Source of the DNA: a virus
Virus record (IMG/VR): IMGVR_UViG_3300045988_082153
Location: 1-64,000 of that record
Length of the DNA: 64,000 nt
Direction: 5' to 3' (one strand)
The notes under the pieces are model-generated. The model was given only the letters and a program-made list of their open reading frames with translations. It had not been told where the DNA came from and did not search any database. Shown here piece after piece: positions 1-64,000 of the stretch. Made by a program: the position numbers and the translations under genes. Every line of letters starts with the position of its first letter. Within the stretch, counting starts at the first letter, position 1.

Positions 1-44
1 AAGGAAACTGCGATAGAATATAAAACTGTCTCGTGCCATATAAA

Positions 45-428
45 TCAAACCTCTTTAATGCGGATGCCATGCACATGCAGCATGAGTTTCCGCTTGATGA
101 TATACTCCTTTGTTCTGACTCCCTTTGTGTCTTCCACGACGGTCTGCCCAGTAGCCTTGTCGGTATAAACGAAATCGGCTACATAAGAGCAGGGGCGTTC
201 GAGAAGAACACGTGTAGGACGATTTTTGAAATCTTTGCCACACTCGCCGTATTGTGCAGGTATCAACAGGTATGATACCTGCTCCCGAAGGTCGGAGATA
301 AGTCCGGCACGCTGCATCATGCGTAGTTCGCCAGCTCGGTAGTGCTCTTTCTTGGATGCGTGGGAGCCTACGCGCTTGTTGCCGTACTTATTCCGGCCTT
401 GGAAGGCAAAGGATGAAAACTTAGCCAT
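45..428 (-). CDS. DUF1064-like protein (PD-(D/E)XK-type nuclease fold, resolvase-like)
   Basis: 127-aa ORF. N-terminal KYGNKRV...SKKE..R..EL followed by YVADFVY...EDTKG resembles DUF1064 phage proteins. Confidence 0.5.
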   Translation of the reverse strand: MAKFSSFAFQGRNKYGNKRVGSHASKKEHYRAGELRMMQRAGLISDLREQVSYLLIPAQYGECGKDFKNRPTRVLLERPCSYVADFVYTDKATGQTVVEDTKGVRTKEYIIKRKLMLHVHGIRIKEV

Positions 429-873
429 TACTGCTTGTAGTATTAACCATGTAGCGGAACAAGTCCATTATTTTAGTTTCGTCAAGCGTGGCAATCTCGT
501 AGTCAACGAATGAGGTTTTCATGTGTTGAACAACCACCGTGTGGGCATTGTTGATGTCGGAAGCCTTTACAATGAAGTAAACCGCCTGTTTCTTTTCCTT
601 GGATGTTTTCTCGTCATAGGTTACGAACATCAACTTTGCCTTGAACCACTTGTCGGCAGAGTCAGCACCATTCTCGACAATCTCTGAGTAGTTGGTGCGC
701 TTGATAGTGACCACATCGAAGTCGCCCGAAATGTACGGCTCCATTTCCTTCGTGATGCGTCCCTCTGCTTCGGCAAACGAGCAAGCATCGACAAGGTACA
801 ACTCTGTGACTTTCTTAGACATTCCATTCGCCATAGTCCGCTCGTAACGGACACCACATTCATATAGCATCAT
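421..873 (-). CDS. DUF4494-like phage protein
   Basis: 150-aa ORF. YECGVRYERTMANGMSKKVTELYLVDACSFAEAEGRI...KWFKAKLMFVTYDEK pattern recalled from Bacteroidetes DUF4494 proteins. Overlaps neighbours by a few nt. Confidence 0.4.
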   Translation of the reverse strand: MMLYECGVRYERTMANGMSKKVTELYLVDACSFAEAEGRITKEMEPYISGDFDVVTIKRTNYSEIVENGADSADKWFKAKLMFVTYDEKTSKEKKQAVYFIVKASDINNAHTVVVQHMKTSFVDYEIATLDETKIMDLFRYMVNTTSSNG

Positions 874-1163
874 AGTGTGGCCTCCTTTCCTTCGTTGATC
901 GCCTTTACCAGTTCCTTGCTTGCACGGAGCTTGACAGACGTGTGGGCCGGGATAACCAGAGGCTTGCCGGACTTGAAGTTGCGTGCTGTGCGCTCGGCTA
1001 CCTCAACCGGGGTGAAGGTGCCGAAGCCACGGATAACAACCACTTCACCCTTGGCGAGTGCTTCCTTGATAACTCTGAGTGTGCCGTCGATGGCTTTCAC
1101 TGTTGTTGAGAGGTGCAGTTTCTCTGATACTGATACCTCACGTGCCAATTCATTCTTTGTCAT
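870..1163 (-). CDS. HU-family histone-like DNA-binding protein
   Basis: MTKNELAREVS...VVIRGFGTFTPVEVAERTARNFKSGKPLVIPAHTSVKLRASKELV is a typical HU/IHF fold sequence. The ATG at 1163 was chosen over the longer track ORF (to 1268). Confidence 0.85.
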   Translation of the reverse strand: MTKNELAREVSVSEKLHLSTTVKAIDGTLRVIKEALAKGEVVVIRGFGTFTPVEVAERTARNFKSGKPLVIPAHTSVKLRASKELVKAINEGKEATL

Positions 1164-1180
1164 GATAGATAAAATTGAGT

Positions 1181-1396
1181 TTATAATGTTTTTGCTATAT
1201 TGTTTTCGCCTGTCATAGGTATGCGCAGGTCGAGAACGTCTTTGTCTGTTGCGAGTCGCCACCGGCACTCTGTCAATTCATTCTTCTGTTCGTCGATGAA
1301 TTTTTCGCTTACCTCCACCTTCAGCGCATGGATGAATGGGAAGATCTTGATGATGGCGTAACGCCCGGTTAGATTTTGGCTTATAACCTGTCTCAT
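1181..1396 (-). CDS. hypothetical protein
   Basis: 71-aa ORF in an operon-like minus-strand array. No recognisable motif. Confidence 0.35.
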   Translation of the reverse strand: MRQVISQNLTGRYAIIKIFPFIHALKVEVSEKFIDEQKNELTECRWRLATDKDVLDLRIPMTGENNIAKTL

Positions 1397-1545
1397 TTTA
1401 TTTTCTTTTTTAATTTTTGGGTGAGTTGTCTAATACACCATGCACGGCATGAATTGCGCAGACCGTGCTGTTTATCGTAGAGAGCGGCCGCATCATCGAG
1501 ATACTTGATAATGCGCTGCAGGTCGGTCTTACATAGGTCAGCCAT
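1393..1545 (-). CDS. hypothetical small protein
   Basis: The ATG at 1545 (MADLCKTDL...) overlaps the helicase stop (1538-1540) by 8 nt. The track ORF extends to 1596 inside the helicase gene. Confidence 0.3.
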   Translation of the reverse strand: MADLCKTDLQRIIKYLDDAAALYDKQHGLRNSCRAWCIRQLTQKLKKKIK

Positions 1546-3007
1546 CGTCGTCCGGATTAAGGAAGAGTGACGTAAGCTGGTCGAAGTACATTTCATCCTG
1601 TGGAATGTCGTCGTCGGTAGCCATTATCTGGTTGGCGATGGACTTCTTCTTGTGGATGATGGCATAGAGGGTGCGGTCGATGGTTCCACGGCCAAGGAGG
1701 TAGTAACACGTCACGTTGTCCTTTTGTCCTATACGGTGTGCGCGGTCTTCGCATTGACAGCAGTCGGCATAAGTCCATGGGAACTCAACGAAAGCCACGT
1801 TTGACGATGCCGTGAGTGTTAGACCCACACCAGCTGCCTTTATGGAGCAGACAATTAGCTGTGCTTTCCCGGACTGGAACGCATCGACGGCAGCTTGTTT
1901 CATCATCATGGAGTCGCGCCCGGTAACAGATACAGCCTTTGGAAACGCCTTTTTTATCTCGTCCACAATCTCATGCAGAGAGCAGAAGAGAATGAGTGGC
2001 TTTCCGTTGGCGAGGAATGTGCGCGTGAAGTCGATGGCTTGTTTCACCTTGCCTTTGGCAGAGAGCGAGCGCAGCGTCATGAACTTAACAAGAGCCTCCA
2101 TGCGCATCTTGCGTCGTATGTCGATGTCGTCGCACTCGGTATATGTGCGCAGGTATTCTGCAAGGTCGGCTTCTGCAAGCATATACTCGTCGCGGTTGCT
2201 GATGTCAACGATAAGGTCGGTGCGCGTCTTGTCTGGTAGTTGGGTGAGTACTTTGGCCTTTTCGCGACGGATCATGCAGCGTGCATAGAGTTCTGCAGAG
2301 AGCCGGTCGAGGTTGCGCGGTGCGTCGTCTTCGTCTTTACCTCGTCTCTCCTTGCTTATCTCGCCACCGCCATACTCGGCAAGGAACTTGGCGCGTCCGC
2401 CAAACTCAGACAAGCGTCCCATTATGGAGAGCTGCGCTATGAGATCGGCAGGACGATTGACAACTGGCGTACCAGACAGCAATATGCGATACTCCTTGCC
2501 CTCAGCAATGCCACGCGCGAAGATGGTCTGCTGTGCTGATGGGTCTTTCACGCGGTGGCTCTCGTCAATTATGATAGAACGAAACAGTTTGATGTCGGGC
2601 GTAAAAACCACATCTTTCAGCCGGAACCCACCACGTGAGCCTCCCTTGATGTCCCACACGAAGTATTTGCGCAGAGACTCGTAGTTGACGACCGCCACCT
2701 GCTGCATGCCCATCCGGAGAAGATAAGGCCATGTGGTAAGCACGGAATTGTCGAGCACAAGGGCTTTCTTGTTGGTGAATTTCTCGAACTCGCGCTGCCA
2801 GTTGATTTTGAGCGAGGACGGACAGACCACAAGGCAAGGGTAAGCATTGGCACAGTCAACGACACCGATGCTTTGCAGCGTCTTTCCCAAGCCCGGCTCA
2901 TCGCCGATTAAAAATCGGTGCCAGCGCAGCCCGGCAAGTATGCCCTCCTTCTGATAGTCGTAAGGCTCGACGCGAAGGTTATGTTTCAGAGTTTCAGCCA
3001 TACGCAT
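1538..3007 (-). CDS. SNF2/RAD54-family helicase (ATPase)
   Basis: Motif I DEPGLGKTLQ, motif II IIDESHRVKD, SGTPVVNRP, and motif VI QCEDRAHRIGQ. Confidence 0.85.
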   Translation of the reverse strand: MRMAETLKHNLRVEPYDYQKEGILAGLRWHRFLIGDEPGLGKTLQSIGVVDCANAYPCLVVCPSSLKINWQREFEKFTNKKALVLDNSVLTTWPYLLRMGMQQVAVVNYESLRKYFVWDIKGGSRGGFRLKDVVFTPDIKLFRSIIIDESHRVKDPSAQQTIFARGIAEGKEYRILLSGTPVVNRPADLIAQLSIMGRLSEFGGRAKFLAEYGGGEISKERRGKDEDDAPRNLDRLSAELYARCMIRREKAKVLTQLPDKTRTDLIVDISNRDEYMLAEADLAEYLRTYTECDDIDIRRKMRMEALVKFMTLRSLSAKGKVKQAIDFTRTFLANGKPLILFCSLHEIVDEIKKAFPKAVSVTGRDSMMMKQAAVDAFQSGKAQLIVCSIKAAGVGLTLTASSNVAFVEFPWTYADCCQCEDRAHRIGQKDNVTCYYLLGRGTIDRTLYAIIHKKKSIANQIMATDDDIPQDEMYFDQLTSLFLNPDDDG

Positions 3008-3263
3008 TGATTGTGTGTTTTGATATCGTTATGTCGTAGCCATGTATGTATGCTTGCTTGCGCAAATCGGCGCATGAGAGCATGCAATGGCGAGCTTCCT
3101 TTGAGCGAGCGGCCATGCCTGAAGAAGAACGTACCCCCCAACCATGCCACCGCATGTATATCCGTAAGAGCCAGAGAACACAGCGAACGGACACATACGT
3201 CTGAGGCGTTTGAGCAGCTGGATTTGTGCTGTCTGTGATAATTTCTTTTTCATACTTTGTCTG

Positions 3264-3932
3264 TTACATAAGGTTGAAAGCCCAATATTGGAAGGCAAGT
3301 TCTTCGTACTTCTCGCGTCCGCGATTGTAGATGTCGTCGCCACGGTTGATGAACTTCTTGAAAATGTTGCAGTTCTTTTTGCTGATTGCGTAGATGAAGT
3401 CGCGGTCGGAATGGGCGATGTCCATGTACCATGCCCTGCTACGGTCCCAATCGAAGAAATCTACAGCATTGTCGAACTCCGCTTGTGTTGAGGCGAATGT
3501 CGTTTTCAGATCGCCGCCGAAGTTGGCCATTGGCAACCACCAGTCCCATTTGCAGCGTGTGTCCAGATGGAAGGTAAATCCCCCATTGCTGAACTCCTGC
3601 TGCTTGTTGACCATGAAGCGTTGTGTATCGGCATGTTCGAGCACCTTAGCGAGAAATGGGTCTCGTCGTGCTTCTGCACGCAGTGCACGCTGCATTTCGC
3701 GAGCGTGGAGGAACTCCTCCTCTGAACATTGTTCGCCGTCGATGGTCATGTGCAGGAAGTCAACACGCGAGGGTTCGGTGATGATGGCATCGACGATAGA
3801 CCCGAAGCGGAAAGCAGCCTCCTTGTCACCGAACTGCATGTGAGGGTGCAGCAGGTTCTTCAGTTCGGTGAGGTCAGAATTGCTGACCTCACTTCTCTGA
3901 TAGTATTCGTCCGGGTTGTTAATCTTCGTCAT
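3264..3932 (-). CDS. PD-(D/E)XK exonuclease, RecE/DUF3799-like
   Basis: GGDLKTT...FDWDRSRAWYMDIA...FIYAISKKN resembles the PDDEXK exonuclease VIII-like domain. It lies in the same early minus-strand array as the RecT-like gene, two genes downstream. Start set at ATG 3932 (MTKINNPDEY); the track ORF N-terminal extension overlaps the next gene. Confidence 0.5.
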   Translation of the reverse strand: MTKINNPDEYYQRSEVSNSDLTELKNLLHPHMQFGDKEAAFRFGSIVDAIITEPSRVDFLHMTIDGEQCSEEEFLHAREMQRALRAEARRDPFLAKVLEHADTQRFMVNKQQEFSNGGFTFHLDTRCKWDWWLPMANFGGDLKTTFASTQAEFDNAVDFFDWDRSRAWYMDIAHSDRDFIYAISKKNCNIFKKFINRGDDIYNRGREKYEELAFQYWAFNLM

Positions 3933-4230
3933 AATCGTCGTAATCAGGTTCATATTCAACTTCGCCCTCACCGTCGCACACCTCGCAGGTTTCCTTTTTG
4001 CCCTTGATACAGTACTTGTGCTGGGCAATAGCCTCTTCTTCCGTTTCGGGAAGCATATTCCATGTTTCTTCGGAACATTCTGTTTCGTAGTCTGCCTCAA
4101 AGTCGTAGGCGTACCAATGATAGCCCTTGCCGCCACATGCAGCACATTCGACCATCGTAGGCTCTCGTTCATTCCAAGGTGCGCGTGGGTCAGACTCCGC
4201 ACCGGCAGGATAATAACCACTCTCGTACAT
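3919..4230 (-). CDS. small acidic zinc-ribbon protein (two CxxCxGxG motifs)
   Basis: 103 aa. CAACGGKG and CEVCDGEG (DnaJ-type zinc-finger-like spacing). Very acidic C-terminus YEPDYDDYDED. Confidence 0.5.
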   Translation of the reverse strand: MYESGYYPAGAESDPRAPWNEREPTMVECAACGGKGYHWYAYDFEADYETECSEETWNMLPETEEEAIAQHKYCIKGKKETCEVCDGEGEVEYEPDYDDYDED

Positions 4231-4236
4231 AACTGT

Positions 4237-5457
4237 TTATTTAGCTTTTACTTCCTCATCATAGGAAACTGATGTTGAACTGATAAACTCCGGGTGGTCC
4301 TTGTCGTTAGCCACCTTCTCGCAGAACGTGATCTGCTTCTTGAATATCTTGGCGAGGTCTTCGACCGACATAAACTGTCCCTCCTTGGACCACCACATAG
4401 ATACAGCAGCGAGAACGCCCTGTGCGTCGTGGAAGTGTATGCGCTTCTTGACAGAGGTCTTAGGTTGGTAGCCAGCCGGAGAAACAACCGCTTGCTGACC
4501 GAACAGGTTGCCAATCTCGGAAGCCTCGGCTTGCATCTTCTTCTTGGCTGCTTCCTCTTCCTCTTTGCGCTTGCGCTCTGCCTCGATACGTGCGGCTTCG
4601 GCTTGCTCACGTGCTTTCAGTTCAGCAGCCATGCGTGCCTTCTCTTCCTCGTTAGCCTTCTGCATACGTTCCAGCTCTGCTTTCTTTGATGGCAGCATGT
4701 CGATGATGGAGTCACGGTATTCGGCTACCTCGAACTGAAACTGCTCACGGAACTGTTGCATGAGCTTGGAAAGGATGGAAGAACGAATGCCCGGCAGCTG
4801 GTCTCTCATGTCGGCAATTTCAGTCGGGATAAGGACTGTAGAGTTCAGCGTGTTTCCATAGTCAGCCGGAAGAGTGACGGGATATTCACGGATAGTCTTG
4901 CATTGTGCTTCGTAGTTTTCGAGGGTCAGACCGCTGTTGAGCTTTGTCAGCTCGTTTGTGGCATTGGTCGTATATACATTGAACTGACGCTTGAAGTCGT
5001 CCTCCACGTCCTGCTTGTAGCGGCTGAGAGCCTGTTCGCGCTGCTGACGGATAATCTCTTCACGGCGGCGGCGTTCTTCCTCTTCACGCTTTCGGGCTGC
5101 ATAGGCATTGCGCTCCTGCTGGATTTGATAAGGGATAGAACCGGTCTTGTTAGGATCGACAGAATTTTCCATGCCGGTGAACTCGGAACGTATCTGGTCG
5201 AATATCTTGGTGATGGCTGAACGGTTGGTGTTCATCTTCTTCACCGTGTTGCGAGCCTTGTTGATGTAGTTGGCACACTGCATATCCAGTTCGTCGTTCA
5301 TGCCGTTGGCCTTGATTTGTGCAAGGAGTTTCTGACCGTACTCGGTGCAACGCTCGGACGAGGTTGTGTTGTCCTTGTATATCTGTGGCGCGGATTGCGC
5401 TATCATCTGTACGTTCTCTTTGCGTACGATGGTGAGGTCTGTTGTCTGTTCGCTCAT
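4237..5457 (-). CDS. hypothetical coiled-coil protein (recombination-module associated)
   Basis: Start at ATG 5457 (MSEQTTDL). Long charged E/R/K/A-rich helical stretches (REEEERRRREEIIRQQREQA; EAARIEAERKRKEEEEAAKKK). Confidence 0.5.
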   Translation of the reverse strand: MSEQTTDLTIVRKENVQMIAQSAPQIYKDNTTSSERCTEYGQKLLAQIKANGMNDELDMQCANYINKARNTVKKMNTNRSAITKIFDQIRSEFTGMENSVDPNKTGSIPYQIQQERNAYAARKREEEERRRREEIIRQQREQALSRYKQDVEDDFKRQFNVYTTNATNELTKLNSGLTLENYEAQCKTIREYPVTLPADYGNTLNSTVLIPTEIADMRDQLPGIRSSILSKLMQQFREQFQFEVAEYRDSIIDMLPSKKAELERMQKANEEEKARMAAELKAREQAEAARIEAERKRKEEEEAAKKKMQAEASEIGNLFGQQAVVSPAGYQPKTSVKKRIHFHDAQGVLAAVSMWWSKEGQFMSVEDLAKIFKKQITFCEKVANDKDHPEFISSTSVSYDEEVKAK

Positions 5458-5476
5458 TGTTGTAAGTATTATAGGG

Positions 5477-6472
5477 TTAGAATGTATCATCGTCGTCGTT
5501 GGCGGCAGGATCAACGGTTACTCCTGCAGACGTGTCGGTCTGAGGTGCGAAGTCCTGCTTCTCTTGGATAATCTCGCCAGTGGAGGTGTCAACCTTCTCG
5601 CCATCACCGGTAACGCCGTAGATGTCGTCAGTGATTTCTGTCTCGTCAACCTGCTGTGACTCCAACTGCGTAGCACGACCGACACGTGCCTTCGGGTAGG
5701 TCTTGAAGGCGTGCTTGATGCACTTGGCAACGAGGAAGCCGGGGTCAATCTGTCCGCCTTGTGCTTCGTAGAGCGCATTGGGTTTACCGTTTTCCCACTG
5801 CTTGGTCTGATAGTTCCACTTGCCGTTCTGACGAGCGGAGTAGCTGGAGAGTCGTATCCAGTCTTCTGGCAACATGACTGCATAGTCGATAGAACCATCG
5901 GCGCGTGTGATCTTCATGAAGCAAGCAACGATACGACCGGTGGTGTGGGGAAGACGGCATGTGTAGTTGACGAATTTTTGTCCGTCGCGTTCGCCATACT
6001 CGAAGCTGTCCTCTTCGTACACGATAACCGGGTTGTCGGCGTGGCGTATCTGGCCGCAGCGTGCACGAAGCACCAGCTCGCCATATCCGGACACGGTGAG
6101 CATGCAGTGTGTCTCGTACTTGTTTTTCTTCTGTCCGTTGTCATAGTAGCTGTCAACGGCGACGGAGCGAGCGAGGAGGTAGGCTTGCGCCTTGGTGCCG
6201 GGGTCGAGGGTGAGTCCGGAAATTGCCACGTCGAGGAAAGCTGTGAAGAGCGAGAACTTTGTGCACGTCTTGCGCATGTCCTCTTTCTCAGAAAGCAGAC
6301 GGTTGAAGTTGCGTGACTCGCGCTCGTAGGCTGCTTCGCCTGATGTTCCGGTGGATGGTGTCCACATTGCCTCGTAAATCTGGATGAACTTGTCGCGTAC
6401 ATTGTCATTGCGAACAATCACAGTAGGTTCCATTGCGTTGATTTGCTCAACTGTAAGTCCTATCTTACTCAT
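5477..6472 (-). CDS. recT: RecT-family single-strand annealing protein
   Basis: Start at ATG 6472 (MSKIGLTVEQ). SLFTAFLDVAISGLTLDP...AYLL..., SGYGELVLRARCGQIRHADNPVIVYEEDSFEY and LVAKCIKHAFKTYPK match the RecT pattern. Acidic C-terminal tip DDDDTF. Confidence 0.72.
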   Translation of the reverse strand: MSKIGLTVEQINAMEPTVIVRNDNVRDKFIQIYEAMWTPSTGTSGEAAYERESRNFNRLLSEKEDMRKTCTKFSLFTAFLDVAISGLTLDPGTKAQAYLLARSVAVDSYYDNGQKKNKYETHCMLTVSGYGELVLRARCGQIRHADNPVIVYEEDSFEYGERDGQKFVNYTCRLPHTTGRIVACFMKITRADGSIDYAVMLPEDWIRLSSYSARQNGKWNYQTKQWENGKPNALYEAQGGQIDPGFLVAKCIKHAFKTYPKARVGRATQLESQQVDETEITDDIYGVTGDGEKVDTSTGEIIQEKQDFAPQTDTSAGVTVDPAANDDDDTF

Positions 6473-6511
6473 AGTGTTAAAAATTAAAAGATGAATATTA
6501 TTTGTTTGTCT

Positions 6512-6648
6512 GTGAGCCGCAGGTGGGAGTCGAACCGCACTAATGCACTCCGTGAGCATATTTGAGCCTTGTACTTCGGCTGTAACACGCCTTCTGTGGT
6601 TCCCGTTGCGCCGGGATGCCCTTTCCGATTAAGCATTCTATCTGCGGC
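6512..6648 (-). ncRNA. tRNA-like structured RNA candidate (not a canonical tRNA)
   Basis: On the minus strand, a 7-bp closing stem GCCGCAG/CTGCGGC (6648-6642 with 6521-6515). A GGTTCGACTCC T-loop-like arm lies next to the 3' strand. Internal helices AATGC/GCATT, TCCCG/CGGGA and AGCC/GGCT. Sits in a 184-nt ORF-free gap. Confidence 0.3.
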
Positions 6649-6656
6649 AGTTGAGG

Positions 6657-6929
6657 CTACTTTTCAAGGTAGTCTTGTTGTATCCTCTGCAATAGCCGCA
6701 GGTCGGCTGTACGGTATTCGACTTTGCCCGGACGCTTGTAGGCAAGGACTTTGCCCTGCTTGCGCCACCGCTCCACATTGCCACGACCGAACATCTGAAA
6801 AGCTTTGTTCTGGCTGATGAACTCGGGGTCGTTGGCATCCTGCTTAATCATGTGGACCACCTTTGCGGCCACATCATTGAGGAAGGTGGAGTAGCGTACG
6901 CACTTGTCGGGGAAGTTGAGGAAGTCCAT
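6657..6929 (-). CDS. helix-turn-helix DNA-binding protein (excisionase/MerR-like HTH_17 type)
   Basis: ISQNKAFQMFGRGNVERWRKQGKVLAYKRPGKVEYRTADLRLL resembles excisionase-family HTH proteins of Bacteroidetes elements. Confidence 0.45.
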   Translation of the reverse strand: MDFLNFPDKCVRYSTFLNDVAAKVVHMIKQDANDPEFISQNKAFQMFGRGNVERWRKQGKVLAYKRPGKVEYRTADLRLLQRIQQDYLEK

Positions 6930-7207
6930 TATAGTTCGCCCTCCTGTCGGCTCATTGGGTTTGGGGTCTCGTCGGCTTCATCGCACAGCTTGTCGAAGAA
7001 CTGAAGCAACCAGTCATGCTTGCGCCACTTGTTGAAGAGAAAGATGGTGAGAGCAAGCAGCAGGAAACCGAGGGCCTTGTCGAGGATAAGGTGGAAGAGG
7101 TACGCGAAGAAACTGTTGTCTTGCTCCTCTCCGAAAAGGAAGAGTGTTCCTGCGCATCCGATGATAAGTAGGATGCAAACGCGGATGATAGAATATGCTT
7201 TATTCAT
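6929..7207 (-). CDS. small membrane protein
   Basis: 92 aa with two hydrophobic segments (IIRVCILLIIGCAGTLFLF; ALGFLLLALTIFLF). Confidence 0.45.
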   Translation of the reverse strand: MNKAYSIIRVCILLIIGCAGTLFLFGEEQDNSFFAYLFHLILDKALGFLLLALTIFLFNKWRKHDWLLQFFDKLCDEADETPNPMSRQEGEL

Positions 7208-7338
7208 TTTTTGTTGTTATTAGTGGTTGCACATGGTGGTGTCTTTGCGTACTCAACGTAACGGTTGAGGAACATGCAGAAACAGCCGTTGAGAGCATTG
7301 AAGGACTGTTTGCAGGAGGTGCAGAACTTATTAGACAT
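7204..7338 (-). CDS. small Cys-rich hypothetical protein
   Basis: The ATG at 7338 overlaps the upstream stop (TAATG). The 44-aa product is MSNKFCTSCKQSF...GCFC. Weak. Confidence 0.25.
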   Translation of the reverse strand: MSNKFCTSCKQSFNALNGCFCMFLNRYVEYAKTPPCATTNNNKK

Positions 7339-7583
7339 TAGTTGTAGAGGTTTATGCCCAACTTGTTGAACGCCTCTTCTTCTGCAACGGATCCGCGCCA
7401 AGCGTCGAGATAATCGTTGATGGCTTTCTCGTTGTTGGCATCGGCCTTTTCGTTGTAGCCGAAGTCCTTGCAGAAGGCTGACCAGCTAATACGGTCGAGT
7501 TCTTCGTTAGACAATTGGGTTGAGGTGTTGCAGCTGATGAGGCTTGCAACAAGGAGTGCTGATGTGATGATTAACTTTTTCAT
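7338..7583 (-). CDS. lipoprotein
   Basis: Signal peptide plus lipobox MKKLIITSALLVASLISC. Confidence 0.6.
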   Translation of the reverse strand: MKKLIITSALLVASLISCNTSTQLSNEELDRISWSAFCKDFGYNEKADANNEKAINDYLDAWRGSVAEEEAFNKLGINLYN

Positions 7584-7601
7584 GATGGAGTGGGTTTAAT
7601 G

Positions 7602-7808
7602 TTACGAAATTCGGGTTGCTGTGATTGTGCGTTGCTCGCGGTTCGTCGTGGTGGTAAACTTCTTGTCCCACTGGAGTCCAAAGCTGACGCAAATCGACTT
7701 CAAGTAGCTTGAACGGCTAACCGATACTGTCAACTCTTCGCCGACTTCAAGGGCGTTCAACTGGCCCAAGAGCGATTTTTTTCGCTGATTTTTAGATGTT
7801 TCTGTCAT
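7602..7808 (-). CDS. hypothetical protein in Cro-like position (first gene of leftward operon)
   Basis: 68-aa ORF immediately left of the divergent switch region. No clear HTH seen. Confidence 0.35.
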   Translation of the reverse strand: MTETSKNQRKKSLLGQLNALEVGEELTVSVSRSSYLKSICVSFGLQWDKKFTTTTNREQRTITATRIS

Positions 7809-7924
7809 TATTTCGATATTTATTTATAACTTTATGCTGCAAAGTTAGACAATTGGGTTGATATAACAATACAATTGGGCAACTATTATTTGTAAATTAA
7901 GATATTTTAAGAATAGGGTTGCGT
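7809..7924. promoter_or_regulatory. Divergent switch region with repeated operator-like sites and a leftward TAnnTTTG element
   Basis: The 18-nt GTTAGACAATTGGGTTGA at 7844-7861 is repeated exactly at 7506-7523, with a partial ACAATTGGGC at 7871-7880. The core CAATTG is palindromic. The minus-strand TAACTTTG (-7 type motif) is the reverse complement of 7840-7847. Confidence 0.5.
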
Positions 7925-8341
7925 ATGGAAACGATTAACGACCGAATGGAAATGCTTGTAAATCAAAGATTTAACGGCAATAAAGCAGCCTTTGCAAAGA
8001 CAATTGGTTTGCCTCCCACCGGATTGTCTAACTATCTGGGGACAAAGAGGCGAAGCAAACCATCTGTAGAAATGGTTACTAAAATTGTCTTGGCGTTAGA
8101 TGTTGATGCAAGATGGCTGCTCACTGGAGAAGAAACGCCACAACAGCAAGGCGTGAATACCAACATGAACGGCAATGTGACCGACAGCAATGTGGCAATT
8201 GGTAGCCACAACTCTGTTGGCAATGTGACAGTTGGTGCTGATGTTGTTTTGTCTGAGCGAGTAAAGAGTCTTGAGGCTCTGCTTGCAGAAAAAGAGAGAC
8301 TGATTAAGGTTTACGAGAAGATGGTGGAGGGCAAGGTATGA
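7925..8341 (+). CDS. XRE-family HTH transcriptional regulator (CI-like repressor candidate, no peptidase domain)
   Basis: NKAAFAKTIGLPPTGLSNYLGTKRRSKPSVEMVTKIVLALDVDARWLLTGE is an HTH_3-like motif. Coiled-coil C-terminus. Divergent from the early operon. Confidence 0.7.
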   Translation: METINDRMEMLVNQRFNGNKAAFAKTIGLPPTGLSNYLGTKRRSKPSVEMVTKIVLALDVDARWLLTGEETPQQQGVNTNMNGNVTDSNVAIGSHNSVGNVTVGADVVLSERVKSLEALLAEKERLIKVYEKMVEGKV

Positions 8342-8799
8342 AGAAAGCTTTGGCTCTTGCATTGTTCGCTATTGCGCTCGTTTCATGTAGAGATAATTGT
8401 GCCAGAAAGCAAGGAGATTATGCAGTCGGAAAATATCTCTATATGGACTCTCAGCATAGATTACATATCAATAAAGACTGCTGGCGGATTGGTGATGTCG
8501 TGCAATTTTTAGATACGGCAAGTGTATATGCCAAAGACGAATTTCAATATTGCAAAGACTGTTTTACTGATACAACATACGAACATGTACAGGCTATATT
8601 GCATAATGACATGGACAGAAAGTGGTTGTATGAAAAATTAAAAGAAACTTATAATGATATGCCCACATATCAAGTGTATATCAATAAGCTTCATGATCCC
8701 AAAAAGGTAAAATTGGTTTATGAAGCTGCGTGTAACGAAGGGTGGGATGTAGGAACATACGAAGATTTTTCAAAGACAATAGGTTTTGAAAACAAATAA
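8338..8799 (+). CDS. lipoprotein, translationally coupled to the repressor (moron / superinfection-exclusion candidate)
   Basis: Lipobox MKKALALALFAIALVSC. The ATG overlaps the repressor stop (ATGA at 8338-8341). The Cys-rich middle carries paired Cys motifs (CRDNC and, near residue 75, CKDC). The C-terminal 59 aa share a module with the N-terminus of the 6640-aa protein. Confidence 0.6.
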   Translation: MKKALALALFAIALVSCRDNCARKQGDYAVGKYLYMDSQHRLHINKDCWRIGDVVQFLDTASVYAKDEFQYCKDCFTDTTYEHVQAILHNDMDRKWLYEKLKETYNDMPTYQVYINKLHDPKKVKLVYEAACNEGWDVGTYEDFSKTIGFENK

Positions 8800-8800
8800 A

Positions 8801-9187
8801 ATGGATAAAGATTTGAAGAAGCTGAAGATATTGATGAATGCCATCAATGAAGTTGAAGAAGAAAACCAAGAGGAGGAATTCGATGAGGCTTCAGACTTCT
8901 ATGCAGAACTGAAAGAGGCTGCATGGAATATCCTGCATGAAAACCCCGGTACAGATTTCGGGGATTGGCAGATGATGCTCATCGAGCAGTACCCGACGGA
9001 AGTAGTGGACGCATTGGGCACCAACCCTCCTGAAGTCTTTGCGGAACTTTCCGACTGGTGGGACTGCATGGACTACGACGACGGAGTGCTGGAGATACCG
9101 CACACGTTCCGGGAATGGGCAGAGTATTTCGCCACCGAACGTTCCGTGGAACTATACGACCTACTTGTTGAAGCGAAGCGCAAATAA
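8801..9187 (+). CDS. highly acidic hypothetical protein
   Basis: ATG at 8801 (MDKDLKKL). By hand count about 34 Asp/Glu versus about 10 Lys/Arg in 128 aa. Last gene of the repressor operon. Confidence 0.5.
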   Translation: MDKDLKKLKILMNAINEVEEENQEEEFDEASDFYAELKEAAWNILHENPGTDFGDWQMMLIEQYPTEVVDALGTNPPEVFAELSDWWDCMDYDDGVLEIPHTFREWAEYFATERSVELYDLLVEAKRK

Positions 9188-9362
9188 GGCGTTTTAAGCG
9201 TCTGTTTTCGTCAAGACAACAAAACCCTCATCCGAGCACACAAAGTTCGTCAGAGGGGCAAAATAACGGCTCAGGACGGCATTGTGATGCCGGAGTCAGA
9301 GTCGCACAAACAAATGAGATTAGCACGATAAGATTAGTTAATTCACCTCTTTTGATAGAGAC

Positions 9363-9613
9363 GCTTACAAATTCTTCAAAAGTCCCTCATAATGAGAGGG
9401 TGAAATCAGCTGCGCAGGCTGCTGTAGAGGAATAATAAGATAAGCCCTCGTAACTAACGAGTTAGGCGGTAAGTCTCTGATAATAAAGAGGCTTGCCGCC
9501 TAAATTGTTTTTGGTGGGTCTGCACGTTCTGCACACTAATCATGCAGAATTTGTAGGCTTTGCTTACAAAAACTGACACAAACTTTGGTGGTCGTGCTTA
9601 CAAGTGCTTACAA
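9363..9613. promoter_or_regulatory. Repeated GCTTACAA sites and a 7-bp inverted repeat upstream of int (attP / integrase-binding candidate)
   Basis: GCTTACAA occurs at 9363-9370, 9562-9569, 9596-9603 and 9606-9613. The last two form a perfect tandem GTGCTTACAA x2 (9594-9613). Inverted repeat TTCTGCA (9527-9533) / TGCAGAA (9543-9549) with a 9-nt spacer. Confidence 0.4.
9465..9512 (+). terminator. Rho-independent terminator of the repressor operon
   Basis: GGCGGTAAGTCTCT / AGAGGCTTGCCGCC stem (two G-U pairs), 8-nt loop, followed by TAAATTGTTTTT. Confidence 0.55.
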
Positions 9614-9649
9614 ACGATTTTTGATGAACAACAAAATAGAATTGAAATT

Positions 9650-11146
9650 ATGGCTCTATTCAAAGCAACGGTAAGAACGCCACGAAAGGACGGCTTCTAC
9701 CAAGTGTACATCCGGGTGATGCAGAACCGCAAACCCGGCTACATCAAGACAGACAAGGTTGTTACCAAGAAACAGCTTGATCGAGAAGGGAATATTACCG
9801 ACCCATTTGTGACGGAATATTGCGCAAGGCGCATATTGAGGTTTAGTGAGCTGCTTAACAGGGTGGACTGCACAAGGTGGACGGTCAGGCAGATCATTGA
9901 GTATGTGACGAAGGAGGACGAGGACTTGTGCTTCTCTGACTATGCTGCACTTCACATAGACCGTATGATTGACAATGGACAGGTGCGGAATGCCAAGAAC
10001 TACAAACTGGCGTTGCAGCACATGGAGAGGTTTGCAGGTACCAACAGGCTTATGTTCGGACAGCTGACATCGACATTCGTGAACCGATGGATAGCTACGT
10101 TGGAGCAGACGCACAGGGCAAAGGAAATGTACCCTGTGTGCATAAGGCAAGTGTTCAGAGCTGCTATCAAGGAATACAACGACTACGACAACGGCATCAT
10201 CCGTATCAGGACGAACCCTTGGGGCAAGGTGAAGATACCACAGGCGGACCGCTCGACAAAGATTGCCATCAGCCCGGAGGAATGCCGACTGTTCTTTGCC
10301 GCTCCATTGCCGGAAACGAAGTTCATTGACCCGGTGCCAGAGATTGGGCGTGACGTGGCCAAGATGATACTTTGCCTTGCAGGTATCAACACGGTTGACC
10401 TGTTCGAAATGCCAAGGGACGGCTATCACAACGGAATATTATGCTACAACAGGGCGAAGACGAAGAAGGTACGCACGGATGATGCGTATATCGAGATGCG
10501 CGTGGAGCCGGTTATCCAGCCATTGGTGGAGAAGTACAAATCGCACGATCCAAACGACAAGTACTTTTTCAACTTCCATGAAAGGTTTTGTGACAGTGAC
10601 TCTTTCTGTGCTTGTGTGAACAAAGGCATCAAGATGGTTTGTGAGAGTATGGGCATACCGAAAGCGAAGCAGTACAAGGCATACACGTTCCGGCACACAT
10701 GGGGAACAGTGGCGCAGAACGACTGCAAAGCATCCATTGACGAGGTTGCATTTGCCATGAACCACTCTCATGGGCGCACCATCACACGAGGTTATATCAA
10801 GTTGGACTTTACACCGGCGTGGGAACTCAACGCTAAAGTGATTGACTTCATCTTCTTCAGCACACGCAGGAGCAAGCAGGGAATGGCGCGAGACGTTGAC
10901 GAACGGAAGGACGCTTTGTTCCGCATAGCACCGAAGTACATGATATATGCCCGGGCCTACTTCCGTGGTGAGGTTCTGGCCGAGGTGAGCGACATCGGCT
11001 TCAGCAACATTGACGGGATAATATCACGGCTGGTGGCGAAGCTGCCGGACAGCATCCCGGAAAGATGTGCAGTTCAATTCAGAATTAAAAACGTTGACAC
11101 GGAACGTGAGGCGGTGTATGAACGCACCAAAGGTAAGGGCTTTTAA
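9650..11146 (+). CDS. int: tyrosine recombinase / phage integrase (Bacteroidetes type with N-terminal arm-binding domain)
   Basis: ATG at 9650 (MALFKATVRTPRKDGFYQVYIRV, arm-type N-domain). SAM-like core-binding region. Catalytic region YTFRHTWGT...HSHGRTITRGYIKLD. About 110 aa of extra C-terminal sequence. Confidence 0.85.
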   Translation: MALFKATVRTPRKDGFYQVYIRVMQNRKPGYIKTDKVVTKKQLDREGNITDPFVTEYCARRILRFSELLNRVDCTRWTVRQIIEYVTKEDEDLCFSDYAALHIDRMIDNGQVRNAKNYKLALQHMERFAGTNRLMFGQLTSTFVNRWIATLEQTHRAKEMYPVCIRQVFRAAIKEYNDYDNGIIRIRTNPWGKVKIPQADRSTKIAISPEECRLFFAAPLPETKFIDPVPEIGRDVAKMILCLAGINTVDLFEMPRDGYHNGILCYNRAKTKKVRTDDAYIEMRVEPVIQPLVEKYKSHDPNDKYFFNFHERFCDSDSFCACVNKGIKMVCESMGIPKAKQYKAYTFRHTWGTVAQNDCKASIDEVAFAMNHSHGRTITRGYIKLDFTPAWELNAKVIDFIFFSTRRSKQGMARDVDERKDALFRIAPKYMIYARAYFRGEVLAEVSDIGFSNIDGIISRLVAKLPDSIPERCAVQFRIKNVDTEREAVYERTKGKGF

Positions 11147-11151
11147 TTTTT

Positions 11152-11185
11152 TGTCCGGCTTTGCAATTGCAAGGTCGGACATTTT
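11152..11185 (+). terminator. terminator after int
   Basis: TGTCCG...CGGACA stem enclosing the palindrome CTTTGCAATTGCAAGG, followed by TTTT. Confidence 0.5.
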
Positions 11186-11347
11186 CATTTTGTAGTATCT
11201 CAGAAAGTAAAAAAAGAACTTCAAACTCGAAGTCTTTTTGTCGTCGTTGTTGTGGTATTATACGACGTAAGGAGTATAATATATATCTATATTCCTTTAT
11301 CCTTTATGTTTATATAACATTCGTTATATCTATACGCGCGCGCGAGG

Positions 11348-11731
11348 AAAACCCCATAGGGGATATTATTTGTGTCGAGTTTTCTTCTTTTGAAAAACCC
11401 CTTAGGGGTTTCTGAAATAACCCCATAGGGGTTTTTATTCGCTGTAACGTCTTAAATATCAACGGATAACGGCATTTTGTGTTTTTCGCTTTTTGTCATA
11501 GTTCATTAGGGTTTAAGCATGTTCTTTACAATTCGTTTCAGTGGAGTTTTCTGTTTTAAGTCGTTGATTACTTGGAAAATTATGTAGTTGTCGAGGGGTT
11601 TATTTACGGTTGATTTTCATGCAGTTAAAAAAACGGGTAAGGGGTTTTATAAATAACCCCATAGGGGTTTTTGTTTTGCGTTTTAATAACCCCTTAGGGG
11701 TTTCTGAAATAACCCCATAGGGGTTTTTATT
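11348..11731. repeat. Array of six AACCCC-N3-GGGGTT palindromes including a perfect 44-bp direct repeat
   Basis: Motif copies at about 11348-11364, 11394-11412, 11417-11436, 11651-11672, 11686-11704 and 11708-11728. The 44-bp AACCCCTTAGGGGTTTCTGAAATAACCCCATAGGGGTTTTTATT is identical at 11396-11439 and 11688-11731. No ORF >= 60 aa in the track beyond 11415 in the 11147-11839 region; one 84-aa low-complexity track ORF (11161-11415) covers its left part. Confidence 0.85.
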
Positions 11732-11839
11732 GAAGAGCATGAAAACAAAAACGACCCATCCTCACGGACAGGTCGAAGCCTAAAAAACTATGAGTAAACA
11801 AAATGAGTCGGTCTAAAAGTAGATGAAATAGAGACTGGC

Positions 11840-12178
11840 TTAATCGTCCTCGTCGTCATCATCTTCTTCCTCGCCACAAAGGACGCGCAGCTTGTCTTCG
11901 ATTGTGTGTACGCAGACGTGTGCGTTCATGTCAACGTCGATAGCCTTCATCTTTGGCGTGTGGAACTCCAGCAAGCGAAGTTCTGCGTTTACGCGATCGT
12001 CAGGCGCAAGCATCATCATGTCGCAATCGAAGTCTGACATTGTGCGCTTCTTACCGTCGTCGCCAACTATTTCCTTGGGTTCGAAGTATGCCAAGGAATG
12101 TGTTTTGATGAACCCTTTAATCGGGTTCTCCTTGTTTGGTGTGCCCTTTTTCCGGCCACCGGTCTTCATTCCCTTCAT
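11840..12178 (-). CDS. hypothetical DNA-binding-like protein (basic GGRKKGTPNK N-terminus, poly-acidic C-terminus); possible small terminase-like
   Basis: MKGMKTGGRKKGTPNK motif. C-terminus EEEDDDDEDD. The longer track ORF starts at a TTG (12211). Confidence 0.4.
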   Translation of the reverse strand: MKGMKTGGRKKGTPNKENPIKGFIKTHSLAYFEPKEIVGDDGKKRTMSDFDCDMMMLAPDDRVNAELRLLEFHTPKMKAIDVDMNAHVCVHTIEDKLRVLCGEEEDDDDEDD

Positions 12179-12284
12179 ATTGATATGTTTTGTGTTGCGC
12201 CGTTGGCGCAAAAGTTAAAAGTACTGGGCAAAGATACATTACTAATTTAGCGCACGATTTATAACTTTTGAAACATAAAACGAT

Positions 12285-12782
12285 ATGGGACTAATTGGTA
12301 GCATAGCAGGAGGCGCACTCGGAGCAGCCGGCAGCATCTTTGGCGGCATCAGCGCAAGTAAGGCGATGAGACGAGTGAAGAAGAACCTCCAAGCACAGAA
12401 GGAGGCCAACCAGAACTGGTATGACCGTCGTTATAACGAGGATGCGACGCAGAGGGCGGACGCTCAGCGCATACTCACCCAGACGGAGGAGAGCATCAGG
12501 AACCGCAACCGACAGGCGGCAGGTGCCCAAGCCGTGATGGGTGGTACTGACGAGAGCACAGCAGCAGCCAAGGCCGCGAACGCACAAGCATTGGCTGCTG
12601 CAACGTCGCAGATAGCTGTTAATGCGGAGAACCGCAAAGACCAGATTGAGCAAACCTATCAGCAGCGCGACTCGCAGATCAACGAAGCGTTGAACAATTT
12701 GGAGATTAATAAGGCACAAGCCATCAGTCAAGCCGTGCAGGGCGTAGCCAAAGCAGGTGCAGGGATTGCTGGAGCCTTCTAA
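12285..12782 (+). CDS. glycine-zipper virion/ejection-type protein (hypothetical)
   Basis: Gly/Ala-rich hydrophobic ends (MGLIGSIAGGALGAAGSIFGGISA; VAKAGAGIAGAF) flank a Q/A/N-rich helical core. First gene of the rightward virion block. Confidence 0.45.
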   Translation: MGLIGSIAGGALGAAGSIFGGISASKAMRRVKKNLQAQKEANQNWYDRRYNEDATQRADAQRILTQTEESIRNRNRQAAGAQAVMGGTDESTAAAKAANAQALAAATSQIAVNAENRKDQIEQTYQQRDSQINEALNNLEINKAQAISQAVQGVAKAGAGIAGAF

Positions 12783-12793
12783 AAACATTCGAC

Positions 12794-14002
12794 ATGAGTA
12801 ATTGGACAGAAGAACAGCAGGAACAGTACGAGCAGGGCAATGATGGTGGATATACCCCACCTAAAGGTTCGCTTGACTGGGCCGAGCAGCCTACACAGCC
12901 AGAGCCAGCACCGAAAGGGACGGAGGCATGGACCGAGCAGCCTACACAGCCAGAGCCAGCACCGAAAGGGACGGAGGCATGGACCGAGCAGAACAGCGGA
13001 GGCAATGCACCGGAGCCGTCGGAGTCGAAAGAACCACCAAAGACAGATGTGGCACCACCTGCCGACAAGCCAGCCGGTGTGTCGCCACACAACGACACGA
13101 TGGGCTACGACCAGCAGATAGCAGCCTTGCAGGAAGCCGCTAACCGCGTGAAGCCGGAAACCGAGGAGGAACGCAAGAAGAGAGAACGCAGAGAGAAGTC
13201 AGCGAAGATTGTTTCAGCTGTCAGCGACGGTCTGCAAGCGTTGAGCAACCTTTTCTTCACTACTCGCGGTGCTCCTAACATGTATGACCACAAGGAGGCA
13301 AGCCAGCTCACGCCATTGCAGGAGAAACTGGAGAAGCTGAAAGCTGAACGACAAGCCAACGCGGACAAATACCTCCAGTATTCACTCAAAATCGGTGACG
13401 CACAGAATGAGCGTGCCAAGACCTTGCGAGAGATGGAAGCTGAGCAGGAAAAGCAAAAATTGGCACGTGAAAAGGCACAACGTGAGCAAGAAGAGCACGG
13501 ATGGCTTGCGGCATTGCAGCCAGACAAGCAGCGTGAGCAAGCTGGTAAGGCTACTAAAGCCGAACAGGAGGCTGTTACCGCCAAGGCAGAAGCGGACAAT
13601 GCTCCTGATCTCTACAAGGCAAAGGTTGATACCGAAAAGGCACGAGGTGAGGCACAGAGAGCGTCGGCTGCATCAAGCCGGGCAGCGGCTACAGACCATT
13701 ATGCTTCGGCAAGAGCGCACGACCGCTCCAACAACGACGAGTTCAGTGCATGGGACGAGAATGGACGCGAACACAAGTTCAGAACGGCAGCAGCTGCGGA
13801 GGCTTTTGCCAAACAGCACGGCACATTCGAGGAGACCGATGTCACCTCTACAAGCACAACTGACAGCGAGACCAACGGCAAGTCCACTACTACCTACAAG
13901 AAGAAAAGTGGCTATGCCAAGCGCGTAGTTCCCGATAATACGCCCCCAAGCAGAAGACGCGGAGGCAATAAAGATAATACACCACCAAGCAGAAGAAGAT
14001 AA
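12794..14002 (+). CDS. repeat-containing charged coiled-coil protein (virion-associated, hypothetical)
   Basis: 402 aa. Internal 17-aa tandem repeat, long E/K/A/R helical region, duplicated DNTPPSRRR C-terminus. The stop shares one nt with the ATG of the giant gene (TAATG). Confidence 0.55.
   Translation: MSNWTEEQQEQYEQGNDGGYTPPKGSLDWAEQPTQPEPAPKGTEAWTEQPTQPEPAPKGTEAWTEQNSGGNAPEPSESKEPPKTDVAPPADKPAGVSPHNDTMGYDQQIAALQEAANRVKPETEEERKKRERREKSAKIVSAVSDGLQALSNLFFTTRGAPNMYDHKEASQLTPLQEKLEKLKAERQANADKYLQYSLKIGDAQNERAKTLREMEAEQEKQKLAREKAQREQEEHGWLAALQPDKQREQAGKATKAEQEAVTAKAEADNAPDLYKAKVDTEKARGEAQRASAASSRAAATDHYASARAHDRSNNDEFSAWDENGREHKFRTAAAAEAFAKQHGTFEETDVTSTSTTDSETNGKSTTTYKKKSGYAKRVVPDNTPPSRRRGGNKDNTPPSRRR
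12882..12991 (+). repeat. 51-bp in-frame tandem repeat (2 full copies plus 8 nt)
   Basis: CCGAGCAGCCTACACAGCCAGAGCCAGCACCGAAAGGGACGGAGGCATGGA starts at 12882 and 12933, with a partial third copy from 12984. It encodes EQPTQPEPAPKGTEAWT x2. Confidence 0.9.
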
Positions 14003-17000
14003 TGGCACAAGTAAACGATAATGACGACATCAAGTGGCTCTACGGCAAACTGAAAGCCAAGGGCTACAATATTGGCAGTGAAGCAGAGTTCAAGTCTTCG
14101 CTTGCCAACGGTGAAGACCGCAAGTGGTATTACGAGAAGGCCAAGGGCATGGGGCTTGACATGGGCAACATGGCCGACTTCGAGAGTATGTATGCACCAA
14201 AGGCGGCACCGGCACCCAAGAGGAAAGCCCCATCTTCTGGACAGCGGAGGCCAGCCTCAGCCGTTTCGGCATCCCCGGAACAGCCAAAGCAGCAGAAGCC
14301 GAAGGGCACGCCTATGACGGAGCAGGACAAAATCCGCATGAGCTTGCAGATGGGCCAGATGAAGCAGCAGGTGCAGCAGGGCATTGCCAACACCAATGCC
14401 AAGATTGGTCGCATGATGGAGCCGTTGACACAGAAAGGACGCGAGCGACGCAGACTTGGAGAGTTCCAAGCGCGTATGGCTGGCACTCCTACTCATGTCG
14501 TCGGCTTCAACACCGCATCCCCGGCTCCAGCAAGTAGTGGCGCACGTGGCGGCAGTCGGCAGAAGCCGGTGCAGAGCGAGCAGTCGCCTCAGCCATACGG
14601 CGTGAAGTATGAGAACGGCAAGGCGAAAACCCAGTGGGTATTGCCCGACGGTACGCTCACTACATCACTTATAGAGGCCAACCAAGCCGAGTATGAGGCA
14701 AGAACGGCACGTCTCGCCCACCAATTCCAAAACCGTATGAAGGAGAACGGACTTGACCCTAACAAGCCCGAGGACGTTCGCAAACAGGCGCAGCTGGACT
14801 ATGAGGCTCCTATGCGAAAGGCCATTGAAGACGAGTGGCAGCGTGCCGAAGCCGAGGACAGAGCGGCTGATGAGGCGTACCGCAAGGATATGGAACGTGC
14901 TGAAGGTGGCAGTTTCTGGGATAGGTTGAAGAAATCTATCACTCCTCTTGGTCCCGATGGTATGCCATTGCGACGAGGTGACGAGACTTTGCGCGACATC
15001 AAACGAGCAGCCAAGCGTCAGGACACGTTCAATCTGGAGAAGATGGCGCAGTCGGTGTTGCAGAATATGCCACAGGAGTATAAGGATAATCAGATGCTGA
15101 ACTACAGCCGCTATTTCCGCGAGCATCCGTCGGAGCTGAAAGGCAGAACGGTGTCGCAAGCTGCAAAGGAAGCCCTGCAAGGCGAGGTGTACCACGCTAC
15201 GTATGAGCGTGCAGTGCAAGCACGAATGCCTAAGAGTAAGACGGAGTTCCTTCTTCGCAAGGTTGCAGACCAGCCTTTCTTCTCACAGACGATTGCCGAC
15301 AATATGGCAGCACGTCTATTCTCCCACTCCATCGGAACAGAGGCCGCCGACATGGACGCGATGAGCAGATATGGCACAGATCATCGTGCGCTCGACATCA
15401 CTGGTACCGTTTTGAATATGGCTATTGACCCGACTACCTATATTTCGGGTGGTGTTGGTAGCTTTGCAGGTAAACAAGCCTTGAAACTGAGTGGCAAAAT
15501 GGCACTTAAAGGCGCAAGCAAGGAAGCTGCAGAGCGTTACGTCGGTCGTACACTTGCCGGACGTATGGTTGCAGGAGTGGCCGCAGGTTCTGCCAACTTC
15601 GGTACATTCGAGGGCTTGAAGAACATGCAGCAGCAGATGAGGCTGGGCGGAACATTGAACCCGGAAACTGGCGAGTATGAGTTTTCAGCTGGCGACATGT
15701 TGAAGGCGACCGGGCACGGCATGTTGCTCGGTTCGGTTACCGGTACCCTATCTCCAGTGTTGGGCAATGTGTCTGACAAGTTGGTGAAGGCCACCGAGAG
15801 CACGGCTGGCAAGGTGGGCATCCGTGCAGGAGAGCTTATGACCTCTACTGTTGCCGAGGGAACTATTTTTGCTACTCCCGAATGGATCGAGAACGCACAG
15901 TTAGCAGACGACGACCCAAGAAAGCGCAAGGCTATGGACATCTGGACGGACAACATGGCTATGATGTTGGGTTTCAAGGTAAGCCACGGCATCAAGTCGG
16001 CACCACAGGTTATTGCCGGTCTTCGTCCTATAGCTGAGCCTAAGACCATGGAGGAGCGCAACCGCAACCGAAGAAGTTTTGCAGAGAGACTACGTAAGCG
16101 CATGGATGCGAGTCCGCGTGACCTCGACTTCACCAAGGAGGAACGTGAGGAACTCAGACGCAACGGATATGGTGACCTTGCATCGCTCTTCACTCGCACA
16201 CCTAAGCAGCCGACAAAACCAAAAGCCAAGCCGACCATGACGGACGGCAAAACCATGACCTTTGACGTTGACTACCAACATGCAGAGGCCAAGCGTGTGA
16301 GCAATCCGGAGTTTGACGGCTACGAAGCTATGGAACGCCTCATGCAGGACCCGAACGTCAGTCAGAGCGCAAGAGCGAAGGCATATTATATCCTCACTGG
16401 ACGTATGTTGCCGATGGGCACCGTCACTGGTTATACAACCAATAAGGATGCGAACGGCGTGACTGTACAGGCTGTGACCGCACAAGGCGAGGTTGTAACG
16501 AGCCGCCACTTCAAAACTGAGGAAGGGGCAAAGAAGGAGGAGGCCAACATCATGCGTCAGGCCGAGCTTAATAGTGTGGACGTTGGTGAACGCTACAAGG
16601 AAGCAGCCGCCAATGCCAAGGTTGTGCAAGCCGCTGTTGAGTCTGTTGCACCCGGTGCCGACTTTGCCACTGTCATGCGCAACTACAAGGTTGTGAAGGA
16701 GGGCGACAAGGATGCTATTGCGGCCTATGGCAAGATGGTTGAGGATATAGACCGCGCCATTGAAGCCAACAAGACAATGGCAGACGGTGAACGTCCGGAA
16801 GCCATCCGCGCATCAATCAAGGAGGAAACCGGCGTGGACGTTGACGCTACACTACGCAAGGAGCCGAAAAACCGCACCGAAGAGGAGCAAGCAGCTGTAG
16901 AAGACTATATCAAGCGTTTGTTCCCAGAACAGAAGAGCGAGGAGGCAGGAGCCAGCGCAGAGGCAGAGCAGCCTATGTCGGAGGCAGAGTCAGCCGCCGC

Positions 17001-20000
17001 AGCCGCATACGACCAAGCACGTCTGCTTTGGGATAAGGTGGAGAAAGGCGATACCGACGCTAAGGCCGAGGTAGATGCCATTACTTTGCGTATGCAGGAG
17101 GCTTACCAGATGTGTGAGGATGCCTTCGGTGCTGACGCTGAAATGCGCATTGCAGAAATAAACGAAGACCCTTGGCCGCTTGTCAACAATCCGGAACTAA
17201 GCGAAGACCAGCAGGACGCTGTACTCTACTATGTCAATGCCAAGGCAGCAATGGAGGGCGTTATGGACGCTTCCAATGAAGCCGCCGACGGCAAGCGCAA
17301 GGAGGTTGAAGCCAATGTGGAGCGACACACCCATAAGGATATGGGCGTTGTCCAGCCTGCAACCATGAAGGTTGACGACAAGCCGGTGTACGTTGTCAAG
17401 GGCAATGTCGTGATGCTCCCCGATGGTTCCGGCATTGACGTGCGCAATTCGGATCAGAGTATTGTTATCTGTGATGCAGAGACTGGCGAGTATAAGTTTG
17501 CCAGCCCGGACCAACTGTTCTCTCTTGGTGAGGCCATCGACCCACAGACAGAACTCGATGAGGCATACGCAAACATTCAAGCCGAGCACGAAACCGTGCT
17601 TGGTGTACCAGAAAACGGTGAAAACGTACAGGGAAACGGTGAAAACGTATCACAGCTTACCGATGAGCAGTTGCAACAGTACGCCCATAGTGCCTTCAAT
17701 GAAGCCACACAGAGCAACGGTATCACCATTCCGCAAGAGCAAGCCGAGCAGTTGCAGCAGCACAACCAACAGATGTTGGAGCAGGAACAACAGCGCAAGG
17801 AAGAGGAGGCAAACCGCCAGCCTACCGCATTGGAGCATGTACCCATCAACGAGGAAACCGGTGAACCGATGTTTGAGAAGGCAGACCGCGAGACAGCCCT
17901 TGATGCCCTCAATGAGGTTACCGGAGGTAACGATGAAAATACTACCGCCATCGTGAGAGCGCAAGTAGAACAGGCTACCAAGGCACTTGAAGCGTTGAAG
18001 AAGAAGGAACCCACAAAGAAAGCTCCTTCTCTGAAAGGTTCACCAATGGCAATGGTAAAGGCGCAGCAGGAAGCAGAGGCCAACTACAACACCGCCATGG
18101 AAGAGTATAACGCCCAAGTAGCCGCAGCAGAAGAGAACTTGAACGCATGGTCGCGCATCAACTCCCTTATGAATGACAGAAAGCGTGCTATCCGTGAGCA
18201 GCAGGAGGCAGAGCGCAAGGTTCGCGAGGAAAAGCTACACGCCGAAGCCGTTGCACGTCTGGAGGAAGACAAGCGCATTGCCGCTGAGAAAGCAGCCGAG
18301 CAAGAGGCCGTCGGCACTCATGCCGTGAACCCGAAGATAAAAGCAAAGTGGGACGGAGCCACCAAGGTTGAGGGCAATCCTAATGCTATCACCCTTGCAG
18401 ATGGTTCTACAATCCGTGGTCACTACGTCCTCACTGAGGCAGGAGCAGCCACAGCCAGCCATGACGTGAACAATGCCTACGAGCCTACTGAAGGTTTCCC
18501 GGTTGATGAGAATGGTGAGAGCGTGAATGACCGTGACTACAAGCGTGACAAAGACGCGCAGCGCATTGTTAGGGATATGGCAGACAGCTACGACAGCAGA
18601 GCTTTGCAGACACCAGTCATTGTCAGCAAGGACGGCGTTGTGCTTTCGGGCAACAACCGCACTATGTCGGGCGAAATTGCAGCAAAGAACGGCACAGACA
18701 AGGCGTATGTGGACCACTTGCGCGAGTTTGGAGCCATGTTCGGTTTCACTCCCGAGCAGATAGACGGCATGCAACATCCGCGTGTTGTCTTTGTTCCAGA
18801 TGAGGAACTGCCATACGATGCAAGTACGTTTGCACGCTTCAACGCAGAACAGCAGAAGAAGCAGAGCAAACCTGAGCACGCCGTGAAACTTGGCAAGATT
18901 GTTCCTGACAATGTGTTCACAAGCATCACCAATGACATCAGCCGCTTTGACCGCATGTCGGACTACTATGCCGACGACAAATCAGTGGCTTCTGCCATCA
19001 GTCAGTTGTTGGATGCAGGAGTTATTAACGAAATGCAGTTGCCGGAGCTTCGCACTGGCAATGCTTTGTCGGCAGCAGGTAAGGAACTTATCGAGAACAC
19101 ACTTATAGGCAAGGTCTTCCAGACTTCGCCCGATGCCGTGCGTCAGATTATCAGCACACTGACACTTCGTCAGTCTGTTGTTATGGGCTTGAACGAGATT
19201 GCCAATAACCGCACACTTGCCAAGAGCGGCTATGACCTTAGCAAGGAATTGGCAGCAGCCGTTGATCTTGTGAGTCGTGCCAAGTCTGACTCGCCCGAAA
19301 TCTATAAGGAAGGTATGCCGGTATCTCCTTACGGCAGACAGAAAGGGCTGTTTGACGACGAATACGGAGACAGTCGTGTAACCGATGGCGTTACGTTGCT
19401 CCTTGCCGACCTGCTGAACAGCGGAAAGCCGAGCGACTTGCGCAAGGTTCTCTCTACATACAATAATGAGGCTGCATCACCTGCTGCAGGTCAGATAGAC
19501 ATGTTTAGCGGTGACGTGAGCTCTAAGGAAGAAATTCTCAAAAATGTAAACGAATATTTCAGAAATGCTACACCAAAAGAACAACAAGCCCTCATCGACG
19601 CAGCCGTTGCAGAACGCAAACGGAGAGCAGAAGCCGCAGAGCCAGCTGGAGGAGACGAGGCAAGCGAACAAGCTAAGGTTGTTGCTGGGAGCGATGCAGA
19701 GCCTCAACAGCCAGTCGTAGCCAGTGAAGAACCAGCTAAGGGTAACAATCCCGATGCCGACGCATTGGCGAAGGAAGCCGAAGAAAAACTGAGCGAGCGC
19801 ATCACCGACACAGACGACGAGTGGACGGAGCCAAGCGAATATGGCGAAATCTACAAGCATCGTATGTTCGTTGATGGCAAGGAAGTTATCAAGGTTGACG
19901 CTCCTGACAAGAGCAAGAATTATCCCGGAACCTATTATGAGATTGACGGCAAGCAGTTTGGCGACCTCTACGAAGTAGCCAACTATATTGACGGCAATGA

Positions 20001-23000
20001 GCAGCCGTTGTCTGCCAAGATTGAAGCAGCCTCAGCCGAAGTGAACACCGACCCCACCGAAGCACAAAAGGAAGCCGGCAACTACAAGAAGGGACATGTG
20101 CAAGTTGGTACGTTCGACATCACCATTGAGCAACCGCAGGGCAGCGTGCGTAAGGGCACTGATGCCGACGGCAAGCAGTGGGAAAGTAAAATGAACAACA
20201 CTTACGGCTACATTCGTGGTGCAGTGGGTGTTGACGGAGACCACATTGACGTGTTCCTCTCCAATGATATTGACGGTTGGAACGGACGCAAGGTGTATGT
20301 TGTGGACCAGTACAACCCCGACGGCAGCTTTGACGAGCACAAGGTTATGCTTGGCTTCAATGATCAAGACGAGGCTAAGGGCGACTACCTTGCCAATTAC
20401 GAGCAGGGCTGGGAGAATGGCCGCAGAATTGACATTACCGGCGTGAACCTCGAAGACTTCGAGAAGTGGATAGAGTCGAGCAAGCGTAAGACTAAGCCTT
20501 TTGGCGAGTACTCGTCGGTGAAGAAGGACGTTGTGGAAATCAATACACCAGAAGAAGCCGGCTATTCCATCACTCCTTCAACCTACACCAATAAGAAGGG
20601 TAAGACGAGCGATGTTTCTCTCCTTACCTTTGACAATGACTTGACAGCCGACCAAGAGCGTGCCGTCAAGGAGTTTGCCAAAGAGCGTACAGGCGAGGGA
20701 CGCTTTGCCCCTGCACGCGGTTGGAAAGACCGTGAGAGTGGTGGTTGGATGTTCCGTAGCGAAGAGGACGCACGCAAGGCCGCTGAAATGGTTGGTAATG
20801 AGCAAGCCGTAGCAGACAACCAGCCAATGACAGCGCAGGAGCTTCGCGATGCCGTGGAGCCGAAGAAGCCAACGGCAAGCAAGAAGACCGCAGCCAAGAA
20901 ACCTGCAAACCGCATAGAGAACGTGCCAACAGAAGAACCAATAGAGCCGGAGAAACCTAAGTATGAGGTCAGTGACGAGGAAATGAACGGATTGATGAAT
21001 GACATTCGTGATATTCTTGGCATTGGTGACGACGAGGGTGATGCCGGGGTTAAGTTCCGTGATCCGGACGAACTGACCGCAGAGCAGCGTCAGAAGCTCA
21101 TGTCAGTCGGTCAGCGTCTGGCCATGGCCATGGTTGAGCGTGGCAATGAGTCGTTTGGCAACTATGCTTCCATGATGGTTAAGGCTTTGGGCGACAAGGT
21201 ACGCCCTTGGCTAAAGGCTTTCTATGGAGGACTGGAGTATGTTCCCGGCTATGACAAATACGCCCTCACTCCATACGAAGAGGTGAAAGCCTTTGACGTG
21301 GAGAACTTCGACAAGCCTAACAAGGACGTGATGGCACAAGCCAACATGATAGTTGAGGAAGGCAAGGTACAAGTGGCCGCAGAAAAAGCAAACAAAGAAT
21401 TAAAGGCAACAAGAAATGAGCAACGAAAAGAAACCGAAAAGCAGACAGCAGCAAATACAGATGCTGTTGCAGTGGAAGCAGAGTCTGTTGCAAGCGAAGC
21501 AACGGCTCTCGCAGAAACTTCAAGCGACGAGCAAGCCCTCGCAGGAGCAGCAGAGCGAGTAGATGAAACCCTCAACAAGGTAAATGAGCAGCTTGCCCTG
21601 CTTGGCTACTATGAGGCTGACGAGGTAGAGAAGGACTACAACGAGGCATACGGCTACATGCGTAATGCTGAAAAGAAGGCCGTCAAGGATGCAGCCAACC
21701 TTGCAAGTCAGTTGATTTCTGATTTGAACCTTAGCCACTATGAGGCTTCTCACTCAAAGCAGACGGATAAGAAAGGCAATCGTAAGAAAAAGCCACTTGC
21801 AGTTTCCAACATTTCCCCTATTGGAGGTGATGTGTCTATACACCTGCCATTAGAAGAAGGACGCGAGCTGTATCTGACAATAGGCGTTGAGCCAAGAGCA
21901 GCCAAGGGTGTAGATGGCTTTGGAGGCAGCGACCTTGAAGTTACTCACATCATGTTCCGTGTTGACCATCCTGAAGGCACCGGCAATGACCGCTACGGTA
22001 GAAATGTCTTCGTTGACAGCAATGTTACGTATTCTGACCTTCTGAAGCAGGTGCAGCGTGAAGCCTACAAATATCTTATAGGTAGTGGCGTGACCAATGA
22101 AGGAGAGTATGCAGCAGGTGACAAGGTGCAGTATTCAACCGATGGTGGCCGCACATGGACTGATGCAGTTGTAGTGCAGCCGAACGATGAGGGCGGCATC
22201 CGCATTGACACCGGCCTTGCTCCTGTCATGTGGGTTAATGCTCATCCGGACCAGTTGCGTCATAAGCCGAGCGAGTCAGCCGAGCCGAAGCATGAAGCCG
22301 TTGGCGACTTCTACGAGGATGGTATTAACGAGGATGCCGTTGCGGCATTGCCAGAAGACACTGCTATACAGCTCCATGTTGTTGACATTCTCAATCCGGG
22401 CATGACCGACCATTCAATGAAATCGAAGATCGAGAGCCTCAACACGTTGCTCCCTAAAATTTCAGACAAGAAATTGTCGGAACTCGACAAGGAGTATGGC
22501 GACGACAAGGATATGGGCACCCATATCAAGGCAGAGGTGGCGAGACGTGCCAAGGATGGGGGCGTTCAGCCAACATCATCAGAGAAACCAGCAGACAAGC
22601 CAAAGCCTGCATCCAAGAAAAATGCAACTAAGAAAGTTAAACCAGAGCAGCCTGTAGGTGATTTGTTTGCCGGGCTGTTTGATAATACATCAGACAATGG
22701 ATTACAAGGAAATGATGAAGCGGTACGCACCGAAACAGTGCCAGCCGACAATGGTGGACAACAGCAAGGACTACGAGGAAGCAAAGAAAGTACTCGCAAA
22801 ACAGTTGCACAAGAAGGTGGAAGACCTGACGGAGGACGAGGAGGACAAAGCACTGGCAAAGATAGGGCTGTGTCCGCTGGACTTCATGGACTGACCGAGC
22901 CGAAGAACACACGCAACAACCATTCAGAGCGTGGCGCAGACCATGCCCCTACTTCGGTGAATGGCAGAATAGAGGCCAATATCAAGGCTATTGAATTGGC

Positions 23001-26000
23001 GCATGAATTACTTGAGAGCGGTGAGACAGCCACTCCCGAGCAGATGAGTGTGCTTAGACAGTTCAGTGGTTGGGGTGGTCTTGGAGCCGCTTTCAGCGAC
23101 GGAGGCTATGACTGGAAACAGCGTGAGCGTAACAAGAAAATACGTGAGTTGCTTGGAGAAGAAGCCTACGAGCAAGCCGTTATGAGTGCTAACAGTGCCT
23201 ACTACACCCCTGCATACGTTGTTGATACACTTTGGGACATTGCAAATCAGCTTGGTTTCAAGGGTGGCAACATCTTGGAGGGTTCTGCAGGTATTGGCAA
23301 CATTTTGGGACAGATGCCTACAACGGTAAGCGAGCGCAGTAACATTCACGCCATTGAGATAGACGGCACATCTGGCGGCATTCTCTCATTGCTCTATCCC
23401 GATGCCAAGGTGGAGATACAAGGTTTTGAGCAGACACGCATACCTAATGGCAGTGTGGATCTGGCTATTACCAATGTGCCTTTCGTTACCGGGTTGCGTG
23501 TGAATGACACCACAGGCGACAGTGACCTTTCTAAGAAGTTCCACAATATCCACGACTTCTGTATAGCCAAGAATGTGCGTAAGTTGCGTGAGGGTGGATT
23601 GGGTATCTTCATTTCTTCAAACGGCACACTCGATAACAGCAAGGCTTTGCGCGACTGGGTTGTGAACGAAGGAGGTTCGGACTTCATCGGAGCATTCCGC
23701 ATGAATAACAAGACCTTTGGCGGTACAACCGTCACGTCGGACATCATCGTTATCCGCAAGCGAGTGAATGGCCAGAAGTCGGCACAAGCCATTGACGTGA
23801 GCAGCATCAGCGGTGAGCGCACGGCCGAATATGAAGAACCGGGCGCACGCAAGGCCAAACAACTCTCCATGGACTACAACAAGTATTTCATCGAGCACCC
23901 AGACCACATGGCCGGTGAAATGCGCTTTGCCTTTGAGGAAGGTGATACATTCAGACCTACGAGCAAGGGACTCTACCCGGTAAGCGGCAAAGACCAAGGC
24001 AAGATGCTGGTTGATTTCGTTAAATCGTTCACTGAAGAAGATAGCAGCAAAGCGACCACTACAGATCACCACGATGTTTCACTTGTGCTTGATGCGTCAG
24101 CGGATGGCAAGAAACTTGGTGAAATGTATATGAAAGACGGCCAGATTGTTTTGGCCAGCTTTGGCGGTTACTATCCTCTTGAAGTGAACGACAAGAAGAT
24201 AAAGGGACACACCAAGCAGGAGTGTTTCACTGCTTATGCTGCCATCAAAAGTGCATTGGCCGATGTTATGCAGTACCAGACAGAGAACGAGAGTGACGCA
24301 GGACTGAAACCATTGATTGCCAAACTCAACAAGGCATACGATGCCTTTGTCAATACCTACGGCCATTTCAACAAAAACAACCAATTAGCATGGTTGCGCA
24401 ATGATGTGGACTATCCTAATGTGTTCTCATTGGAGACATATAAGGAGCAAGGAGACGGCAAGGGAGGCGTTGTCAAGACCTACGATAAGGCCGATGTGAT
24501 GAAAGGCCGTGTCGTGGAAAAGGAAAGCGAACCGCACCCAGAGAATGTTAAGGACGGTGTTGTTGTAAGTATGTTCAAGAACGGACGCATAGATGTTCCT
24601 TACATTGCAAGCCAGCTCGGAAAGAGTGAGGCGGAAGTGAAGCGTGAAATCATTGACAGCGGACTCGGCTTTGAAGACCCTACGACACGACAGATGGAAG
24701 TGTCATACCAGTATCTGAGCGGTAACGTTAGAGAGAAGCTGAAACAAGCTGAGGCCAACAATGAGAATGGCGAATACAGCAAGAATATCAAGGCATTGCA
24801 GGATGTAGTTCCTATGAATATTCCTGCACACTTGATAGACTTTACACTCGGTTCGTCATGGCTTGACCCAAAACTCTATGACGAGTATGTGAAAGAGCGT
24901 ACCGACATAGATGTGCATTTCACAGCAGCTGGTGGTACATGGTTTATGAAAGCCCCGACCTATGGCGTGAACGTTGAGAAGAACCGCGCAATGGGTATTG
25001 TGAGTGAAATGCTTAAGAAAACAATAATGGGTCATGAACTCATTTCAGCCGCAATCCAGAACAAAAGCATTATCGTGTCACGTACGGAAAAGCATTATGA
25101 CGGCACAACGGAAACCATCACAGACCGCGAGGCTACGGCAGCATGTGCAGCCAAGATAGACGAGATACGTCAGGACTTCAAGGACTGGGCGCGAGGAAAG
25201 ATGCAGAGTGACGCGGACTTGTCAGCACGCATGGAGCAAGAGTATAACGACCGCTTCAACAACTATGTTCCTATGAGCATACCTGACGATTTTGTACCTG
25301 AATACTTCGGTGGCGCAACACACAAGTTCAAGATGCGTTCACACCAAGGTAAGGCCATTGTACGAGGTACAATGCAACCGTTGCTGCTTGCCCATGAGGT
25401 TGGTACCGGCAAGACATTCACCCTTATCTCCACAGCAATGGAGATGCGCAGACTCGGTACGGCACGCAAGCCTATGATTGTGGTACAGAATGCCACCGTA
25501 GGACAATTTGCAGCTTCAGCTAAGGAACTCTATCCAAATGCCAAGATACTTACGCTTGAAGATAATGACCGCAATGCGGAAGGTAGAAAGAATTTCTATG
25601 CAAAAATCAAGTACAACGATTGGGATATGATAGTTGTACCTCAGAGTACCTTTGAGTTTATCCCCGACAGTGACGAGCGTCAGATGCAGTTCGTACAGGA
25701 CAAGATAGACGAGAAAATGCTTGTGCTTGAACAGATGCGTGAAGCAGACTCCAGCGGCAGAGACCCTATAACAAGGCGTGCTGAAAAGGAGTTGGCCGAC
25801 CTGCAAGCAGAAATGGCAGCATTGTCAGAAGGTATCTCAAAGAAGCGCACAGCCAACAATGAAAAGAAGAAAGCCGTTGCCAAGCAGAACGCAGCTGTCA
25901 AGGCGCAGGAAATGCTCGATCGCCGCACGGATGATGTGGAGAACTTTGATGATATGGGCATTGATGCTCTGCTCATTGACGAGGCGCACGAATACAAACA

Positions 26001-29000
26001 CCTCGGTTTTGCAACAGCCATGCAGCGCGGTGTGAAAGGTGTTGACCCTTCATACAGTAAGAAGTCGCAAGGCGTGTACTTGAAGACGCAAGCCATATTG
26101 GAGAAGAATAACGGTCGCAATGTTATCTTCGCCACTGGTACGCCTATCAGTAATACAGCAGCAGAGATTTGGACTTTCATGCGTTATCTCATGCCAAAGG
26201 ACACCATGAAGGAATACGGTATCTACTACTTTGACGACTTTGTGCGCAACTTCGGCAATATACAGCAGATGCCAGAGTTCAACACAAGCGGCAAGTTCAA
26301 AGAAGTGAACCGTTTTGCAGGATATGTGAACCTGCCCGAATTGGTTCGTATATGGTCAGGGGTAGCAGACACCGTGCTGACCAAAGACCAGACGGAACTT
26401 GTGAAGAAGATACCAGAAATGGAGGGCGGCAAGGCGCAGGACATCTATTTACCACAGACACGCGCTCTTCGCAGTGTGATGAAATATGTGCGTGAAGAAC
26501 TTGAACGCTTTGACCAGATGAGCGGCAAGGAGAAGAAGGAAAACAGCAGCATACCTCTCACTATGTATGGTATTGCTCAAGGAGCCGCTGTTGATGCCCG
26601 ACTTGTGGAAATGCACGCAGAGGATGATCCGAGGAGTAAGACTAACGAAGCCGTACGCCAAACCTTGCGTTCGTTGAAAGAGACTGACGACTATAAGGGT
26701 ACTGTAGCCATCTTTGCCGACCACTACCAGAATAAGCGCAGCGGTTTCAACCTGTATGAGGACATCAAGAAGAAACTCATCCAGCAGGGTATTCCCGAAA
26801 GCGAGGTTATCGTAATGAAGCCCGGCATGACCATCAAGAAGAAGTTGGAAATCTTCGACAAGGTTAACCGAGGCGAGGTGCGTGTTATTCTCGGTAGTAC
26901 TGCTACCCTTGGTACTGGTGTGAACATACAGGAACGTCTGCACACCCTTATACACCTTGATGCGCCAAACCGTCCGATGGACTACACGCAACGCAACGGC
27001 CGCATCTTGCGACAGGGCAATCTGCACAAGCAATGGAATAAACCAGTCCGTGTGCTTCGTTTCGGTGTGGAAGATAGTCTTGACGTAACTGCATATCAGC
27101 GATTGAAGACCAAAGGTGCGATTGCTGATAGTGTTATGGAGGGTGACCGACTGATGCAGGACAGCATGAATAACCGTGTGCTTGAAGAGGAAGAAGATGT
27201 GTTCGGCGACACAGTGGCCCAACTCTCGGGTAGTGAATACGCCCTGCTGAAAAACAATGCGGAGAAGAATGTGCGCAAGTACGAAAGTCGCAAGAAGCAG
27301 TGGGAAGCCGACCAAACCTATATTCACAATGCCAAGCCAAAGTTGGAGGGACAGATAAAGGCAGCAGAGCAACGGGCGGAGGAAGCTAACGCCCAGCTGC
27401 TTGCAGTGCAAAAGGCATTCCCCGATGGCAAGTTCACAGAGATAACTGTTGGCAAACTGAAATTTGCTTCGGTTGATGCCATGGCTGACTTCATCAAGGA
27501 ACACAACAAGAAAATCCTCGATGCAGTAAAGGCGATGAAAGAGAACCCCGGCAATAACGTCCAGACAAATACTCTTACTTTGTCATTGGGAGGTTACGAC
27601 TTTGTTGTCAAGACAGAGATGTCGCGAGAGACTGTGAACAATGGCGGACTGCTGTTTGCCGAGATACATCGTAGAATGAGCTACTCATGCCCTGAACTTG
27701 GTCTGAATAATGTTCCTGTAAAGCAGTCGCTATTGCGCAATGCCGTTGAGGACATCACCGAGAATGTAATCACAGGTAGGGACTTTGCCGAGCGGTTCGA
27801 CATTGCTACACGTATGGTACAGCACGGCAAATCAGAGTTGGAACAACTAAAGCAGCGTGAAGGTAAGCCGTTTGAGTTTGGAAAGGAACTTGAAGAAGCC
27901 AAGCGTCAGCTTGAGGAATATTCCGAGGCCATGAAGGTAGAAATGGCAGAAAAGGAGAAGAAATATGCCGAAATGGACGCAAGTGTAGAAGCTGCTTCAG
28001 ATGTAGTCACCGACGATGAGGACGAGACCGCAGAAGACAAGACGAAGTTCCGTTTGCTTGATGAGGATGATCCAAAGGCGATGGAGCTGGAGTCTTTGCC
28101 GGAGAGTGAGTTGGTTCCTGTTTACCGTAATGTGCAAGCCTTTGAGGATGATGCACTGGGTTCACCTATGGCATTTACCGATGCCGAGACAGGCGAGCGC
28201 AGAACATTGGAAGGCAGACGTTGGAACTATTCTGCACCTCCAAAGGTGGAACTCTCCGAGGAGCAGCAGCGCAAGTTGGACGAACTCAACAAGAATGGCT
28301 ACATCATGGTTGACGGCAAAAAGAGTACAGAGTTGCAGATCAATGACGGTCTGAAATTCGTGAAGCCTAAGACCAAGGAGGCACAGTTGCAGTACTTCCT
28401 GAAGAAGAACCCCGAAGACAAGGGCTTGTGGGCAGCATACGACCCATACGACCATGCCATTGAAACTCCGCTGAACACGCAGTTTGGCGAGGCATACAAG
28501 AGACCGAACCTTGTTGTGGTGCGTAGCCTCATCCCAAAATCGGAGATAGACGAGCCGTTCCACGCAGACTATGCTCTGTTGCCTACCGGTGCCCATCAGT
28601 GGAACAATGGTCGCACACTGTATCTTTCACGCTGGAGCAAGATAGACAAGGTGCTTACCCGTGAGGAGGAAGCTAAGCTCATTGACGAGTACTGGAAGAA
28701 GCATCCGGGAAAGCGTGAGGAGCTAAAGACCCACCGTGACTACAACCGTTTTGTGCCACAAGTGCGCATAGAGTTGGAGAAGATGGGTTACCGCTTTGAA
28801 CTTGATGGCAAGGAGTTGACACCGGAGGAGAGTCTTGCACTCGACAAGCAGAACTGGGAAAGCCGCGATGTTATCCCCGGACGCGAGGGACACACTCCAT
28901 TCGTCAGCAACGAAGACATAGCACGCATCAATGCGAAGATGGCCGGCAAGTGGGTAGGCGAACCGAAGGAAGCAATGGAAAGTGCAATGAGCGATAGAGT

Positions 29001-32000
29001 GACCGAGTTGTCCGAACGTCTGCATACTCCAGTGCGCATCATACGTACAGAGGAAGAAGTGGCTGCATTACCTTCCGTGCGCCAGCGCAGAATGAAGGGT
29101 AGCTTCAATCCTATGACCGGCGAGGTGACTATTGTTGTTCCCAACAATGCTAACATGGCAGACATTGAGAATACGTTTGTGCATGAGGTTGTGGGTCACG
29201 ATGGTTTGCGCGTGCTGTTCCCTGATGAGGCTAAGCTGAACAATGCCCTTGATGAACTCTATCGTGTGTCTAAGGACGAGATACGCGGTACCATTGACCG
29301 CATGGCGCAGAAGATGTACGATGCCGAGGTGGACCGCATACGTGAGAAGAAACGCAAGGAGCATGTAGCCAATGGAGAGGATGCCAACGCTTCATACTAT
29401 GCAGACATGGCAGCAGCACATGCCGAAGCCGGAAAGAAGCGTGAGCAGTTCAAGCGTGATGCAACAGAGGAATATGGAGCCGACCTTGCCGGACGTATCG
29501 GTGAGAAAGGCTTCGAGATGATGAGTGCCGAAGAACTTACGTTCTGGGGCAAGTTGAAAGCTATGCTCCAAAAAGCTCTACAAAAATTGTTGGACGGATT
29601 GAAAATCCCCGGCAAGAGAAAGTGGGGTGATAAGGACTGGGCGTTTGTTCTGCATGAGGCATACAAGCGTAAGAAGAATGGTGGTAAGCCTACTGTGTTC
29701 GATGCTGCTGATACTGAGGTTATGCGCAGAAGAACTGGCTTTGGAGATACTAAGTTCAGTGATGGAAAGCGTGAGCAACAGACTGCTAACGAACGTTTCA
29801 ACAATGAACTTACACGCTATCAGAATGGCGAAATGGATAAGAACGAAATGCTACATCTTGGCAGACCACAAGGTGTAATGCGTACTTTCCTCCCAAACTT
29901 GCCTATTGTTATGCGTCAGCGTGTAATAAAGAAAGGTTCGGAGAAGAAGCATGACGTAGATGTATCTGCCATAATGAACATGCCGCAGCACTTATCTTCG
30001 CCTATATTCGTGTTCCAACGTAGCGAAGACACCATTGGCGTACTTACTGACATGAGAGACCGCAACGGCAAAAACGTATGTGTGGCTATTGAATTGAAGC
30101 GACAGATACAGCAAGGTGCGGAATATCTCGAAGTGAATGATGTGCGTTCGTTCCACGGCAGAGAATTCAAGAACATCGTAGAACCGATTGCGAATAACAA
30201 GACATTGAAGTGGGTGGATAAAGAAAAAGGACTCGCTTATCTCTCCTCAGCGTCACAACCGGTTCAGCAGGAAATAGACAAGCAAGTCCTTGATACTGCG
30301 ACAAAGGTAGTCAAAGATTTTGTAAATCCCAAAGTTTCTGACGAAAATATTGCAGATGAGGGCATTATGTTCCGCGATGGTGACATGGGACTTGAAGAAA
30401 CCATCACTAAGATGAAGGTTGAGGCAAGCCAAGCGAACGCCGACAACTGGCAAGCCAAGCAGGACGCAATGAGAGCCATCGGTGGCAATCTGAACAAATT
30501 GCGTCAGGCAATGGCACGTCAGAGAGAGTATGACCTATCAACCGTTAAGAGCATAACAGACCTTGCAAAGGTGTTGCTTGAAAACGGATTGCTCGATGAT
30601 CTGAGCAAGTATGAGACAAAGCGCATCCTATCAGCCGTGAACAATGTACATGGCAAGCAGGACGTAAGTGATTACGTACAGAAGGTTATGGACATCATGG
30701 TTGACAACCAGCTACGCATGGGAGCTAACCAGCTGGGCAAACTACTTTCCATCCGTGGAAGCCGCGTTGACGCGCGAGGTATTGAGGTGCAAGGACAGCT
30801 TGACCCAGAAGGCCAGCGTATAGCGCAGGTGGTTAGGAAAGCTACTTCCTTACCAAAGGAGAACATAGAGGAGCGTATTGCAGACTGCACCAATCGTATG
30901 AGTAGTGACGACAATGCCGTAGCCGAGGAAGCAGCTATCGAGTACAGCGGTCTGTTGCTTGCCCATCAGTTTGTAGAGGACATCACCGAAAGCAAGGCAG
31001 AGGAAAAGGCTCTTCGTGAAAGCATTAAGGAAGCCAAGGCCGACTTGGATGCCGGAACGATGGAAGCCGATGCTTACCGTGAATACGTGGAGTCAACCAA
31101 CGATGCCATCCGTCAGAATAAGATAGAGCGAGCCGAAGCCTACCGCAGCATAGTGGAGCAAGCAGGCGGTGTTCTTGGTGGCAGCGTTGAGCGAGCCAAG
31201 GCATGGCGTGAGGCAGAGAAGCAGCGCGTTGAGACCATCCATCACAATGCCAACTCCGATATGACCGGCAGACCTAACGACGAGCATCACAAGGAAAGCA
31301 AGGCACAGAAGATAGCCAATAACAGTATAGTGCGCTTTGTTCTTGCACCTTTAGGCACGTTCGACCAGATGCTGAGAATGTTCGGAAAGAAAAGCGTGAA
31401 CGGTGAGGGCTACTTGTGGAACCGCTATATGCGTGGATGGGTTGAGGCTACCGAAAAGGAGTACACCGGTTATCAAAACGCCTTGAAGACGCTCGACGAG
31501 AAGGTTAGCGACCTATTCGGCAAGAAGATGAAATGGGGCGACCTATTCTCTTTGGAGCGCAACCTTCCAAAAGCGACCGTTACCTTCTGGGACGGTGGCG
31601 AGCAGAAGGCACACGAACTGACACAAGGCAACCTTCTGTATATATACATGGTTGACAAGATGGCAGACGGCCGCATGAAGTTGCGCCGTATGGGCATCAC
31701 CGAGGAAGATGTGGAGAACATAAAAGAATTTGTTGATCCTCGCTTCTTAGAACTTGCCGACTGGATGCAGGACGAGTTCCTTGTGGAAAAACGCAACGAG
31801 TACAACGAGGTGCATAAGCGCATGTTCGGTGCTTCAATGGCAGCGATTGAGAACTACTTCCCTTTGAAGATACTTGCCAATGCGAGAATTGAAGAAGTGG
31901 ACGTAGCCGACGATACAACCGACACCGCATTACCGGCGACCTCAACCGGTAGCATCATCAAGCGCAGACGCAACAATCTTGCCCTTGACGTGATGGGAGC

Positions 32001-33924
32001 AGACGCATTCAGCGTTATACTCGACCACATTCAGCAGATGGAACGTTGGGCATCCTTTGCAGAGTTCAATCGCGACTTGAACACCTTGTTGTCATACAAG
32101 CGTTTCCGCAACCAAGTTATGAACATGACGAGTGTTTATGGTGGTGGCAAAACTCTGTGGAAGAATTTCCGCAATGTGTGCAGTATGGCCGCAGGAGCCT
32201 ATCGCCCACCAATCGCAGCCCTTGACAAGGCCGCAGTGAATGTGGCGAAGGGCGTAACGGCAGCCAAGGTTAGTTTCAGAGTGTTCACGGCATTAAAGCA
32301 GTTCCTCTCTATGCCAGCTTATCTTTCTGACAGCAGCCCTGTATATCTTGCAGGAAACATTGCCAATCCGATAGGAGCTTGGAAGTGGTCAATGGAAAAC
32401 CTTCCACTCTTCGAGAAGCGTTGGAAGAGCCGCATGGCAGGAGACCCAAGACTGATGAAGAGTGAAATGGACTGGAAGATGTGGCAAAACCGCGCTGTTG
32501 AAATAGCCTCACGTATCGGTATGTCTCCTAATGCCTTTGTCGATGCACTGACAGTTGCCATAGGTGCACACTCGATGTATCAGACCAAGAAGAAGAAATA
32601 TCTTCGTTACGGCTATGATGAAGAGACGGCAGAGAAGCGAGCCAAGCAAGACGCTACTATTCTGTTCAACCAGACACAGCAGTCGAGTGAAAGCGCGTTC
32701 CTCTCTACGATGCAGACCGACCGTTCATGGTTGAGTGTTCTGTTCACTGTGTTCAGAAACTCTTCGATGTCGTACACACGTCAGCTGTATGATGCACTCC
32801 GTAACCTCAAACACCGCTTTGAACCCGGTTACAAAGGACTCACAGAGGAGTATCTTGCCAAGCAGATGCGCAGAGATGGCATAGACCCAGACAAGGCCGA
32901 CCAGAACGCCAAGAGCGAGTATAGAAGAAGCCTGATGCGTGATATAGTCCGCGTAGGCGTGTTTGGCTATCTGTTGCAGTTTGCTTGGAACTTGGGAGCC
33001 TATCTGCCCTATCTCCTCTTAGGTGACGACAAGGACGAGAAGAGCGACATGTGGCATGACATCTTCTGCCATACTATGTTCGGCAGTATAGAAGGCTTGA
33101 CTGGAGGTGACGTGATGAGTGCTGTAGGTAATGGCTTTGCTAAAGGCGAAGGTTTGAACCTATTCTCCGCTTCAAAGGATATGCCTCTTAGTTCAGACTT
33201 GCAGAACATTGTAAACAAATGGAACAAAGACAAGGTTGCCGCCATGAACGACGTGACCAACTTGATGGTTCAGTCTGGTATAGGTGTCAATCCCCAATCG
33301 CTGACAGATGCAGTGGTTGCCATCATGGACTACTGTGGTGACGACGCAAACACCTCTCGCGAGTGTGCCCTGCTTATCACGCGCATCATCAACTGCCCAC
33401 AAAGTCAGATCGACAAGATTTATTTTGACGAGCTTAACGCAACGGCAGCAGAGGCGCAAGGCATGACCCCGGCAGAGATAGCCGAGCGATATGCCCGATA
33501 TAAGATGCACAGAGGCGCACCGTTGACCGGATGGGCGTACACTGATGAAGCTCGCGACTCCGTAATGACTGCCCTGCAGAACCGAGTGCTTACGAAAGCC
33601 AAGGAGAAGTTGAACAGCAGAATGGAGACTGAGGAAACCAAACAGTTGCTCAGTGATTACGATGCTGTTGCCAAGCAAGAGACCGCATTGTCGAAGATAA
33701 AGAAGACGGACCGTGCAGCCTACCACGAGGGAATGAAGCAGCTACGCCAGTCGAACGACATGCGCCAGCACATGCGCTTGAAGCGATACAAGCATGACAT
33801 GAATGAACTCACGTCGAAGTATCTACGCTGCAAGAGTGCAGAGGAACGAGACTCGATTGTCAGCACGATGTTCAGTACACGTGCGAAGATGCTTGAAGAC
33901 ATCGACAGATTGAAGCAACAATAG
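14002..33924 (+). CDS. giant polyvalent protein, 6640 aa (ParB-like + PPase-like + N6-adenine MTase + SNF2-type helicase + HExxH metallopeptidase + hydrophobic terminal regions); probable packaged/ejected anti-restriction protein
   Basis: Single uninterrupted 19,923-nt ORF. Domain motifs are listed in the sub-features below. Located between virion genes and portal. Confidence 0.9.
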   Translation: MAQVNDNDDIKWLYGKLKAKGYNIGSEAEFKSSLANGEDRKWYYEKAKGMGLDMGNMADFESMYAPKAAPAPKRKAPSSGQRRPASAVSASPEQPKQQKPKGTPMTEQDKIRMSLQMGQMKQQVQQGIANTNAKIGRMMEPLTQKGRERRRLGEFQARMAGTPTHVVGFNTASPAPASSGARGGSRQKPVQSEQSPQPYGVKYENGKAKTQWVLPDGTLTTSLIEANQAEYEARTARLAHQFQNRMKENGLDPNKPEDVRKQAQLDYEAPMRKAIEDEWQRAEAEDRAADEAYRKDMERAEGGSFWDRLKKSITPLGPDGMPLRRGDETLRDIKRAAKRQDTFNLEKMAQSVLQNMPQEYKDNQMLNYSRYFREHPSELKGRTVSQAAKEALQGEVYHATYERAVQARMPKSKTEFLLRKVADQPFFSQTIADNMAARLFSHSIGTEAADMDAMSRYGTDHRALDITGTVLNMAIDPTTYISGGVGSFAGKQALKLSGKMALKGASKEAAERYVGRTLAGRMVAGVAAGSANFGTFEGLKNMQQQMRLGGTLNPETGEYEFSAGDMLKATGHGMLLGSVTGTLSPVLGNVSDKLVKATESTAGKVGIRAGELMTSTVAEGTIFATPEWIENAQLADDDPRKRKAMDIWTDNMAMMLGFKVSHGIKSAPQVIAGLRPIAEPKTMEERNRNRRSFAERLRKRMDASPRDLDFTKEEREELRRNGYGDLASLFTRTPKQPTKPKAKPTMTDGKTMTFDVDYQHAEAKRVSNPEFDGYEAMERLMQDPNVSQSARAKAYYILTGRMLPMGTVTGYTTNKDANGVTVQAVTAQGEVVTSRHFKTEEGAKKEEANIMRQAELNSVDVGERYKEAAANAKVVQAAVESVAPGADFATVMRNYKVVKEGDKDAIAAYGKMVEDIDRAIEANKTMADGERPEAIRASIKEETGVDVDATLRKEPKNRTEEEQAAVEDYIKRLFPEQKSEEAGASAEAEQPMSEAESAAAAAYDQARLLWDKVEKGDTDAKAEVDAITLRMQEAYQMCEDAFGADAEMRIAEINEDPWPLVNNPELSEDQQDAVLYYVNAKAAMEGVMDASNEAADGKRKEVEANVERHTHKDMGVVQPATMKVDDKPVYVVKGNVVMLPDGSGIDVRNSDQSIVICDAETGEYKFASPDQLFSLGEAIDPQTELDEAYANIQAEHETVLGVPENGENVQGNGENVSQLTDEQLQQYAHSAFNEATQSNGITIPQEQAEQLQQHNQQMLEQEQQRKEEEANRQPTALEHVPINEETGEPMFEKADRETALDALNEVTGGNDENTTAIVRAQVEQATKALEALKKKEPTKKAPSLKGSPMAMVKAQQEAEANYNTAMEEYNAQVAAAEENLNAWSRINSLMNDRKRAIREQQEAERKVREEKLHAEAVARLEEDKRIAAEKAAEQEAVGTHAVNPKIKAKWDGATKVEGNPNAITLADGSTIRGHYVLTEAGAATASHDVNNAYEPTEGFPVDENGESVNDRDYKRDKDAQRIVRDMADSYDSRALQTPVIVSKDGVVLSGNNRTMSGEIAAKNGTDKAYVDHLREFGAMFGFTPEQIDGMQHPRVVFVPDEELPYDASTFARFNAEQQKKQSKPEHAVKLGKIVPDNVFTSITNDISRFDRMSDYYADDKSVASAISQLLDAGVINEMQLPELRTGNALSAAGKELIENTLIGKVFQTSPDAVRQIISTLTLRQSVVMGLNEIANNRTLAKSGYDLSKELAAAVDLVSRAKSDSPEIYKEGMPVSPYGRQKGLFDDEYGDSRVTDGVTLLLADLLNSGKPSDLRKVLSTYNNEAASPAAGQIDMFSGDVSSKEEILKNVNEYFRNATPKEQQALIDAAVAERKRRAEAAEPAGGDEASEQAKVVAGSDAEPQQPVVASEEPAKGNNPDADALAKEAEEKLSERITDTDDEWTEPSEYGEIYKHRMFVDGKEVIKVDAPDKSKNYPGTYYEIDGKQFGDLYEVANYIDGNEQPLSAKIEAASAEVNTDPTEAQKEAGNYKKGHVQVGTFDITIEQPQGSVRKGTDADGKQWESKMNNTYGYIRGAVGVDGDHIDVFLSNDIDGWNGRKVYVVDQYNPDGSFDEHKVMLGFNDQDEAKGDYLANYEQGWENGRRIDITGVNLEDFEKWIESSKRKTKPFGEYSSVKKDVVEINTPEEAGYSITPSTYTNKKGKTSDVSLLTFDNDLTADQERAVKEFAKERTGEGRFAPARGWKDRESGGWMFRSEEDARKAAEMVGNEQAVADNQPMTAQELRDAVEPKKPTASKKTAAKKPANRIENVPTEEPIEPEKPKYEVSDEEMNGLMNDIRDILGIGDDEGDAGVKFRDPDELTAEQRQKLMSVGQRLAMAMVERGNESFGNYASMMVKALGDKVRPWLKAFYGGLEYVPGYDKYALTPYEEVKAFDVENFDKPNKDVMAQANMIVEEGKVQVAAEKANKELKATRNEQRKETEKQTAANTDAVAVEAESVASEATALAETSSDEQALAGAAERVDETLNKVNEQLALLGYYEADEVEKDYNEAYGYMRNAEKKAVKDAANLASQLISDLNLSHYEASHSKQTDKKGNRKKKPLAVSNISPIGGDVSIHLPLEEGRELYLTIGVEPRAAKGVDGFGGSDLEVTHIMFRVDHPEGTGNDRYGRNVFVDSNVTYSDLLKQVQREAYKYLIGSGVTNEGEYAAGDKVQYSTDGGRTWTDAVVVQPNDEGGIRIDTGLAPVMWVNAHPDQLRHKPSESAEPKHEAVGDFYEDGINEDAVAALPEDTAIQLHVVDILNPGMTDHSMKSKIESLNTLLPKISDKKLSELDKEYGDDKDMGTHIKAEVARRAKDGGVQPTSSEKPADKPKPASKKNATKKVKPEQPVGDLFAGLFDNTSDNGLQGNDEAVRTETVPADNGGQQQGLRGSKESTRKTVAQEGGRPDGGRGGQSTGKDRAVSAGLHGLTEPKNTRNNHSERGADHAPTSVNGRIEANIKAIELAHELLESGETATPEQMSVLRQFSGWGGLGAAFSDGGYDWKQRERNKKIRELLGEEAYEQAVMSANSAYYTPAYVVDTLWDIANQLGFKGGNILEGSAGIGNILGQMPTTVSERSNIHAIEIDGTSGGILSLLYPDAKVEIQGFEQTRIPNGSVDLAITNVPFVTGLRVNDTTGDSDLSKKFHNIHDFCIAKNVRKLREGGLGIFISSNGTLDNSKALRDWVVNEGGSDFIGAFRMNNKTFGGTTVTSDIIVIRKRVNGQKSAQAIDVSSISGERTAEYEEPGARKAKQLSMDYNKYFIEHPDHMAGEMRFAFEEGDTFRPTSKGLYPVSGKDQGKMLVDFVKSFTEEDSSKATTTDHHDVSLVLDASADGKKLGEMYMKDGQIVLASFGGYYPLEVNDKKIKGHTKQECFTAYAAIKSALADVMQYQTENESDAGLKPLIAKLNKAYDAFVNTYGHFNKNNQLAWLRNDVDYPNVFSLETYKEQGDGKGGVVKTYDKADVMKGRVVEKESEPHPENVKDGVVVSMFKNGRIDVPYIASQLGKSEAEVKREIIDSGLGFEDPTTRQMEVSYQYLSGNVREKLKQAEANNENGEYSKNIKALQDVVPMNIPAHLIDFTLGSSWLDPKLYDEYVKERTDIDVHFTAAGGTWFMKAPTYGVNVEKNRAMGIVSEMLKKTIMGHELISAAIQNKSIIVSRTEKHYDGTTETITDREATAACAAKIDEIRQDFKDWARGKMQSDADLSARMEQEYNDRFNNYVPMSIPDDFVPEYFGGATHKFKMRSHQGKAIVRGTMQPLLLAHEVGTGKTFTLISTAMEMRRLGTARKPMIVVQNATVGQFAASAKELYPNAKILTLEDNDRNAEGRKNFYAKIKYNDWDMIVVPQSTFEFIPDSDERQMQFVQDKIDEKMLVLEQMREADSSGRDPITRRAEKELADLQAEMAALSEGISKKRTANNEKKKAVAKQNAAVKAQEMLDRRTDDVENFDDMGIDALLIDEAHEYKHLGFATAMQRGVKGVDPSYSKKSQGVYLKTQAILEKNNGRNVIFATGTPISNTAAEIWTFMRYLMPKDTMKEYGIYYFDDFVRNFGNIQQMPEFNTSGKFKEVNRFAGYVNLPELVRIWSGVADTVLTKDQTELVKKIPEMEGGKAQDIYLPQTRALRSVMKYVREELERFDQMSGKEKKENSSIPLTMYGIAQGAAVDARLVEMHAEDDPRSKTNEAVRQTLRSLKETDDYKGTVAIFADHYQNKRSGFNLYEDIKKKLIQQGIPESEVIVMKPGMTIKKKLEIFDKVNRGEVRVILGSTATLGTGVNIQERLHTLIHLDAPNRPMDYTQRNGRILRQGNLHKQWNKPVRVLRFGVEDSLDVTAYQRLKTKGAIADSVMEGDRLMQDSMNNRVLEEEEDVFGDTVAQLSGSEYALLKNNAEKNVRKYESRKKQWEADQTYIHNAKPKLEGQIKAAEQRAEEANAQLLAVQKAFPDGKFTEITVGKLKFASVDAMADFIKEHNKKILDAVKAMKENPGNNVQTNTLTLSLGGYDFVVKTEMSRETVNNGGLLFAEIHRRMSYSCPELGLNNVPVKQSLLRNAVEDITENVITGRDFAERFDIATRMVQHGKSELEQLKQREGKPFEFGKELEEAKRQLEEYSEAMKVEMAEKEKKYAEMDASVEAASDVVTDDEDETAEDKTKFRLLDEDDPKAMELESLPESELVPVYRNVQAFEDDALGSPMAFTDAETGERRTLEGRRWNYSAPPKVELSEEQQRKLDELNKNGYIMVDGKKSTELQINDGLKFVKPKTKEAQLQYFLKKNPEDKGLWAAYDPYDHAIETPLNTQFGEAYKRPNLVVVRSLIPKSEIDEPFHADYALLPTGAHQWNNGRTLYLSRWSKIDKVLTREEEAKLIDEYWKKHPGKREELKTHRDYNRFVPQVRIELEKMGYRFELDGKELTPEESLALDKQNWESRDVIPGREGHTPFVSNEDIARINAKMAGKWVGEPKEAMESAMSDRVTELSERLHTPVRIIRTEEEVAALPSVRQRRMKGSFNPMTGEVTIVVPNNANMADIENTFVHEVVGHDGLRVLFPDEAKLNNALDELYRVSKDEIRGTIDRMAQKMYDAEVDRIREKKRKEHVANGEDANASYYADMAAAHAEAGKKREQFKRDATEEYGADLAGRIGEKGFEMMSAEELTFWGKLKAMLQKALQKLLDGLKIPGKRKWGDKDWAFVLHEAYKRKKNGGKPTVFDAADTEVMRRRTGFGDTKFSDGKREQQTANERFNNELTRYQNGEMDKNEMLHLGRPQGVMRTFLPNLPIVMRQRVIKKGSEKKHDVDVSAIMNMPQHLSSPIFVFQRSEDTIGVLTDMRDRNGKNVCVAIELKRQIQQGAEYLEVNDVRSFHGREFKNIVEPIANNKTLKWVDKEKGLAYLSSASQPVQQEIDKQVLDTATKVVKDFVNPKVSDENIADEGIMFRDGDMGLEETITKMKVEASQANADNWQAKQDAMRAIGGNLNKLRQAMARQREYDLSTVKSITDLAKVLLENGLLDDLSKYETKRILSAVNNVHGKQDVSDYVQKVMDIMVDNQLRMGANQLGKLLSIRGSRVDARGIEVQGQLDPEGQRIAQVVRKATSLPKENIEERIADCTNRMSSDDNAVAEEAAIEYSGLLLAHQFVEDITESKAEEKALRESIKEAKADLDAGTMEADAYREYVESTNDAIRQNKIERAEAYRSIVEQAGGVLGGSVERAKAWREAEKQRVETIHHNANSDMTGRPNDEHHKESKAQKIANNSIVRFVLAPLGTFDQMLRMFGKKSVNGEGYLWNRYMRGWVEATEKEYTGYQNALKTLDEKVSDLFGKKMKWGDLFSLERNLPKATVTFWDGGEQKAHELTQGNLLYIYMVDKMADGRMKLRRMGITEEDVENIKEFVDPRFLELADWMQDEFLVEKRNEYNEVHKRMFGASMAAIENYFPLKILANARIEEVDVADDTTDTALPATSTGSIIKRRRNNLALDVMGADAFSVILDHIQQMERWASFAEFNRDLNTLLSYKRFRNQVMNMTSVYGGGKTLWKNFRNVCSMAAGAYRPPIAALDKAAVNVAKGVTAAKVSFRVFTALKQFLSMPAYLSDSSPVYLAGNIANPIGAWKWSMENLPLFEKRWKSRMAGDPRLMKSEMDWKMWQNRAVEIASRIGMSPNAFVDALTVAIGAHSMYQTKKKKYLRYGYDEETAEKRAKQDATILFNQTQQSSESAFLSTMQTDRSWLSVLFTVFRNSSMSYTRQLYDALRNLKHRFEPGYKGLTEEYLAKQMRRDGIDPDKADQNAKSEYRRSLMRDIVRVGVFGYLLQFAWNLGAYLPYLLLGDDKDEKSDMWHDIFCHTMFGSIEGLTGGDVMSAVGNGFAKGEGLNLFSASKDMPLSSDLQNIVNKWNKDKVAAMNDVTNLMVQSGIGVNPQSLTDAVVAIMDYCGDDANTSRECALLITRIINCPQSQIDKIYFDELNATAAEAQGMTPAEIAERYARYKMHRGAPLTGWAYTDEARDSVMTALQNRVLTKAKEKLNSRMETEETKQLLSDYDAVAKQETALSKIKKTDRAAYHEGMKQLRQSNDMRQHMRLKRYKHDMNELTSKYLRCKSAEERDSIVSTMFSTRAKMLEDIDRLKQQ
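15370..15900 (+). other. Gly/Ala-rich hydrophobic region of the giant protein
   Basis: ISGGVGSFAGKQALKLSGKMALKGA...LAGRMVAGVAAGSANFGTFEGL...GHGMLLGSVTGTLSPVLGNV, glycine-zipper-like segments. Confidence 0.5.
18320..18900 (+). other. ParB/Srx-superfamily-like domain (DdrB-type ParB candidate)
   Basis: NDRDYKRDKDAQRIVRDMADSYDSRALQTPVIVSKDGVVLSGNNRTMSGEIAAKNG resembles the ParB N-terminal domain core (PviV...G..l.sGn.R). Confidence 0.5.
20071..20480 (+). other. inorganic-pyrophosphatase-like fold domain
   Basis: ITIEQPQGSVRKG...NNTYGYIRGAVGVDGDHIDVFLS...NPDGSFDEHKVMLGF parallels family I PPase signatures (EIPxGSxxK ... YGFIPxT..DGDPxDV ... D.KV). Confidence 0.45.
22920..23800 (+). other. N6-adenine DNA methyltransferase domain (DarB-like)
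   Basis: SAM motif I LEGSAGIGN (23275-23301). Catalytic motif IV NVPF (23473-23484, NPPY-type). Upstream LRQFSGWGGLG is typical of DarB/plasmid MTase-helicases. Confidence 0.8.
25290..27110 (+). other. SNF2/DEAD-like helicase domain
   Basis: Walker A GTGKT (25402-25416), DEAH box (25978-25989), FATGTPISN, ILGSTATLGTGVNIQ, and motif VI QRNGRILRQGN (26989-27021). Confidence 0.8.
29030..29300 (+). other. zincin-like HExxH metallopeptidase domain
   Basis: NTFVHEVVGHDGLRVLF with HEVVGH at 29182-29199. Confidence 0.6.
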
Positions 33925-33936
33925 TTAAACAACAAA

Positions 33937-33968
33937 GGACGGTGCAAGGAATTACCTTTGCACCGTCC
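33937..33968 (+). promoter_or_regulatory. strong hairpin without U-tract between giant gene and portal
   Basis: GGACGGTGCAA (33937-33947) pairs perfectly with TTGCACCGTCC (33958-33968). No T-run follows. Confidence 0.4.
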
Positions 33969-33982
33969 CAAATTATAAAATT

Positions 33983-35941
33983 ATGGCAAGAAGAAAATTA
34001 CATAAGGCGAGTGCTGTCATGCCTCATGAAGGAATGGACAGCGTAGCTACAGCCAAGCACACGTTGGGCGGTAACCGTGCATTTGAGGTATTGTGGCAAG
34101 CCCAGCAGTATTGGCTTGCTATGGATACGTTCCGCAGAGACCGTGAACGTAACAAGAACTACACCTACGGACGGCAGTGGGATGACTACGTTTGCGTGAA
34201 TGGTCGGAAAATACGCGAAGAGGAACTCATCAAGAAGCAAGGTAATGTACCCTTGAAGAACAACCTCATTCGTCGTATGGTACAAGCTGTACTTGGTATA
34301 TACCGCAGTCAAGCCAAAGAACCCACTTGTACGGCACGCGACCGCGACGAGCAGCGTTATGGCGAGACGATGAGTACCGTGTTGCAATGCAACATGCAGC
34401 TGAACCGCATGACAGAGATAAACGCACGATGTATGGAGGAGTTCCTTATATCGGGCTTTGTCGTGCAGCGTAAGTGGTATGGCTGGCGAGAAAACAAGCT
34501 GGACTGTTGGACTGACTATGTACAGCCCAACAACTTCTTCATCGATAACAACATGAGGGATTTTCGAGGTTGGGATTGCAGTTGTGTGGGCGAGGTGCAT
34601 GACATATCGTTTGAGGAACTGTGCGGACGCTTTGCCAAGGACGGAAACGATTACAACCGTCTGGCCGAGATATACAAGTTTGCCAAAGACAAATCGTATC
34701 TCAGTGCTACGTTTAATCATTTTGGCCATCCTTTGCAGGGCAACTTTGATTTTTTTGTTCCGTATGATGTGACACGTTGTCGTGTAATAGAAGTGTGGAG
34801 GAAGGAAAGCAAACCACGTGTCCGCTGCCATGACGTAAACAACGGCGATGTGTTCAAGATAGACATTGAGGATTTCCAAGCCCTTGTAACAGACGAAAAC
34901 AACAAGCGTTTACAAGAGGCCCGTGAGCTTGGTATGGACGAGAGCGATGTGCCGCTTATCCGTTGGGAGTGGTTTATGGATAGCTACTGGTATTATTACA
35001 TGCTCACTCCGTTTGGTGACATTCTGGAAGAAGGCGAAACCCCATACGAGCACAAGAGCCATCCGTATGTGTTCAAAGCATATCCGTTCATCGACGGTGA
35101 GATACATAGCTTTGTCAGCAATGTAATAGACCAGCAGCGATACACAAACCGTTTGATTACGATGTACGACTGGATTATGCGAGCTTCGGCAAAAGGTGTG
35201 TTGTTGTTCCCGGAAGACTGCTTACCAAAGGGAATGTCAATGGACGACGTTGCCGACGAATGGGCACGCTTCAACGGCATCATCATGATCAGGACACCGA
35301 AGGCCGGAACGCCATTGCCTCAGCAGATAGCCAACAACTGCACACAGATAGGTATCTCAGAGTTGCTGAGCATGCAGTTGAAGTTCTTCGAAGACATATC
35401 CGGCGTTAACGGCGCATTGCAAGGCAAGCCCGGTTATTCGGGTATGTCGGCCAGTCTGTACAATCAACAGGCACAGAACGCCTCAACGTCTCTGCTTGAC
35501 TTGCTCGACACGTTCTCTTCTTTCGTAAAAGAAGGTGCGTATAAGGACGTGAAGAACATTCAGCAGTTTTACGACACGCCACGTGTATTCAACATTGCAG
35601 GAAAGAACTCTACCATTGTGGAGTACGACCCGAAGAAGATACGCGACGTAGAGTTTGACCTTTCGATTGTGGAGAGCACAGCAACCCCAGCATACCGCGC
35701 TCTAACCAACGACATGCTTATGCAGTTGTGGGAAAAGAACGCTATCAGCGTGGAGCAGCTGTTGGAACACGGCGACTTTCCATTTGCCGACGAGTTGCTG
35801 CAGAGCATCAAGTCACAAAGGGAACAGCTGGAACAAGGCAAGGTGCCGGACGGCATTTCTCCGGAACTTGCGCAGCAGGTTCATCAAAACGCAAACGCAT
35901 CTGCCATGCAACAGGCACAGCAGATGTTACAAGCGGCTTAA
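33983..35941 (+). CDS. portal protein (putative)
   Basis: 652 aa. NKNYTYGRQWDD motif near the N-terminus, as in many portal proteins. Size and position next to the terminase fit. Confidence 0.55.
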   Translation: MARRKLHKASAVMPHEGMDSVATAKHTLGGNRAFEVLWQAQQYWLAMDTFRRDRERNKNYTYGRQWDDYVCVNGRKIREEELIKKQGNVPLKNNLIRRMVQAVLGIYRSQAKEPTCTARDRDEQRYGETMSTVLQCNMQLNRMTEINARCMEEFLISGFVVQRKWYGWRENKLDCWTDYVQPNNFFIDNNMRDFRGWDCSCVGEVHDISFEELCGRFAKDGNDYNRLAEIYKFAKDKSYLSATFNHFGHPLQGNFDFFVPYDVTRCRVIEVWRKESKPRVRCHDVNNGDVFKIDIEDFQALVTDENNKRLQEARELGMDESDVPLIRWEWFMDSYWYYYMLTPFGDILEEGETPYEHKSHPYVFKAYPFIDGEIHSFVSNVIDQQRYTNRLITMYDWIMRASAKGVLLFPEDCLPKGMSMDDVADEWARFNGIIMIRTPKAGTPLPQQIANNCTQIGISELLSMQLKFFEDISGVNGALQGKPGYSGMSASLYNQQAQNASTSLLDLLDTFSSFVKEGAYKDVKNIQQFYDTPRVFNIAGKNSTIVEYDPKKIRDVEFDLSIVESTATPAYRALTNDMLMQLWEKNAISVEQLLEHGDFPFADELLQSIKSQREQLEQGKVPDGISPELAQQVHQNANASAMQQAQQMLQAA

Positions 35942-35949
35942 TAAAACTA

Positions 35950-38079
35950 TCAGATGGAAGCCTCGGAAACGGGGCTTCTGTCTTTTCTAAGTGTACGGTT
36001 AACAATAGGAACCCATTCAGGCATATCCATTTCCCGGAAGCAGATATGCAGACCTATTGCACGTGTCATAAGCAAGTCGTCATGTTTGCCAGTAATAGCA
36101 CCATATGCACCGTTCTGTTTTCGCTCATAGGTGTTGTATTCATCCAGACAGCGTTTGTCGCGCTCGATATAGAGTCGGTCGCGTACCACCTTGATGAGGG
36201 TAGAGATAATCATCGGCTTTGTTGACACATTGGTATGGAAGCCATATTTACGCGGTGCGCCCTCCCTAATTTCATCCTCCGACTGCTTGCGTGCATACAA
36301 GTTCGGGTAGATGTCTGAAATCTGATTGAGTATATATTGCGACTGGTCGCCACCTTCCACCTGACGCTCCTTGTCGTGAGTCTCCAACGTGTTAGACTCA
36401 ATGACCAGAAGAGAATTGTCGTAGAACGCCGCTATCTGTGCTGCACGCCAAGCGAGTTGGTCTATGTCGCAATGTCCGTACCACTGAGCCACCACAGACG
36501 GCGGCTCGCTACCATCAATCATACTAAGCCTGTCGAATACCACGATAACAGACCAGTCAGCTTTATTGGAACGTCCACCCACATCGACAACGGTAAGATA
36601 ACGGTTGACAACTTCGTAGCCTTCGAATGTTTCCGGCATTGCCCATATAGAAAGCAATCCTTGCCTGTCTGCACGGAAACGGAGATTGGAAAGTGCATCC
36701 TCTCCTTCGTCTCCATCAGCATATACCTCACCGATATACTGAGGCTGCTTGCAGAACCGCTCGAACTTCTTGACACGGTATTTGTCGAACACCATAGAAC
36801 CAGAATGAACGAAAGCCTCCACATCATCAGAAGGGAACTCGGAAGCCATTACAGCAAAGTCGTCCTTACCAGCACGCTCCTCTATGTACCAGTTGATAGC
36901 CTCCAGTGTAGCCCCTTTCTCCCATAACGACCAAAGGTAGCGTCCGGACTCCTCACGATTTGACGGCACATAGGCATTCTCTCTATTCTCATACAGCCAT
37001 TGTGCAAATTCACGCATTTCGTCAGCCGAAGCGAACTGCTTGGAATACTGCTCAATCTGAAACCACGATATAAAAAGAGCTTCATATTGTGATTTGATTG
37101 TAGGATCTGCAGCAGCCGTATATTCTGTGTGGAAGAAGTTTCCTGTTCCATTCGGTGTACTCTCCATTACGATCATCGTGAATGGTTCCAAAAGAATACC
37201 GGAACATGCCGAACGCACGATGTCCTGCGGTGACTTACCTTCTGTCTTTTGCCACAAACCGACCTCTGACAAATGCACAAGAGAATAGGCACCGCCACGG
37301 CATCCATTAGGACGCTCAGCAGTGCCAACCTTAATCTTGCAATTGCGTTGTGGTACGCGATGAGTGGAGCCAGACTTACCTACACCAACCAACTTCGGCT
37401 CGTTCTCGGAATATGCCTCACCCAGTTTATGCAGGAACTCTACCGGGTATCTGTCAATCATGAGGTCGAACATATCCTTGATTTCGTCAGAAGCCGCTCC
37501 TTGATGTGCAATGATAAGTGAATTTAGTCCCTTTCGATGGTTGAACTGAAGCCATGCCATGTAGAGCTGTGTTGTAGTAGAACCACCCCACTGTCGAGCC
37601 TTCAACAATATTAGTCGTATAGGGAGACGAGCTTTTCTCTTCGCCTCAAAACGAGACACCAAAATACGCTGCGGATAGTAAAGCCGGAACAACACGTCCT
37701 TACCAGCCTTCTTGTTGTGGATATAGACGAGCGTAGCCGCCCAGAAAGGGAAGTCGTGTTTGAAGCGTAGTCGTATGAACTTACGCGAGACCTTGATGTA
37801 ATCATCATCGTTTGGCTCAACATGGAGAACAGACGAAAGAAACTTGTCGATAGACCCAGCCTTGACAAGTTTCTTCACCATTTGTATTTTCATCATCTCT
37901 ACAGGGAGCCATTGGACGGGTATGGCAAAGTCAGAGATACACACTCGCACACGTTCCCCTATGGACCCTTCACCCGTGACCGGGTCGAAGTGAGCGAACA
38001 TCACCTCATTTCGCCGGTCGTTTTCAGCGAGTAAGCGTGCAATCTCTGTATCTATCATATTGGTTGTCATACCATCCAT
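35950..38079 (-). CDS. terL: terminase large subunit
   Basis: ATPase motifs KARQWGGSTTTQ (Walker A-like) and AYSLVHLSEVG (Walker B-like). VMESTPNGTGNFFH. RNaseH-like nuclease part with VVDVGGRSNKADWSVIVVFD and KHDDLLMTRAIG. Confidence 0.8.
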   Translation of the reverse strand: MDGMTTNMIDTEIARLLAENDRRNEVMFAHFDPVTGEGSIGERVRVCISDFAIPVQWLPVEMMKIQMVKKLVKAGSIDKFLSSVLHVEPNDDDYIKVSRKFIRLRFKHDFPFWAATLVYIHNKKAGKDVLFRLYYPQRILVSRFEAKRKARLPIRLILLKARQWGGSTTTQLYMAWLQFNHRKGLNSLIIAHQGAASDEIKDMFDLMIDRYPVEFLHKLGEAYSENEPKLVGVGKSGSTHRVPQRNCKIKVGTAERPNGCRGGAYSLVHLSEVGLWQKTEGKSPQDIVRSACSGILLEPFTMIVMESTPNGTGNFFHTEYTAAADPTIKSQYEALFISWFQIEQYSKQFASADEMREFAQWLYENRENAYVPSNREESGRYLWSLWEKGATLEAINWYIEERAGKDDFAVMASEFPSDDVEAFVHSGSMVFDKYRVKKFERFCKQPQYIGEVYADGDEGEDALSNLRFRADRQGLLSIWAMPETFEGYEVVNRYLTVVDVGGRSNKADWSVIVVFDRLSMIDGSEPPSVVAQWYGHCDIDQLAWRAAQIAAFYDNSLLVIESNTLETHDKERQVEGGDQSQYILNQISDIYPNLYARKQSEDEIREGAPRKYGFHTNVSTKPMIISTLIKVVRDRLYIERDKRCLDEYNTYERKQNGAYGAITGKHDDLLMTRAIGLHICFREMDMPEWVPIVNRTLRKDRSPVSEASI
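35957..35985 (+). terminator. hairpin/terminator at the convergent portal-terminase junction
   Basis: GAAGCCTC/GGGGCTTC stem (35957-35964 with 35971-35978), then TGTCTTTT. Overlaps the 3' end of the terminase CDS on the other strand. Confidence 0.4.
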
Positions 38080-38491
38080 TCTTTATTCGGTAAATAAATT
38101 CGCCCACTGTACGAGGCGTGAGATAGAATTTCGGTGCAGGTTGATTTACTATTTTCGTCACAAGTTCGTACACCGATTTGTCGGGCTGTTTCTCACGTAG
38201 TATAACGAACCTTCGGTAAATCTCCTCAAACATTTCACGCTTGTTGCTCCTCATCCTTGGCATCGGTTTTCCAGCTGCCATTGCTGAAATGACAATAGCA
38301 GCCCTCTCATCGCTCACCCAAAAGCGAGAAGCCGGAGACTGAGCGACAAGTTCGAAGATGACCGGCATCACGATGATGGATGCCTCTGCGAGTTTCTCCC
38401 GATATGCCCTCATGAGGTCGTTATTACGTTCGCGTGTAAATTCAAGAATGCTGCCAAAGTATTTCATAAAAGTGCTCGATTGTTTCCTCAA
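38024..38491 (-). CDS. hypothetical protein upstream of terL (small terminase candidate)
   Basis: 155-aa ORF overlapping the terL start by about 50 nt. The call rests on position only. Confidence 0.3.
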   Translation of the reverse strand: MRKQSSTFMKYFGSILEFTRERNNDLMRAYREKLAEASIIVMPVIFELVAQSPASRFWVSDERAAIVISAMAAGKPMPRMRSNKREMFEEIYRRFVILREKQPDKSVYELVTKIVNQPAPKFYLTPRTVGEFIYRIKNGWYDNQYDRYRDCTLTR

Positions 38492-38544
38492 AGTTACAGA
38501 AACGAGGTCACAAAAGTTAAAAGTCAGTCCACATCTTATATAGG

Positions 38545-38552
38545 TATTTTTG
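38545..38552 (+). promoter_or_regulatory. TAnnTTTG (-7 type) promoter element for scaffold/capsid operon
   Basis: TATTTTTG lies 38 nt upstream of ATG 38590, in the divergent gap between the terminase cassette and the scaffold gene. Confidence 0.35.
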
Positions 38553-38589
38553 CAAATGAATATGACACATTCTAAAGATTTTGAAGATA

Positions 38590-39327
38590 ATGACTGATAA
38601 CAACGGAGTTAAGAGCAGACGCGACCAACAGTTGGAACGGCTGCGAAAGAAATATCCCGACAAGAAGTTCGAGGATGATGAGGAGATTTACGGTCAGATT
38701 TACGACGATTACGACCAATACGAGCAGGATCTTAGCGGCTACAAGGACAGGGAAAAGGCCATGTCCGACATGTTTGCCGCTGACCCGAGAAGTGCACAGT
38801 TCCTTGCTGATATGCACAATGGTAACGACCCCTACGTCGGGCTTGTAAAAAACTTCGGCATAGAAATACAGGACGTACTTGACGATCCTGAAATGCAGGA
38901 GAAGATAGCCGAGGCCAACAAGGACTATGTGGAGCGTGTAGCCAAGTCAAGACAGCTTGACGAGGAATATGAGAAGAACATGGACGCAAGTCTTGAAACC
39001 CTTCGTCAGTTCCAAGAAGAGCGTGGCATGAGCGACGTACAGATTGACGCTGTAGTTGATGCCGTTTTGACCGTGGTTCGTGACGGTGTAATGGGCAAGT
39101 TCTCGAAAGAGACTCTTGCAATGTTCGTGAATGCCATCAACCATGACAGTGATGTAGCCTCAGCAAGTGAAGAGGGACGTGTTGCCGGACGCAATGACAA
39201 GATTGTGGAAGGCTTGCGCAAGCGAGACAAAGGCGACGGCACATCACCACTGAACGGCAAGAATGGCGGTGCGCCCAAGAACAAGAGAAACATGGACATC
39301 TTTGACTTTGCAAATGCTGCAAAATAA
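38590..39327 (+). CDS. scaffolding protein (putative)
   Basis: Acidic, helical 245-aa protein immediately upstream of the capsid gene. Confidence 0.5.
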   Translation: MTDNNGVKSRRDQQLERLRKKYPDKKFEDDEEIYGQIYDDYDQYEQDLSGYKDREKAMSDMFAADPRSAQFLADMHNGNDPYVGLVKNFGIEIQDVLDDPEMQEKIAEANKDYVERVAKSRQLDEEYEKNMDASLETLRQFQEERGMSDVQIDAVVDAVLTVVRDGVMGKFSKETLAMFVNAINHDSDVASASEEGRVAGRNDKIVEGLRKRDKGDGTSPLNGKNGGAPKNKRNMDIFDFANAAK

Positions 39328-39333
39328 TACGTC

Positions 39334-39534
39334 ATGAGCATTAGTGTAGAATTTCCAAATACAAAGCCACGTGAACCCTCACAAGGAAGTGCAGGATTGC
39401 GAACACATATCGGTGGTGCCTGTACCACTGTAAGTGCGTTAATGGAAGCAAGCAAAGCTATACATAACGAAGGCTTTGTGAAGAAAAGCATTGTCAAGGT
39501 ACCGGCAAAAACGAAACATAACAATAACAAATAA
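39334..39534 (+). CDS. small protein paralogous to the capsid protein N-terminus
   Basis: EPSQGSAGLRTHIGGACTTVSALMEAS versus the capsid TPSAGSAGLQTQLGGAPTTVSGVENAS gives 17/27 identities, gapless. Both begin MS(I)SVE/MSVEV. Confidence 0.4.
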   Translation: MSISVEFPNTKPREPSQGSAGLRTHIGGACTTVSALMEASKAIHNEGFVKKSIVKVPAKTKHNNNK

Positions 39535-39544
39535 AAAAATTAAA

Positions 39545-41143
39545 ATGAGCGTAGAAGTAACAACAACCCAGCAACAGAACTCTGGCAGTGCAAACACGCC
39601 AGATAGTCCTGAACTTACTCCAAGTGCTGGTTCCGCTGGTCTTCAGACACAGTTAGGTGGTGCGCCTACTACCGTCAGTGGAGTAGAGAACGCATCAGGA
39701 GGTATGGGCGAACTTGTAATGCCCGAAGTTGACAAACGAATTTTCATGTTTGAACGTGATCAGAACTCTTTGATGCAGCTTATGCTGATGGCAAAGTCCG
39801 TGAACGTTCATAGCATGGAAGTGAAACACTATGCAATTGACCAAGGCACACCAATCGTTACGGTTGCATCTGTTAATGGCAATACTATCACGTTGGTAAA
39901 TGCCGACCAGAAGAAAGTTCGAGCATACGACACTCTTATGGTCAAGGGAGTCAAAGGCTACGACTTTATCGGTGGTACCAATGTCAAGAGCCGTCGTCCC
40001 CTCCAGCTCTTTGTAAAGAGCGTGAACAACGACGACACAATCACCTGTATAGCAACCAACGGTGTTAAGCAGGCTGCGACAGACCAGTATGGCAGTCTTC
40101 CAACAGCAACCTCTCCAACAGCAAGCAATACCAATATCATAACAGCAGGTACGAAGTTAGTACGTATGGCTAATGCCATGTATGAGACTCAGAAGTGGGT
40201 TGACCCCAATACTGTCATTCCTTCTCCAGACGACTTGTACTTGCAGAAGCGAGGTATGACAAGCATCGTATCAAAGTATCTTGCCGACCAGAACATGGAG
40301 ATACCTTACGATGAGGCTGTCAAGGCAGAGGCTCAGTTGCGTGAGTTCAAGGCTGCCGGCAACCGTACGCTTCTCATTTCTCAGCAGAACAAGATGCTTG
40401 TACGTTCAAGCATGGGTGACGACCAGTGGGACTATACAACCAATGGTGTTCGTTGGCAGGTGAAGCGTGAGGTGAAGCATCGTGGCAAGTGGACATTTGA
40501 GGATGTAATGTCTCTCATCAAGCTATACTACGGTGGTGCAGACAAGCCTAAGTCCGGTCTCTTCCTCGTTGGTAACAACCTTGGCCAGAGTTTGCAGCTC
40601 ATTGACTGGAGCAAGCACCCAGAGGTTACGATGGAGCCTTTCACCAATGAGAGACTTGGTTGGAAGGTGACACGTCTGTACTGCATCTTCGGTGAGCTTC
40701 AGATTAAGATTGAGCCTACGTTCAATGATTGCGGCTACGAGAACAGCGGTATCATTGTGGGCGAAGACCGTTTGGTACACTATGTACGTCGCGGCGAGAG
40801 CAGCTACACAGAGGACGTTGAAGGTGAGGAGGCAACACGCAATGGCGTTCTCGTCAGTGACGCTCTTGGTTTGAAGGGCAACTGTCATATCTGGGTTGAT
40901 GGTGACGATGACGATGACGACACCGCTCCTGCAGCTGACGAGTTCCGCTTGTGGAGTAGTGACACAGCTCCGACCGAAGCCGATCTCGAAGATGGCGTAA
41001 TTTACGTTTTCGCTTATGGCATGAACATCAAGTCAGGCACTGCCACTATTACAGTGAGTGCAGGTGACGCATTCAAGTACAATGCGACAGGCGAGAACGA
41101 GAAGAAGTGGGTTCGTTTCTACGGTCCTATTTCAGCTGAGTAA
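39545..41143 (+). CDS. major capsid protein (putative) with C-terminal extra domain
   Basis: ATG at 39545. 532 aa, following the scaffold gene. A strong terminator lies downstream. An acidic linker DGDDDDDD precedes a ~70-aa C-terminal domain. Confidence 0.55.
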   Translation: MSVEVTTTQQQNSGSANTPDSPELTPSAGSAGLQTQLGGAPTTVSGVENASGGMGELVMPEVDKRIFMFERDQNSLMQLMLMAKSVNVHSMEVKHYAIDQGTPIVTVASVNGNTITLVNADQKKVRAYDTLMVKGVKGYDFIGGTNVKSRRPLQLFVKSVNNDDTITCIATNGVKQAATDQYGSLPTATSPTASNTNIITAGTKLVRMANAMYETQKWVDPNTVIPSPDDLYLQKRGMTSIVSKYLADQNMEIPYDEAVKAEAQLREFKAAGNRTLLISQQNKMLVRSSMGDDQWDYTTNGVRWQVKREVKHRGKWTFEDVMSLIKLYYGGADKPKSGLFLVGNNLGQSLQLIDWSKHPEVTMEPFTNERLGWKVTRLYCIFGELQIKIEPTFNDCGYENSGIIVGEDRLVHYVRRGESSYTEDVEGEEATRNGVLVSDALGLKGNCHIWVDGDDDDDDTAPAADEFRLWSSDTAPTEADLEDGVIYVFAYGMNIKSGTATITVSAGDAFKYNATGENEKKWVRFYGPISAE

Positions 41144-41163
41144 CTTTTTTGTCAACGCTAATT

Positions 41164-41204
41164 ATGGGGGTGGATGCGCTTTAAGTCAATCCGTCCCCAT
41201 TTTT
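41164..41204 (+). terminator. Rho-independent terminator after capsid gene
   Basis: ATGGGGGTGGAT ... ATCCGTCCCCAT stem followed by TTTT. Confidence 0.6.
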
Positions 41205-41220
41205 AATAAAACAATATAAC

Positions 41221-41754
41221 ATGGAAATTAAAACATACGGAGTATATGGTCTCACGGAATGGCACGGTAAAGTTAAGGCCGGCACCCTTGAGGCGAACTT
41301 GTCGTTCGTTGGTGGCACGTCTTCTCCAAGTGGTTCACAACCTGCATACATGGTGACCAAAGACCCAATTACACAGTTTGTAATTGAGAACTCAAAGGAA
41401 TACAAGAGTGGTTTTATCAGTCTCGTAATGCGTCAAGTACTGCCCGGTACCCACATGCGAATTGCTACCCATAAGCCTGTTCCTGACAGTGACGAACAGG
41501 CAAATGAGCATTTGTCAGAAGAAACTAAGACAGAAACAGTAAAGCCGACAGGTGATGTAGAAATGCCTACACAAGAGACTGGCATCGAGCAGAACGAACG
41601 TGGTCTCACTGAAGTTGAGTTCAGTACCAACCAAGAAGCCAAGGACTATCTCGCGAATACCTTTGGTGTGAAGAGTGGTACGATGAGAACTCGTGCAGAA
41701 ATTATAGCTGTAGGTGAAACCTATGGCGTTAAAATCATTTTTGTAACCGAGTAA
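41221..41754 (+). CDS. hypothetical virion protein
   Basis: 177-aa ORF in the structural block. No motif recognised. Confidence 0.45.
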   Translation: MEIKTYGVYGLTEWHGKVKAGTLEANLSFVGGTSSPSGSQPAYMVTKDPITQFVIENSKEYKSGFISLVMRQVLPGTHMRIATHKPVPDSDEQANEHLSEETKTETVKPTGDVEMPTQETGIEQNERGLTEVEFSTNQEAKDYLANTFGVKSGTMRTRAEIIAVGETYGVKIIFVTE

Positions 41755-41767
41755 TCACAGCGACGGT

Positions 41768-42403
41768 ATGGTGTACAAAATCGAAGTCGTGGAGCGTGAC
41801 GTGCGCATTGCCATTGACGAAAACAAGACAAACGATCAGCTCATCAGCGATGAGGACATTGACACCTTATCGTTGAATGACATCATCCGCTCAAAGATAG
41901 TTGAAGCCGTTCGGCGTGTAGAGTCGTCCGCTCCCGTTCACTACTTGGAAGAAGGTCACGTGTTTGGCGATGCCATCTACTGGGAGAACAACGGAAGCGG
42001 TTGGACTCTGCTGCCCGATGATTTCATGCGTCTTGTAGCCTTTCGCATGAGCGACTGGGAACGCACCTGCTATATGGCCATATCAGCAGACGACCCATTG
42101 TATGATTTGCAATCGTCAAGATACAAGGGTATTCGCGGCAATGTCCAAAAGCCGGTGTGTGCCGTAGTGAACCGTGCCGAGGGCAAGGTGTTGGAGTTCT
42201 ACAGTTGCAACAGTGAAGAAGCCTACGTGAAACGTGCCTCATACATTCCTTATCCGAGCATAGACGAGGAGGACGGCATAGACATCAGCGAGCGTTGTTA
42301 CACAGCCGTGGTCTATACTACGGCTGCATTAGTATTAACCGCCTATGGTGCGAGCGAGCAAGCTGCCGCAATGAACACCTTGGCAAAAAGCATTTTTGAA
42401 TAA
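41768..42403 (+). CDS. hypothetical virion protein (head-tail adaptor position)
   Basis: 211-aa ORF. Its stop overlaps the tail-fibre ATG (TAATG). Confidence 0.45.
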   Translation: MVYKIEVVERDVRIAIDENKTNDQLISDEDIDTLSLNDIIRSKIVEAVRRVESSAPVHYLEEGHVFGDAIYWENNGSGWTLLPDDFMRLVAFRMSDWERTCYMAISADDPLYDLQSSRYKGIRGNVQKPVCAVVNRAEGKVLEFYSCNSEEAYVKRASYIPYPSIDEEDGIDISERCYTAVVYTTAALVLTAYGASEQAAAMNTLAKSIFE

Positions 42404-45400
42404 TGAGTTCAATACCAACAAAACAGATAGATGGTGACGTTGCGGTTAGTCGTGACGTTAACATCGGCGGCAAGGCCACCATACGCGGTTCGGCAAAGGT
42501 CGGCCACAATCTGACCGTTGACGGCTGGCTTGAAGCCAAGAACATAAAAGGCCCGAACAAAGGCCTGTTCAAAACGGCGGCACAGCTACGCGAGGCTTAC
42601 CCTAATCCTCATGAAGGATGGTGGGCGTTGGTGACCGTAGAAGGCAGTGCAGCGTCAGATCATCTTGGCCAGCTCTATGTAGCTGACGGTGGTACATGGG
42701 TAGCGCAAGTTGACAGCAACGGTAATCCGCTGCTGAAGGGTAATCCTACGGTTGATAGCACCGAGTACATGGAAGCCGTGGAGGGAATGACAGCCGATCT
42801 CGAAGCCGTGAAGGTGGACGTTAACCAGAACAAGAGCGACATCAGCAGTTTGCGCACCACGCAGACCACGCAGGGTAACAGCATCAACACTCTAAATACC
42901 CAGATGAATACTGCACAGAGCGACATAACAACTCTGAAAAAGACCGTCAGTGACAACAAAACGGAACTTGCCAAGGGTGTGGCGGAAGTGCAGAGTGACC
43001 TCAACACTTTCAAAAAGACCAAAGGAGAGGCAGGAGGACTGGCACCGCTGGACGAGAACGGACAGGTGTCTTCGCAATATCTGCCCAGTTATGTGGACGA
43101 TGCCTTGGAATTTGGCTGCATCGTAAGTGATGTAACAGCGCAGATGTCTTCTGTATCTAAAAAATCAGATGATGAAAACTGCTCGGTTGTTTATAACAAG
43201 ACAACCAACACTTTCTTACTGAAATATTCCAAGCCATCAGAGTCTGAATTTGACTTACGTCCGACTATCACTTACTACAACAATTGGCTCGATGGTGACT
43301 TGTACGGTGAAGCCACCATGAACGGTCGTGTGCCCCACAGCGGCAAGATATTCATGGACGTAAGCACCAACAAGACCTACCGCTGGGCAGGGACAAAACT
43401 TGCCGTAATCGGTTCAGACCTTGCGCTCGGTCATACCAGCGGCACCGCATTTCCTGGTAATGAAGGAGCCGACATTCAGGAACGTATGAACGAGGTGGAG
43501 AGTACAGCTGACATCAACCGTCAACTGATAGAAAATACCTCCACAGAACTACTATGTCGCAACACAATCAATGCTAATAACCTGCTATCGTTGGGCGAAA
43601 GGGAGGTGACACTATCTGTTGTGCTTGAAAAAATCTTCGATTTGGAGAACAGCGTGCGCTATATGAAGCCCGGTATTGTTCTATCATTCCTTTCAGAAAC
43701 AGGCATACAAAACAAGCAGTGGACGAACTACGGCAAGAAAACAGAAACAGATTGGAAAACCGAGGCCAACTGGACAGACTTCGGCTCGAACGGCAGTGCC
43801 ATAGGCAACACGGTGAATGTAAATGACATCTGCGATGATACTGAATACACCCTTTCTACCGCCATAAAAGCCGTGCTCGACAAGGAGAAAGAGAGCGGAC
43901 TGTCGTATATGAAAGCAGGTGTTGTGCTGACCTACAAGACCGCAGACATGACCAGCAACGGCTCGCCCAAATGGGAAGCCTACCAATTCACACGCAACGT
44001 AGAAGACATCAACCCAGCCGACTTGAAGCCGTGGGTGGAGTTTGGCGGAGGCGGCAACAATGCCGTACCCACCTCGGACACCCCAGAGAAAGACGGCAAG
44101 GAAGCCTTCTCGACAGGCGGCGCATACACCAACATACCCAACAACCTGCGCATCGACACCGAAACCCAAGGTGTGGTGAAACTCCAGCTGGAGAACGCCG
44201 AGCATGAAGCCGTGGGCGATGAGGTGCAGTTTGCCGTAGGCGGCGGTGGTGGAGAGAGTACAGGCACCATTGTGAGCATACAGTTTGAGCAAAGTCCGCT
44301 CTATGCCAAGGCAGGAGGCAGCGTGGTGATGAAAGCCGCCGTGCGAAGCATCACCACGCAAGGCAACAACGAGCTGAGCAACATGATAGAAAAGGTGGTT
44401 CTGAAAGACCGCGACACGGGACAGACCTTGGAGACTTTCATGTTCAACCGCGCCTCGTCAGCCAGCGGAGACACCTACGACTTCGAGATGGACGTGAGCA
44501 GCTACTTCGTGACCGCCACAACAAAGAGGTTCCAACTCATAGCCTACGACGATGCAGGAAACACGGGAAGCCGCAACATCAACGTGAGCGGTGTGGACGT
44601 GACCATCAGCAGTGTGCAGACACTGAACTACACCAGCAGCACCTCGCTTGCCGTAGGCGGAGTCGCCAAGAGCATACCGATGTACAAGTTTGCCAACAAC
44701 GCTTCGGACAAGGGCATCAAGGTTATTACCGAGATATACATGAACGGCGAGTGGAAGACCCTCGGCGAGCAGACCATACTTGACACCTACTCGCATAGCA
44801 TCACCGTGGATCCAAAGAGCTGCTTGACTGAAGCACTCACGCACGGAGCCTATCCCCTGCGCATCCATGGCGAAGATGTGGGCAGCGGTGTGAGGGGCAA
44901 CTACCTGCATACCGCCATTATGGTAGTGGAAGCAGGGAACAATACCCCAATCATCGCCATGCGGTGGTACACCGACCAGCTGAAAGGCAAGCGCAAGCTA
45001 TACGAGAACATCGAAATAGACTATGCCGTGTATGTAGGCGACAACGATGAGCCGCAAGCCACCATACTCTATGACGGAGCAAAGGAGACCACCGCCATAG
45101 CCTACCGCCAGCAGACCAACACCTACACCAAGCAAGTGCTTGAGAGCGTGCATGACGGCACGAAGAGCGTGTCGGTGCAAGTGACGTGCGGCGACAGCCA
45201 AGGCGAGACCGCTACATTTGTGGTGGACGGTTCGCTTGTAGACGTGGAAGAAGTGACCACCCTCAGAGAGTTCAACATCACAATGGACTCACGCAGCAAC
45301 GGCGAGACCGACAAGAGCATCAAGGACGGCAGCGTGGAGGTGAACGTGGAGAACTGTAACTGGAGCAGCAACGGCTTTGTAAAGGACACCTACGGCACAC

Positions 45401-48400
45401 CCACCTACGGAACGGAGAACGACAAGGGACGCATGGCACTGCGCATAGCAGAGGACATGAAAGCCCGATGCACCTACAAACCATTCTCCGGCACAAGCAT
45501 CGAGCAGAACGGACTGGCACTGAGTTTCACCATCAAGGTGAAGAACGTGGAAGACCGCACGGCAAGGCTCATAGACTGCCTTGGCGACAACTCGCTCGGC
45601 TTCTATGTGACAGGCGAGAAGCTTGTATTCACCTGCGACGGAGCCACCGCCGCCAACCAAGACGACCTTGGCGCACAGCAGACCGCCGTAGCCCTGTATG
45701 CGACCGACAAGGAGACCCGCTTTGACATCGTGATAGAGCCGACCAGCATTGCCCCCTACTCGGGTATAGGCAGCATCAAGATATATGTGAACGGAGACGA
45801 GGTAGCAGCCACCTACTACAATGCAGGACGCTTCGCGCACAACGACATGACGATGCTCTTTGACGGCACAAAAGCCGACATCTACCTGTACCGCCTCACG
45901 GCATGGGCGACCTACTACAACTACCGCCAAGCGTTCAACAACTACCTCGTAGGACAGAAAGACACCACCGCCATGCTGACCGAATACGAGAAGAACCAAG
46001 TGATGGCATCGCAGACGGCAGAGGGAATAACCAAAGACCGCCCCACACTGCAAGCGTGCATGAACGCAGGACTGTGCTGCGTGACGCTGCTGAAGAACGC
46101 CGACACCCCCGACATAGAGCAGAGCTACCCCGGCTACCTTGACAAGCTGGACGGCGACAAGAAGACCAAAGCCTACTTTGACTGGGTAATCCGTTTTCCC
46201 GACCGCCCATGGCAGGACTGCAAGGTGTACAATGTGCCGACCACCAACCAAGGCACGACCTCATCGCTTCGCCCAATCAAGAACAAGAAAGGCAAGTTCA
46301 AGGGCTGCAAGATTGAGATGCTCCACACCGAGGAGGACTTCAAGGACAACCCGACGGCACTCGCTAAGTTCAAGACGGCACAGAAGATGGCAGCGAAGAG
46401 CCAAATACAGGTGATAGACGGCGGCTTGTGGGTAAAGACCATAACAATCAAGGTGGACTATTCCGACTCGACAGGCGCGAACAACGGAGCCACGATGGAA
46501 CTGTTCAACAAGGTGCAGCGCGCCATGGGAGCCGACTATATGACCCCTGCACAGAACGCCTACAACGGCGAAGGCACGATGAACACCAGCATCGACAGCG
46601 TGACGTGCGCCCTGTTCCGCACCGACCAGCAGAGCGTGGATGCCACCAACGAGACCTACGCCTACTTCCATGCCAAGGCCAACTTCAACGTGGACAAGGG
46701 CAACCCCTCTTTCTTCGGCTTCGAGAAAGTGAGCGGCTACAACGGAGATTGCTTGAACTATGGCGACTTCAAGGAACTCGTGGCAGAGAAAGGCCAAGAC
46801 ATCAACATCTTCAAGGTACAGTCCCTTGCCAAGAGTGACGAACTCATAGCCTCGAACATCTACATGCTCTCGGAGTACTGCGGCGAGAAGCACATCTTCC
46901 TGGAGAATGACGGTACGGGAAAAATGGCAGAGTGTGATGCTACCGCCGACCCGACCGAAGTGGACAAGAGCCTTGCCGAAGTCATTGCCGATGATGTGAA
47001 GAACTATGACTGGGGAACGGTGTACTTGACCAACGACTACAAGTATGTGAAGTACACAGGCGGCAAGTGGAAAGACACCACGGGCAAGATGCAGTATGAC
47101 CAGAGCGTGAAGAAATGGACGGTGACAGGCAGAGTGCTGAACCCTGTGGAGTGCTTCGAGTACTTGAAGTATGACAGTCTGTGCTGGCTGCAAGGCGTGA
47201 ACGGCATCGAAGACATGATGAAGCTCGACCCTGCCACAAGCAAACCCATCTGGCTGAGTTACTACGAAAGCCGATACCCCGATGATGACGACTTGAACGA
47301 CCTGTATGCGCAGGGCAAGAAAGTGCCGTACCGCCTGTACAAGTGGCTGCGGTGGACGCAAGACTGCTCGCAAGACCGCACAGAGGCAGACGGCGACATC
47401 ACCATTCACGGCAAGACCGTGGCAGGAACCAAGGAGAACCGTCTGAAGAAGTTCTGCGAAGAGCTGCACGAATGGGCCAACGTGAAATCCACATTGTCGT
47501 ATGTGGTGGGCAGCGATTATGTATTGGCCGTTGACCAGCGAAGCAAGAACATGATGATAACGTTCTACCTCGACACCAACGGACTGGTACGCGCCTACTT
47601 CAACCACTGGTATGATGGTGACTGCGTGTGGCTCTCGGACAACGACTGCGGTGTGACCATACCTTGGGACTTGGACAGCAAGGTAGACCCCAAGCACTAC
47701 TACCAAGGCTGGAACTCGGTGATGTTCCAGCAAGCGTATGCAGGAGACAAGTTCTGGCTTGACGACAAGGGCAGCACTACCGTAACACTGCATGATGTGG
47801 CGCAGGATATGCGCACGGCAGAGGCAGACGGCATCAAGATATTCTCGGCAGACGGCTGCAAGAAGCTGTGGATAACCGACCGCATAGACAAGTGGGCGAA
47901 GATAACCAGTTCGTTTGACAACGAGCGCAAATACATAGAGAACTCCAAGGCAGGAGCCAACTACTACTATGCCGTACACGGACTGAGGTATGAAGACCTG
48001 CCTGTAACGTTTGAGAAGCGTTTCGCCTATCGTGACGGCTTCTACCAAGTTGGCGAGCTGTACACCAACCCGTTCAAGATGCGTGCCGTGGGTACGGACA
48101 TCAGCATCAAGATAACGGCAGCGCAGGACGCATTCTTCGGACTGGGTGTGGACCGTGCAGACGCTTGTGTGGACAGCTGTTACCTCAAAGCAGGAGAAAG
48201 CTATACGCTGAAGAGCGGCATGACCGCCACAGGCTCGGGAACGATGCTCTATGTGTTTGGTGCGAAATACCTTGCCAGCCTTGACGTGAGCGGCTGCACA
48301 CCAAAGGCAGAGGGCTGGGACATCAGCAACTGCGACCTGCTGCAGGAGATAATCATCGGCGGTGAGGACTACACGCCAGAAGAAGGCAGCGGAGCCATCA

Positions 48401-50625
48401 CCCAACTGAACATGGGCAACAAGAGTTTCTTGAAGCGCATAGACGTGCGGAACACGAAGATAACGAGCATCATAGCCTCGTACTGTCCACGGCTGACCGA
48501 GGTGCTGGCGAGCGGTTCGCAACTTGCGAGCATTGACTTGGCAGAGACCGCCCCGATAGAAACGCTACAGTTGCCCGGTACTATGACCACACTCTACTTC
48601 AAGAACCTGCCACGGCTGACCTATCCCGGCGGACTGACCATTGAGGGCGGCATGAGCAAGGTGACGAAGATGTTCTTGGACGAATGTCCGAAGATAGACA
48701 CCATGACCTTGCTGCGGCAGATAACCACGGCAGGAGCGTTGAAGAGTGTGCGCATACCCGGCATCAATGCCACGGCAAGTGTGGAGATGCTGCGCGCTAT
48801 AAAGAATAGCGGTGCCGTGGGAATAGATGCCAACGGAGCAACCTACGATGAGAGCGGCCAGTGTAGTGGACTGTTGGGACGCTGGATATTGACAGAGTTG
48901 GTGGAAGATGAAGAGGTGGAAGCCCTGCAAACGTACTTCCCCAGACTGACCGTCATCAACTCGCAGTTCTCCATGGTGAAGATAGACGATGTAGTGAGCG
49001 GCGACTTCTGCGAGAAATACAGCAATCCCGAGAACGAGACAGGTGCCGACTACGACAAGACATTCGTGGCAAGCGGACACACACTGAAAATCGTGCAGAA
49101 CACCCATGCCTACAAGTGTACCTACAACAGTAAGTTGAAACAGATGGAAGGCAGACAACTGAGCGACACCGACTTCAACCGCCTCATTAACGGCGAAACC
49201 TTTGATGTGGGCGACAGCGCAGGAGAAGGCTTCGACATCTTCCACCATTTACCCCACTTCTGGTACAAAGGTGTGAACGACTACAAGAACCAAGTAAAGT
49301 ATATCTTCCACTCAATGACCGACAACGAGCCGCTGACCACCGTAGGCAAGAAGAAAGAAGCAATGCTTTCGGAGTTGCTCTATGCCGAGAATACAGGCAT
49401 CTATGCAGACGAGGCGCAGGAGGGCGAGACCATCGGCGACAACATCATCACGACAGCCGCCAACGTGAATGCCTACCGCATGGACGTGGAAGGCATGAAG
49501 CAAGTGAGGTGGCCTGGACTGAACCATGCAAGGCTCGGAGCCGTGTTCACCGATGCGAGCGGAAAGATAGTAGGCAAGTTCATCATGATGGTGAGCCACA
49601 CCTACTTTGACTTCACCATAGGCAAATATGTGTTCTGTGATGTGCCGAACGGTGCCAAGTGGATGTACTTCACATCGTATCGCGACATCGAAGACACCAT
49701 GTGTCTTGCCGTTGACAGCGAGAGTTTGGAAGCCATAGAACCCGAATGGACGGAGCATACCGTGGGCGATGTGGACAGCCTCGTTGGAACGTACCCCATA
49801 ACCATAGACGGACTGAAACGCCCCCGAAGCATATCGGGAGCGGTGCGTTCGAAGAAAGGCGACGGAACATCGCAGACCTCAAACGAATGGGCATACGACA
49901 GCGAGGGCAACCCGACGGAGATGCCTAACGGCACGTTGCACTTCACCGACAAGGACTTCCAGAACTGCTGCCGTATGCGTGGCGAGGGTTATCAGTTGCA
50001 AGACTACGAGATGCACAAGGAGATAAGCAACCTGTGGTGGGCAACGCACGGCACGACCAACGAGCAAGCCGTTGTGGGCAACGGAGCGCATGATGCGATA
50101 CTGAACAGCCGCGACGACATAGGCATGGCCGACACCGCCTATGTGGGCAATGCGATGAACTCAATCATGGGCTTGAAGCACTATGTGGGCTGTGACTCGG
50201 AGTGGATGGACTACATAGCAGGAAACGTGAAGAGCTACACAGAGTTCTACAAGAACAGATGCGTGGAGACAAACGACGACCCTGTGGACTATGTGTTCCA
50301 CATCTACGACCCGATAAAGAAGACAGAGCGCATGGTACAGAGCGTTACCAGTGGCGGCAACTGCGTGGTGAGAGTTGTGCATGGAGCCAAGTGCGACATA
50401 TTGCCCAGCAAGGTGCATCAGACCGACACCAGCAAATACACGACCCACTATGCGGCAGGACTATGGTTCCCCGGCAGCAGAGGCCGCTGTGTTCTGCGGT
50501 CTGGCAACTACTCGTATGCGAACAGCGGTCTCGCTTGTGCGTACGCGAACTACGCTTCTTCGCACTCGTACACGGACTACGGCGGTCGGCTGGCCTTCCG
50601 CGGAAAATTCGTGATTGTTGACTAA
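42403..50625 (+). CDS. giant tail fibre / receptor-binding protein, 2740 aa, DGR target
   Basis: N-terminal fibre-like region with coiled coil and the GGLAPLDENGQVSSQYLPSYVDD motif common in tail fibres. Leucine-rich-repeat segment (~48268-48810). The C-terminus carries the DGR variable region. Confidence 0.85.
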   Translation: MSSIPTKQIDGDVAVSRDVNIGGKATIRGSAKVGHNLTVDGWLEAKNIKGPNKGLFKTAAQLREAYPNPHEGWWALVTVEGSAASDHLGQLYVADGGTWVAQVDSNGNPLLKGNPTVDSTEYMEAVEGMTADLEAVKVDVNQNKSDISSLRTTQTTQGNSINTLNTQMNTAQSDITTLKKTVSDNKTELAKGVAEVQSDLNTFKKTKGEAGGLAPLDENGQVSSQYLPSYVDDALEFGCIVSDVTAQMSSVSKKSDDENCSVVYNKTTNTFLLKYSKPSESEFDLRPTITYYNNWLDGDLYGEATMNGRVPHSGKIFMDVSTNKTYRWAGTKLAVIGSDLALGHTSGTAFPGNEGADIQERMNEVESTADINRQLIENTSTELLCRNTINANNLLSLGEREVTLSVVLEKIFDLENSVRYMKPGIVLSFLSETGIQNKQWTNYGKKTETDWKTEANWTDFGSNGSAIGNTVNVNDICDDTEYTLSTAIKAVLDKEKESGLSYMKAGVVLTYKTADMTSNGSPKWEAYQFTRNVEDINPADLKPWVEFGGGGNNAVPTSDTPEKDGKEAFSTGGAYTNIPNNLRIDTETQGVVKLQLENAEHEAVGDEVQFAVGGGGGESTGTIVSIQFEQSPLYAKAGGSVVMKAAVRSITTQGNNELSNMIEKVVLKDRDTGQTLETFMFNRASSASGDTYDFEMDVSSYFVTATTKRFQLIAYDDAGNTGSRNINVSGVDVTISSVQTLNYTSSTSLAVGGVAKSIPMYKFANNASDKGIKVITEIYMNGEWKTLGEQTILDTYSHSITVDPKSCLTEALTHGAYPLRIHGEDVGSGVRGNYLHTAIMVVEAGNNTPIIAMRWYTDQLKGKRKLYENIEIDYAVYVGDNDEPQATILYDGAKETTAIAYRQQTNTYTKQVLESVHDGTKSVSVQVTCGDSQGETATFVVDGSLVDVEEVTTLREFNITMDSRSNGETDKSIKDGSVEVNVENCNWSSNGFVKDTYGTPTYGTENDKGRMALRIAEDMKARCTYKPFSGTSIEQNGLALSFTIKVKNVEDRTARLIDCLGDNSLGFYVTGEKLVFTCDGATAANQDDLGAQQTAVALYATDKETRFDIVIEPTSIAPYSGIGSIKIYVNGDEVAATYYNAGRFAHNDMTMLFDGTKADIYLYRLTAWATYYNYRQAFNNYLVGQKDTTAMLTEYEKNQVMASQTAEGITKDRPTLQACMNAGLCCVTLLKNADTPDIEQSYPGYLDKLDGDKKTKAYFDWVIRFPDRPWQDCKVYNVPTTNQGTTSSLRPIKNKKGKFKGCKIEMLHTEEDFKDNPTALAKFKTAQKMAAKSQIQVIDGGLWVKTITIKVDYSDSTGANNGATMELFNKVQRAMGADYMTPAQNAYNGEGTMNTSIDSVTCALFRTDQQSVDATNETYAYFHAKANFNVDKGNPSFFGFEKVSGYNGDCLNYGDFKELVAEKGQDINIFKVQSLAKSDELIASNIYMLSEYCGEKHIFLENDGTGKMAECDATADPTEVDKSLAEVIADDVKNYDWGTVYLTNDYKYVKYTGGKWKDTTGKMQYDQSVKKWTVTGRVLNPVECFEYLKYDSLCWLQGVNGIEDMMKLDPATSKPIWLSYYESRYPDDDDLNDLYAQGKKVPYRLYKWLRWTQDCSQDRTEADGDITIHGKTVAGTKENRLKKFCEELHEWANVKSTLSYVVGSDYVLAVDQRSKNMMITFYLDTNGLVRAYFNHWYDGDCVWLSDNDCGVTIPWDLDSKVDPKHYYQGWNSVMFQQAYAGDKFWLDDKGSTTVTLHDVAQDMRTAEADGIKIFSADGCKKLWITDRIDKWAKITSSFDNERKYIENSKAGANYYYAVHGLRYEDLPVTFEKRFAYRDGFYQVGELYTNPFKMRAVGTDISIKITAAQDAFFGLGVDRADACVDSCYLKAGESYTLKSGMTATGSGTMLYVFGAKYLASLDVSGCTPKAEGWDISNCDLLQEIIIGGEDYTPEEGSGAITQLNMGNKSFLKRIDVRNTKITSIIASYCPRLTEVLASGSQLASIDLAETAPIETLQLPGTMTTLYFKNLPRLTYPGGLTIEGGMSKVTKMFLDECPKIDTMTLLRQITTAGALKSVRIPGINATASVEMLRAIKNSGAVGIDANGATYDESGQCSGLLGRWILTELVEDEEVEALQTYFPRLTVINSQFSMVKIDDVVSGDFCEKYSNPENETGADYDKTFVASGHTLKIVQNTHAYKCTYNSKLKQMEGRQLSDTDFNRLINGETFDVGDSAGEGFDIFHHLPHFWYKGVNDYKNQVKYIFHSMTDNEPLTTVGKKKEAMLSELLYAENTGIYADEAQEGETIGDNIITTAANVNAYRMDVEGMKQVRWPGLNHARLGAVFTDASGKIVGKFIMMVSHTYFDFTIGKYVFCDVPNGAKWMYFTSYRDIEDTMCLAVDSESLEAIEPEWTEHTVGDVDSLVGTYPITIDGLKRPRSISGAVRSKKGDGTSQTSNEWAYDSEGNPTEMPNGTLHFTDKDFQNCCRMRGEGYQLQDYEMHKEISNLWWATHGTTNEQAVVGNGAHDAILNSRDDIGMADTAYVGNAMNSIMGLKHYVGCDSEWMDYIAGNVKSYTEFYKNRCVETNDDPVDYVFHIYDPIKKTERMVQSVTSGGNCVVRVVHGAKCDILPSKVHQTDTSKYTTHYAAGLWFPGSRGRCVLRSGNYSYANSGLACAYANYASSHSYTDYGGRLAFRGKFVIVD
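50483..50598 (+). repeat. DGR variable region (VR)
   Basis: 116 nt, gapless match to TR 51437-51552. 105/116 positions identical, and all 11 mismatches lie at TR adenines. Confidence 0.92.
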
Positions 50626-50654
50626 GCGGAAAGCGAAAGCTCGAAAAAAGCGTC

Positions 50655-50721
50655 AGAGGGAGAGCCGACGAAAGGAGGCTGCTCCCTCTCCCTTTTTATC
50701 TCGCGTCAGCGAGATTTTTTA
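50655..50721 (+). terminator. tandem Rho-independent terminators after the tail-fibre gene
   Basis: AGAGGGAG/CTCCCTCT stem (50655-50690) then CCCTTTTT. ATCTCGC-GTCA-GCGAGAT (50698-50715) then TTTTTT. Confidence 0.6.
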
Positions 50722-50773
50722 TAGGCTCTGCAAAATAAAAGTAAAAGTTGTATGATATATCAACTTTTTGTAT

Positions 50774-50781
50774 TACCTTTG
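50774..50781 (+). promoter_or_regulatory. TAnnTTTG promoter element of the TA-TR-RT unit
   Basis: TACCTTTG ends 4 nt before ATG 50786, implying a leaderless or near-leaderless transcript. Confidence 0.35.
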
Positions 50782-50785
50782 CACC

Positions 50786-51121
50786 ATGAACTCAGAACGG
50801 AGAATACTGGTTTACAAAGATTATTTCCTCACGTTCTACCGCGCCTTGGAAGCAGGAGCGCAGAAGAAGATAGACTATGTGCTTGATGTGCTGAAGATGC
50901 AGGACAGAGTGAGCGAAAAATTTGTAAAGTACATAAAGGATGGTCTCTATGAAATAAGAGCCTCCTACAATGGTAATATATATCGAGCGTTCTTCATTTT
51001 CGACGAGGGCAACATCGTGATGCTCTTCAACGGCTTTCAGAAGAAAACCCAGAAGACACCCTCCAAAGAGATAGACAGAGCACTTGAACTTAAAAAGGAA
51101 TATTATGCAGGAAAGAAATGA
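50786..51121 (+). CDS. higB: RelE/ParE-superfamily toxin, Gp49/HigB-like
   Basis: ILVYKDYFLTFYRALEAGAQKKIDYVLDVL...GLYEIRASYNGNIYRAFFIFDEGNIVMLFNGFQKKTQKTPSKEIDRALELKKEY matches the phage Gp49-like toxin pattern. Confidence 0.85.
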   Translation: MNSERRILVYKDYFLTFYRALEAGAQKKIDYVLDVLKMQDRVSEKFVKYIKDGLYEIRASYNGNIYRAFFIFDEGNIVMLFNGFQKKTQKTPSKEIDRALELKKEYYAGKK

Positions 51122-51407
51122 CATTAGCAGTTTTGATGCCATTCTTGACGCCAAGTATGGAGCAGTAGGAACTGCGGAAAGAGAGGCTTTCAGAAAAGAA
51201 GCCACCAACTATTGCGTGGGACAGATTATCTATGATGCCCGTAAGCAGGAGCACATGACCCAATCTGACCTCGCAAAGAAAGTCGGTACGGACAAGACCT
51301 ACATATCACGCATAGAGAAAGGTGTGATAGAGCCTGGTGTGGGAATGTTTTTCCGCATCATTGACGCTTTGGGACTAAAAGTGGACATTGTGCGTCCGAT
51401 AGTATAA
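51105..51407 (+). CDS. higA: XRE-family HTH antitoxin, HigA-like
   Basis: The ATG overlaps the toxin 3' end by 17 nt. HMTQSDLAKKVGTDKTYISRIEKGVIEPGVGMFFRIIDALGLKVDI is an HTH_3 motif. Confidence 0.85.
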   Translation: MQERNDISSFDAILDAKYGAVGTAEREAFRKEATNYCVGQIIYDARKQEHMTQSDLAKKVGTDKTYISRIEKGVIEPGVGMFFRIIDALGLKVDIVRPIV

Positions 51408-51436
51408 CAAGAAACAAAAGGCAGAAAATCCCACGC

Positions 51437-51552
51437 GCCGCTGTGTTCTGCGGTCTGGCAACAACTCGAATGCGAACAGCGGTCTCGCTTATGCGAACGC
51501 GAACAACGCTTCTTCGAACTCGAACACGAACTACGGCGGTCGGCTGAAATTC
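51437..51552 (+). repeat. DGR template repeat (TR)
   Basis: Read in the VR frame it gives RCVLRSGNNSNANSGLAYANANNASSNSNTNYGGRLKF, rich in AAC/AAT codons. Begins 29 nt after the higA stop and ends 98 nt before the RT ATG. Confidence 0.92.
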
Positions 51553-51650
51553 TAAGTGGTACTTAATCGGGGGACTCTGACGTGGCACGAGGATTGCCGC
51601 AAACAAACTCCGAGGGATTAGAGCCTCGGCAACAGCATGATAAACGAATT

Positions 51651-53138
51651 ATGGAAAGCCGGAACACGACATTAACCACATGTGGGGAGTGCGCAAGTAT
51701 CTCCCCACAGGACAGGAAGGCTGTCAACACATTGGAAGACTTGTTAGGACAGGTAGAAGCACCGACTTCTATCTGTTTTCCTTTATATAACCTCATCCCA
51801 GAAATTATTTCGGACGAAAACATGGAACGCTCGTTCAAGCGTGTCATGTCGAACCTTCATAACGCAGACACGCGAAGCGGAATAAAATGGAGGGAGACGG
51901 TTGTTATAGATGGTGTGGAATGTACTCCACGCATGGTGCGCTATATGAGACGCAAGAAAGAAATTATTGCCGAGTTGAAAGAACAAATAGGTAATGGAAC
52001 TTTCCGCGTTGTTCGTTTATCCTCGTTTGAAGTGGACGATGGTCCGAAGAAAAGAATGGTTCAAGCACCTCCTGTTGTGAAACGTATAGGCTGCAATGCC
52101 ATCATGGAGATTGTGGAAAAACACCTTTCGCCATTGCTAATTGAAAACACGGCAGCTTCGATAGAAGGACGCGGCCCACACGGACTATTCCACAAGATGC
52201 AGGAAGTGAGAGCCGAGAACCCCGACCTTATATATTATTATCAAAGCGACTATAAAGGTTATTATGACCACATATTGCACGACAAGATGATTGACATCAT
52301 CAAGCAGTATATAGCCGACCCGATATTACTCCCCATACTAATAGACTTCGTTAAAGTATTGCACCCGGATGGCAACGTAGGCATCAGCAAGGGACTACGC
52401 TCCTCGCAGTTCTTCGGCAACCTGTACCACAATGACATTGACCATGCCATGATAGAGGAGTGTGGAAAGGATAACTACAACCGCTTTTGTGACGACATAT
52501 ACATATATGGAGACAACAAAAAAGAGTTGTGGAAACACAGGGACACACTGCATAGGCTAAGTAAACCCTACAATCTGATAATCAAGCCGAGCGAGAAGGT
52601 TGCTCCAGTGAGTGCAGGAATGGATGCACTGGGTTATATTGATTATGGTGACCACTCACGAATACGCAAGCGCACAAAGGTGAACGCTGCGAGGAAACTC
52701 GCCAAGATAAAGTCGAGAAAGCGAAGGCAACAAATTATAGGCTCGTTCAAAGGAATGGCATGTCATGCGGACTGCCAGCATTTATATTATATATTAACAG
52801 GTAAAAACATGAAGAAATTTTCAGAAATGGGCGTGACCTATAAGCCAGCAGACGGAAAGAAACGTTTTCCCGGTAAGGTGACACGCTTGGGTGACATCGT
52901 GAAAATCCCGGTAGAAATTCACGACTACGAGACACTGGACACGAAGTTTGGCGAAGACCGCTACTTAGTGTCGTTCAAGAACCCTGCGACACAGGAATGG
53001 GGCAAGTTCTTCACCGCTTCGGACGAGATGAAAGGCATCCTTGACCAGATAAGCGACATCGAGGATGGCTTTCCGTTTGAGACCGTCATCAAGTGCGAAC
53101 AGTTTGACGGCAGCAAGCGAAAGTATAACTTCACCTAA
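51651..53138 (+). CDS. DGR-type reverse transcriptase with C-terminal extension
   Basis: LYNLIPEIISDENMERSFKRV N-terminal motif. AASIEGRGPHG. SDYKGYYDHILHDKM. DGR hallmark GLRSSQFFGNLY (SQ motif). Catalytic FCDDIYIYG (YxDD-type). LGYIDY thumb. About 109 extra C-terminal residues. Confidence 0.9.
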   Translation: MESRNTTLTTCGECASISPQDRKAVNTLEDLLGQVEAPTSICFPLYNLIPEIISDENMERSFKRVMSNLHNADTRSGIKWRETVVIDGVECTPRMVRYMRRKKEIIAELKEQIGNGTFRVVRLSSFEVDDGPKKRMVQAPPVVKRIGCNAIMEIVEKHLSPLLIENTAASIEGRGPHGLFHKMQEVRAENPDLIYYYQSDYKGYYDHILHDKMIDIIKQYIADPILLPILIDFVKVLHPDGNVGISKGLRSSQFFGNLYHNDIDHAMIEECGKDNYNRFCDDIYIYGDNKKELWKHRDTLHRLSKPYNLIIKPSEKVAPVSAGMDALGYIDYGDHSRIRKRTKVNAARKLAKIKSRKRRQQIIGSFKGMACHADCQHLYYILTGKNMKKFSEMGVTYKPADGKKRFPGKVTRLGDIVKIPVEIHDYETLDTKFGEDRYLVSFKNPATQEWGKFFTASDEMKGILDQISDIEDGFPFETVIKCEQFDGSKRKYNFT

Positions 53139-53181
53139 AGCGACTCACTAAAGATAAAAGCGTGAATTGGGCTGCATACTA

Positions 53182-53189
53182 TATCTTTG
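53182..53189 (+). promoter_or_regulatory. TAnnTTTG promoter element
   Basis: TATCTTTG lies 22 nt upstream of ATG 53212. Confidence 0.35.
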
Positions 53190-53211
53190 CCTCAACAAAA
53201 TCATAGCGACA

Positions 53212-53682
53212 ATGGAAAAGATATACGGCACAACCAAACGTCAGGACGGACTGCAACGAGTAGGCAAGAATAAATGGCTGCTCTATTTCGGTCTGTATGA
53301 AACAGAGAGCGGTACATACGAATACCGCCATACGTTCACGCACAAGCCCACGCTTGACGAGATAAAGAAACTTGTTTGGGCTACGATAGACGCAGAGACC
53401 AAAGACAAGATTGTTAATCAGTTTGAGTATGAGGGCATCAAGGTTTGGCTCACAGACGAGAAGCAGCGTAACTTTGCCTCTATTGAGAACAACGAAAGTG
53501 TTACATTCCCACTTACGTTGAAGCTCAACGAGAAAGCCGACGCTACACCAATCTATCATACCTTCCAGACGCGAGACGAGTTCAAGAAGTTCAGCGAGGC
53601 CGCTGCATGTTTCATTCTTGAAACCATCAGGAACGGATGGAAGGAGAAGGACAATGTAGATTGGGACGTGTTTGACATGTAA
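53212..53682 (+). CDS. hypothetical protein (possibly DUF4376-like)
   Basis: 156 aa. KIVNQFEYEGIKVWLTDEKQRNFASIEN is loosely reminiscent of DUF4376 tail-fibre-associated domains. Has its own promoter and terminator. Confidence 0.4.
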   Translation: MEKIYGTTKRQDGLQRVGKNKWLLYFGLYETESGTYEYRHTFTHKPTLDEIKKLVWATIDAETKDKIVNQFEYEGIKVWLTDEKQRNFASIENNESVTFPLTLKLNEKADATPIYHTFQTRDEFKKFSEAAACFILETIRNGWKEKDNVDWDVFDM

Positions 53683-53707
53683 TCACAACATTATCAATAA
53701 GAGGAAC

Positions 53708-53733
53708 AGGAGAAATCTTGCTCCTCTTTTTTT
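53708..53733 (+). terminator. Rho-independent terminator
   Basis: AGGAG-AAATCTTG-CTCCT followed by CTTTTTTT. Confidence 0.55.
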
Positions 53734-53773
53734 GTGCTACAATAGTTAAAACGACGCTCACCGGTTAAGTCGC

Positions 53774-53781
53774 TAAATTTG
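53774..53781 (+). promoter_or_regulatory. TAnnTTTG promoter element of the lysis cassette
   Basis: TAAATTTG lies 19 nt upstream of ATG 53801. Confidence 0.4.
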
Positions 53782-53800
53782 CCAAGAACATAAAATCATA

Positions 53801-54049
53801 ATGGCAATGAAAAAGATTATTACATGGTTAAAATCCAGCAACCGCGGCAGACATATCGTAGGCGGCGTTCTCATCGGCTTGGGAGCTGATGATACCTACT
53901 GTGCGCTGTATGCCGGAGCTGGTGTAGCTGGAGCCTTGGAACTTAAAGACAAGTTGTATGGCGGCAAATGGGATTGGGTTGACTTCGGTTGTACGATGGC
54001 CGGAGTAGTTGTAGGACGCTTGATAAGAGTAACACTGACAGGGAAATGA
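53801..54049 (+). CDS. small membrane protein, holin candidate
   Basis: 82 aa with two or three hydrophobic segments (HIVGGVLIGLGA; ALYAGAGVAGAL; CTMAGVVVG). First gene of the lysis cassette. Confidence 0.45.
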   Translation: MAMKKIITWLKSSNRGRHIVGGVLIGLGADDTYCALYAGAGVAGALELKDKLYGGKWDWVDFGCTMAGVVVGRLIRVTLTGK

Positions 54050-54651
54050 ACGATGTAAGTCAAATTACGCAGGTGGCTAAAGGTATTAGCGACTATGGCA
54101 TGATGGCAATAACTGCAGCCTTTTTCCTTCTCCTTTCCGCAGCTATGATGGTGGCCCTCTTCCGTTGGTTCAAGAGCATCATCGAACAGATGATGCAAGA
54201 CCAGAAGGACAGTATGCACAACCTTGCCGAAGAGACACGTAAGCAGAACGACATGCTGCAAGACATATCAGAGGGGCTTCGCCCGGAGACATTGTTACGC
54301 ATCCGCAACCTTACAGGTTTTGCTTTCGACCTCAGCATTGAGCAGGTGTGCAGGCTTATCAAGCGTGTAAGAGAAGAGAACCACATCATAGACCACGAAG
54401 CGACAGCAGCGAAGATACGCAAGTCGTTGCTCGTTATACACAACGACCGCAACTCGCGCTTCGACTCTTTCACATATCGAGGTAAATCCATTTCAGAGTT
54501 TTGCAGTTCGGCATGGGTGGAGGACGTGGCGAAGATTGTTGAAGGTGAGATTTATAATGAAGATGGCGCAAACAATGCTCGTGCTTATACTAACATTAAA
54601 CTTGCGTATGATAATATCAAGACAGACTTTTACCAAAGGTTGAACGCATAA
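54046..54651 (+). CDS. membrane-anchored lysis-cassette protein (hypothetical)
   Basis: ATGA overlap with the holin candidate. One N-terminal TM segment (MMAITAAFFLLLSAAMMVALF). Confidence 0.45.
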   Translation: MNDVSQITQVAKGISDYGMMAITAAFFLLLSAAMMVALFRWFKSIIEQMMQDQKDSMHNLAEETRKQNDMLQDISEGLRPETLLRIRNLTGFAFDLSIEQVCRLIKRVREENHIIDHEATAAKIRKSLLVIHNDRNSRFDSFTYRGKSISEFCSSAWVEDVAKIVEGEIYNEDGANNARAYTNIKLAYDNIKTDFYQRLNA

Positions 54652-54712
54652 ATACAACTTTTGCGTAAAATTATATACAGATTTCTACAACTTTCTAAGC
54701 AAATTATATATT

Positions 54713-55309
54713 ATGATTAAAATTCTAATCGACAATGGGCATGGAGTGAACACTAAAGGCAAGCAATCGCCTGATGGTCGTTTGCGTGAATATGCCTATG
54801 CAAGAGAGATTGCAACCCGAGTTATGACCGAGCTTCGCGGCATGGGCTACAATGCAGAGCGTGTTGTGGAAGAGGAGCAGGACGTTGCACTGTCTGTACG
54901 CTGCAAGCGTGTGAACGACATCTGCAAGAAAGTAGGCACCAAGAACGTACTGCTTGTCTCGATCCACAACAATGCAGCAGGAGGCGACGGCAAATGGCAT
55001 GAGGCGCGAGGCTTTTCTGCCCATGTAGGCATGAACGCATCCGCAAAGAGCAAGGCTTTGGCGCAGTATCTTTGGAACGAAGCAATACTTCAAGGACTGA
55101 AAGGCAACCGTTGTGTGCCCTATGCCAAGTACATCGCCCAGAACCTTGCTATCTGTAGAGACACGAACTGCCCTGCAGTGTTGACGGAGAACCTTTTCCA
55201 AGACAACAAAGAAGACGTTGACCTGCTGTTGAGTGAGGAAGGCAAGGAGAAGGTGACAGCCGTGCATGTGAACGCTATTGTTGAATTTATCAAAGACTAT
55301 TATGGATAA
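54713..55309 (+). CDS. N-acetylmuramoyl-L-alanine amidase (Amidase_3) endolysin
   Basis: ILIDNGHGVNTKGKQSP...E...REIA...L...GYNAERV...R...VLLVSIHNNAAGG...G matches the MurNAc-LAA pattern. Confidence 0.85.
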   Translation: MIKILIDNGHGVNTKGKQSPDGRLREYAYAREIATRVMTELRGMGYNAERVVEEEQDVALSVRCKRVNDICKKVGTKNVLLVSIHNNAAGGDGKWHEARGFSAHVGMNASAKSKALAQYLWNEAILQGLKGNRCVPYAKYIAQNLAICRDTNCPAVLTENLFQDNKEDVDLLLSEEGKEKVTAVHVNAIVEFIKDYYG

Positions 55310-55847
55310 GAAGATTTTAGGCTTTTTGTGGGCAATGTTAGGTGTGGTTGTTGGCATCGTCTGTCTGGTTGGCATCGTGCATTGCGGAGGCTACGGCAAA
55401 GATCATGAACCTGCAGAAGTGGTGCGTGACACTGTGATTGACACCATACCTTACTATAAGCCAGTACCCAAGGACAGTTTGGTGTTGACGTACAAGACCG
55501 TGACCCTTCCCAAGAGTGACAAGGCGCAGCCATCTATCCGTGCGGACACACAACCGGCAGAAAGCTGTACACAAAACGATGCGGCAGATGTGCGTGACAG
55601 TGCGGAGGTTACTATCCCCATCATCCAAAAGATGTATAAAAGCAGTGACTATACGGCATGGGTGAGCGGATATGACGTGCAGCTTGACAGCATCTATGTA
55701 TATCCCAAGCATGAGTATGTAACGCGCAAGATTAAGCAGCCTCCTAAGAAATGGCATATCGGTGTGACGGCAGGTTACGGCTTCGGCAAACAAGGTATGC
55801 AGCCATATATAGGCATCGGACTAACGTATTCACTAATCTCATTCTGA
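55302..55847 (+). CDS. membrane-anchored protein (spanin-like position)
   Basis: The ATG overlaps the amidase stop (ATGGATAA). N-terminal TM ILGFLWAMLGVVVGIVCLVGIV. C-terminal GVTAGYGFGKQGMQPYIGIGLTYSL. Confidence 0.45.
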   Translation: MDKKILGFLWAMLGVVVGIVCLVGIVHCGGYGKDHEPAEVVRDTVIDTIPYYKPVPKDSLVLTYKTVTLPKSDKAQPSIRADTQPAESCTQNDAADVRDSAEVTIPIIQKMYKSSDYTAWVSGYDVQLDSIYVYPKHEYVTRKIKQPPKKWHIGVTAGYGFGKQGMQPYIGIGLTYSLISF

Positions 55848-55848
55848 C

Positions 55849-56391
55849 ATGGAGACAATCACCGTACAGATATTCAAGGACGACGTGTATGAAGAGGTGG
55901 CAAAGGCTACCGACTACACAGGCGCGAAGCTGATAGACGGCGACGATGGAGCGCGAGACCGCATCCTCGCCACGGACAGCGACCTTTCAGACCTCGGCAG
56001 GTTTTGGGAGGAGTCGATGCTTGCCACCAATGAGAGGCTGAAAGAGATGATCGTGAGTGGAGCTACGAAGCAGATACTTGTAACGATAACTCCTATTCCA
56101 CCCATACAACAACCTAAAGATGTGGAGGCACAGAGCATCGTTGTTCCGTCACTTGCGACGAGGACAGGCTACGAAGCTGTGCTGGAGGTGAGCAAGTCGT
56201 TTGACAAAGGGATGAAGGACAATGTACAGTCGGCCCTTCGCAACTTCTTCATTGCCTCAATCATCGCCCAGTGGTTCAAGCTGGCCAACAAGGGCGAAGC
56301 CGCTGACTACTTCAATCAAGCCGGAGAAATGATGGACGGTGCGGAGCGTTTGCTATACAGCCGCAAGAGACCGACCCGTCCGAGTGACTAA
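55849..56391 (+). CDS. paralog 1 of a tandem three-gene family (virion/neck candidate)
   Basis: The C-terminal 55 aa align gaplessly with paralog 2 (19/55 identities by hand). Ends RKRPTRPSD. Confidence 0.5.
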   Translation: METITVQIFKDDVYEEVAKATDYTGAKLIDGDDGARDRILATDSDLSDLGRFWEESMLATNERLKEMIVSGATKQILVTITPIPPIQQPKDVEAQSIVVPSLATRTGYEAVLEVSKSFDKGMKDNVQSALRNFFIASIIAQWFKLANKGEAADYFNQAGEMMDGAERLLYSRKRPTRPSD

Positions 56392-56410
56392 CAAATAATA
56401 TTTTATTGAC

Positions 56411-56926
56411 ATGGAAGGACAAGAAAAGACATTAGGTGCCAAGAAGAGCGTGACGGCAACCATCAAAATTTCGTGGCTTCTCTTCGACATCATGAACGAG
56501 ACCTTCTTGCGTGGCCGTACTATCCAGAACAAGGACAACCACAAGGAGGTGGCGAGCATGTTTGCCTCTGAGGACGAAGAAAACCGCGAGAAGATACTTC
56601 GCTCTATCAAGAAAGGCTTTGCCGAGGTGAAGACAGAACTGTCGGACTACCTCAACGAGGACGGCACAACCACAGACAACAGCCACTATGACGGCAGCAC
56701 AGACCTGACGCTTAACCTCACAATGCCGAGCAACTTCAACGAGGCTGCAACCACCGGTGTAGGCGAGGCTATCCACGACTACCTGAAGAACTCTGCCATC
56801 GCCGAGTGGTACATGGTGACAAACAAGGCAGACGCTGAACAGTACATCGCCCTTGCACAGAGAAGTTTGCTGAGCATCCAACAGGCAGTGAGCAAGCGTA
56901 GCCGCCCGAAGCGTCCAACAGACTAA
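56411..56926 (+). CDS. paralog 2 of the tandem family
   Basis: AIHDYLKNSAIAEWYMVTNKADAEQY...RSRPKRPTD. Confidence 0.5.
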   Translation: MEGQEKTLGAKKSVTATIKISWLLFDIMNETFLRGRTIQNKDNHKEVASMFASEDEENREKILRSIKKGFAEVKTELSDYLNEDGTTTDNSHYDGSTDLTLNLTMPSNFNEAATTGVGEAIHDYLKNSAIAEWYMVTNKADAEQYIALAQRSLLSIQQAVSKRSRPKRPTD

Positions 56927-56938
56927 GGAGGAACGCTT

Positions 56939-57466
56939 ATGAGCTGCTGCATAGAGAATGAGGGAGCGAAGCTAAAGGTAAAGCTTACCTTCGAGCGAGA
57001 ACAGCTGCTCTATGACATCAAGAACAATGCCTATGTGGAGAGCCATGTAATGGCCCCGGAAACCGAGCACGCCAAGCACATGGTGGCTGACGTTGGCGAG
57101 GAGGGCAATGTGGACCGGGTGACAAGAGTGCTGGATTTGGGTATCTCCATGTGCCGGGAAATACTTTACCCTTGGTCAAAGAAGGAAATCGTCAAACTCT
57201 GTCTTGACGACAAGCTAAAGGAGAGGGAGCAATATCATATAAACATGAGTGTGCCCAACACTATTTCGCAAACCACGCTGACCTATGTGGAAAGGCTGAT
57301 ACATGAATACCTTGTGTGCCGAGGCGTGGCCGACTGGCTAAGCATAACTAATCCGTCGAAGTCGGAGACGTGGCTTGCCAAGGCTGCTGAGGCAGAGCAA
57401 GAAATACGCACCTCCATCCATTCAAGAATGGAGAGGAAGCGTATCAGGCAACATTGGTTAGGATAA
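56939..57466 (+). CDS. paralog 3 of the tandem family (more divergent)
   Basis: LIHEYLVCRGVADWLSITNPSKSETW shares the IH(D/E)YL...(I/V)A(E/D)W...TN core. Confidence 0.45.
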   Translation: MSCCIENEGAKLKVKLTFEREQLLYDIKNNAYVESHVMAPETEHAKHMVADVGEEGNVDRVTRVLDLGISMCREILYPWSKKEIVKLCLDDKLKEREQYHINMSVPNTISQTTLTYVERLIHEYLVCRGVADWLSITNPSKSETWLAKAAEAEQEIRTSIHSRMERKRIRQHWLG

Positions 57467-57470
57467 TAAA

Positions 57471-57509
57471 GACAAGAGCCGAGGTGCATCACGCATCCCG
57501 GCTCTTGTC
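57471..57509. terminator. bidirectional terminator hairpin between convergent genes
   Basis: Perfect 11-bp stem GACAAGAGCCG / CGGCTCTTGTC with a 17-nt loop. Confidence 0.6.
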
Positions 57510-57565
57510 ATAGTTACCTAAAACAATCTAACCTTAATAAATAACTAAACCTAATAATATCTTCT

Positions 57566-60436
57566 TTATCTCGGCTTGTTGGTTTGTCGAGGTGTGAACT
57601 CGACTGACGCGCCGTAGATGTTTTCATCTGGTGAGAGTGTGGCTACACCGGCAATTCGGAAATACTTGTAAGGAGAGCCACGGAAGCCCTGTAGGTAATG
57701 GTCTTTACTTGACCATACAAGGTGCCAGTTCTGCAAGTCGCGCGAACCGTAGAGGGCCGTGGATACGTTCCCTTTGCGGAACAGTCCACGCTGTATGACA
57801 CTGGCGACAGTCTTCAATACGTTTGCCGCTTCAAGCTTGAGAGGGCGTGTGACGTACAGGCATTTGACGGTATCCGTTATTGGGACAGAGAAGTTGAGTA
57901 CAGCATTTTTTGTGTCCATGGCCAGTGCATCCGGATATGAATTGAGGTGTGAGACGATGTTAGAGAACATCATTCCCCATTGATTTGTCTTCAGCGAGAA
58001 CACATAGGCGTATGTGATACCGGGCGCATAGACAATGACGCGCTGATGAACATAGTCGTATAGCATCCGGCACTGCTTCAAAAACTTGGTGAACGATAGC
58101 GTAGGCAAGCACTTGTCTGTTGCAGGTTCATGTCCGAGCATAGTGTGCAGCTTGTCGAACCCGGGAAGCCGGAGCGCATCGAACGGATATTCGGAGTTGA
58201 TGGCTTCGGATATGCACTGTGTCTGCGAGCCGCTGATCAGCATTATGCCGCGGTCGGTTGGGAAGAGAACAGCGGAGTCGAGCTGTGTGATGCCGTCGGG
58301 ATTGATGCACACGTCGCGCGTGATGGGCTGCTTGGCAGAATAGGTGCCAGTAGACGAAACCTCTAACGCCCATACACCCTCAGAGGTGAAGGCATAGAGA
58401 GGAAACTGACCGAACTGTCCTTCAGAAAGAGCCTTTGCTGCAGAACAGATGCCCTTAATCTCTCCCGTGCCAACGGTGTTGATACCAAGTACCGGGAAGT
58501 AGAAGGGGTTGTTGACTTCGGAGGTGTAGATTTTGTTGGGTATGTCTATTTTGCCCTCGTAATCCGTTATTGTCGGTACATTGTTGACATTGTAATTATT
58601 CCAGCGAATACTCTCATAGTCAATCATGGCATACGCCCCATTCAGAAAATCATGTGGACGCAGGTCTATAATCATGGAACCACCGCCAAAGCCAGCTGTA
58701 GATGTATCGTATCCAAATCTGCTGTTTATCACCATTTTCACAGCATTGGGGTTCGGGTAGAACAAATAACAAGCACATGACGTTTTTGTCTTTTCTGTGT
58801 AAAGAACTTCATTCGTGTTGGGGTCTTTATGCTCTCGTACTTTTGACATCCAACACGCATAATTTCCTTCTGTCCGTACCATATATGTTTTGCCACCTTC
58901 TTTTATATAGACACTTATATTCAGAGTATCGTCAAACCAAGAAAGACCGTAAGAAAGTGTTTTGCCGTCTTGCTTATACGTATCCAATGTTTTGTCACAA
59001 TAGGCGAACATTCCGTAAGGTGTGAACCCGGCATAAGGCTCACGTTTTATGCCCGAAAGATTGAGCCTTGAATTATATACTTGCGAGAAAGATGCCACAA
59101 GACGGTCGTGTGTCAGATAATCATCTGTCATTGCCTCACGAGTAACTAAAGACTGGAGGTATTCATTTTCAATAGGAATTTCTGTGCGTGCCGTAGCCTT
59201 AGCATCATCCAATGTAATAGAGTGCAACTTGTAGAAAGAAGAACAATCCTTCAAATTTTCATAGTTCTTGTTGTCCGTAAACTCTGGCAGATGAAAAGAC
59301 TCCGCAGGATTACTCCTGTCTGGTGAAAAATATAGTTTGTATATTTCTTTGTAGTCCCATTCGAGGTAATGGTCTAAGAATGTGTTGTCACCGCTAATTG
59401 GGGCAAGAACTTTATCTTCAGACACAGAAGAAGCAAAAGTTGCAGTACTGCCAAGTGTATAGCCGTCATGGTATAATCTCCCGATAAACTTGCTACTCAA
59501 ATTATCGGTATCAGCCAAGTAGGAAATCTTTCCGTCTTGGTCATAGGTGTAAATCGGTTTAGAAATAAAGACATCAATGGAGGTTATAATATCTTTCCAT
59601 TTGTCCAAATCATAATAATCATCAACTCGCAATACTTTGTAATCCAAGGAACAAGCCATCATCATTATATCACAATTGGCATTAGTAAATCCACCATCGC
59701 CATAAGCATTTGTCCACAGAACGATAGGTGCAGGCGTTGTAGCTGGGTTCATGAGAACAGGCGCAGAATGACAAACCAAAGAGCCATCGAACAAGCGCAG
59801 CGCATAACGAACAAAGAAAGGGAAACAGAAGCGTCCATTATCAATAGTCTGTTCGCGAATGAACTTGTTGAGCTTGGCCATCACTTGCTCAGTTATTCTT
59901 GTCTTGTTGTTATCGGAGAATTCGTTGCGTAAATTTCCCTTGGAGATCTTGTCAAAAGAAATAGTGAAAGTAGATTTACTGCTGTCAGAAAGACTAAACA
60001 AACGAGGATGACCAATAAGGCCGAATGAAACCTGTATGTCTGGTAGGTGATTTCCAAGACTTGTGTATTTGTCGCTCTCCCATAGCAAGTACAATATCTG
60101 CTCGTTACTGAAAGCGAGTAATGTATTACCTACGGCATTGCAATGAGTAAGGCCATAGAATGAACATATACGAGTCGTTGTATTTCCGTCTTTGTTTCGC
60201 CAAGATAACTCATTTTTTCCTGTATTGTATATGATGTAATGCGTGAACGAGGAAGTCTTGTGTATAAACTTGACGACCTCACCATCTTGAAGCTGCATAA
60301 CATCTGATGGCGCGAGGATTGGCTTCAAGGCACCGTCTTCTGGCAGCAGGTTGATGGACACAGCAAGAGAACCGTCGGAACATTCATAGTCGGACGGCAC
60401 AGCGGAGAAGCCACTATATTTTATTTCTTGGTTCAT
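57566..60436 (-). CDS. large virion protein, 956 aa (tail/nozzle candidate, hypothetical)
   Basis: Long ORF on the opposite strand to the rest of the late genes. No family motif recognised. Confidence 0.55.
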   Translation of the reverse strand: MNQEIKYSGFSAVPSDYECSDGSLAVSINLLPEDGALKPILAPSDVMQLQDGEVVKFIHKTSSFTHYIIYNTGKNELSWRNKDGNTTTRICSFYGLTHCNAVGNTLLAFSNEQILYLLWESDKYTSLGNHLPDIQVSFGLIGHPRLFSLSDSSKSTFTISFDKISKGNLRNEFSDNNKTRITEQVMAKLNKFIREQTIDNGRFCFPFFVRYALRLFDGSLVCHSAPVLMNPATTPAPIVLWTNAYGDGGFTNANCDIMMMACSLDYKVLRVDDYYDLDKWKDIITSIDVFISKPIYTYDQDGKISYLADTDNLSSKFIGRLYHDGYTLGSTATFASSVSEDKVLAPISGDNTFLDHYLEWDYKEIYKLYFSPDRSNPAESFHLPEFTDNKNYENLKDCSSFYKLHSITLDDAKATARTEIPIENEYLQSLVTREAMTDDYLTHDRLVASFSQVYNSRLNLSGIKREPYAGFTPYGMFAYCDKTLDTYKQDGKTLSYGLSWFDDTLNISVYIKEGGKTYMVRTEGNYACWMSKVREHKDPNTNEVLYTEKTKTSCACYLFYPNPNAVKMVINSRFGYDTSTAGFGGGSMIIDLRPHDFLNGAYAMIDYESIRWNNYNVNNVPTITDYEGKIDIPNKIYTSEVNNPFYFPVLGINTVGTGEIKGICSAAKALSEGQFGQFPLYAFTSEGVWALEVSSTGTYSAKQPITRDVCINPDGITQLDSAVLFPTDRGIMLISGSQTQCISEAINSEYPFDALRLPGFDKLHTMLGHEPATDKCLPTLSFTKFLKQCRMLYDYVHQRVIVYAPGITYAYVFSLKTNQWGMMFSNIVSHLNSYPDALAMDTKNAVLNFSVPITDTVKCLYVTRPLKLEAANVLKTVASVIQRGLFRKGNVSTALYGSRDLQNWHLVWSSKDHYLQGFRGSPYKYFRIAGVATLSPDENIYGASVEFTPRQTNKPR

Positions 60437-60801
60437 AACGGATGCTTAAATATTATTGGTAAAACTGTTTCGCCGTCGCGTTTCTCTGCTTGGCCTATCA
60501 TGAATGAGGCACGCTGCTCTTTTATGCCGCAGTTGTCGAGCATGAGTCGTGCGAGGAGGACGGAAGATGCACAGTAGTTCTTGGAACCTTTCTTTGTCGG
60601 GTGACACTGTGCGACATGCCGTCCTATCGCATTTTGGTGCCGGACAGCAAGCAGGTAGCACTCGCCAAGGTGGAAGGCTACGTTGATACTGTCGCCCGGC
60701 TGGAGCGAGAGTAACCACACGACTCTTGCCGTAATGGAAATGCGGCCATTACGGGAAAATGTTATGTCGGGGCGGCGTGTTCGTTCCAAGAGTTTAATCA
60801 T
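60433..60801 (-). CDS. hypothetical protein with AbrB/SpoVT-like N-terminal segment
   Basis: ITFSRNGRISITARVVWLLSLQPGDSINV resembles a swapped-hairpin DNA-binding motif. The minus-strand TATCTTTG (reverse complement of 60806-60813) lies 4 nt upstream of its ATG. Confidence 0.4.
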   Translation of the reverse strand: MIKLLERTRRPDITFSRNGRISITARVVWLLSLQPGDSINVAFHLGECYLLAVRHQNAIGRHVAQCHPTKKGSKNYCASSVLLARLMLDNCGIKEQRASFMIGQAEKRDGETVLPIIFKHPL

Positions 60802-61043
60802 AATGCAAAGATATAGGGTTGTTGATGAAAGATGGTTTTAAGTTTAGAGGGACGTTCAATCCATCATGTGATGATGAATTGAACGTAGAAGTGAAACTCC
60901 CGGCACAACCTTGGTATTTGTGGGTAGTGCTTTGGATCCTCATTGTAGGGGAGGTATATGCACCGTTCCTTGGTGTTGCAGTGAATACCTCTCCTACGTA
61001 GCTTGTAGAGCATGTTAGCCCTGCGTTTGGGATGGCGCATGAA

Positions 61044-61484
61044 TTACACGCTAATGCCTAACCCAAGTAAAGGCAACATCATTTCAAATTGTCTTCCCTC
61101 ATCGCCCTGCTTGTAGAACTCAGGAGAAATGATGGCGAACCCTTTCTTTTTCAAGTTCTCTATTTTGGCTGCAACCTCCTCCAACATCTTGTCGTCAGCT
61201 CCACCAAGAGTTAGCAGAGATATAGCCTTGTTGATACTTCCATGAGTTAAAGGGAAACACACCATTGCGACTTGTCCCTCATCAAACACGTTGTAGGAAT
61301 TCTCGAACACCTGCTTAGGCGACCAAGAGTCGTAGGTGCTGCCGTCTGGGTTGTTGTACTGTACGTGATAACCTTCACGCCATTCGTGGTTGTCCTCGTT
61401 CTTGCGAGCGTAACCTTTCTCTACTGCGGCCAATTCGTTCATAGGTTCGGCCTTAACCTGTTTTGTTCCGATGTAAGTTTTCAT
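61044..61484 (-). CDS. conserved phage hypothetical protein
   Basis: MKTYIGTKQVKAEPM...GYHVQYNNPDGSTYDSWSPKQVFENSY is an N-terminal domain recurrent in phage genomes (recalled, not searched). Confidence 0.45.
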   Translation of the reverse strand: MKTYIGTKQVKAEPMNELAAVEKGYARKNEDNHEWREGYHVQYNNPDGSTYDSWSPKQVFENSYNVFDEGQVAMVCFPLTHGSINKAISLLTLGGADDKMLEEVAAKIENLKKKGFAIISPEFYKQGDEGRQFEMMLPLLGLGISV

Positions 61485-61554
61485 TGTTTTATTGTTTTAT
61501 GTTTACCATGACGTTTCAAACACACTCCACATTTGATGAAAGTGTTTTTGTTGA

Positions 61555-61848
61555 TCATCTTCTTGCCTTTCTTTTGCGTTTAGGGTTACGGATTGGGTAC
61601 AGCCTGCCGAATTCATCGTGCCACGCATCGTAGCCGTGTCCGTGTTCGACGCGCCCTCCGGGATAGGAGCGTGAGTAGATGAGGACACGTCCCCACTTGT
61701 CCATGACGTAGCAGGTGCTGTAGTTCTTGCCTCTTATTGACAGGCTCCAGTGTTCGCGGATGCGAAGGTAGAGGTACATGGCCTTGTTGGTAAGGCGTTG
61801 AGGCATTACCTTGTAGTTGTCGATTTTTCGTGCAATTCTTCTTTTCAT
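61555..61848 (-). CDS. small basic protein, M-x-R-(Q/I)-ARKI family member
   Basis: Starts MKRRIARKIDNY. Overlaps its neighbour by 4 nt. Confidence 0.4.
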   Translation of the reverse strand: MKRRIARKIDNYKVMPQRLTNKAMYLYLRIREHWSLSIRGKNYSTCYVMDKWGRVLIYSRSYPGGRVEHGHGYDAWHDEFGRLYPIRNPKRKRKARR

Positions 61849-62063
61849 ACGAATTTGTTTCTTGAAAGTTTTTCTTTATAATAGAATGGCTTAATCTTGC
61901 CGTCCGCTACGCCATTCCAATAGTAGCGGAGAGCCTTTTTAATTTGCGGTTGGCGGTATGTTGCACACCACTGGAGAGCACGGTCGAACCATGCGCTGCT
62001 CATGCGGTCGATTGGGGTGTACTTTACCATGCGGACTATTTTCCGGGCTTGTCGTGAGCGCAT
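61845..62063 (-). CDS. small basic protein, M-x-R-Q-ARKI family member
   Basis: Starts MRSRQARKIVRM. Confidence 0.4.
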   Translation of the reverse strand: MRSRQARKIVRMVKYTPIDRMSSAWFDRALQWCATYRQPQIKKALRYYWNGVADGKIKPFYYKEKLSRNKFV

Positions 62064-62281
62064 CCTTTCTCCTCCTTTTTGTCGGAATAATCGACCTTTA
62101 ATACAAATTTTCTGCCAATATATTCTTTTCTACCCCGAAGATCTTTGAGTGTCAGACCTTTTGGAACTTTAATATGCTTACACATATATAGTGACACTCT
62201 AAGGTTTTTGACATCGACATTTTTTGAACGATGGTCTGTAATTTCGATGCAGCGCATTGTCAGCTTATAAACTTTATTCAT
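62036..62281 (-). CDS. hypothetical protein
   Basis: 81-aa ORF in the operon array. Confidence 0.35.
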   Translation of the reverse strand: MNKVYKLTMRCIEITDHRSKNVDVKNLRVSLYMCKHIKVPKGLTLKDLRGRKEYIGRKFVLKVDYSDKKEEKGCAHDKPGK

Positions 62282-62324
62282 TGCTTATGACCACTAATTT
62301 ATAACCATATTTTAGAGTTGTATC

Positions 62325-62936
62325 TTATTTTACAAGATAAAAATTGTAAACGAAAACCCAAGGGTTGCTCTCCCATGTGCCCTTGCCGCTGATTTTGTCT
62401 ATCAGGGCAGCGTAGGCTTCTTTCGCTGTTCTGAACGAGGAGTTGGCAAGACCGTGATACCAATACGTCGTGCCTTCAAGCCCTACGTTGTCGTCACGCC
62501 AAATGCCTTCTTTTAGGCAATCTTCTTCGCTGATGTCTTGCAGACGTTCTACGCGGATGTTGGTAATGCGAATATGATGGGGCATAAGGTCTGCACGGAC
62601 AAACATCTTGTTGTTGCACCCTCTCTCGTATTTGATGCACTCCAAAGGCATTCCGTTTTTGCCACAAAGACGGTAAAATTCATCGTTCTTTATCAAATCT
62701 TCGTATTTCTGGGCGATGGCTATGGTTTCGCCTATTTTATAGTGGGCGGTTTTAAACCTGTTGTTGCAAAGCGTAAGCAGAGCCTGCCCATTGTCGAGCT
62801 TTTTGAGTTGAAAATCTTCACCATCAAACACAACAAACCCGTTTTGCGTATAGACTATTCTTCTTGTCTGCGTCTTTCGACCGTCAAGTACGGCTTGTGT
62901 TAAGCCGCACTCGTCGTTGAACATTATCTTTTTCAT
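62325..62936 (-). CDS. ASCH (PUA-like) domain protein
   Basis: MKKIMFNDECGLTQAVLDGRKTQTRRIV...HYKIGETIAI...MPHHIRITNIRVERLQDISEEDCLKEGI is the typical ASCH pattern. Confidence 0.6.
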   Translation of the reverse strand: MKKIMFNDECGLTQAVLDGRKTQTRRIVYTQNGFVVFDGEDFQLKKLDNGQALLTLCNNRFKTAHYKIGETIAIAQKYEDLIKNDEFYRLCGKNGMPLECIKYERGCNNKMFVRADLMPHHIRITNIRVERLQDISEEDCLKEGIWRDDNVGLEGTTYWYHGLANSSFRTAKEAYAALIDKISGKGTWESNPWVFVYNFYLVK

Positions 62937-62969
62937 AAAAATATTATTAATAAGTTTGAGTATTTAAAT

Positions 62970-63158
62970 CTATCGTCCGAGCGGCTCTGGAGGTATCGCA
63001 CGACTAAATTTGCGTACGATACGCTCGGCACGGCGTATGCGTTCGTCAATGAGTGTTAGTAGAAGCACGTTAGAAGGACGCACGTCATATCTATTCCAAT
63101 AGTTAGCCGTTCTACGCCCTGATCTCTTGATGATTTTTCTCGCTTGCCGAAGTTTCAT
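62970..63158 (-). CDS. small basic protein, M-x-R-Q-ARKI family member
   Basis: ATG at 63158 (MKLRQARKIIKR). The track ORF starts further upstream. Confidence 0.4.
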   Translation of the reverse strand: MKLRQARKIIKRSGRRTANYWNRYDVRPSNVLLLTLIDERIRRAERIVRKFSRAIPPEPLGR

Positions 63159-63160
63159 AT

Positions 63161-63619
63161 TTATACTTTTAGTTCTGCGTTCAACCCCAACGCCCAAAGG
63201 ATATGTTGAAGTTCGTGGATGTATTTAATTTTTCGTAACAGAGCATAATCGTACAAACTACAATACTTAATGAAAACGACCCAATTACCACTTTTCCGCT
63301 CTACCGCCAAATATCTCGCAAGAGAATACTCCTCGTTATCAAGAGGCTTTGTATAGTATTCACCAACGGCTTCTTCCTTAAAATCATTTTTGTTGAGTAT
63401 TTCGGGTGTAACGGGTATGCCTTCGACATTGCAACACCAAACGCCCCAAGGACCGTCGTCGTCATCGTTGATAGCACTTAGACTGACAACTCCTTTTTTA
63501 TCATTAAAAACTTTTAGGGGATTTATATCAGAAACAACGCACATTGTGCCTTTCGGAAACGCGCAATCGCGACTCACCCTTACAAAGTCGCCTGTTCTTA
63601 GGTCTTCTGCTTTAATCAT
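63161..63619 (-). CDS. hypothetical protein
   Basis: 152-aa ORF. C-terminal KYIHELQHILWALGL motif seen in other phage proteins (recalled). Confidence 0.4.
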   Translation of the reverse strand: MIKAEDLRTGDFVRVSRDCAFPKGTMCVVSDINPLKVFNDKKGVVSLSAINDDDDGPWGVWCCNVEGIPVTPEILNKNDFKEEAVGEYYTKPLDNEEYSLARYLAVERKSGNWVVFIKYCSLYDYALLRKIKYIHELQHILWALGLNAELKV

Positions 63620-63900
63620 TTGTCGCCTCCTTTGTTTTGGAATGGTTTATCTGGAAGCAAACACCAGTATTTCCACTTGTATTCAGCTTTGTTTGGTACA
63701 GGCAATCCCATTTCGTTATACATAGGTGACGGATTGTCAATGTTGGCAATTCGCTTACAAGCATTGCGTAACAAGGCTTGGAATTTATCTGTAGCTTCTT
63801 TTGTCTTGCGGAATGTTAAACGAGTGAAACCACGTTCGCTAAGAAGTACTATCTCTTTGTTGAACGGTGGCAATTCGTCTGAAAGTTTAATCCATTTCAT
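63616..63900 (-). CDS. hypothetical protein (DUF551-like N-terminus)
   Basis: MKWIKLSDELPPFNKEIVLL resembles the DUF551 start. Confidence 0.35.
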   Translation of the reverse strand: MKWIKLSDELPPFNKEIVLLSERGFTRLTFRKTKEATDKFQALLRNACKRIANIDNPSPMYNEMGLPVPNKAEYKWKYWCLLPDKPFQNKGGDK

Positions 63901-64000
63901 ACTGTACCTCCTTTCTTCACCATTTCGGGATTGTCGTAGATGTTTCCAACAACCTCAACATCGCCTTCATAATCGTTGACAACGACTCCGTATAACGACC
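63897..64000 (-). CDS. YopX-family protein, C-terminal fragment (continues beyond window)
   Basis: The reverse-strand translation ends ...YGVVVNDYEGDVEVVGNIYDNPEMVKKGGTV*. VIGNIY(D/E)NPE is the YopX C-terminal hallmark. Its stop overlaps the next ATG. Confidence 0.55.
   Translation of the reverse strand, partial: SLYGVVVNDYEGDVEVVGNIYDNPEMVKKGGTV

Follow-up and report, generated by a model that had tools for sequence, protein, structure and literature searches.

A single open reading frame of 19,923 nt, starting with ATG, occupies 31% (19,923/64,000) of the window, by which we mean the whole 64,000-nt stretch of DNA that was analyzed (Table 1). The gp14-family gene, the 402-aa gene, the giant ORF, the portal gene and the terminase gene follow one another as a structural module, which places the giant among the virion or late genes of a portal-terminase phage. 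The gp14-family candidate lies two genes upstream of the giant. Pfam T7_gp14 matched 19 of its 22 orthologues (best E 2.9e-7), while the window's own 165-aa protein scored 17.6 bits, below the 27-bit cut-off. Comparison with T7 gp14 itself using hhalign gave no match, and PDB sequence and profile searches with the orthologue alignment (A8) returned nothing significant.

Table 1. Features of the giant ORF and its neighborhood, in window coordinates (aa positions refer to the giant protein)
Feature	Position	Strand	Details
T7 gp14-family internal virion protein candidate	12285..12782	+	165 aa, Gly-rich ends
Upstream gene	12794..14002	+	402-aa low-complexity, charged protein; stop overlaps the giant's start (TAATG)
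Giant ORF	14002..33924	+	6,640 aa, 742 kDa, pI 5.4; phage-type polyvalent, DarB-like protein
N-terminal tandem leader	14014..14199	+	two ~33-aa units, aa 5-37 and 35-66
Accessory N-terminal region	14203..18330	+	aa 68-1443; present in only 13-47/143 related loci
ddrB-ParB domain	18400..18780	+	aa 1467-1593; Pfam PF18763, 27.9 bits, cut-off 27.6 (marginal)
InPase (polyvalent-type inorganic pyrophosphatase-like OB-fold)	20059..20475	+	aa 2020-2158; Pfam PF18823, E 9e-53
Small widespread module, unknown family	20527..20901	+	aa 2176-2300; 115/143 loci
Module, unknown family	21268..22281	+	aa 2423-2760; 61/143 loci
N6-adenine DNA methyltransferase domain	22966..23760	+	aa ~2989-3253; BLASTP to P1 DarB
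SNF2-type helicase	25327..27018	+	aa 3776-4339; Pfam SNF2-rel_dom, ResIII, Helicase_C
Optional module	28069..28995	+	aa 4690-4998; absent from relatives L020 and L030
Candidate zincin-like metallopeptidase module	28993..29769	+	aa 4998-5256; HExxxH...E motif
Swappable cassette slot	29770..30336	+	aa 5257-5445; holds MuF_C, PBECR RNase-like, aa 5310-5410
C-terminal module	30337..33921	+	aa 5446-6640, ~1,195 aa; almost wholly alpha-helical
C-terminal helical tail	33724..33921	+	~65 aa; common to otherwise unrelated C-modules
Hairpin between giant's stop and portal start codons	33937..33968	+	perfect 13 bp; RNA fold -25 kcal/mol, z -5.9
P22-type portal gene	33983..35941	+	Pfam P22_portal E 3e-44; phrog_156 E 3e-96
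Large terminase	35950-38079	-	
MCP-like gene	39491-41143		

A first-pass annotation of this DNA had described one uninterrupted frame that overlaps the upstream gene and is followed by the portal gene, and the ORF listing and stop counts confirmed this arrangement. Of the 6,641 codons in the frame, only the last is a stop, whereas the other two forward frames contain 292 and 451 stops; with no internal stops at 51% GC, the ORF cannot be due to chance. We also considered whether it could be an assembly or annotation chimera of several genes. A few relatives are indeed split (L019 and L024 at 3,611 aa, L023 and L036), another is broken by a frameshift and a run of Ns (L002), and a word-indexed protein database listed only fragments, with no relative longer than 3,438 aa. 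The genuinely split proteins that this database suggested were rejected once the loci were fetched and showed intact ORFs, and we judged the database unsuitable for protein sizes. Intact orthologous ORFs of 4,393 to 6,938 aa are present in ~46 independently assembled IMG/VR viral contigs, including one of 6,642 aa in a relative (L074) with 96% nucleotide identity over 25 kb, and in an isolate genome, that of Bacteroides phage BKO1-TP3 (PQ571269.1; 5,553 aa). Many giants of 4,000 to 7,091 aa also occur in a representative library, and an N-terminal leader and a C-terminal tail are conserved at opposite ends of the one ORF. An artefactual or chance-open frame is thereby effectively refuted and barely credible as an explanation. 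To describe the protein as an extreme case in size was an overstatement, since its length is equalled or exceeded by 6 of 149 representative homologues and by 4 of 47 complete viral ORFs, the maximum being 7,091 aa. The protein is large yet below its longest relatives, and its size is not unique.

Enzymatic modules along the chain

The center of the protein resembles DarB of phage P1. The methyltransferase domain carries motif I (EGSAGIGN) and an invariant motif IV, NVPF, at aa 3158-3161 (alignment A3), and BLASTP aligned it to P1 DarB with 29% identity (E 8e-20), NVPF on NVPF. Against PDB profiles, the same alignment produced only a weak match to M.TaqI (E 0.009). The helicase contains GTGKT at aa 3801, DEAH at aa 3993 and Helicase_C at aa 4230-4339. 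Its match to P1 DarB (BLASTP E 2e-19) is colinear with that of the methylase, as is a further match (E 1e-4), so one chain carries an N6A-methylase N-terminal to an SNF2 helicase in DarB order; NCBIfam gave only sub-threshold helicase matches. The PHROG family of DarB-like antirestriction proteins, phrog_10089, matched aa 2845-4100 with 1,346.7 bits and aa 3900-5128 with 791.8 bits, with further matches in the InPase region (201 bits) and at aa 5271-5497 (67 bits), all colinear with profile positions 750-3664 of 4,647. The N6-A methyltransferase, SNF2-type helicase and P1 DarB comparison proposed from the sequence all hold on this evidence.

Two modules N-terminal to this core had been called ParB-like and pyrophosphatase-like, and both assignments are upheld. 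The ParB module is barely above the Pfam threshold; it also matches P1 DdrB (BLASTP E 3e-7), and its homologues carry PF18763. Relatives L032 and L005 have lost the module at aa 1443-1817 in one block. The InPase is present in 114 of 143 related loci and matches residues 637-763 of PDB 9b41_L, 'gp19 Portal' (E 1.6e-23), meaning that this domain is also found fused to a structurally solved portal. The neighboring module at aa 2176-2300 (A10) had no significant PDB match, and Pfam scans of all its orthologues yielded no consistent family. The optional module at aa 4690-4998 has a mixed beta/alpha fold in its AF2 model and matched no known family.

A peptidase with an HExxH motif had also been proposed. 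The literal motif is absent: HE..H occurs once, as HEYKH next to the DEAH box of the helicase. In its place, the candidate module contains HEVVGH, an HExxxH motif, at aa 5061-5066, and H5061, E5062, H5066 and E5157 are invariant in 41 sequences (alignment A2). An HExxxH variant has been described for polyvalent metallopeptidases (PMC5512222). The AF2 model predicts a helix, three strands, the HExxxH helix and a later helix with the second Glu, a zincin-like topology. None of the 41 members matched Pfam, the alignment had no PDB sequence or profile match, hhalign found no match to P1 DdrB, and Foldseek against the PDB returned nothing significant for the AF2 model, although this query was multi-domain, which may have cost sensitivity. 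The peptidase is a candidate characterized by an invariant HExxxH plus Glu and a zincin-like predicted topology, and neither profile nor fold searches supported it.

The slot that follows holds MuF_C (Pfam PF18819, E 1.6e-16), which the paper defining it classes as a PBECR RNase-like domain (PMC5512222). A MuF head-morphogenesis domain (MuF/SPP1 gp7 minor head protein) was not found in the giant, only MuF_C. Foldseek gave a weak match to a RelE/ParE-type toxin, 7vd7_A (probability 0.77, not significant), which fits a BECR fold. The slot has a GC content of 0.44, compared to 0.51 for the whole ORF.

Taken domain by domain, profile searches supported ParB (marginally), InPase, the methylase-helicase and MuF_C and gave no support to the peptidase. 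The single polypeptide combines biochemically unrelated effector domains (ParB, InPase, N6A-MTase, SNF2 helicase and PBECR/MuF_C), among them the polyvalent-specific families PF18823, PF18819 and, by a narrow margin, PF18763. Together with phrog_10089 and the location in the structural module, these modules support the earlier reading of the ORF as a polyvalent protein, and the giant belongs to this already known kind. About half of the chain is uncovered by Pfam LPD or polyvalent models (the N-region, aa 2176-2760, aa 4690-4998 and the C-module), and ~45% is without assigned function.

Position-locked ends and exchanged modules

The leader units share the consensus LEDNDNRKKLYDALKKDGYDVGSYEEFESSLGDPE. 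A leader HMM run on 153 full-length giants gave 172 matches, 171 of them within the first 130 aa, and 93 of the 153 giants carry the unit. This strictly N-terminal tandem 33-aa leader is new. The accessory region behind it consists of low-complexity linkers, charged helices and a beta-rich part at aa ~1100-1190, and had no known family in Pfam, PHROG or NCBIfam; for aa 520-1279 (A12), the PDB offered no significant match by sequence or profile, and Pfam scans of all orthologues showed no consistent family. Glycine-zipper and hydrophobic segments had been proposed for the protein. Small-xxx-small motifs are enriched at aa 400-600, within an amphipathic stretch rich in them at aa ~400-680. Hydrophobicity stays below a transmembrane-grade level throughout the giant, the highest 19-aa Kyte-Doolittle mean being 1.2.

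At the other end, the C-module contains many invariant polar residues and has no Pfam, PHROG or PDB counterpart. It was found in 1,311 representative clusters, and the phages that have it include podo-, myo- and siphovirus-like ones. In nearly every case it forms the very C-terminal end of a protein of 4,000-7,091 aa. Sequence and profile searches of the PDB with its alignment (A5) gave nothing significant, nor did a Foldseek search of the PDB with its AF2 model (pLDDT 76, pTM 0.66). Against BFVD, the module had 70 matches at E<=1e-3, which fell in the final chunks of polyvalent proteins from viruses. One weak BFVD match, from Tenacibaculum phage Gundel, is labelled 'Structural protein', a label not traceable to proteomics.

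Two families of C-terminal tail, A6 and A7, matched each other in hhalign (probability 94.4%, E 9e-8). The unannotated C-module and the sharing of its tail by unrelated C-modules are both new here. Neither leader nor tail was found by Pfam and PHROG scans of the giant, and a term search of PMC5512222 located no mention of them. A role for the C-module as a portal-specific docking domain was weakened because the module does not co-vary with the portal: relative L009 pairs a 99% identical portal with an unrelated, LPD38-type C-module.

Between these ends, modules are exchanged like cassettes between near-identical phages. Swap breakpoints fall at aa 68/517, 1279, 1443/1817, 1900/2004, 2297/2423 and 2755/2864 in the N-terminal half and at aa 4690/4998, 5256/5446 and 5462/6638 in the C-terminal half. 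They coincide with low-complexity linkers, and the flanking sequence is 91-99% identical between phages. At the cassette slot, relatives with 96-99% identical flanks carry PBECR1, PBECR3, LPD3 or nothing. Such sharp cassette swaps at linkers are new here. A junction motif, DFVNP at aa 5439, marks the 3' edge of the PBECR slot; [NDSG]F[VE]NP was considered as a repeated protease site and rejected, as it occurs once per protein.

We tentatively propose that the leader and the C-module (all-alpha or LPD38 type), with their shared tail, could form a generic protein-injection chassis, a reading that we find possible but somewhat doubtful. If true, the capsid would take up whatever effector cassette had been recombined between the ends and deliver it along with the DNA, the all-alpha C-module would be a new widespread ejection/translocation or encapsidation machine, and the leader a new capsid-targeting or first-out signal. 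The unannotated C-module and leader are in either case targets for family definition and structural work.

Source phage, related giants and function

The window is best explained as coming from a ~65-kb temperate podovirus-like phage of gut Prevotellaceae/Bacteroidaceae. An isolate assembly of Leyella stercorea contains the giant's core with 99% identity, and near-identical prophages are present in the isolates L. stercorea MSK.21.24 and Prevotellamassilia timonensis. Our scans recovered 243 viral contigs and 60 genome loci, making the lineage very common among human- and animal-gut Bacteroidales phages. A megablast of the whole giant ORF against 50,697 phage records produced no match, and the closest cultured relative, BKO1-TP3, was found only through protein-level searching. 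It shares the layout of a small gene, a medium gene, the giant, the portal and an oppositely oriented terminase, along with a second gene of 2.6-2.7k aa and a DGR reverse transcriptase. Its giant, gp55 (XPO94969.1, 'DarB-like antirestriction'), is 71% identical in the methylase-helicase core and 44% in the InPase region. Over the N-terminal ~1,900 aa and the C-terminal ~1,400 aa, the relationship is weak or absent; the C-module of gp55 is a different one, although its terminal tail is homologous, and the window's giant is 1,087 aa longer. The BKO1-TP3 paper does not discuss this gene.

In P1, DarB (2,255 aa) likewise has a colinear N6A-methylase, spacer and SNF2 helicase, the N-terminus of DdrB is homologous to the giant's ParB domain, and darB also adjoins the portal gene. 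DarB and DdrB are separate in P1, whereas the giant joins its DarB-like and DdrB-like parts to four or more other modules. P1 DarB guards infecting DNA in cis against type I restriction, and its incorporation into the head depends on DarA/Hdf-type partners. According to the JC1 paper (PMC9144972), antirestriction in P1 further requires DarA, DdrA, Hdf and Ulx. The phage-type polyvalent proteins described by Iyer, Burroughs, Anand, de Souza and Aravind (2017, J Bacteriol; PMC5512222) share with the giant a single chain that combines many unrelated effector domains and is encoded with the late or structural genes of a portal-terminase phage, the SNF2 ATPase/adenine methylase dyad with phage-only InPase, DdrB-ParB and PBECR (MuF_C) domains, and extensive mosaicism. 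The giant's candidate peptidase, which profile searches did not confirm, has the HExxxH motif variant described for polyvalent metallopeptidases.

Giants of Bcep22-like podophages (Bcep22 gp75, JC1 gp69, PEp14, SopranoGao 'PLxRFG' proteins) have a DarB-like core with 27-31% identity over ~1,400-1,650 aa, account for 20-30% of podophage genomes of ~60 kb and lie behind two small virion proteins in the gene order. Virion association has been shown for them. They differ in having Proteobacteria hosts and a gene far from the portal. A lytic transglycosylase is annotated in several, and some bear the name PLxRFG domain protein at NCBI; in the giant, we detected neither a transglycosylase nor the PLxRFG family with Pfam or NCBIfam. 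The virion RNA polymerase of N4 (3,500 aa) is another giant protein of many domains, which a podovirus of similar genome size packages in its capsid and injects into the host, and it too has a polyvalent-type metallopeptidase region. It has no sequence or fold similarity to the giant, in which Pfam and PHROG found no RNA polymerase domain; the N4 mini-vRNAP was an insignificant Foldseek match (E 2.4).

We consider it likely that the giant is a virion-packaged, co-injected polyvalent anti-restriction protein of this temperate podovirus-like phage. Packaging would follow by analogy with distant relatives, chiefly the DarB-like JC1 gp69 (4,515 aa), detected by mass spectrometry with 51 unique peptides in CsCl-purified virions, and its two small upstream-encoded proteins are virion-associated as well (PMC9144972). 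The solved portal 9b41_L, with its fused InPase domain, is a further precedent. Core identity with relatives that have such proteomic evidence is only ~27-30%. At its full size, the protein would occupy ~0.65% of the packaged DNA volume.

The same gene order could point elsewhere. It mirrors T7 gp14/15/16 and JC1 gp67/68/69, all virion-associated, and the giant gene adjoins the portal; with position-locked ends and a huge all-alpha C-module conserved in >1,300 clusters, the protein might be mainly a structural ejectosome or internal-core protein, functionally comparable to T7 gp16 or to the ejection proteins of P22, in which the giant's large N- and C-terminal helical parts would form a trans-envelope conduit with the enzymatic cassettes as secondary passengers. 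We find this unlikely, since hhalign revealed no similarity to T7 gp14, gp15 or gp16 (probability <1% for aa 520-1279 against gp15 and for the C-module against gp16), and Pfam, PHROG and NCBIfam scans of the giant found no lytic transglycosylase or other envelope-breaching domain, SLT and lysozyme families included. The lack of a transmembrane-grade segment, the replacement of the C-module by an unrelated LPD38 module beside the same portal, and the restriction of the N-terminal region to 13-47 of 143 loci also argue against it. An ejection role and a packaged anti-restriction protein can nonetheless be combined. An unpackaged, cytoplasmic multi-enzyme protein, produced in lytic growth or by the prophage, which would methylate the DNA of progeny or prophage and alter the host's metabolism from inside the producing cell, is highly improbable. 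Phage-encoded orphan methylases are commonly active in the producer cell, and the hairpin after the stop codon indicates only that the gene has a 3' boundary of its own. The giant is nevertheless translationally coupled to the head-gene cluster in which it lies, its distant orthologues are abundant in virions (JC1, PMC9144972), and strict conservation of termini is hard to explain in a soluble enzyme.

As a packaged anti-restriction protein, the giant would be expressed with the head genes, and one or a few 742-kDa copies would enter the procapsid close to the portal, probably addressed by the leader at one end and the C-module and tail at the other. At infection, the chain may leave through the portal/tail channel with the DNA and the upstream-encoded gp14-family protein. 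By analogy to P1 DarB, the N6A-methylase, carried along incoming DNA by the SNF2 translocase, would protect that DNA in cis from restriction, while the DdrB-type ParB, InPase and PBECR RNase-like cassette could attack or blunt other host responses. Cleavage of the chain into active pieces may be the task of the candidate HExxxH zincin-like module. Recombination in the low-complexity linkers swaps whole effector cassettes among co-circulating phages, and the repertoire may thereby track host defences.

Polyvalent proteins were predicted computationally in 2017 and experimental work on them is scarce; among the examples compared here, functional data exist for P1 DarB and N4 vRNAP only. The cultured relative and the isolate prophages make packaging, processing and anti-restriction directly testable. 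The natural cassette swaps amount to isogenic-like comparisons of effector sets, and the swap points mark possible insertion sites for foreign cargo in engineered phage protein delivery.

Integrity and size of the giant reading frame

The giant, a 6,640-codon DarB-like polyvalent ORF, starts with ATG and spans 14002..33924 (+) in the ORF listing. No stop interrupts its frame before the terminal one, compared to 292 and 451 stops in the other two forward frames over the same span. Its start codon and the stop codon of the preceding ORF (12794..14002) overlap as TAATG, and the next gene (33983..35941) encodes a P22-type portal (Pfam E 3e-44; phrog_156 E 3e-96). The first-pass annotation had thus correctly described a single uninterrupted frame, translationally coupled and followed by the portal gene. 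The product is 742 kDa with a pI of 5.4.

Scanning IMG/VR with the giant's central 1,810 aa as protein query identified 243 related stretches, and among 80 fetched loci, approximately 46 carried a complete orthologous ORF without interruption (4,393-6,938 aa). The ORF of one related locus, L074, is 6,642 aa, with 96% nucleotide identity to the window over 25 kb. Bacteroides phage BKO1-TP3 (PQ571269.1, 64,956 bp), an isolated temperate phage, has the same layout as the window, and its gp55 (5,553 aa, annotated 'DarB-like antirestriction') adjoins the portal. Since the frame is intact in both viral contigs and an isolate, the concern that it is an assembly artefact is unlikely to be justified. 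The word-indexed protein database yielded only fragments of relatives (at most 3,438 aa), which reflect the database or fragmentary assemblies; an example is L002, with an N-run and a frameshift.

Using HMMER, we compared the C-terminal 1,195 aa to 1.84 billion representatives and recovered 1,311 clusters, whose carriers, among the matches listed, were mostly giants of 4,000-7,091 aa. Because 6 of 149 listed representatives and 4 of 47 complete viral ORFs were at least 6,640 aa, the giant lies in the upper tail of lengths but is not the extreme case initially proposed.

Domain anatomy and a candidate peptidase

Pfam searches and BLASTP to P1 DarB and DdrB bore out the ParB-like, pyrophosphatase-like, N6-A methyltransferase and SNF2-type regions suggested at first pass (see table). 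P1 DarB is colinear with the methylase-spacer-helicase stretch (BLASTP E 8e-20, 2e-19 and 1e-4), which matched phrog_10089 with 1,347 and 792 bits. The polyvalent-protein reading is supported. The class (Iyer et al. 2017), a PHROG family and the annotated orthologue in a cultured phage were already known. The InPase region also matched the C-terminal domain of the solved portal structure 9b41_L (E 1.6e-23). Iyer et al. (PMC5512222), who defined MuF_C, treat it as a PBECR (barnase/EndoU/colicin/RelE-like) RNase-type domain, not a MuF head domain.

Features of the giant and the window, with occupancy among fetched loci
Feature	Position	Evidence or context	Occupancy
N-terminal segment	aa 1-68		13/143
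ddrB-ParB	aa 1467-1593	Pfam 27.9 bits (cut-off 27.6); BLASTP to P1 DdrB E 3e-7	
InPase	aa 2020-2158	Pfam E 9e-53	114/143
N6A-methylase	aa ~2989-3253	motif I EGSAGIGN; NVPF at 3158 invariant	
SNF2 helicase	aa 3776-4339	GTGKT 3801, DEAH 3993; Pfam SNF2-rel, ResIII, Helicase_C	
Methylase/helicase			138-139/143
Peptidase-like module			98/143
MuF_C	aa 5310-5410	Pfam E 1.6e-16	
Recurrent breakpoint	aa 68/517-532		
Recurrent breakpoint	aa 1269-1279		
Recurrent breakpoint	aa 1443/1817	ParB module cleanly deleted in L032 and L005	
Recurrent breakpoint	aa 1900/2004		
Recurrent breakpoint	aa 2297/2423		
Recurrent breakpoint	aa 2755/2864		
Recurrent breakpoint	aa 4690/4998		
Recurrent breakpoint	aa 5255/5444-5452		
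Recurrent breakpoint	aa 5462-5572/6426-6638		
Integrase, tyrosine-integrase-like	window 9560-11146	Phage_int_SAM_5; phrog_216	
165-aa protein	window 12285-12782	Gly-rich hydrophobic N- and C-termini; two genes upstream of giant	
402-aa protein	window 12794-14002	low-complexity, highly charged, PEP-type repeats; between 165-aa gene and giant	
Large terminase	window 35950-38079	minus strand	
Second giant gene (2,740 aa), retroelement target	window 42403-50625	downstream of capsid genes; phrog_14959, 2,668 bits	
Variable repeat (VR)	window 50483-50592		
Template repeat (TR)	window 51437-51546		
Reverse transcriptase (RT)	window 51582-53138	phrog_1423 E 5e-89	

The proposed HExxH peptidase was not upheld in that form, as the sole literal HE..H in the giant sits beside the DEAH box. 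Residues 5061-5066 read HEVVGH, or HExxxH, a variant given for polyvalent metallopeptidases in a passage of Iyer et al. (PMC5512222). H5061, E5062, H5066 and a distal E5157 were invariant in 41 aligned orthologous modules (27-99% identity). An AF2 model (pLDDT 77) places a helix, three strands, the HExxxH helix and a later Glu-bearing helix in the order of a predicted zincin core. No match to the module came from Pfam (all 41 members), PDB profile search, Foldseek or hhalign to P1 DdrB. The HExxxH module is a likely but unproven candidate metallopeptidase.

Between the modules lie charged helical linkers and linkers rich in P/S/G/T. Pfam, PHROGs, NCBIfam, PDB profiles and two AF2/Foldseek runs assigned no family to aa 68-1443, 1600-2000, 2423-2760 or 4690-4998, nor did these databases and AF2/Foldseek for aa 2176-2300, which is kept in 115 of 143 loci. 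Small-xxx-small motifs are concentrated at aa 400-600, and transmembrane-grade segments are absent along the giant (Kyte-Doolittle 19-aa mean peaks at 1.2).

Cassette exchange between conserved ends

At the nucleotide level, the window and its close relatives share blocks of 91-99% identity broken by segments without detectable similarity. This cassette-level exchange among near-identical phages is added here, and its breakpoints fall inside or adjoining low-complexity linkers. Even the methylase-helicase 'core' is swapped as a cassette: over ~5.4 kb, L002 (6888-12277) lacks detectable nucleotide similarity to the window (22683-28032) and is only ~54% identical in protein, while its flanks are 91-97% identical. 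The slot at aa 5257-5445 (GC 0.44 here, compared to 0.51 for the whole ORF) contains MuF_C in the window and PBECR1, PBECR3, LPD3 or nothing in relatives with 96-99% identical flanks. Its 3' edge is marked by a junction peptide, A.K[VI]V..F[VE]NPK (aa 5433-5446, nt ~30298-30339), kept regardless of the cassette held and also present in both series of fetched relatives. The core motif [NDSG]F[VE]NP occurred 53 times in 153 giants compared to 1.8 expected, and the peptide could be a recombination anchor or processing site.

Also added are a position-locked leader, an unnamed C-terminal module and a shared tail. Most giants begin with two ~33-aa units (consensus LEDNDNRKKLYDALKKDGYDVGSYEEFESSLGDPE), here at aa 5-37 and 35-66. 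An iteratively built HMM, run on 153 full-length giants (852,194 residues), found 172 units, 171 of them within the first 130 residues; at least one was present in 93 proteins and at least two in 78. The remaining giants carry other N-terminal motifs, likewise in tandem. The unit is not covered by Pfam or PHROGs.

The C-module (aa 5446-6640) is, among the matches listed, nearly always the extreme C-terminus of its carriers, and dozens of its polar and aromatic residues are invariant. No family was assigned by Pfam, PHROGs, NCBIfam, PDB profile searches or AF2/Foldseek. AF2 (44-sequence alignment; pLDDT 76, pTM 0.66) predicted an almost purely alpha-helical body, for which Foldseek found nothing significant in the PDB (best E 0.22, TM at most 0.1). 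In BFVD, 70 predicted structures matched at E <= 1e-3 with 10-22% sequence identity, all of them last chunks of long viral proteins (ART-PolyVal, MuF-C, LPD-containing and 'nuclease' labels) from podo-, myo- and siphovirus-like contigs; the C-module is thus an unnamed module, widespread at the C-terminus of phage polyvalent proteins. In four loci (L009, L021, L020 and L025), its place is taken by an LPD38-containing module (E 2e-39) of ~1,035 aa that is unrelated to it, while the downstream portal stays 99% identical. The last ~65 residues are homologous between the two module types (hhalign probability 94.4%, E 9e-8), and this homology extends to the types in gp55, L063 and L073.

Virion context, proposed role and host

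The architecture, homologies, context, mosaicism and terminal constraint of the giant are observed, and the neighbouring genes point to a role inside the virion. Pfam T7_gp14 matched 19 of 22 orthologues of the 165-aa protein (best E 2.9e-7), with the window copy sub-threshold at 17.6 bits, which suggests membership in the T7 gp14 internal-virion-protein family at the orthologue level; this link is also added here. The 165-aa/402-aa/giant order matches the small-medium-giant trio gp67, gp68 and gp69 of Bcep22-like phage JC1, all detected in CsCl-purified virions, with 51 unique peptides from the 4,515-aa DarB-like protein (PMC9144972). In P1, darB adjoins the portal gene, as the giant does. 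One 742-kDa chain would occupy a computed ~0.65% of the packaged 64-kb DNA volume, so size is no obstacle to packaging.

We consider it most likely that the giant is a head-packaged polyvalent anti-defence protein co-injected with DNA, where packaging and injection are inferred; a purely cytoplasmic role is unlikely. The main alternative is that the giant serves chiefly as a structural protein of an ejectosome. Direct profile comparisons to T7 gp14, gp15 and gp16 were negative and no transglycosylase was found in the giant, so the T7 likeness is organisational rather than one of membership. An ejectosome role is compatible with anti-defence, and the two may be combined. For an anti-defence protein delivered in this way, protection of the incoming genome in cis, by methylation or shielding, would fall to the DarB-like dyad; presumed nucleic-acid or nucleotide-based host responses would be the targets of the ParB, InPase and PBECR cassettes, and the HExxxH module may free parts of the chain. 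The conserved ends would supply loading and exit functions, and may prove to be a general cargo-delivery chassis.

Between the giant's stop and the portal start codons, a perfect 13-bp GC-rich hairpin (33937-33968; RNA fold -25 kcal/mol, z -5.9) lacks a following T-run and may serve in mRNA 3'-end definition, mRNA stability or attenuation.

The giant's core is 99% identical in the Leyella (Prevotella) stercorea isolate assembly MSK.21.24 and 94% identical within a 1.23-Mb Prevotellamassilia timonensis contig, with further matches in Bacteroidales genomes and MAGs from gut and rumen. Near-identical element copies lie inside bacterial contigs of both species (L092 and L098). The element, a temperate phage, has cultured lysogens, and its genome of ~65 kb essentially makes up the window, which also encodes an MCP-like gene, a second giant (2,740 aa) and a diversity-generating retroelement.

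The 110-nt template repeat, just upstream of the reverse transcriptase, matches the 2,740-aa ORF at its 3' end with 93% identity, and at all 8 mismatches an A in the template faces T, G or C in the target, the adenine specificity that is the hallmark of such elements. A retroelement of the same layout is present in BKO1-TP3. Near its N-terminus, the 2,740-aa protein shows weak patches resembling scaffold, peptidase and minor head proteins, and its C-terminus carries the variable region; it is probably receptor-binding or tail-associated. Bordering the structural region, an opposite-strand gene, 57566-60436 (-), encodes a 956-aa protein matching phrog_32516 end to end (882 bits).

What the first reader, a model, noticed from the sequence alone, without database searches (positions are those of the whole stretch)
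50483..53138. Complete DGR: 116-bp TR/VR pair differing only at template adenines, targeting the tail-fibre tip
VR (50483-50598) ends 8 codons before the stop of the 2740-aa ORF. It aligns without gaps to TR (51437-51552). By hand alignment 105/116 positions are identical. All 11 differences lie at TR adenines: 27 A in TR, of which 11 changed (5 to T, 3 to G, 3 to C). All 89 non-A positions are identical. In the VR frame the TR adenines fall in AAC/AAT/AAA codons. Nine codons differ and all changes are nonsynonymous: N->Y x5, Y->C, N->H, N->D, K->A. The ORF 98 nt downstream of TR has the DGR-RT hallmarks (GLRSSQFFGNLY SQ motif, FCDD catalytic box). This is the signature of adenine-specific mutagenic retrohoming known from Bordetella phage BPP-1 (mtd/avd/TR/brt). 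Here it acts on the receptor-binding end of a giant fibre.
Basis: partly seen in the sequence, partly recalled or inferred. Interest (0 to 1): 0.85.

Follow-up and report, generated by a model that had tools for sequence, protein, structure and literature searches.

The report
Diversity-generating retroelement in a Bacteroidales phage
This is a genuine diversity-generating retroelement, a reverse-transcriptase system that rewrites only the adenine-templated positions at the tip of one giant phage protein; it is a clean example of a known kind, and a close cultured relative has already been published.

Summary
VR 50483-50598 and TR 51437-51552 align without gaps, and all 11 differences lie at TR adenines. 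The last three (TR AAA vs VR GCC) are a fixed boundary difference rather than mutagenesis. The working repeat is therefore 110 nt, with 8 of 8 changes at A (P=1.8e-6).

In 57 distinct TR/VR pairs from related loci, 616 of 638 mismatches lie at TR adenines. Near-identical genomes differ almost only in the VR.

The RT's best sequence and fold match is the Bordetella phage BPP-1 DGR RT (8ub7). The TR-RT spacer is the Rfam RT-3 RNA, in the position where BPP-1 has Phage_DGR RNA.

Differences from BPP-1:
- No avd anywhere in the window.
- A RelE/Gp49-HTH toxin-antitoxin pair is inserted between VR and TR.
- The RT carries a strongly conserved 110-aa C-terminal domain.

"Tail fibre" and "C-type lectin" remain unproven.

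A DGR in the cultured relative BS-TP4 was published in 2025, so this is a new member of a known kind.

Side finding: a widespread sister lineage has lost the polymerase core, yet its VRs still vary in the adenine-specific way.

The parts
42403..50625 (+). Target gene: 2740-aa ORF whose last ~40 codons hold the VR. Full-length member of PHROG 14959 (function unknown).
   Evidence: No Pfam or PDB sequence hit. aa ~110-370 are 27-32% identical to proteins annotated as tail fibre in crAss-like phages; aa 839-1198 resemble a hankyphage protein. It follows the portal, putative capsid gene (assigned by synteny with BS-TP4) and two small genes in the structural module.
50483..50592 (+). Variable repeat (VR), 110-nt working core.
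   Evidence: 8 mismatches to the TR, all at TR adenines. Relatives with an identical TR all carry different VRs.
50593..50603 (+). VR-specific GC-rich 3' flank GCCTTCCGCGG. Candidate IMH-like homing determinant. The TR has AAATTCTAAGT here.
   Evidence: Conserved after the VR in all lineages, while TR copies always have the A/T-rich version. Its function is inferred by analogy to BPP-1 IMH/IMH*.
50655..50689 (+). Conserved GC-rich hairpin (AGAGGGAGAGCCG ... GGCTGCTCCCTCT) followed by a T run. Terminator of the target gene and/or the DNA hairpin that DGR targets carry downstream of the VR.
   Evidence: The stem is kept in all lineages with variable loops, and the paired arms differ together between lineages (GAGCCG/GGCTGCTC vs GAGTCG/GACTGCTC).
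50698..50715 (+). Second terminator-like hairpin (ATCTCGC GTCA GCGAGAT) plus T run.
50774..50781 (+). TACCTTTG, matching the Bacteroides -7 promoter consensus TAnnTTTG (consensus recalled from memory). Candidate promoter of the TA-TR-RT transcript.
   Evidence: One of only two matches in 50401-53200. The position is conserved in TA-less relatives and in BS-TP4. Its function is inferred.
50786..51121 (+). Gp49/RelE-ParE-family toxin gene (111 aa), part of an inserted TA cassette.
   Evidence: PF05973 at 1.2e-22; TIGR02683 and phrog_3445 'toxin'. Absent from 11 relatives with 346-347-nt VR-TR spacing.
51105..51407 (+). HTH_3/XRE-family antitoxin-like gene (100 aa). Overlaps the toxin gene by 17 nt.
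   Evidence: PF01381 at 3e-14; antitoxin-type NCBIfam hits below cut-off.
51437..51546 (+). Template repeat (TR), non-coding, with 24 adenines: 10 AAY codons plus 4 single-A codons when read in the VR frame.
   Evidence: Identical in 10 loci (window plus 9 relatives) whose VRs all differ. No mutagenesis outcome yields a stop. About 1.5e14 possible peptides.
51565..51716 (+). [quoted passage not shown] It overlaps the RT start codon and first 22 codons.
   Evidence: 56.4 bits against a gathering score of 40.5. Same position in four relatives, while BPP-1 has Phage_DGR RF03022 there. 36 predicted pairs, 3 with compensatory changes.
51651..53138 (+). DGR reverse transcriptase, 495 aa: N-terminal extension, RT core (aa ~126-384, with SQ motif and FCDD box) and a conserved C-terminal domain.
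52803..53135 (+). RT C-terminal domain (aa 385-495; phrog_19665). Predicted b1-b2-b3-a-b4-b5, an OB-like order of elements. Function unknown.
   Evidence: It is a separate gene next to the RT in L088, and it survives alone in RT-core-deleted relatives. No Pfam match.

Best explanation
This is a functional, or very recently functional, diversity-generating retroelement of a temperate Bacteroidales phage.

Inferred cycle, by analogy to BPP-1:
1. A transcript starting near the conserved TAnnTTTG element (50774) runs through the toxin-antitoxin genes, the TR, the RT-3 spacer RNA and the RT gene.
2. The RT, held on the structured spacer RNA, copies the TR into cDNA. It copies C, G and T faithfully and inserts any base opposite adenine.
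3. The cDNA replaces the VR at the 3' end of the 2740-aa gene. Direction is set by the VR-specific GC-rich flank GCCTTCCGCGG and the hairpin downstream of it.

The result randomises 14 codons (10 AAY and 4 single-A), about 1e14 peptides and never a stop, in a C-terminal binding module of a large virion-module protein. That protein is most probably a host-recognition fibre.

What is shown: the parts, the RT's clade, the adenine-only spectrum, and population-level VR hypervariability beside invariant TRs.
What is inferred: transcript structure, priming on the spacer RNA, the homing determinants, and the receptor-binding role.

The element belongs to an avd-less Bacteroidales clade whose RT carries a conserved 110-aa C-terminal domain. 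The toxin-antitoxin pair is a cargo insertion and not a DGR component.
For: - Exact A-only TR/VR pair (P=1.8e-6 for the 110-nt core).
- 57 distinct TR/VR pairs from 80 IMG/VR loci and BS-TP4: 616/638 mismatches at TR-A. Per-site rates are A 45%, C 0.5%, G 0.6%, T 0.2%. 10 distinct TRs against 57 distinct VRs.
- Near-identical genomes: L003 has 1/1000 mismatches upstream vs 10/110 in the VR, L004 0/1000 vs 15/110, L005 1/1000 vs 9/110, all with an identical TR.
- The protein alignment shows a fixed scaffold with hypervariable positions at the AAY codons.
- RT: best PDB sequence hit is BPP-1 bRT 8ub7 at 4.8e-18, against 8.6e-5 for group II and 8.6e-4 for a chain deposited as 'retron-type' RT. 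tblastn with Brt gives 5e-22. Top Foldseek hits are 8ub7/8ubd, TM 0.73-0.76. S252, Q253, D281 and D282 are invariant in 39 homologues.
- Spacer RNA: RT-3 here, where BPP-1 has Phage_DGR.
- The VR-specific flank and hairpin are conserved.
- No stop is reachable by mutagenesis.
- myDGR independently called a DGR in the relative BS-TP4, with gp14 as target (PMC12694917).
- TA as insertion: 11 loci with 346-347-nt spacing keep both flanks without the TA genes.
Against: - No experiment or read-level data from the source sample. Activity of this particular copy is inferred from relatives.
- No avd homologue, so the BPP-1 mechanism cannot be transferred step by step.
- The fold of the variable domain is unknown: AlphaFold pLDDT 37, and no Pfam or PDB profile link.
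- The tail-fibre role is weakly supported.
- By structure alone, group II intron RTs score nearly as well as bRT.
- 22 of 638 mismatches are at non-A positions. Ordinary mutation or TR drift would account for them.
Confidence: 0.9

Rival explanations
1. A DGR relic. The parts are all present but this copy no longer homes, and the VR differences are inherited from an active ancestor.
For: Decay does occur in this family. BKO1-TP3 and L076 have a single TR-type copy fused to the target ORF. Some TRs have lost adenines: L037 has 10, L055 17, L033 18. A sister lineage has lost the RT core. Nothing in the window alone proves current activity.
Against: The RT ORF is intact, with the catalytic box and all invariant residues. 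The TR keeps its full set of 24 adenines. Loci with the same TR and RTs 98-99% identical by tblastn all have different VRs, and those with near-identical flanks differ almost only there, so homing is recent in this very lineage.
Confidence: 0.07
2. An ordinary duplicated segment. The two copies diverged by normal mutation and selection on the coding copy, and the RT is an unrelated retroelement (group II intron or retron).
For: The Pfam RVT_1 hit is weak (1.2e-9). The best NCBIfam hit is a group II intron model, far below its cut-off.
Against: An A-only spectrum at 8/8 here and 616/638 in relatives cannot come from ordinary mutation. There is no intron RNA on both sides, no maturase or endonuclease domain, and no retron msr/msd hit. 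By sequence the RT is 13 orders of magnitude closer to bRT than to group II RTs.
Confidence: 0.01
3. The DGR is real, but the target is not a receptor-binding tail fibre. It could be another large virion or ejected protein whose diversified tip binds something other than the host receptor, such as mucus glycans or a defence factor.
For: The target is a PHROG of unknown function. Its N-terminal region weakly matches 'minor head protein' and 'peptidase' PHROGs. There is no Pfam or PDB sequence hit. The C-terminal module occurs in about 1000 representative proteins of many sizes, some with 2-5 copies. Bacteroides DGR targets over 2000 aa are described as multi-domain proteins of uncertain role (bioRxiv 2024.11.15.621889). 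Phage DGR targets outside structural genes are known (PMC8008677).
Against: The gene follows the portal, capsid and two small genes, where tail genes are expected, and no other tail-fibre candidate was recognised. aa ~110-370 resemble proteins annotated as crAss-like tail fibres. The next gene after the RT is DUF4376-like, with a weak tail-fibre PHROG hit.
Confidence: 0.25

Closest known systems
Bordetella phage BPP-1 DGR (mtd-avd-TR-brt)
   Same: The order target-VR ... TR-spacer RNA-RT. The A-only mismatch spectrum. AAY-codon design. VR at the extreme C-terminus. An RT of the same clade (29% identity over 255 aa, SQ motif). A structured RNA between TR and RT. A VR-specific 3' flank and a downstream hairpin.
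   Different: No avd. The spacer RNA is Rfam RT-3, not Phage_DGR. The RT is 495 aa against 328 aa, with N- and C-terminal additions. The target is 2740 aa against 381 aa, with no detectable similarity to Mtd. A toxin-antitoxin pair occupies the avd position.
DGR of Bacteroides phage BS-TP4 (PQ571277; Gut Microbes 2025, PMC12694917)
   Same: Same family and layout: giant target (gp14, 2645 aa), RelE-like toxin, HTH, TR, RT-3 RNA, 496-aa RT and a DUF4376 gene. The RT is 73% identical and the TR differs at 8 non-A positions. It was published as a DGR with a 'potential tail-related' target.
   Different: A different lineage: 71.5% nucleotide identity over 69% of the 49000-53700 query. A divergent TA allele at the same site. 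VR-TR spacing of 1012 against 954 nt. The first 25 kb of the window, which includes the start of the 6640-aa ORF, has no megablast match in the phage collection.
avd-less DGRs and RTs with C-terminal extensions (Wu et al. 2018, PMC5758913)
   Same: 26% of curated DGRs lack avd, and 'Lineage 3' lacks it entirely. [quoted passage not shown] This element has both traits.
   Different: I could not place this RT in their tree, so membership of Lineage 3 is untested. Here the extension is shown to be a separable, highly conserved module.
Large (>2000 aa) multi-domain Bacteroides DGR variable proteins, 'domain group 3' (Macadangdang et al., bioRxiv 2024.11.15.621889)
   Same: Size class, host clade and a diversified C-terminus.
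   Different: That group is defined by CotH-kinase-like motifs. No CotH or any other Pfam domain was detected here at E<=1e-3, so membership is not shown.

Membership tests
Diversity-generating retroelement (DGR) | Reverse transcriptase of the DGR clade, with the (I/L)GxxxSQ signature in place of the QG of other RTs and a YxDD-type catalytic box. | tested here: met
   GLRSSQFFGNLY aligns with bRT GSLTSQLFANVY, and FCDD with YMDD. 8ub7 (bRT) scores E=4.8e-18 against 8.6e-5 for group II RT. Brt tblastn gives 5e-22. Top Foldseek hits are 8ub7/8ubd. S252, Q253, D281 and D282 are invariant.
Diversity-generating retroelement (DGR) | A TR/VR pair whose differences fall at TR adenines only. | tested here: met
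   8/8 in the 110-nt core, or 11/11 over 116 nt. 616/638 across 57 distinct pairs in relatives.
Diversity-generating retroelement (DGR) | VR inside the 3' end of a protein-coding target; TR non-coding and next to the RT; TR conserved while VR varies. | tested here: met
   The VR ends 8 codons before the stop, and the TR lies 98 nt upstream of the RT. 10 distinct TRs against 57 distinct VRs. Flanks are near-identical where VRs differ.
Diversity-generating retroelement (DGR) | Template adenines placed in AAY-type codons, so that mutagenesis gives many amino acids and no stops. | tested here: met
   10 AAY codons plus AGC, TAT, ACG and TAC. 0 stop outcomes among all substitutions. About 1.5e14 peptides.
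Diversity-generating retroelement (DGR) | Directional homing signals: IMH at the VR 3' end differing from IMH* at the TR, and a DNA hairpin downstream of the VR. | tested here: inconclusive
   The sequence features are present and conserved: GCCTTCCGCGG against AAATTCT, and the hairpin at 50655-50689. Their function cannot be tested here, and the hairpin also looks like a terminator.
Diversity-generating retroelement (DGR) | Structured spacer RNA between TR and RT that the RT uses. | tested here: met
   Rfam RT-3 at 51565-51716 (56 bits). Same site in 4 relatives, and BPP-1 has Phage_DGR at the same site. There is some covariation. Its use by the RT is inferred.
Diversity-generating retroelement (DGR) | Accessory variability determinant (avd). 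Typical of 74% of DGRs but not universal. | tested here: not met
   None of the ORFs I scanned within ~5 kb of the cassette gave an Avd-type Pfam or NCBIfam hit; short ORFs such as 53801-54049 (82 aa) were not scanned. BPP-1 Avd finds nothing in six frames of the window (E>1). Relatives with 347-nt VR-TR spacing have no room for an ORF there.
Diversity-generating retroelement (DGR) | Variable domain with a C-type-lectin (or Ig-like) fold. | tested here: inconclusive
   The AlphaFold model has pLDDT 36.8. There are no Pfam hits in 23 homologues or 10 distant carriers. Profile searches against PDB give nothing significant. hhalign against Mtd gives probability <1%. The motifs WGNKYEWxD ... RVVxRS ... 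GSRLAFRG resemble FGE-type CLec signatures, but only from memory.
Diversity-generating retroelement (DGR) | Demonstrated mutagenic retrohoming: RT-dependent VR change. | not testable with these tools
   Only population proxies are available.
Phage tail fibre / receptor-binding protein | Homology to characterised fibres, or structural placement at the tail tip. | tested here: inconclusive
   PHROG 14959 has unknown function. There are 27-32% matches over ~150-240 aa to proteins annotated as crAss-like tail fibres. The gene sits in the structural module. No PDB hit.
Type II toxin-antitoxin (RelE/ParE-Gp49 toxin with HTH-XRE antitoxin) | A small toxin of the Gp49/RelE family followed by an overlapping HTH antitoxin gene. 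| tested here: met
   PF05973 at 1.2e-22 and PF01381 at 3e-14, with a 17-nt overlap. Toxicity and neutralisation were not tested.

The most novel reading that the evidence does not exclude
This could be a Bacteroidales DGR clade in which Avd is replaced. The cis-acting unit would be the TR, the RT-3 spacer RNA and the conserved ~110-aa C-terminal module (phrog_19665), and the polymerase core could be supplied in trans. This reading rests on a widespread sister lineage (the 124-aa protein P0377, indexed in 415 blocks of the collection). That lineage has deleted the whole RT core in frame but keeps the VR, TA pair, TR, spacer RNA and C-terminal module. Its VRs are all different and differ from its own TR at adenines in 100 of 105 mismatches, in genomes that are otherwise 99.7-100% identical. 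In addition, the TA insertion between the promoter-like element and the TR would put DGR transcription under antitoxin autoregulation.
Probability: 0.25. Interest if true: 0.65.

Novelty: new member of a known kind. Interest (0 to 1): 0.32.

Why it matters
As a DGR it is textbook, and its family is already in the literature. It adds one more abundant gut-phage lineage to the catalogue.

Value beyond that:
1. It ties the orphan Rfam motif RT-3 to the TR-RT spacer of a large Bacteroidales DGR clade. Weinberg et al. 2017 only speculated that such links exist.
2. It gives a well-populated natural series of one cassette in several states: intact, with or without the TA insertion, VR/TR collapsed, TR adenines eroded, and RT core deleted. 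That series could be used to study how DGRs decay.
3. It raises the question of whether an avd-less DGR can use a polymerase supplied in trans. If it can, that would change how "orphan" TR/VR pairs are read in metagenomes.

Tried and rejected
- AlphaFold2 of the last 341 aa with a 23-sequence alignment gave pLDDT 36.8, which is unusable, so I ran no fold search on it.
- Routes to the C-type-lectin fold that gave nothing significant: Pfam scans of the C-terminus, of 23 homologues and of 10 distant carriers; profile searches against PDB sequences with two alignments; hhalign against Mtd. The fold remains open.
- Megablast of window 1-25000 against phage records found nothing.
- My first fuzzy search, using the window's TR as a mask, missed VRs in about 10 loci and made them look single-copy. 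Repeating it with each locus's own TR corrected this.
- Ungapped flank comparisons are meaningless where loci have indels or are more diverged (the large counts, and L086). I used only the near-identical pairs.
- A literature search for 'RT-3' together with DGR returned nothing.
- Benler et al. 2021 ('Quimbyviridae') concerns a different phage group.
- The genome-contig scan did not return the Muribaculaceae isolate that carries the RT-deleted prophage, so the trans-RT question stays open.
- I considered the RT C-terminal domain as an Avd analogue. It is not basic (pI 6.8, against the average of ~9.5 that Wu et al. 2018 report for Avd proteins) and has no sequence match, so this remains only a hypothesis.
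- Group II intron and retron readings were rejected.

Full report
**1. The observation**

At a constant offset of 954 nt, 50483-50598 and 51437-51552 align without gaps at 105/116 identity. All 11 mismatches are at TR adenines (5 A>T, 3 A>G, 3 A>C). The TR has 27 A, and the other 89 positions are identical. The nine codon changes, the distance of 8 codons to the stop and the 98-nt gap to the RT start codon are all correct. An adenine-masked TR pattern finds only these two copies in the window, on either strand. The probability that 11 random mismatches all fall on adenines is 1.7e-8.

One correction is needed. The last three mismatches (TR AAA, VR GCC) lie where the homology stops. Every relative has GCC after the VR and AAA or AAC after the TR, and the encoded Ala of ...RLAFRG is nearly invariant across protein homologues, present in at least 90% of sequences. 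This is a fixed boundary difference and not a product of mutagenesis. The working repeat is 110 nt (50483-50592 / 51437-51546) with 8 of 8 changes at A among 24 TR adenines (P=1.8e-6).

**2. Genomic context**

The window is a tailed-phage genome. It encodes:
- a P22-like portal (33983-35941) and a large terminase (35950-38079, minus strand);
- an integrase-like protein, RecT and an SNF2 helicase;
- an amidase endolysin.

The target ORF (42403-50625, 2740 aa) follows the putative capsid gene (assigned by synteny with BS-TP4) and two small genes. Its nearest cultured relatives are the temperate Bacteroides phages BS-TP4 and BKO1-TP3. Gut Microbes 2025 (PMC12694917) reports a myDGR-predicted DGR in BS-TP4, with gp14 as target and the targets described as "potential phage tail-related proteins". 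The family is therefore already recognised as DGR-bearing.

**3. The reverse transcriptase**

Pfam sees only a weak RVT_1 match, and NCBIfam's best hit is a group II intron model far below its cut-off. Direct comparison settles the clade:
- The best PDB sequence hit is 8ub7 at E=4.8e-18. Group II RT scores 8.6e-5, and a chain deposited as "retron-type" RT scores 8.6e-4.
- 8ub7 is BPP-1 bRT. The Brt translation from AY029185 reproduces the residues shown in the 8ub7 alignment, and Brt hits the window at 5e-22 with 29% identity over 255 aa.
- GLRSSQFFGNLY aligns with bRT GSLTSQLFANVY, and FCDD aligns with YMDD.
- An AlphaFold model built on 39 homologues (pLDDT 76) has the DGR RNP entries 8ub7/8ubd as its top Foldseek hits, with TM 0.73-0.76. 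Group II RTs come next.

The RT is 495 aa against 328 aa for bRT, with an N-terminal addition and a C-terminal domain (aa 385-495). That domain forms its own PHROG (19665, function unknown). It holds more invariant residues than the core. It is predicted as b1-b2-b3-a-b4-b5, which I read as the order of elements in an OB fold. It has no Pfam match.

**4. Population test**

As a substitute I fetched 80 IMG/VR loci through the RT and paired each locus's own TR with its VR.
- Across 57 distinct TR/VR pairs there are 10 distinct TRs but 57 distinct VRs.
- 616 of 638 mismatches lie at TR adenines.
- Per-site mismatch rates are A 45%, C 0.5%, G 0.6% and T 0.2%.
- The 45% density at adenines agrees with the ~50% that Macadangdang et al. 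report for Bacteroides and Bordetella DGRs.
- Among loci with the window's exact TR and near-identical flanks, the VR carries 9-15 differences per 110 nt against 0-1 per 1000 nt upstream (L003, L004, L005).
- All 24 adenines vary somewhere in the set, and first-codon-position adenines vary most.

**5. Other cassette features**

[quoted passage not shown] The same hit occurs at the same place in four diverged relatives. BPP-1's TR-brt spacer hits Phage_DGR (RF03022) at the equivalent place. RNAalifold predicts 36 pairs, 3 of them with compensatory changes. Weinberg et al. 2017 tied only RT-10 to a DGR and speculated that other RT motifs might also belong to DGRs.

*Homing signals.* The VR is followed by a conserved GC-rich GCCTTCCGCGG, where the TR has AAATTCT. 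About 62 nt further on there is a conserved GC hairpin (50655-50689) with a T run. By analogy to BPP-1's IMH and hairpin these would give homing its direction. That is an inference.

*No avd.* There is no Avd-type Pfam or NCBIfam hit in any of the ORFs I scanned within ~5 kb. BPP-1 Avd finds nothing in six frames of the whole window. Wu et al. 2018 found that 26% of DGRs lack avd, including all of their Lineage 3, and that about 20% of DGR RTs have C-terminal extensions of unknown function. These traits are therefore known variants.

**6. The two ORFs between VR and TR**

They are a Gp49/RelE-family toxin (PF05973, 1.2e-22) and an overlapping HTH-XRE antitoxin-like gene. They are an insertion:
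- 11 relatives have only 346-347 nt between VR and TR.
- Those relatives keep the first ~205 nt (flank, hairpin, and a TAnnTTTG element at 50774 that matches the Bacteroides -7 promoter consensus as I remember it) and the last 17 nt before the TR.
- The TA genes lie exactly between those two segments.
- BS-TP4 carries a divergent TA allele at the same site.

So the TA pair is cargo and not a DGR component. Because it sits between the promoter-like element and the TR, DGR transcription may read through it. That is an inference.

**7. The target protein**

It is a full-length member of PHROG 14959 (function unknown) with no Pfam or PDB sequence hit. aa ~110-370 are 27-32% identical to proteins annotated as tail fibre in crAss-like phages, including LMMB. 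A middle segment resembles a hankyphage protein. Position in the structural module and precedent from other DGRs favour a receptor-binding fibre, but this is not shown.

The C-terminal ~230-aa module occurs in about 1000 representative proteins of 100-2955 aa. Its fold could not be established. AlphaFold gave pLDDT 37, and Pfam scans, PDB profile searches and hhalign against Mtd were all non-significant. The motifs WGNKYEWxD, RVVxRS and GSRLAFRG resemble FGE-type C-type-lectin signatures, but that is a recollection and not a test.

**8. Decay states in relatives**

- BKO1-TP3 and L076 have a single TR-type copy fused in frame to the target ORF. This is as expected from VR x TR recombination deleting the interval between them.
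- Some TRs have lost adenines: L037 has 10, L055 17, L033 18 and L048 22. L067 has a VR identical to its TR.
- The most striking case is a lineage marked by the 124-aa protein P0377, which is indexed in 415 blocks of the collection. It has an in-frame deletion of the whole polymerase core, which joins the first ~25 RT residues to the C-terminal domain. It keeps the VR, TA pair, TR and RT-3-like spacer. No RT gene lies within 10 kb either side.
- In that lineage 9 loci have 9 distinct VRs against 2 distinct TRs, and 100 of 105 mismatches lie at the adenines of the lineage's own TR. Pairs with identical flanks (L092 and L094: 0/1500 upstream, 0/2000 downstream) differ at 12 of 110 VR positions.
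- The simplest reading is a reverse transcriptase supplied in trans. Several Bacteroidales genomes carry two RTs of this clade. I could not inspect whole genomes of the deleted lineage, so this remains open.
- In L088 the C-terminal domain is a separate gene next to a 324-aa RT. The domain is thus separable, and it is retained even where the polymerase is lost. That fits an accessory role but does not prove one.

**9. Verdict**

It is a new member of a known kind: an avd-less Bacteroidales phage clade whose cultured relative was published in 2025.

The corrections are the 110-nt repeat with 8 mutagenic differences, the absence of avd, the toxin-antitoxin insertion, and the unproven tail-fibre and lectin labels. 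Interest in the finding itself is modest. The RT-deleted but still diversifying sister lineage and the RT-3 assignment are the parts that deserve follow-up.

Noticed in passing
window 14002-33924 (+): A single 6640-aa ORF immediately upstream of the P22-like portal gene. It has InPase (aa 2020-2158, 2.5e-52), ddrB-ParB, SNF2/Helicase_C and MuF_C domains. This is the make-up of the giant 'polyvalent proteins' of phages and conjugative elements (class recalled from memory). The first 25 kb of the window has no megablast match in the phage collection.
   Followed up: partly
L084-L087 and L090-L099 (relatives; equivalent to window ~51730-52830): A widespread sister lineage has an in-frame deletion of the whole RT core. 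It leaves a 124-aa ORF (P0377, indexed in 415 blocks of the collection) made of the first ~25 RT residues plus the C-terminal domain. The VR, TA pair, TR and RT-3-like spacer are intact, and there is no RT within 10 kb either side. Yet 9 loci have 9 distinct VRs, 100 of 105 mismatches lie at the adenines of the lineage's own TR, and the flanks are 99.7-100% identical. This implies an RT acting in trans. L096 is a prophage in a sequenced Muribaculaceae isolate (GCA_003762685.1).
   Followed up: partly
window 50786-51407; L013 9553-9789; L001 13387-14288: The RelE/Gp49-HTH toxin-antitoxin pair is a presence/absence polymorphism. It is inserted between a conserved TAnnTTTG promoter-like element and the TR. 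11 relatives lack it (VR-TR spacing 346-347 nt), and BS-TP4 has a divergent allele at the same site.
   Followed up: yes
L002 12001-12110 (Bacteroides phage BKO1-TP3) and L076 6639-6748: Collapsed DGR. A single TR-type copy, with all AAC codons intact and the TR-type 3' flank, is fused in frame to the end of the giant ORF and followed directly by the spacer and RT. This looks like VR x TR recombination deleting the interval between them.
   Followed up: partly
L037, L033, L055, L048, L067 (TR copies about 100 nt upstream of the RT): TR erosion and reset. The L037 TR has only 10 adenines, L055 has 17, L033 has 18 and L048 has 22, against 24-25 normally. Their VRs still differ from these TRs mostly at the remaining adenines (only at adenines in L037 and L033). 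In L067 the VR is identical to the TR.
   Followed up: partly
window 51565-51716; L001 14418-14581; L002 12130-12298; L013 9919-10071; L047 9911-10074: The Rfam motif RT-3 (RF03068), which has no assigned function, is the TR-RT spacer of this DGR clade. It occupies the place that Phage_DGR (RF03022) occupies in BPP-1. The RT start codon and first ~22 codons lie inside the structure.
   Followed up: yes
window 52803-53135; L088 1274-1606; L100-L179: The RT C-terminal domain (phrog_19665; its motif DGKKRFPG was one of the two stretches the locus finder picked as most conserved in the RT alignment) is fused to the RT in most Bacteroidales relatives, down to 38% identity. In L088 it is a separate gene. 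Several genomes carry two RTs of this clade.
   Followed up: partly
L084 7441-7686 and the equivalent gene in L085, L087, L090 and other relatives: Relatives carry an 81-166-aa gene with an Acb2_Tad1_hairpin domain (PF24729) between the amidase and DUF6808 genes. From memory this is an anti-CBASS/anti-Thoeris sponge family. In the window the amidase (54713-55309) and DUF6808 (55278-55847) ORFs overlap, so it appears to be absent there.
   Followed up: no
window 49600-50622 and proteins P0162-P0309: The last ~230 aa of the target form a portable module. It is found in about 1000 representative proteins (E<=1e-3) of 100-2955 aa, sometimes in 2-5 copies per protein. Pfam recognised nothing in the 10 distant carriers or the 23 close homologues I scanned.
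   Followed up: partly

Follow-up and report, generated by a model that had tools for sequence, protein, structure and literature searches.

A toxin-antitoxin (TA) cassette of the HigBA type has probably taken over the position of the promoter in an Avd-less diversity-generating retroelement (DGR) in the viral DNA analyzed here (64,000 nucleotides, referred to below as the window), with the template repeat (TR) RNA and the reverse transcriptase (RT) being supplied by read-through from a promoter that the antitoxin could repress. The elements were found in the order tail fiber gene bearing the variable repeat (VR), two terminators, a Bacteroidetes -7 promoter box, toxin, antitoxin, TR, and RT (Table 1).

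The locus is a DGR, having VR/TR mismatches at adenines, an RT adjacent to TR, and a VR at the 3' end of the target ORF, with 33 nt between VR and the stop codon of that gene. In the window, all 8 of the 8 differences between the repeats fell on adenines in the downstream copy, identifying this copy as TR, and the same restriction to TR adenines was observed in about 55 relatives. Giant ORFs syntenic with the target gene were present upstream of the RT in all relatives. The RT carries the sequence GLRSSQ, matching the DGR-type GxxxSQ motif and invariant in 19 homologues. Its C-terminal domain was 66 to 88% identical among relatives and constituted a separate family, with a match to PHROG 19665. 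The AF2 model of this domain, of moderate confidence (pLDDT 64.6), displayed a beta1-3/helix/beta4-5 topology, and comparison with the PDB gave weak matches to the SSBs PrgE and PRD1 P12 (TM-scores of 0.30 to 0.39). The domain may thus adopt an OB-like fold, an assignment that is a lead and not a result.

Table 1. Features of the DGR locus and the TA cassette, in window coordinates
Feature	Coordinates	Strand	Basis or remark
DGR target gene, 2740-aa tail fiber-like protein, VR C-terminal	42403-50625	+	ORF
Variable repeat (VR)	50483-50592	+	110-nt direct repeat of TR, 93% identity
Terminator 1, GC-rich hairpin + T-run	50655-50693	+	Downstream of target stop codon
Intrinsic terminator 2, ATCTCGC-GTCA-GCGAGAT then TTTTTT	50698-50721	+	Hairpin 50698-50715 + T-run
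Palindrome AAAAGTTG-N10-CAACTTTT, candidate antitoxin operator	50743-50768	.	Overlaps promoter -33 region
Bacteroidetes -7 promoter box TACCTTTG	50774-50781	+	Exact TAnnTTTG match
Gp49/HigB-like RelE-superfamily toxin (putative), 111 aa, pI 9.5	50786-51121	+	PF05973, E 1.2e-22
XRE-family HTH antitoxin, 100 aa	51105-51407	+	HTH_3, E 3e-14
Conserved TR leader AGGCAGAAAATCCC, 5' strand of predicted helix enclosing TR	51419-51432	+	RNAalifold
Template repeat (TR), 24 adenines	51437-51546	+	Direct repeat of VR
GGGATTAGAGCCT, 3' strand of predicted helix, in TR-RT spacer	51614-51626	+	RNAalifold, pair counts
DGR reverse transcriptase, 498 aa	51642-53138	+	RVT_1, E 1.2e-9
RT C-terminal domain, ~124 aa, OB-fold-like (tentative)	52764-53135	+	Conservation, AF2 model
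DUF4376 protein, 156 aa, pI 5.5	53212-53682	+	Profile match, predicted fold

Pfam matches supported the identification, made previously by the sequence-only reading, of a Gp49/HigB-like toxin and an XRE-HTH antitoxin between VR and TR. The toxin scored 80 bits against PF05973 (cut-off, 23.9), while its score of 32 bits against the narrower NCBIfam model TIGR02683 was under the cut-off of 62.85. Its best PDB match was HigB of S. pneumoniae (6af3; E 5e-5), and the motif KKTQKTP was present in both proteins. For the antitoxin, further matches were to HipB-like and Y4mF-like proteins, which are XRE antitoxins. The two genes are co-oriented, with the toxin first and an overlap of 17 nt. Judged by domains and gene arrangement, the pair is a HigBA-like type II TA module with putative toxin activity. 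The dN/dS values, 0.02 to 0.06 for the toxin and 0.03 to 0.08 for the antitoxin, indicate strong purifying selection on both genes. In PADLOC, the toxin matched NsnC at the domain level only, which is uninformative on a role in defense.

To place the pair in context, approximately 180 related loci were compared. These included 80 loci from IMG/VR (RT 70 to 99% identical), a set biased to close relatives; 17 loci surrounding RT homologues that are more distant; a further 80 loci, taken from species-representative Bacteroidales genomes (RT 38 to 83% identical); and two GenBank phages matching the window, BS-TP4 (PQ571277) and BKO1-TP3. The metagenomic contigs count as non-independent samples. 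The gene order common to all relatives was giant tail fiber gene, optional TA pair, TR, RT, DUF4376, amidase, and DUF6808. The two genes of the pair were retained together in 71 of the 92 informative loci from the IMG/VR and distant-homologue sets and in only 7 of the 80 loci of the genome set, where 50 loci had a VR-to-TR start spacing of 208 to 407 nt and no gene between the repeats. The relatives were also examined for pairs at unrelated positions, and none was found; many loci had no pair, and wherever it occurred it was always at the same position.

Two deeply divergent allele types were found at this one site. Type-1 cassettes were carried by the window and by loci L046, L043, L093, and L140, and type-2 cassettes by BS-TP4/L065, L071, and L092, with a variant, 2b, in L086. 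Between the types, toxins were 26 to 41% and antitoxins 25 to 34% identical, the corresponding RTs being 65 to 74% identical. Type-1 proteins were 78 to 83% identical between phages with RTs of only 48 to 61% identity. On a neighbor-joining tree of the RTs, which was unbootstrapped, type 1, type 2, and the empty state were interleaved, corresponding to at least two allele replacements and at least three losses. Secondary loss of the cassette is also suggested by a degenerate half-site of the upstream palindrome that remains in TA-less sister loci. Sequence comparison thus portrays the pair as an optional, horizontally exchanged mobile cassette composed of a candidate operator palindrome, the -7 box, higB, and higA.

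The TA-less sisters of the window (L013-L045; RT 93 to 98% identical), of which 9 loci were counted as informative and 12 entered the VR/TR mismatch comparison, had 11 to 17 mismatches, all at TR adenines. Since these mismatches are adenine specific, retrohoming is independent of the pair. The number of VR/TR mismatches was 5 to 17 in TA-bearing loci and 11 to 17 in TA-less loci; with VR divergence similar in the presence and absence of the cassette, the cassette had no visible long-term influence on DGR output. Conversely, in locus L074 the cassette was kept while a microhomology deletion had taken TR and the first 35 codons of the RT, showing that its maintenance does not depend on the DGR and that it is kept for its own sake.

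The proposed promoter position was deduced from the distribution of the -7 box (consensus TAnnTTTG; PMC7366714). The sequence-only reading had noted such an element before higB and no promoter motif between TR and the ATG of the RT. Both observations held: the element is an exact match, and TACCTTTG is the sole exact TAnnTTTG on the + strand from 45213 to 53182. In the whole window, the motif was no more common than expected by chance (35 found versus 32 expected). A single match being at chance frequency, the weight of the box comes from its conservation among relatives, where a TAnnTTTGCA box aligned at a single position across all clades. In the TA-less clades (RT 52 to 98% identical to that of the window), the box was located 8 to 35 nt upstream of the TR leader, and in the TA-bearing loci, the sole box was upstream of the toxin. 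In the window, 4 nt separate it from the toxin ATG, implying a leaderless or near-leaderless toxin mRNA; in B. thetaiotaomicron, 5' untranslated regions of <10 nt account for only ~3.7% (PMC7366714).

A promoter inside the cassette was considered and rejected: no exact -7 box was present inside any of 8 divergent cassettes, and sites with one mismatch showed no positional conservation. A sigma-70 promoter scan gave chance-level results with a model that is irrelevant to Bacteroidetes. The two terminators previously proposed to close the tail fiber gene were both recovered as hairpins followed by T-runs. The hairpin of terminator 1 was kept in all clades, including the TA-less ones, and may double as the DGR target-site hairpin. 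Further downstream, no terminator-like site was found on the + strand from 50722 to the RT start, in agreement with the earlier observation that neither a hairpin nor a T-run separates the higA stop codon from TR. Likewise, no cassette of any allele type or clade brought a terminator with it.

A palindrome was found immediately before the promoter box. Its type-1 form, AAAGTTG-N10-CAACTTT, accompanied every type-1 cassette, even at RT identities of 48 to 61%, and a Duncaniella prophage with an RT 48% identical to that of the window had the identical palindrome and likewise a gap of 4 nt from box to ATG. Type-2 cassettes had a different palindrome, AAA(C/T)GTTC-N8-GAACATTT, just upstream of the -7 box. 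Therefore, the palindrome follows the TA allele and not the RT clade. HigA antitoxins are described in the abstract of PMC6987408 as repressing their own promoters via palindromic operators. Because it travels with the HTH allele, the palindrome is considered a candidate antitoxin operator; it behaves as expected of one, and binding by the antitoxin is predicted.

TR starts 29 nt past the antitoxin stop codon, and in between, the conserved leader begins 11 nt past that stop codon in the window and 8 to 15 nt past it in TA-bearing loci generally. In the TA-less clades, a conserved leader, (A)GGCAGAWAAYCCC, directly precedes TR. RNAalifold predicted pairing of the leader with GGGAUU..GCCU of the TR-RT spacer, which would enclose TR within a long-range helix. 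Over 40 unique sequences, 98.7% of the cells were paired in this helix, compared with 52 to 55% when the partner was shifted by 1 nt, and compensatory double changes were found at 3 pairs in separate clades. A different pairing of leader and spacer, GGCAG/UUGCC beside a CGAG loop, was discarded, as that segment of the spacer folds as a local hairpin. On the basis of this covariation, the leader is assigned to the functional DGR RNA. As the leader helix starts right after higA, the structured DGR RNA would also start there, without a promoter of its own.

The model that best accommodates these data is as follows. The locus is a natively Avd-less DGR, consisting of target gene with VR, TR, and a long RT, from a family of temperate Bacteroidales phages, and a self-contained cassette of the HigB/HigA type has been inserted into it, past the tail fiber terminators and ahead of the structured TR RNA. 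This cassette contributes nothing to the chemistry of retrohoming and does not replace Avd, but it sits at the site of the predicted TR-RT promoter of TA-less relatives. The outcome would be a single operon, P/O-higB-higA-TR-RT, in which toxin, antitoxin, TR RNA, and RT mRNA are made on one transcript. One transcript is most likely because the cassette sits at the promoter site and is followed by neither a terminator nor a promoter, and it would place the supply of DGR template and enzyme under autorepression by the antitoxin or the TA complex. The sequence-only reading had proposed that the TA pair, TR RNA, and RT form one transcription unit driven from the TA promoter. The comparative part of this proposal stands, with a conserved box and no terminator, and comparison gives good support to the predicted co-transcription of TR and RT with the pair, from a promoter that the antitoxin could repress; the start site of transcription, its continuation into TR, antitoxin binding to the operator, toxin activity, and any physiological coupling are predictions from sequence. 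As a counterpoint, TR and RT could be supplied independently, through RNA processing or from a promoter inside higA that is non-consensus or uses an alternative sigma factor.

In canonical DGRs, a small accessory gene, avd, lies between the target gene and TR, and its product (PF05635) is a basic four-helix-bundle protein of ~128 aa. It had been reported from the sequence that the cassette contains no Avd-like ORF and that the TA pair fills the Avd slot. The former was corroborated: PF05635 had no match at E<=1 in the six-frame translation of 50600-53800 or in the other window ORFs of >=70 aa apart from the giant 6640-aa ORF, and the cassette thus lacks the Avd by which a canonical, Avd-dependent DGR is recognized. 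The latter had to be abandoned. The whole RT lineage (38 to 99% identity) is without Avd and its VR-TR gap is normally empty, so no Avd slot is filled; absence of Avd is the native state of the lineage, whose layout is target-TR-RT. The absence of avd has been reported for 26% of DGRs, and "Lineage 3" also lacks it, according to Wu et al. 2018 (PMC5758913).

The possibility that the DUF4376 ORF downstream of the RT is a disguised Avd or an accessory gene of the DGR was evaluated and rejected. Its model was a confident alpha/beta fold (pLDDT 93.9), not a four-helix bundle; the protein is acidic, no PDB relative was found, and its structural relatives, which make up a generic phage family, are frequent in phages without a DGR. 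It is an adjacent conserved phage gene, probably outside the DGR. The CH1 accessory gene (Architecture E1) of Wu et al. 2018 (PMC5758913) is acidic, of 160 to 169 aa, motif-free, and flanks Avd-less Bacteroides DGRs; the DUF4376 protein was compared with it by description only.

Several other explanations for the pair were weighed. That the pair, or one of its proteins, replaces Avd as an RT cofactor would fit its position, equivalent to that of avd in the cassette of the Bordetella phage (same operon, ahead of TR), and a toxin that is small and basic like Avd. This explanation was rejected as very improbable, because the pair-less sisters still diversify VR in an adenine-specific manner and an empty VR-TR gap is the norm of the lineage. 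In addition, the toxin belongs to the Gp49/RelE family rather than the four-helix bundles, and the allele types, only 25 to 41% identical, would have to serve RTs that are 65 to 74% identical. It is more conceivable, though still doubtful, that the pair represents an ordinary moron with an addiction or anti-phage role that landed in a permissive gap, where the VR and TR flanks favor homologous exchange, and that expression of TR and RT does not meaningfully depend on it, owing to another promoter or to neutral read-through. The patchy distribution with its losses and allele replacements, the low frequency among genome-representative loci, the functioning of the DGR without the pair, the retention of the cassette in L074, and the PHROG class of the toxin family ("moron/toxin") all agree with this. 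What it does not readily explain is that a -7 box precedes TR in every TA-less locus but, apart from the one before the toxin, in no TA-bearing locus, and that the cassette never comes with a terminator. Given the latter, read-through into TR and RT would be a constant structural outcome of the insertion, whatever its selective value.

A further explanation starts from the repeats themselves. VR and TR are direct repeats of ~110 nt that are ~90% identical, so recombination between them deletes the intervening DNA and destroys the DGR. A TA pair located between them could kill lysogens in which this has happened, by post-segregational killing, and thereby guard the DGR; TA loci stabilize neighboring DNA in integron arrays and ICEs. 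Collapsed loci do exist. BKO1-TP3 had neither the TA pair nor a repeat pair, and in both BKO1-TP3 and L078, the cassette was gone and a single hybrid repeat was present, in which an all-adenine TR body is preceded by the 5' flank of VR and followed by the 3' flank of TR. This repeat is the product of VR x TR recombination, by which the intervening DNA was deleted. The nearest relatives of both carry type-2 cassettes. However, a phage can survive collapse, at least during lytic growth, given that BKO1-TP3 is a viable isolate, and most of the lineage lacks the cassette. A guarding function is accordingly improbable as the explanation of the pair, although it and the operon model are non-exclusive.

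Beyond placing the cassette in the promoter position, the operon model has a tentative extension, which we regard as possible but unlikely. Here, the DGR would receive its regulatory input from the HigBA cassette, with the operator-controlled promoter of the cassette as the sole source of TR RNA and RT. Hypermutation of the tail fiber would be low as long as antitoxin is abundant and would occur in bursts when the antitoxin is degraded or titrated; the cassette might also penalize VR/TR collapse in lysogens. If this were true, host stress, prophage induction, or superinfection by a phage with the other allele would be examples of triggers for such bursts, and the cassette would be the first natural TA switch gating a targeted mutagenesis system. 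To our knowledge, little is known about the regulation of DGR activity.

The locus resembles the DGR of Bordetella phage BPP-1 (mtd-avd-TR-brt) in having VR at the 3' end of a tail fiber gene, TR upstream of the RT, adenine-specific mutagenesis, and one or more small genes immediately upstream of TR in what would be the same operon. Unlike in BPP-1, Avd is absent, TR is preceded by a TA pair that is dispensable for diversification, and the RT, at 498 aa, has extra N-terminal sequence and the OB-like C-terminal domain. Another counterpart is Architecture A1 (target-TR-RT)/"Lineage 3" (PMC5758913), which has no avd anywhere, Bacteroidales hosts, and a TR-RT core; for Lineage 3, the likeness is by description. 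In their survey, Wu et al. call genes "sandwiched" between DGR parts uninformative and describe no TA cassette. With the HigBA modules of S. pneumoniae (6af3) and M. tuberculosis (HigB1), the pair shares the toxin-first order, overlapping ORFs, HTH antitoxin, promoter palindrome, Gp49 fold family, and KKTQKTP motif. It differs in that no terminator follows the antitoxin, the predicted operon running on into the DGR template and the RT gene, and in that its toxicity and neutralization are predicted. Like phage morons and the TA loci of integron arrays and ICEs, the cassette is an optional, exchanged module with its own promoter in an intergenic gap of the late region; unlike these, it has no terminator of its own and occupies the promoter position of the neighboring unit.

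The same layout is found in Bacteroides phage BS-TP4 (PQ571277; TGPI collection, PMC12694917), which carries the type-2 allele and not type 1 as in the window. Its GenBank record lists an "Addiction module toxin RelE" and a "transcriptional regulator" between the target gene and the RT; in PMC12694917, DGRs are reported and the TA pair is unmentioned. Avd-less DGRs and HigBA modules are each already known. In a limited literature search, no paper was found on a TA cassette inside a DGR or on its promoter link to TR and RT, and searches for co-mentions of DGRs with toxin-antitoxin or HigB returned only reviews with unrelated terms. The earlier impression that this organization is undescribed therefore holds as far as papers are concerned, but it needs qualification, as the pair of BS-TP4 is already annotated in GenBank and Avd-less DGRs are documented.

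Relatives of BS-TP4 were detected in ~31% of 930 viromes (PMC12694917). An abundant family of human gut phages thus offers natural matched variants of one locus, with a type-1 cassette, a type-2 cassette, no cassette, a collapsed VR/TR, or a deleted TR, and as at least one member of the family has been isolated and propagated, the question of what the cassette does is directly testable. The comparison also locates the predicted TR-RT promoter of an Avd-less lineage, a covarying helix that would enclose TR, and a conserved, possibly OB-like RT domain. These three features provide leads on how retrohoming may proceed independently of Avd.

A single ORF, encoding 6640 aa, occupies nearly one third of the window. 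Further products included an integrase-like protein (Phage_int_SAM_5), an SNF2 helicase, a RecT recombinase and an HU-like protein, a gene set that fits a temperate phage of ~64 kb resembling Bacteroides phage BS-TP4. Two close relatives of the window's Bacteroides phage, CAVKHW010000119.1 (L100) and CAVKZC010000034.1 (L112), with RTs 83% identical, came from MAGs labeled Eggerthellaceae and Sphaerochaetaceae. These labels probably reflect a binning artifact rather than a host jump.

Coordinates of features in the window and in related loci (L-numbers)
Feature	Sequence	Position	Strand	Remark
Long-range RNA helix, AGGC..AAUCCC / GGGAUU..GCCU	Window	51419-51432 with 51614-51626		Encloses TR
RT C-terminal ~124 aa	Window	52764-53135		RT residues 375-498
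6640-aa ORF	Window	14002-33924	+	Upstream of P22-like portal gene
Integrase-like/SNF2/RecT/HU-like gene set (listed coordinates)	Window	9650-11146; 1538-3007; 5477-6559	+; -; -	
Collapsed DGR	L002	6001-6110		Bacteroides phage BKO1-TP3, PQ571269
Collapsed DGR	L078	5780-5889		
Deletion between two TGCGGTCTG copies	L074	6030-6045		Versus L065:5785-6130

The distance from the end of the -7 box to the toxin ATG was exactly 4 nt in all type-1 toxin-antitoxin (TA) cassettes, namely, those of the window (50774-50788), L046, L043, L093, and L140. Such spacing implies that the type-1 toxin mRNA would be leaderless or nearly so. Leaders of ~17 to 20 nt were found in most type-2 cassettes, and that of L092, also type-2, was ~70 nt.

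VR and TR were 100% identical, with 0 mismatches, in three related loci (L067, L120, and L145), indicating either a recent resetting of VR by TR or a DGR that has yet to act. In L037 and L033, the TR (5791-5900 in both) contained only 10 and 18 adenines, respectively, versus 24 in close relatives, with the VR/TR differences still confined to adenines. The TR itself seems to have been overwritten or eroded. Both collapsed DGRs carried one VR/TR hybrid repeat, in which an unmutated TR body lies between the VR 5' flank and the TR 3' flank; the RT downstream was intact. This arrangement looks like the product of homologous recombination between VR and TR, which would have eliminated the TA cassette and put an end to diversification. 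Through its deletion, L074 lost most of TR, together with the spacer and ~35 codons at the start of the RT, relative to L065; VR and the TA cassette were intact.

The helix enclosing TR was retained across loci ranging from 52% to 99% RT identity, with compensatory changes at three of its pairs. A local hairpin, CCGAGG/CCUCGG (window 51610-51629), competes with this long-range pairing. The helix probably belongs to the core of the DGR RNA in this Avd-less lineage.

The C-terminal domain was the best-conserved portion of the RT, at 66 to 88% identity versus 54 to 84% for the whole protein, and matched a separate stand-alone PHROG (19665). Its predicted model showed an OB-like β1-3/helix/β4-5 topology, and weak PDB matches were obtained to the single-stranded DNA-binding proteins PrgE and PRD1 P12. 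The domain could be the source of the nucleic-acid-binding function that is supplied elsewhere by Avd.
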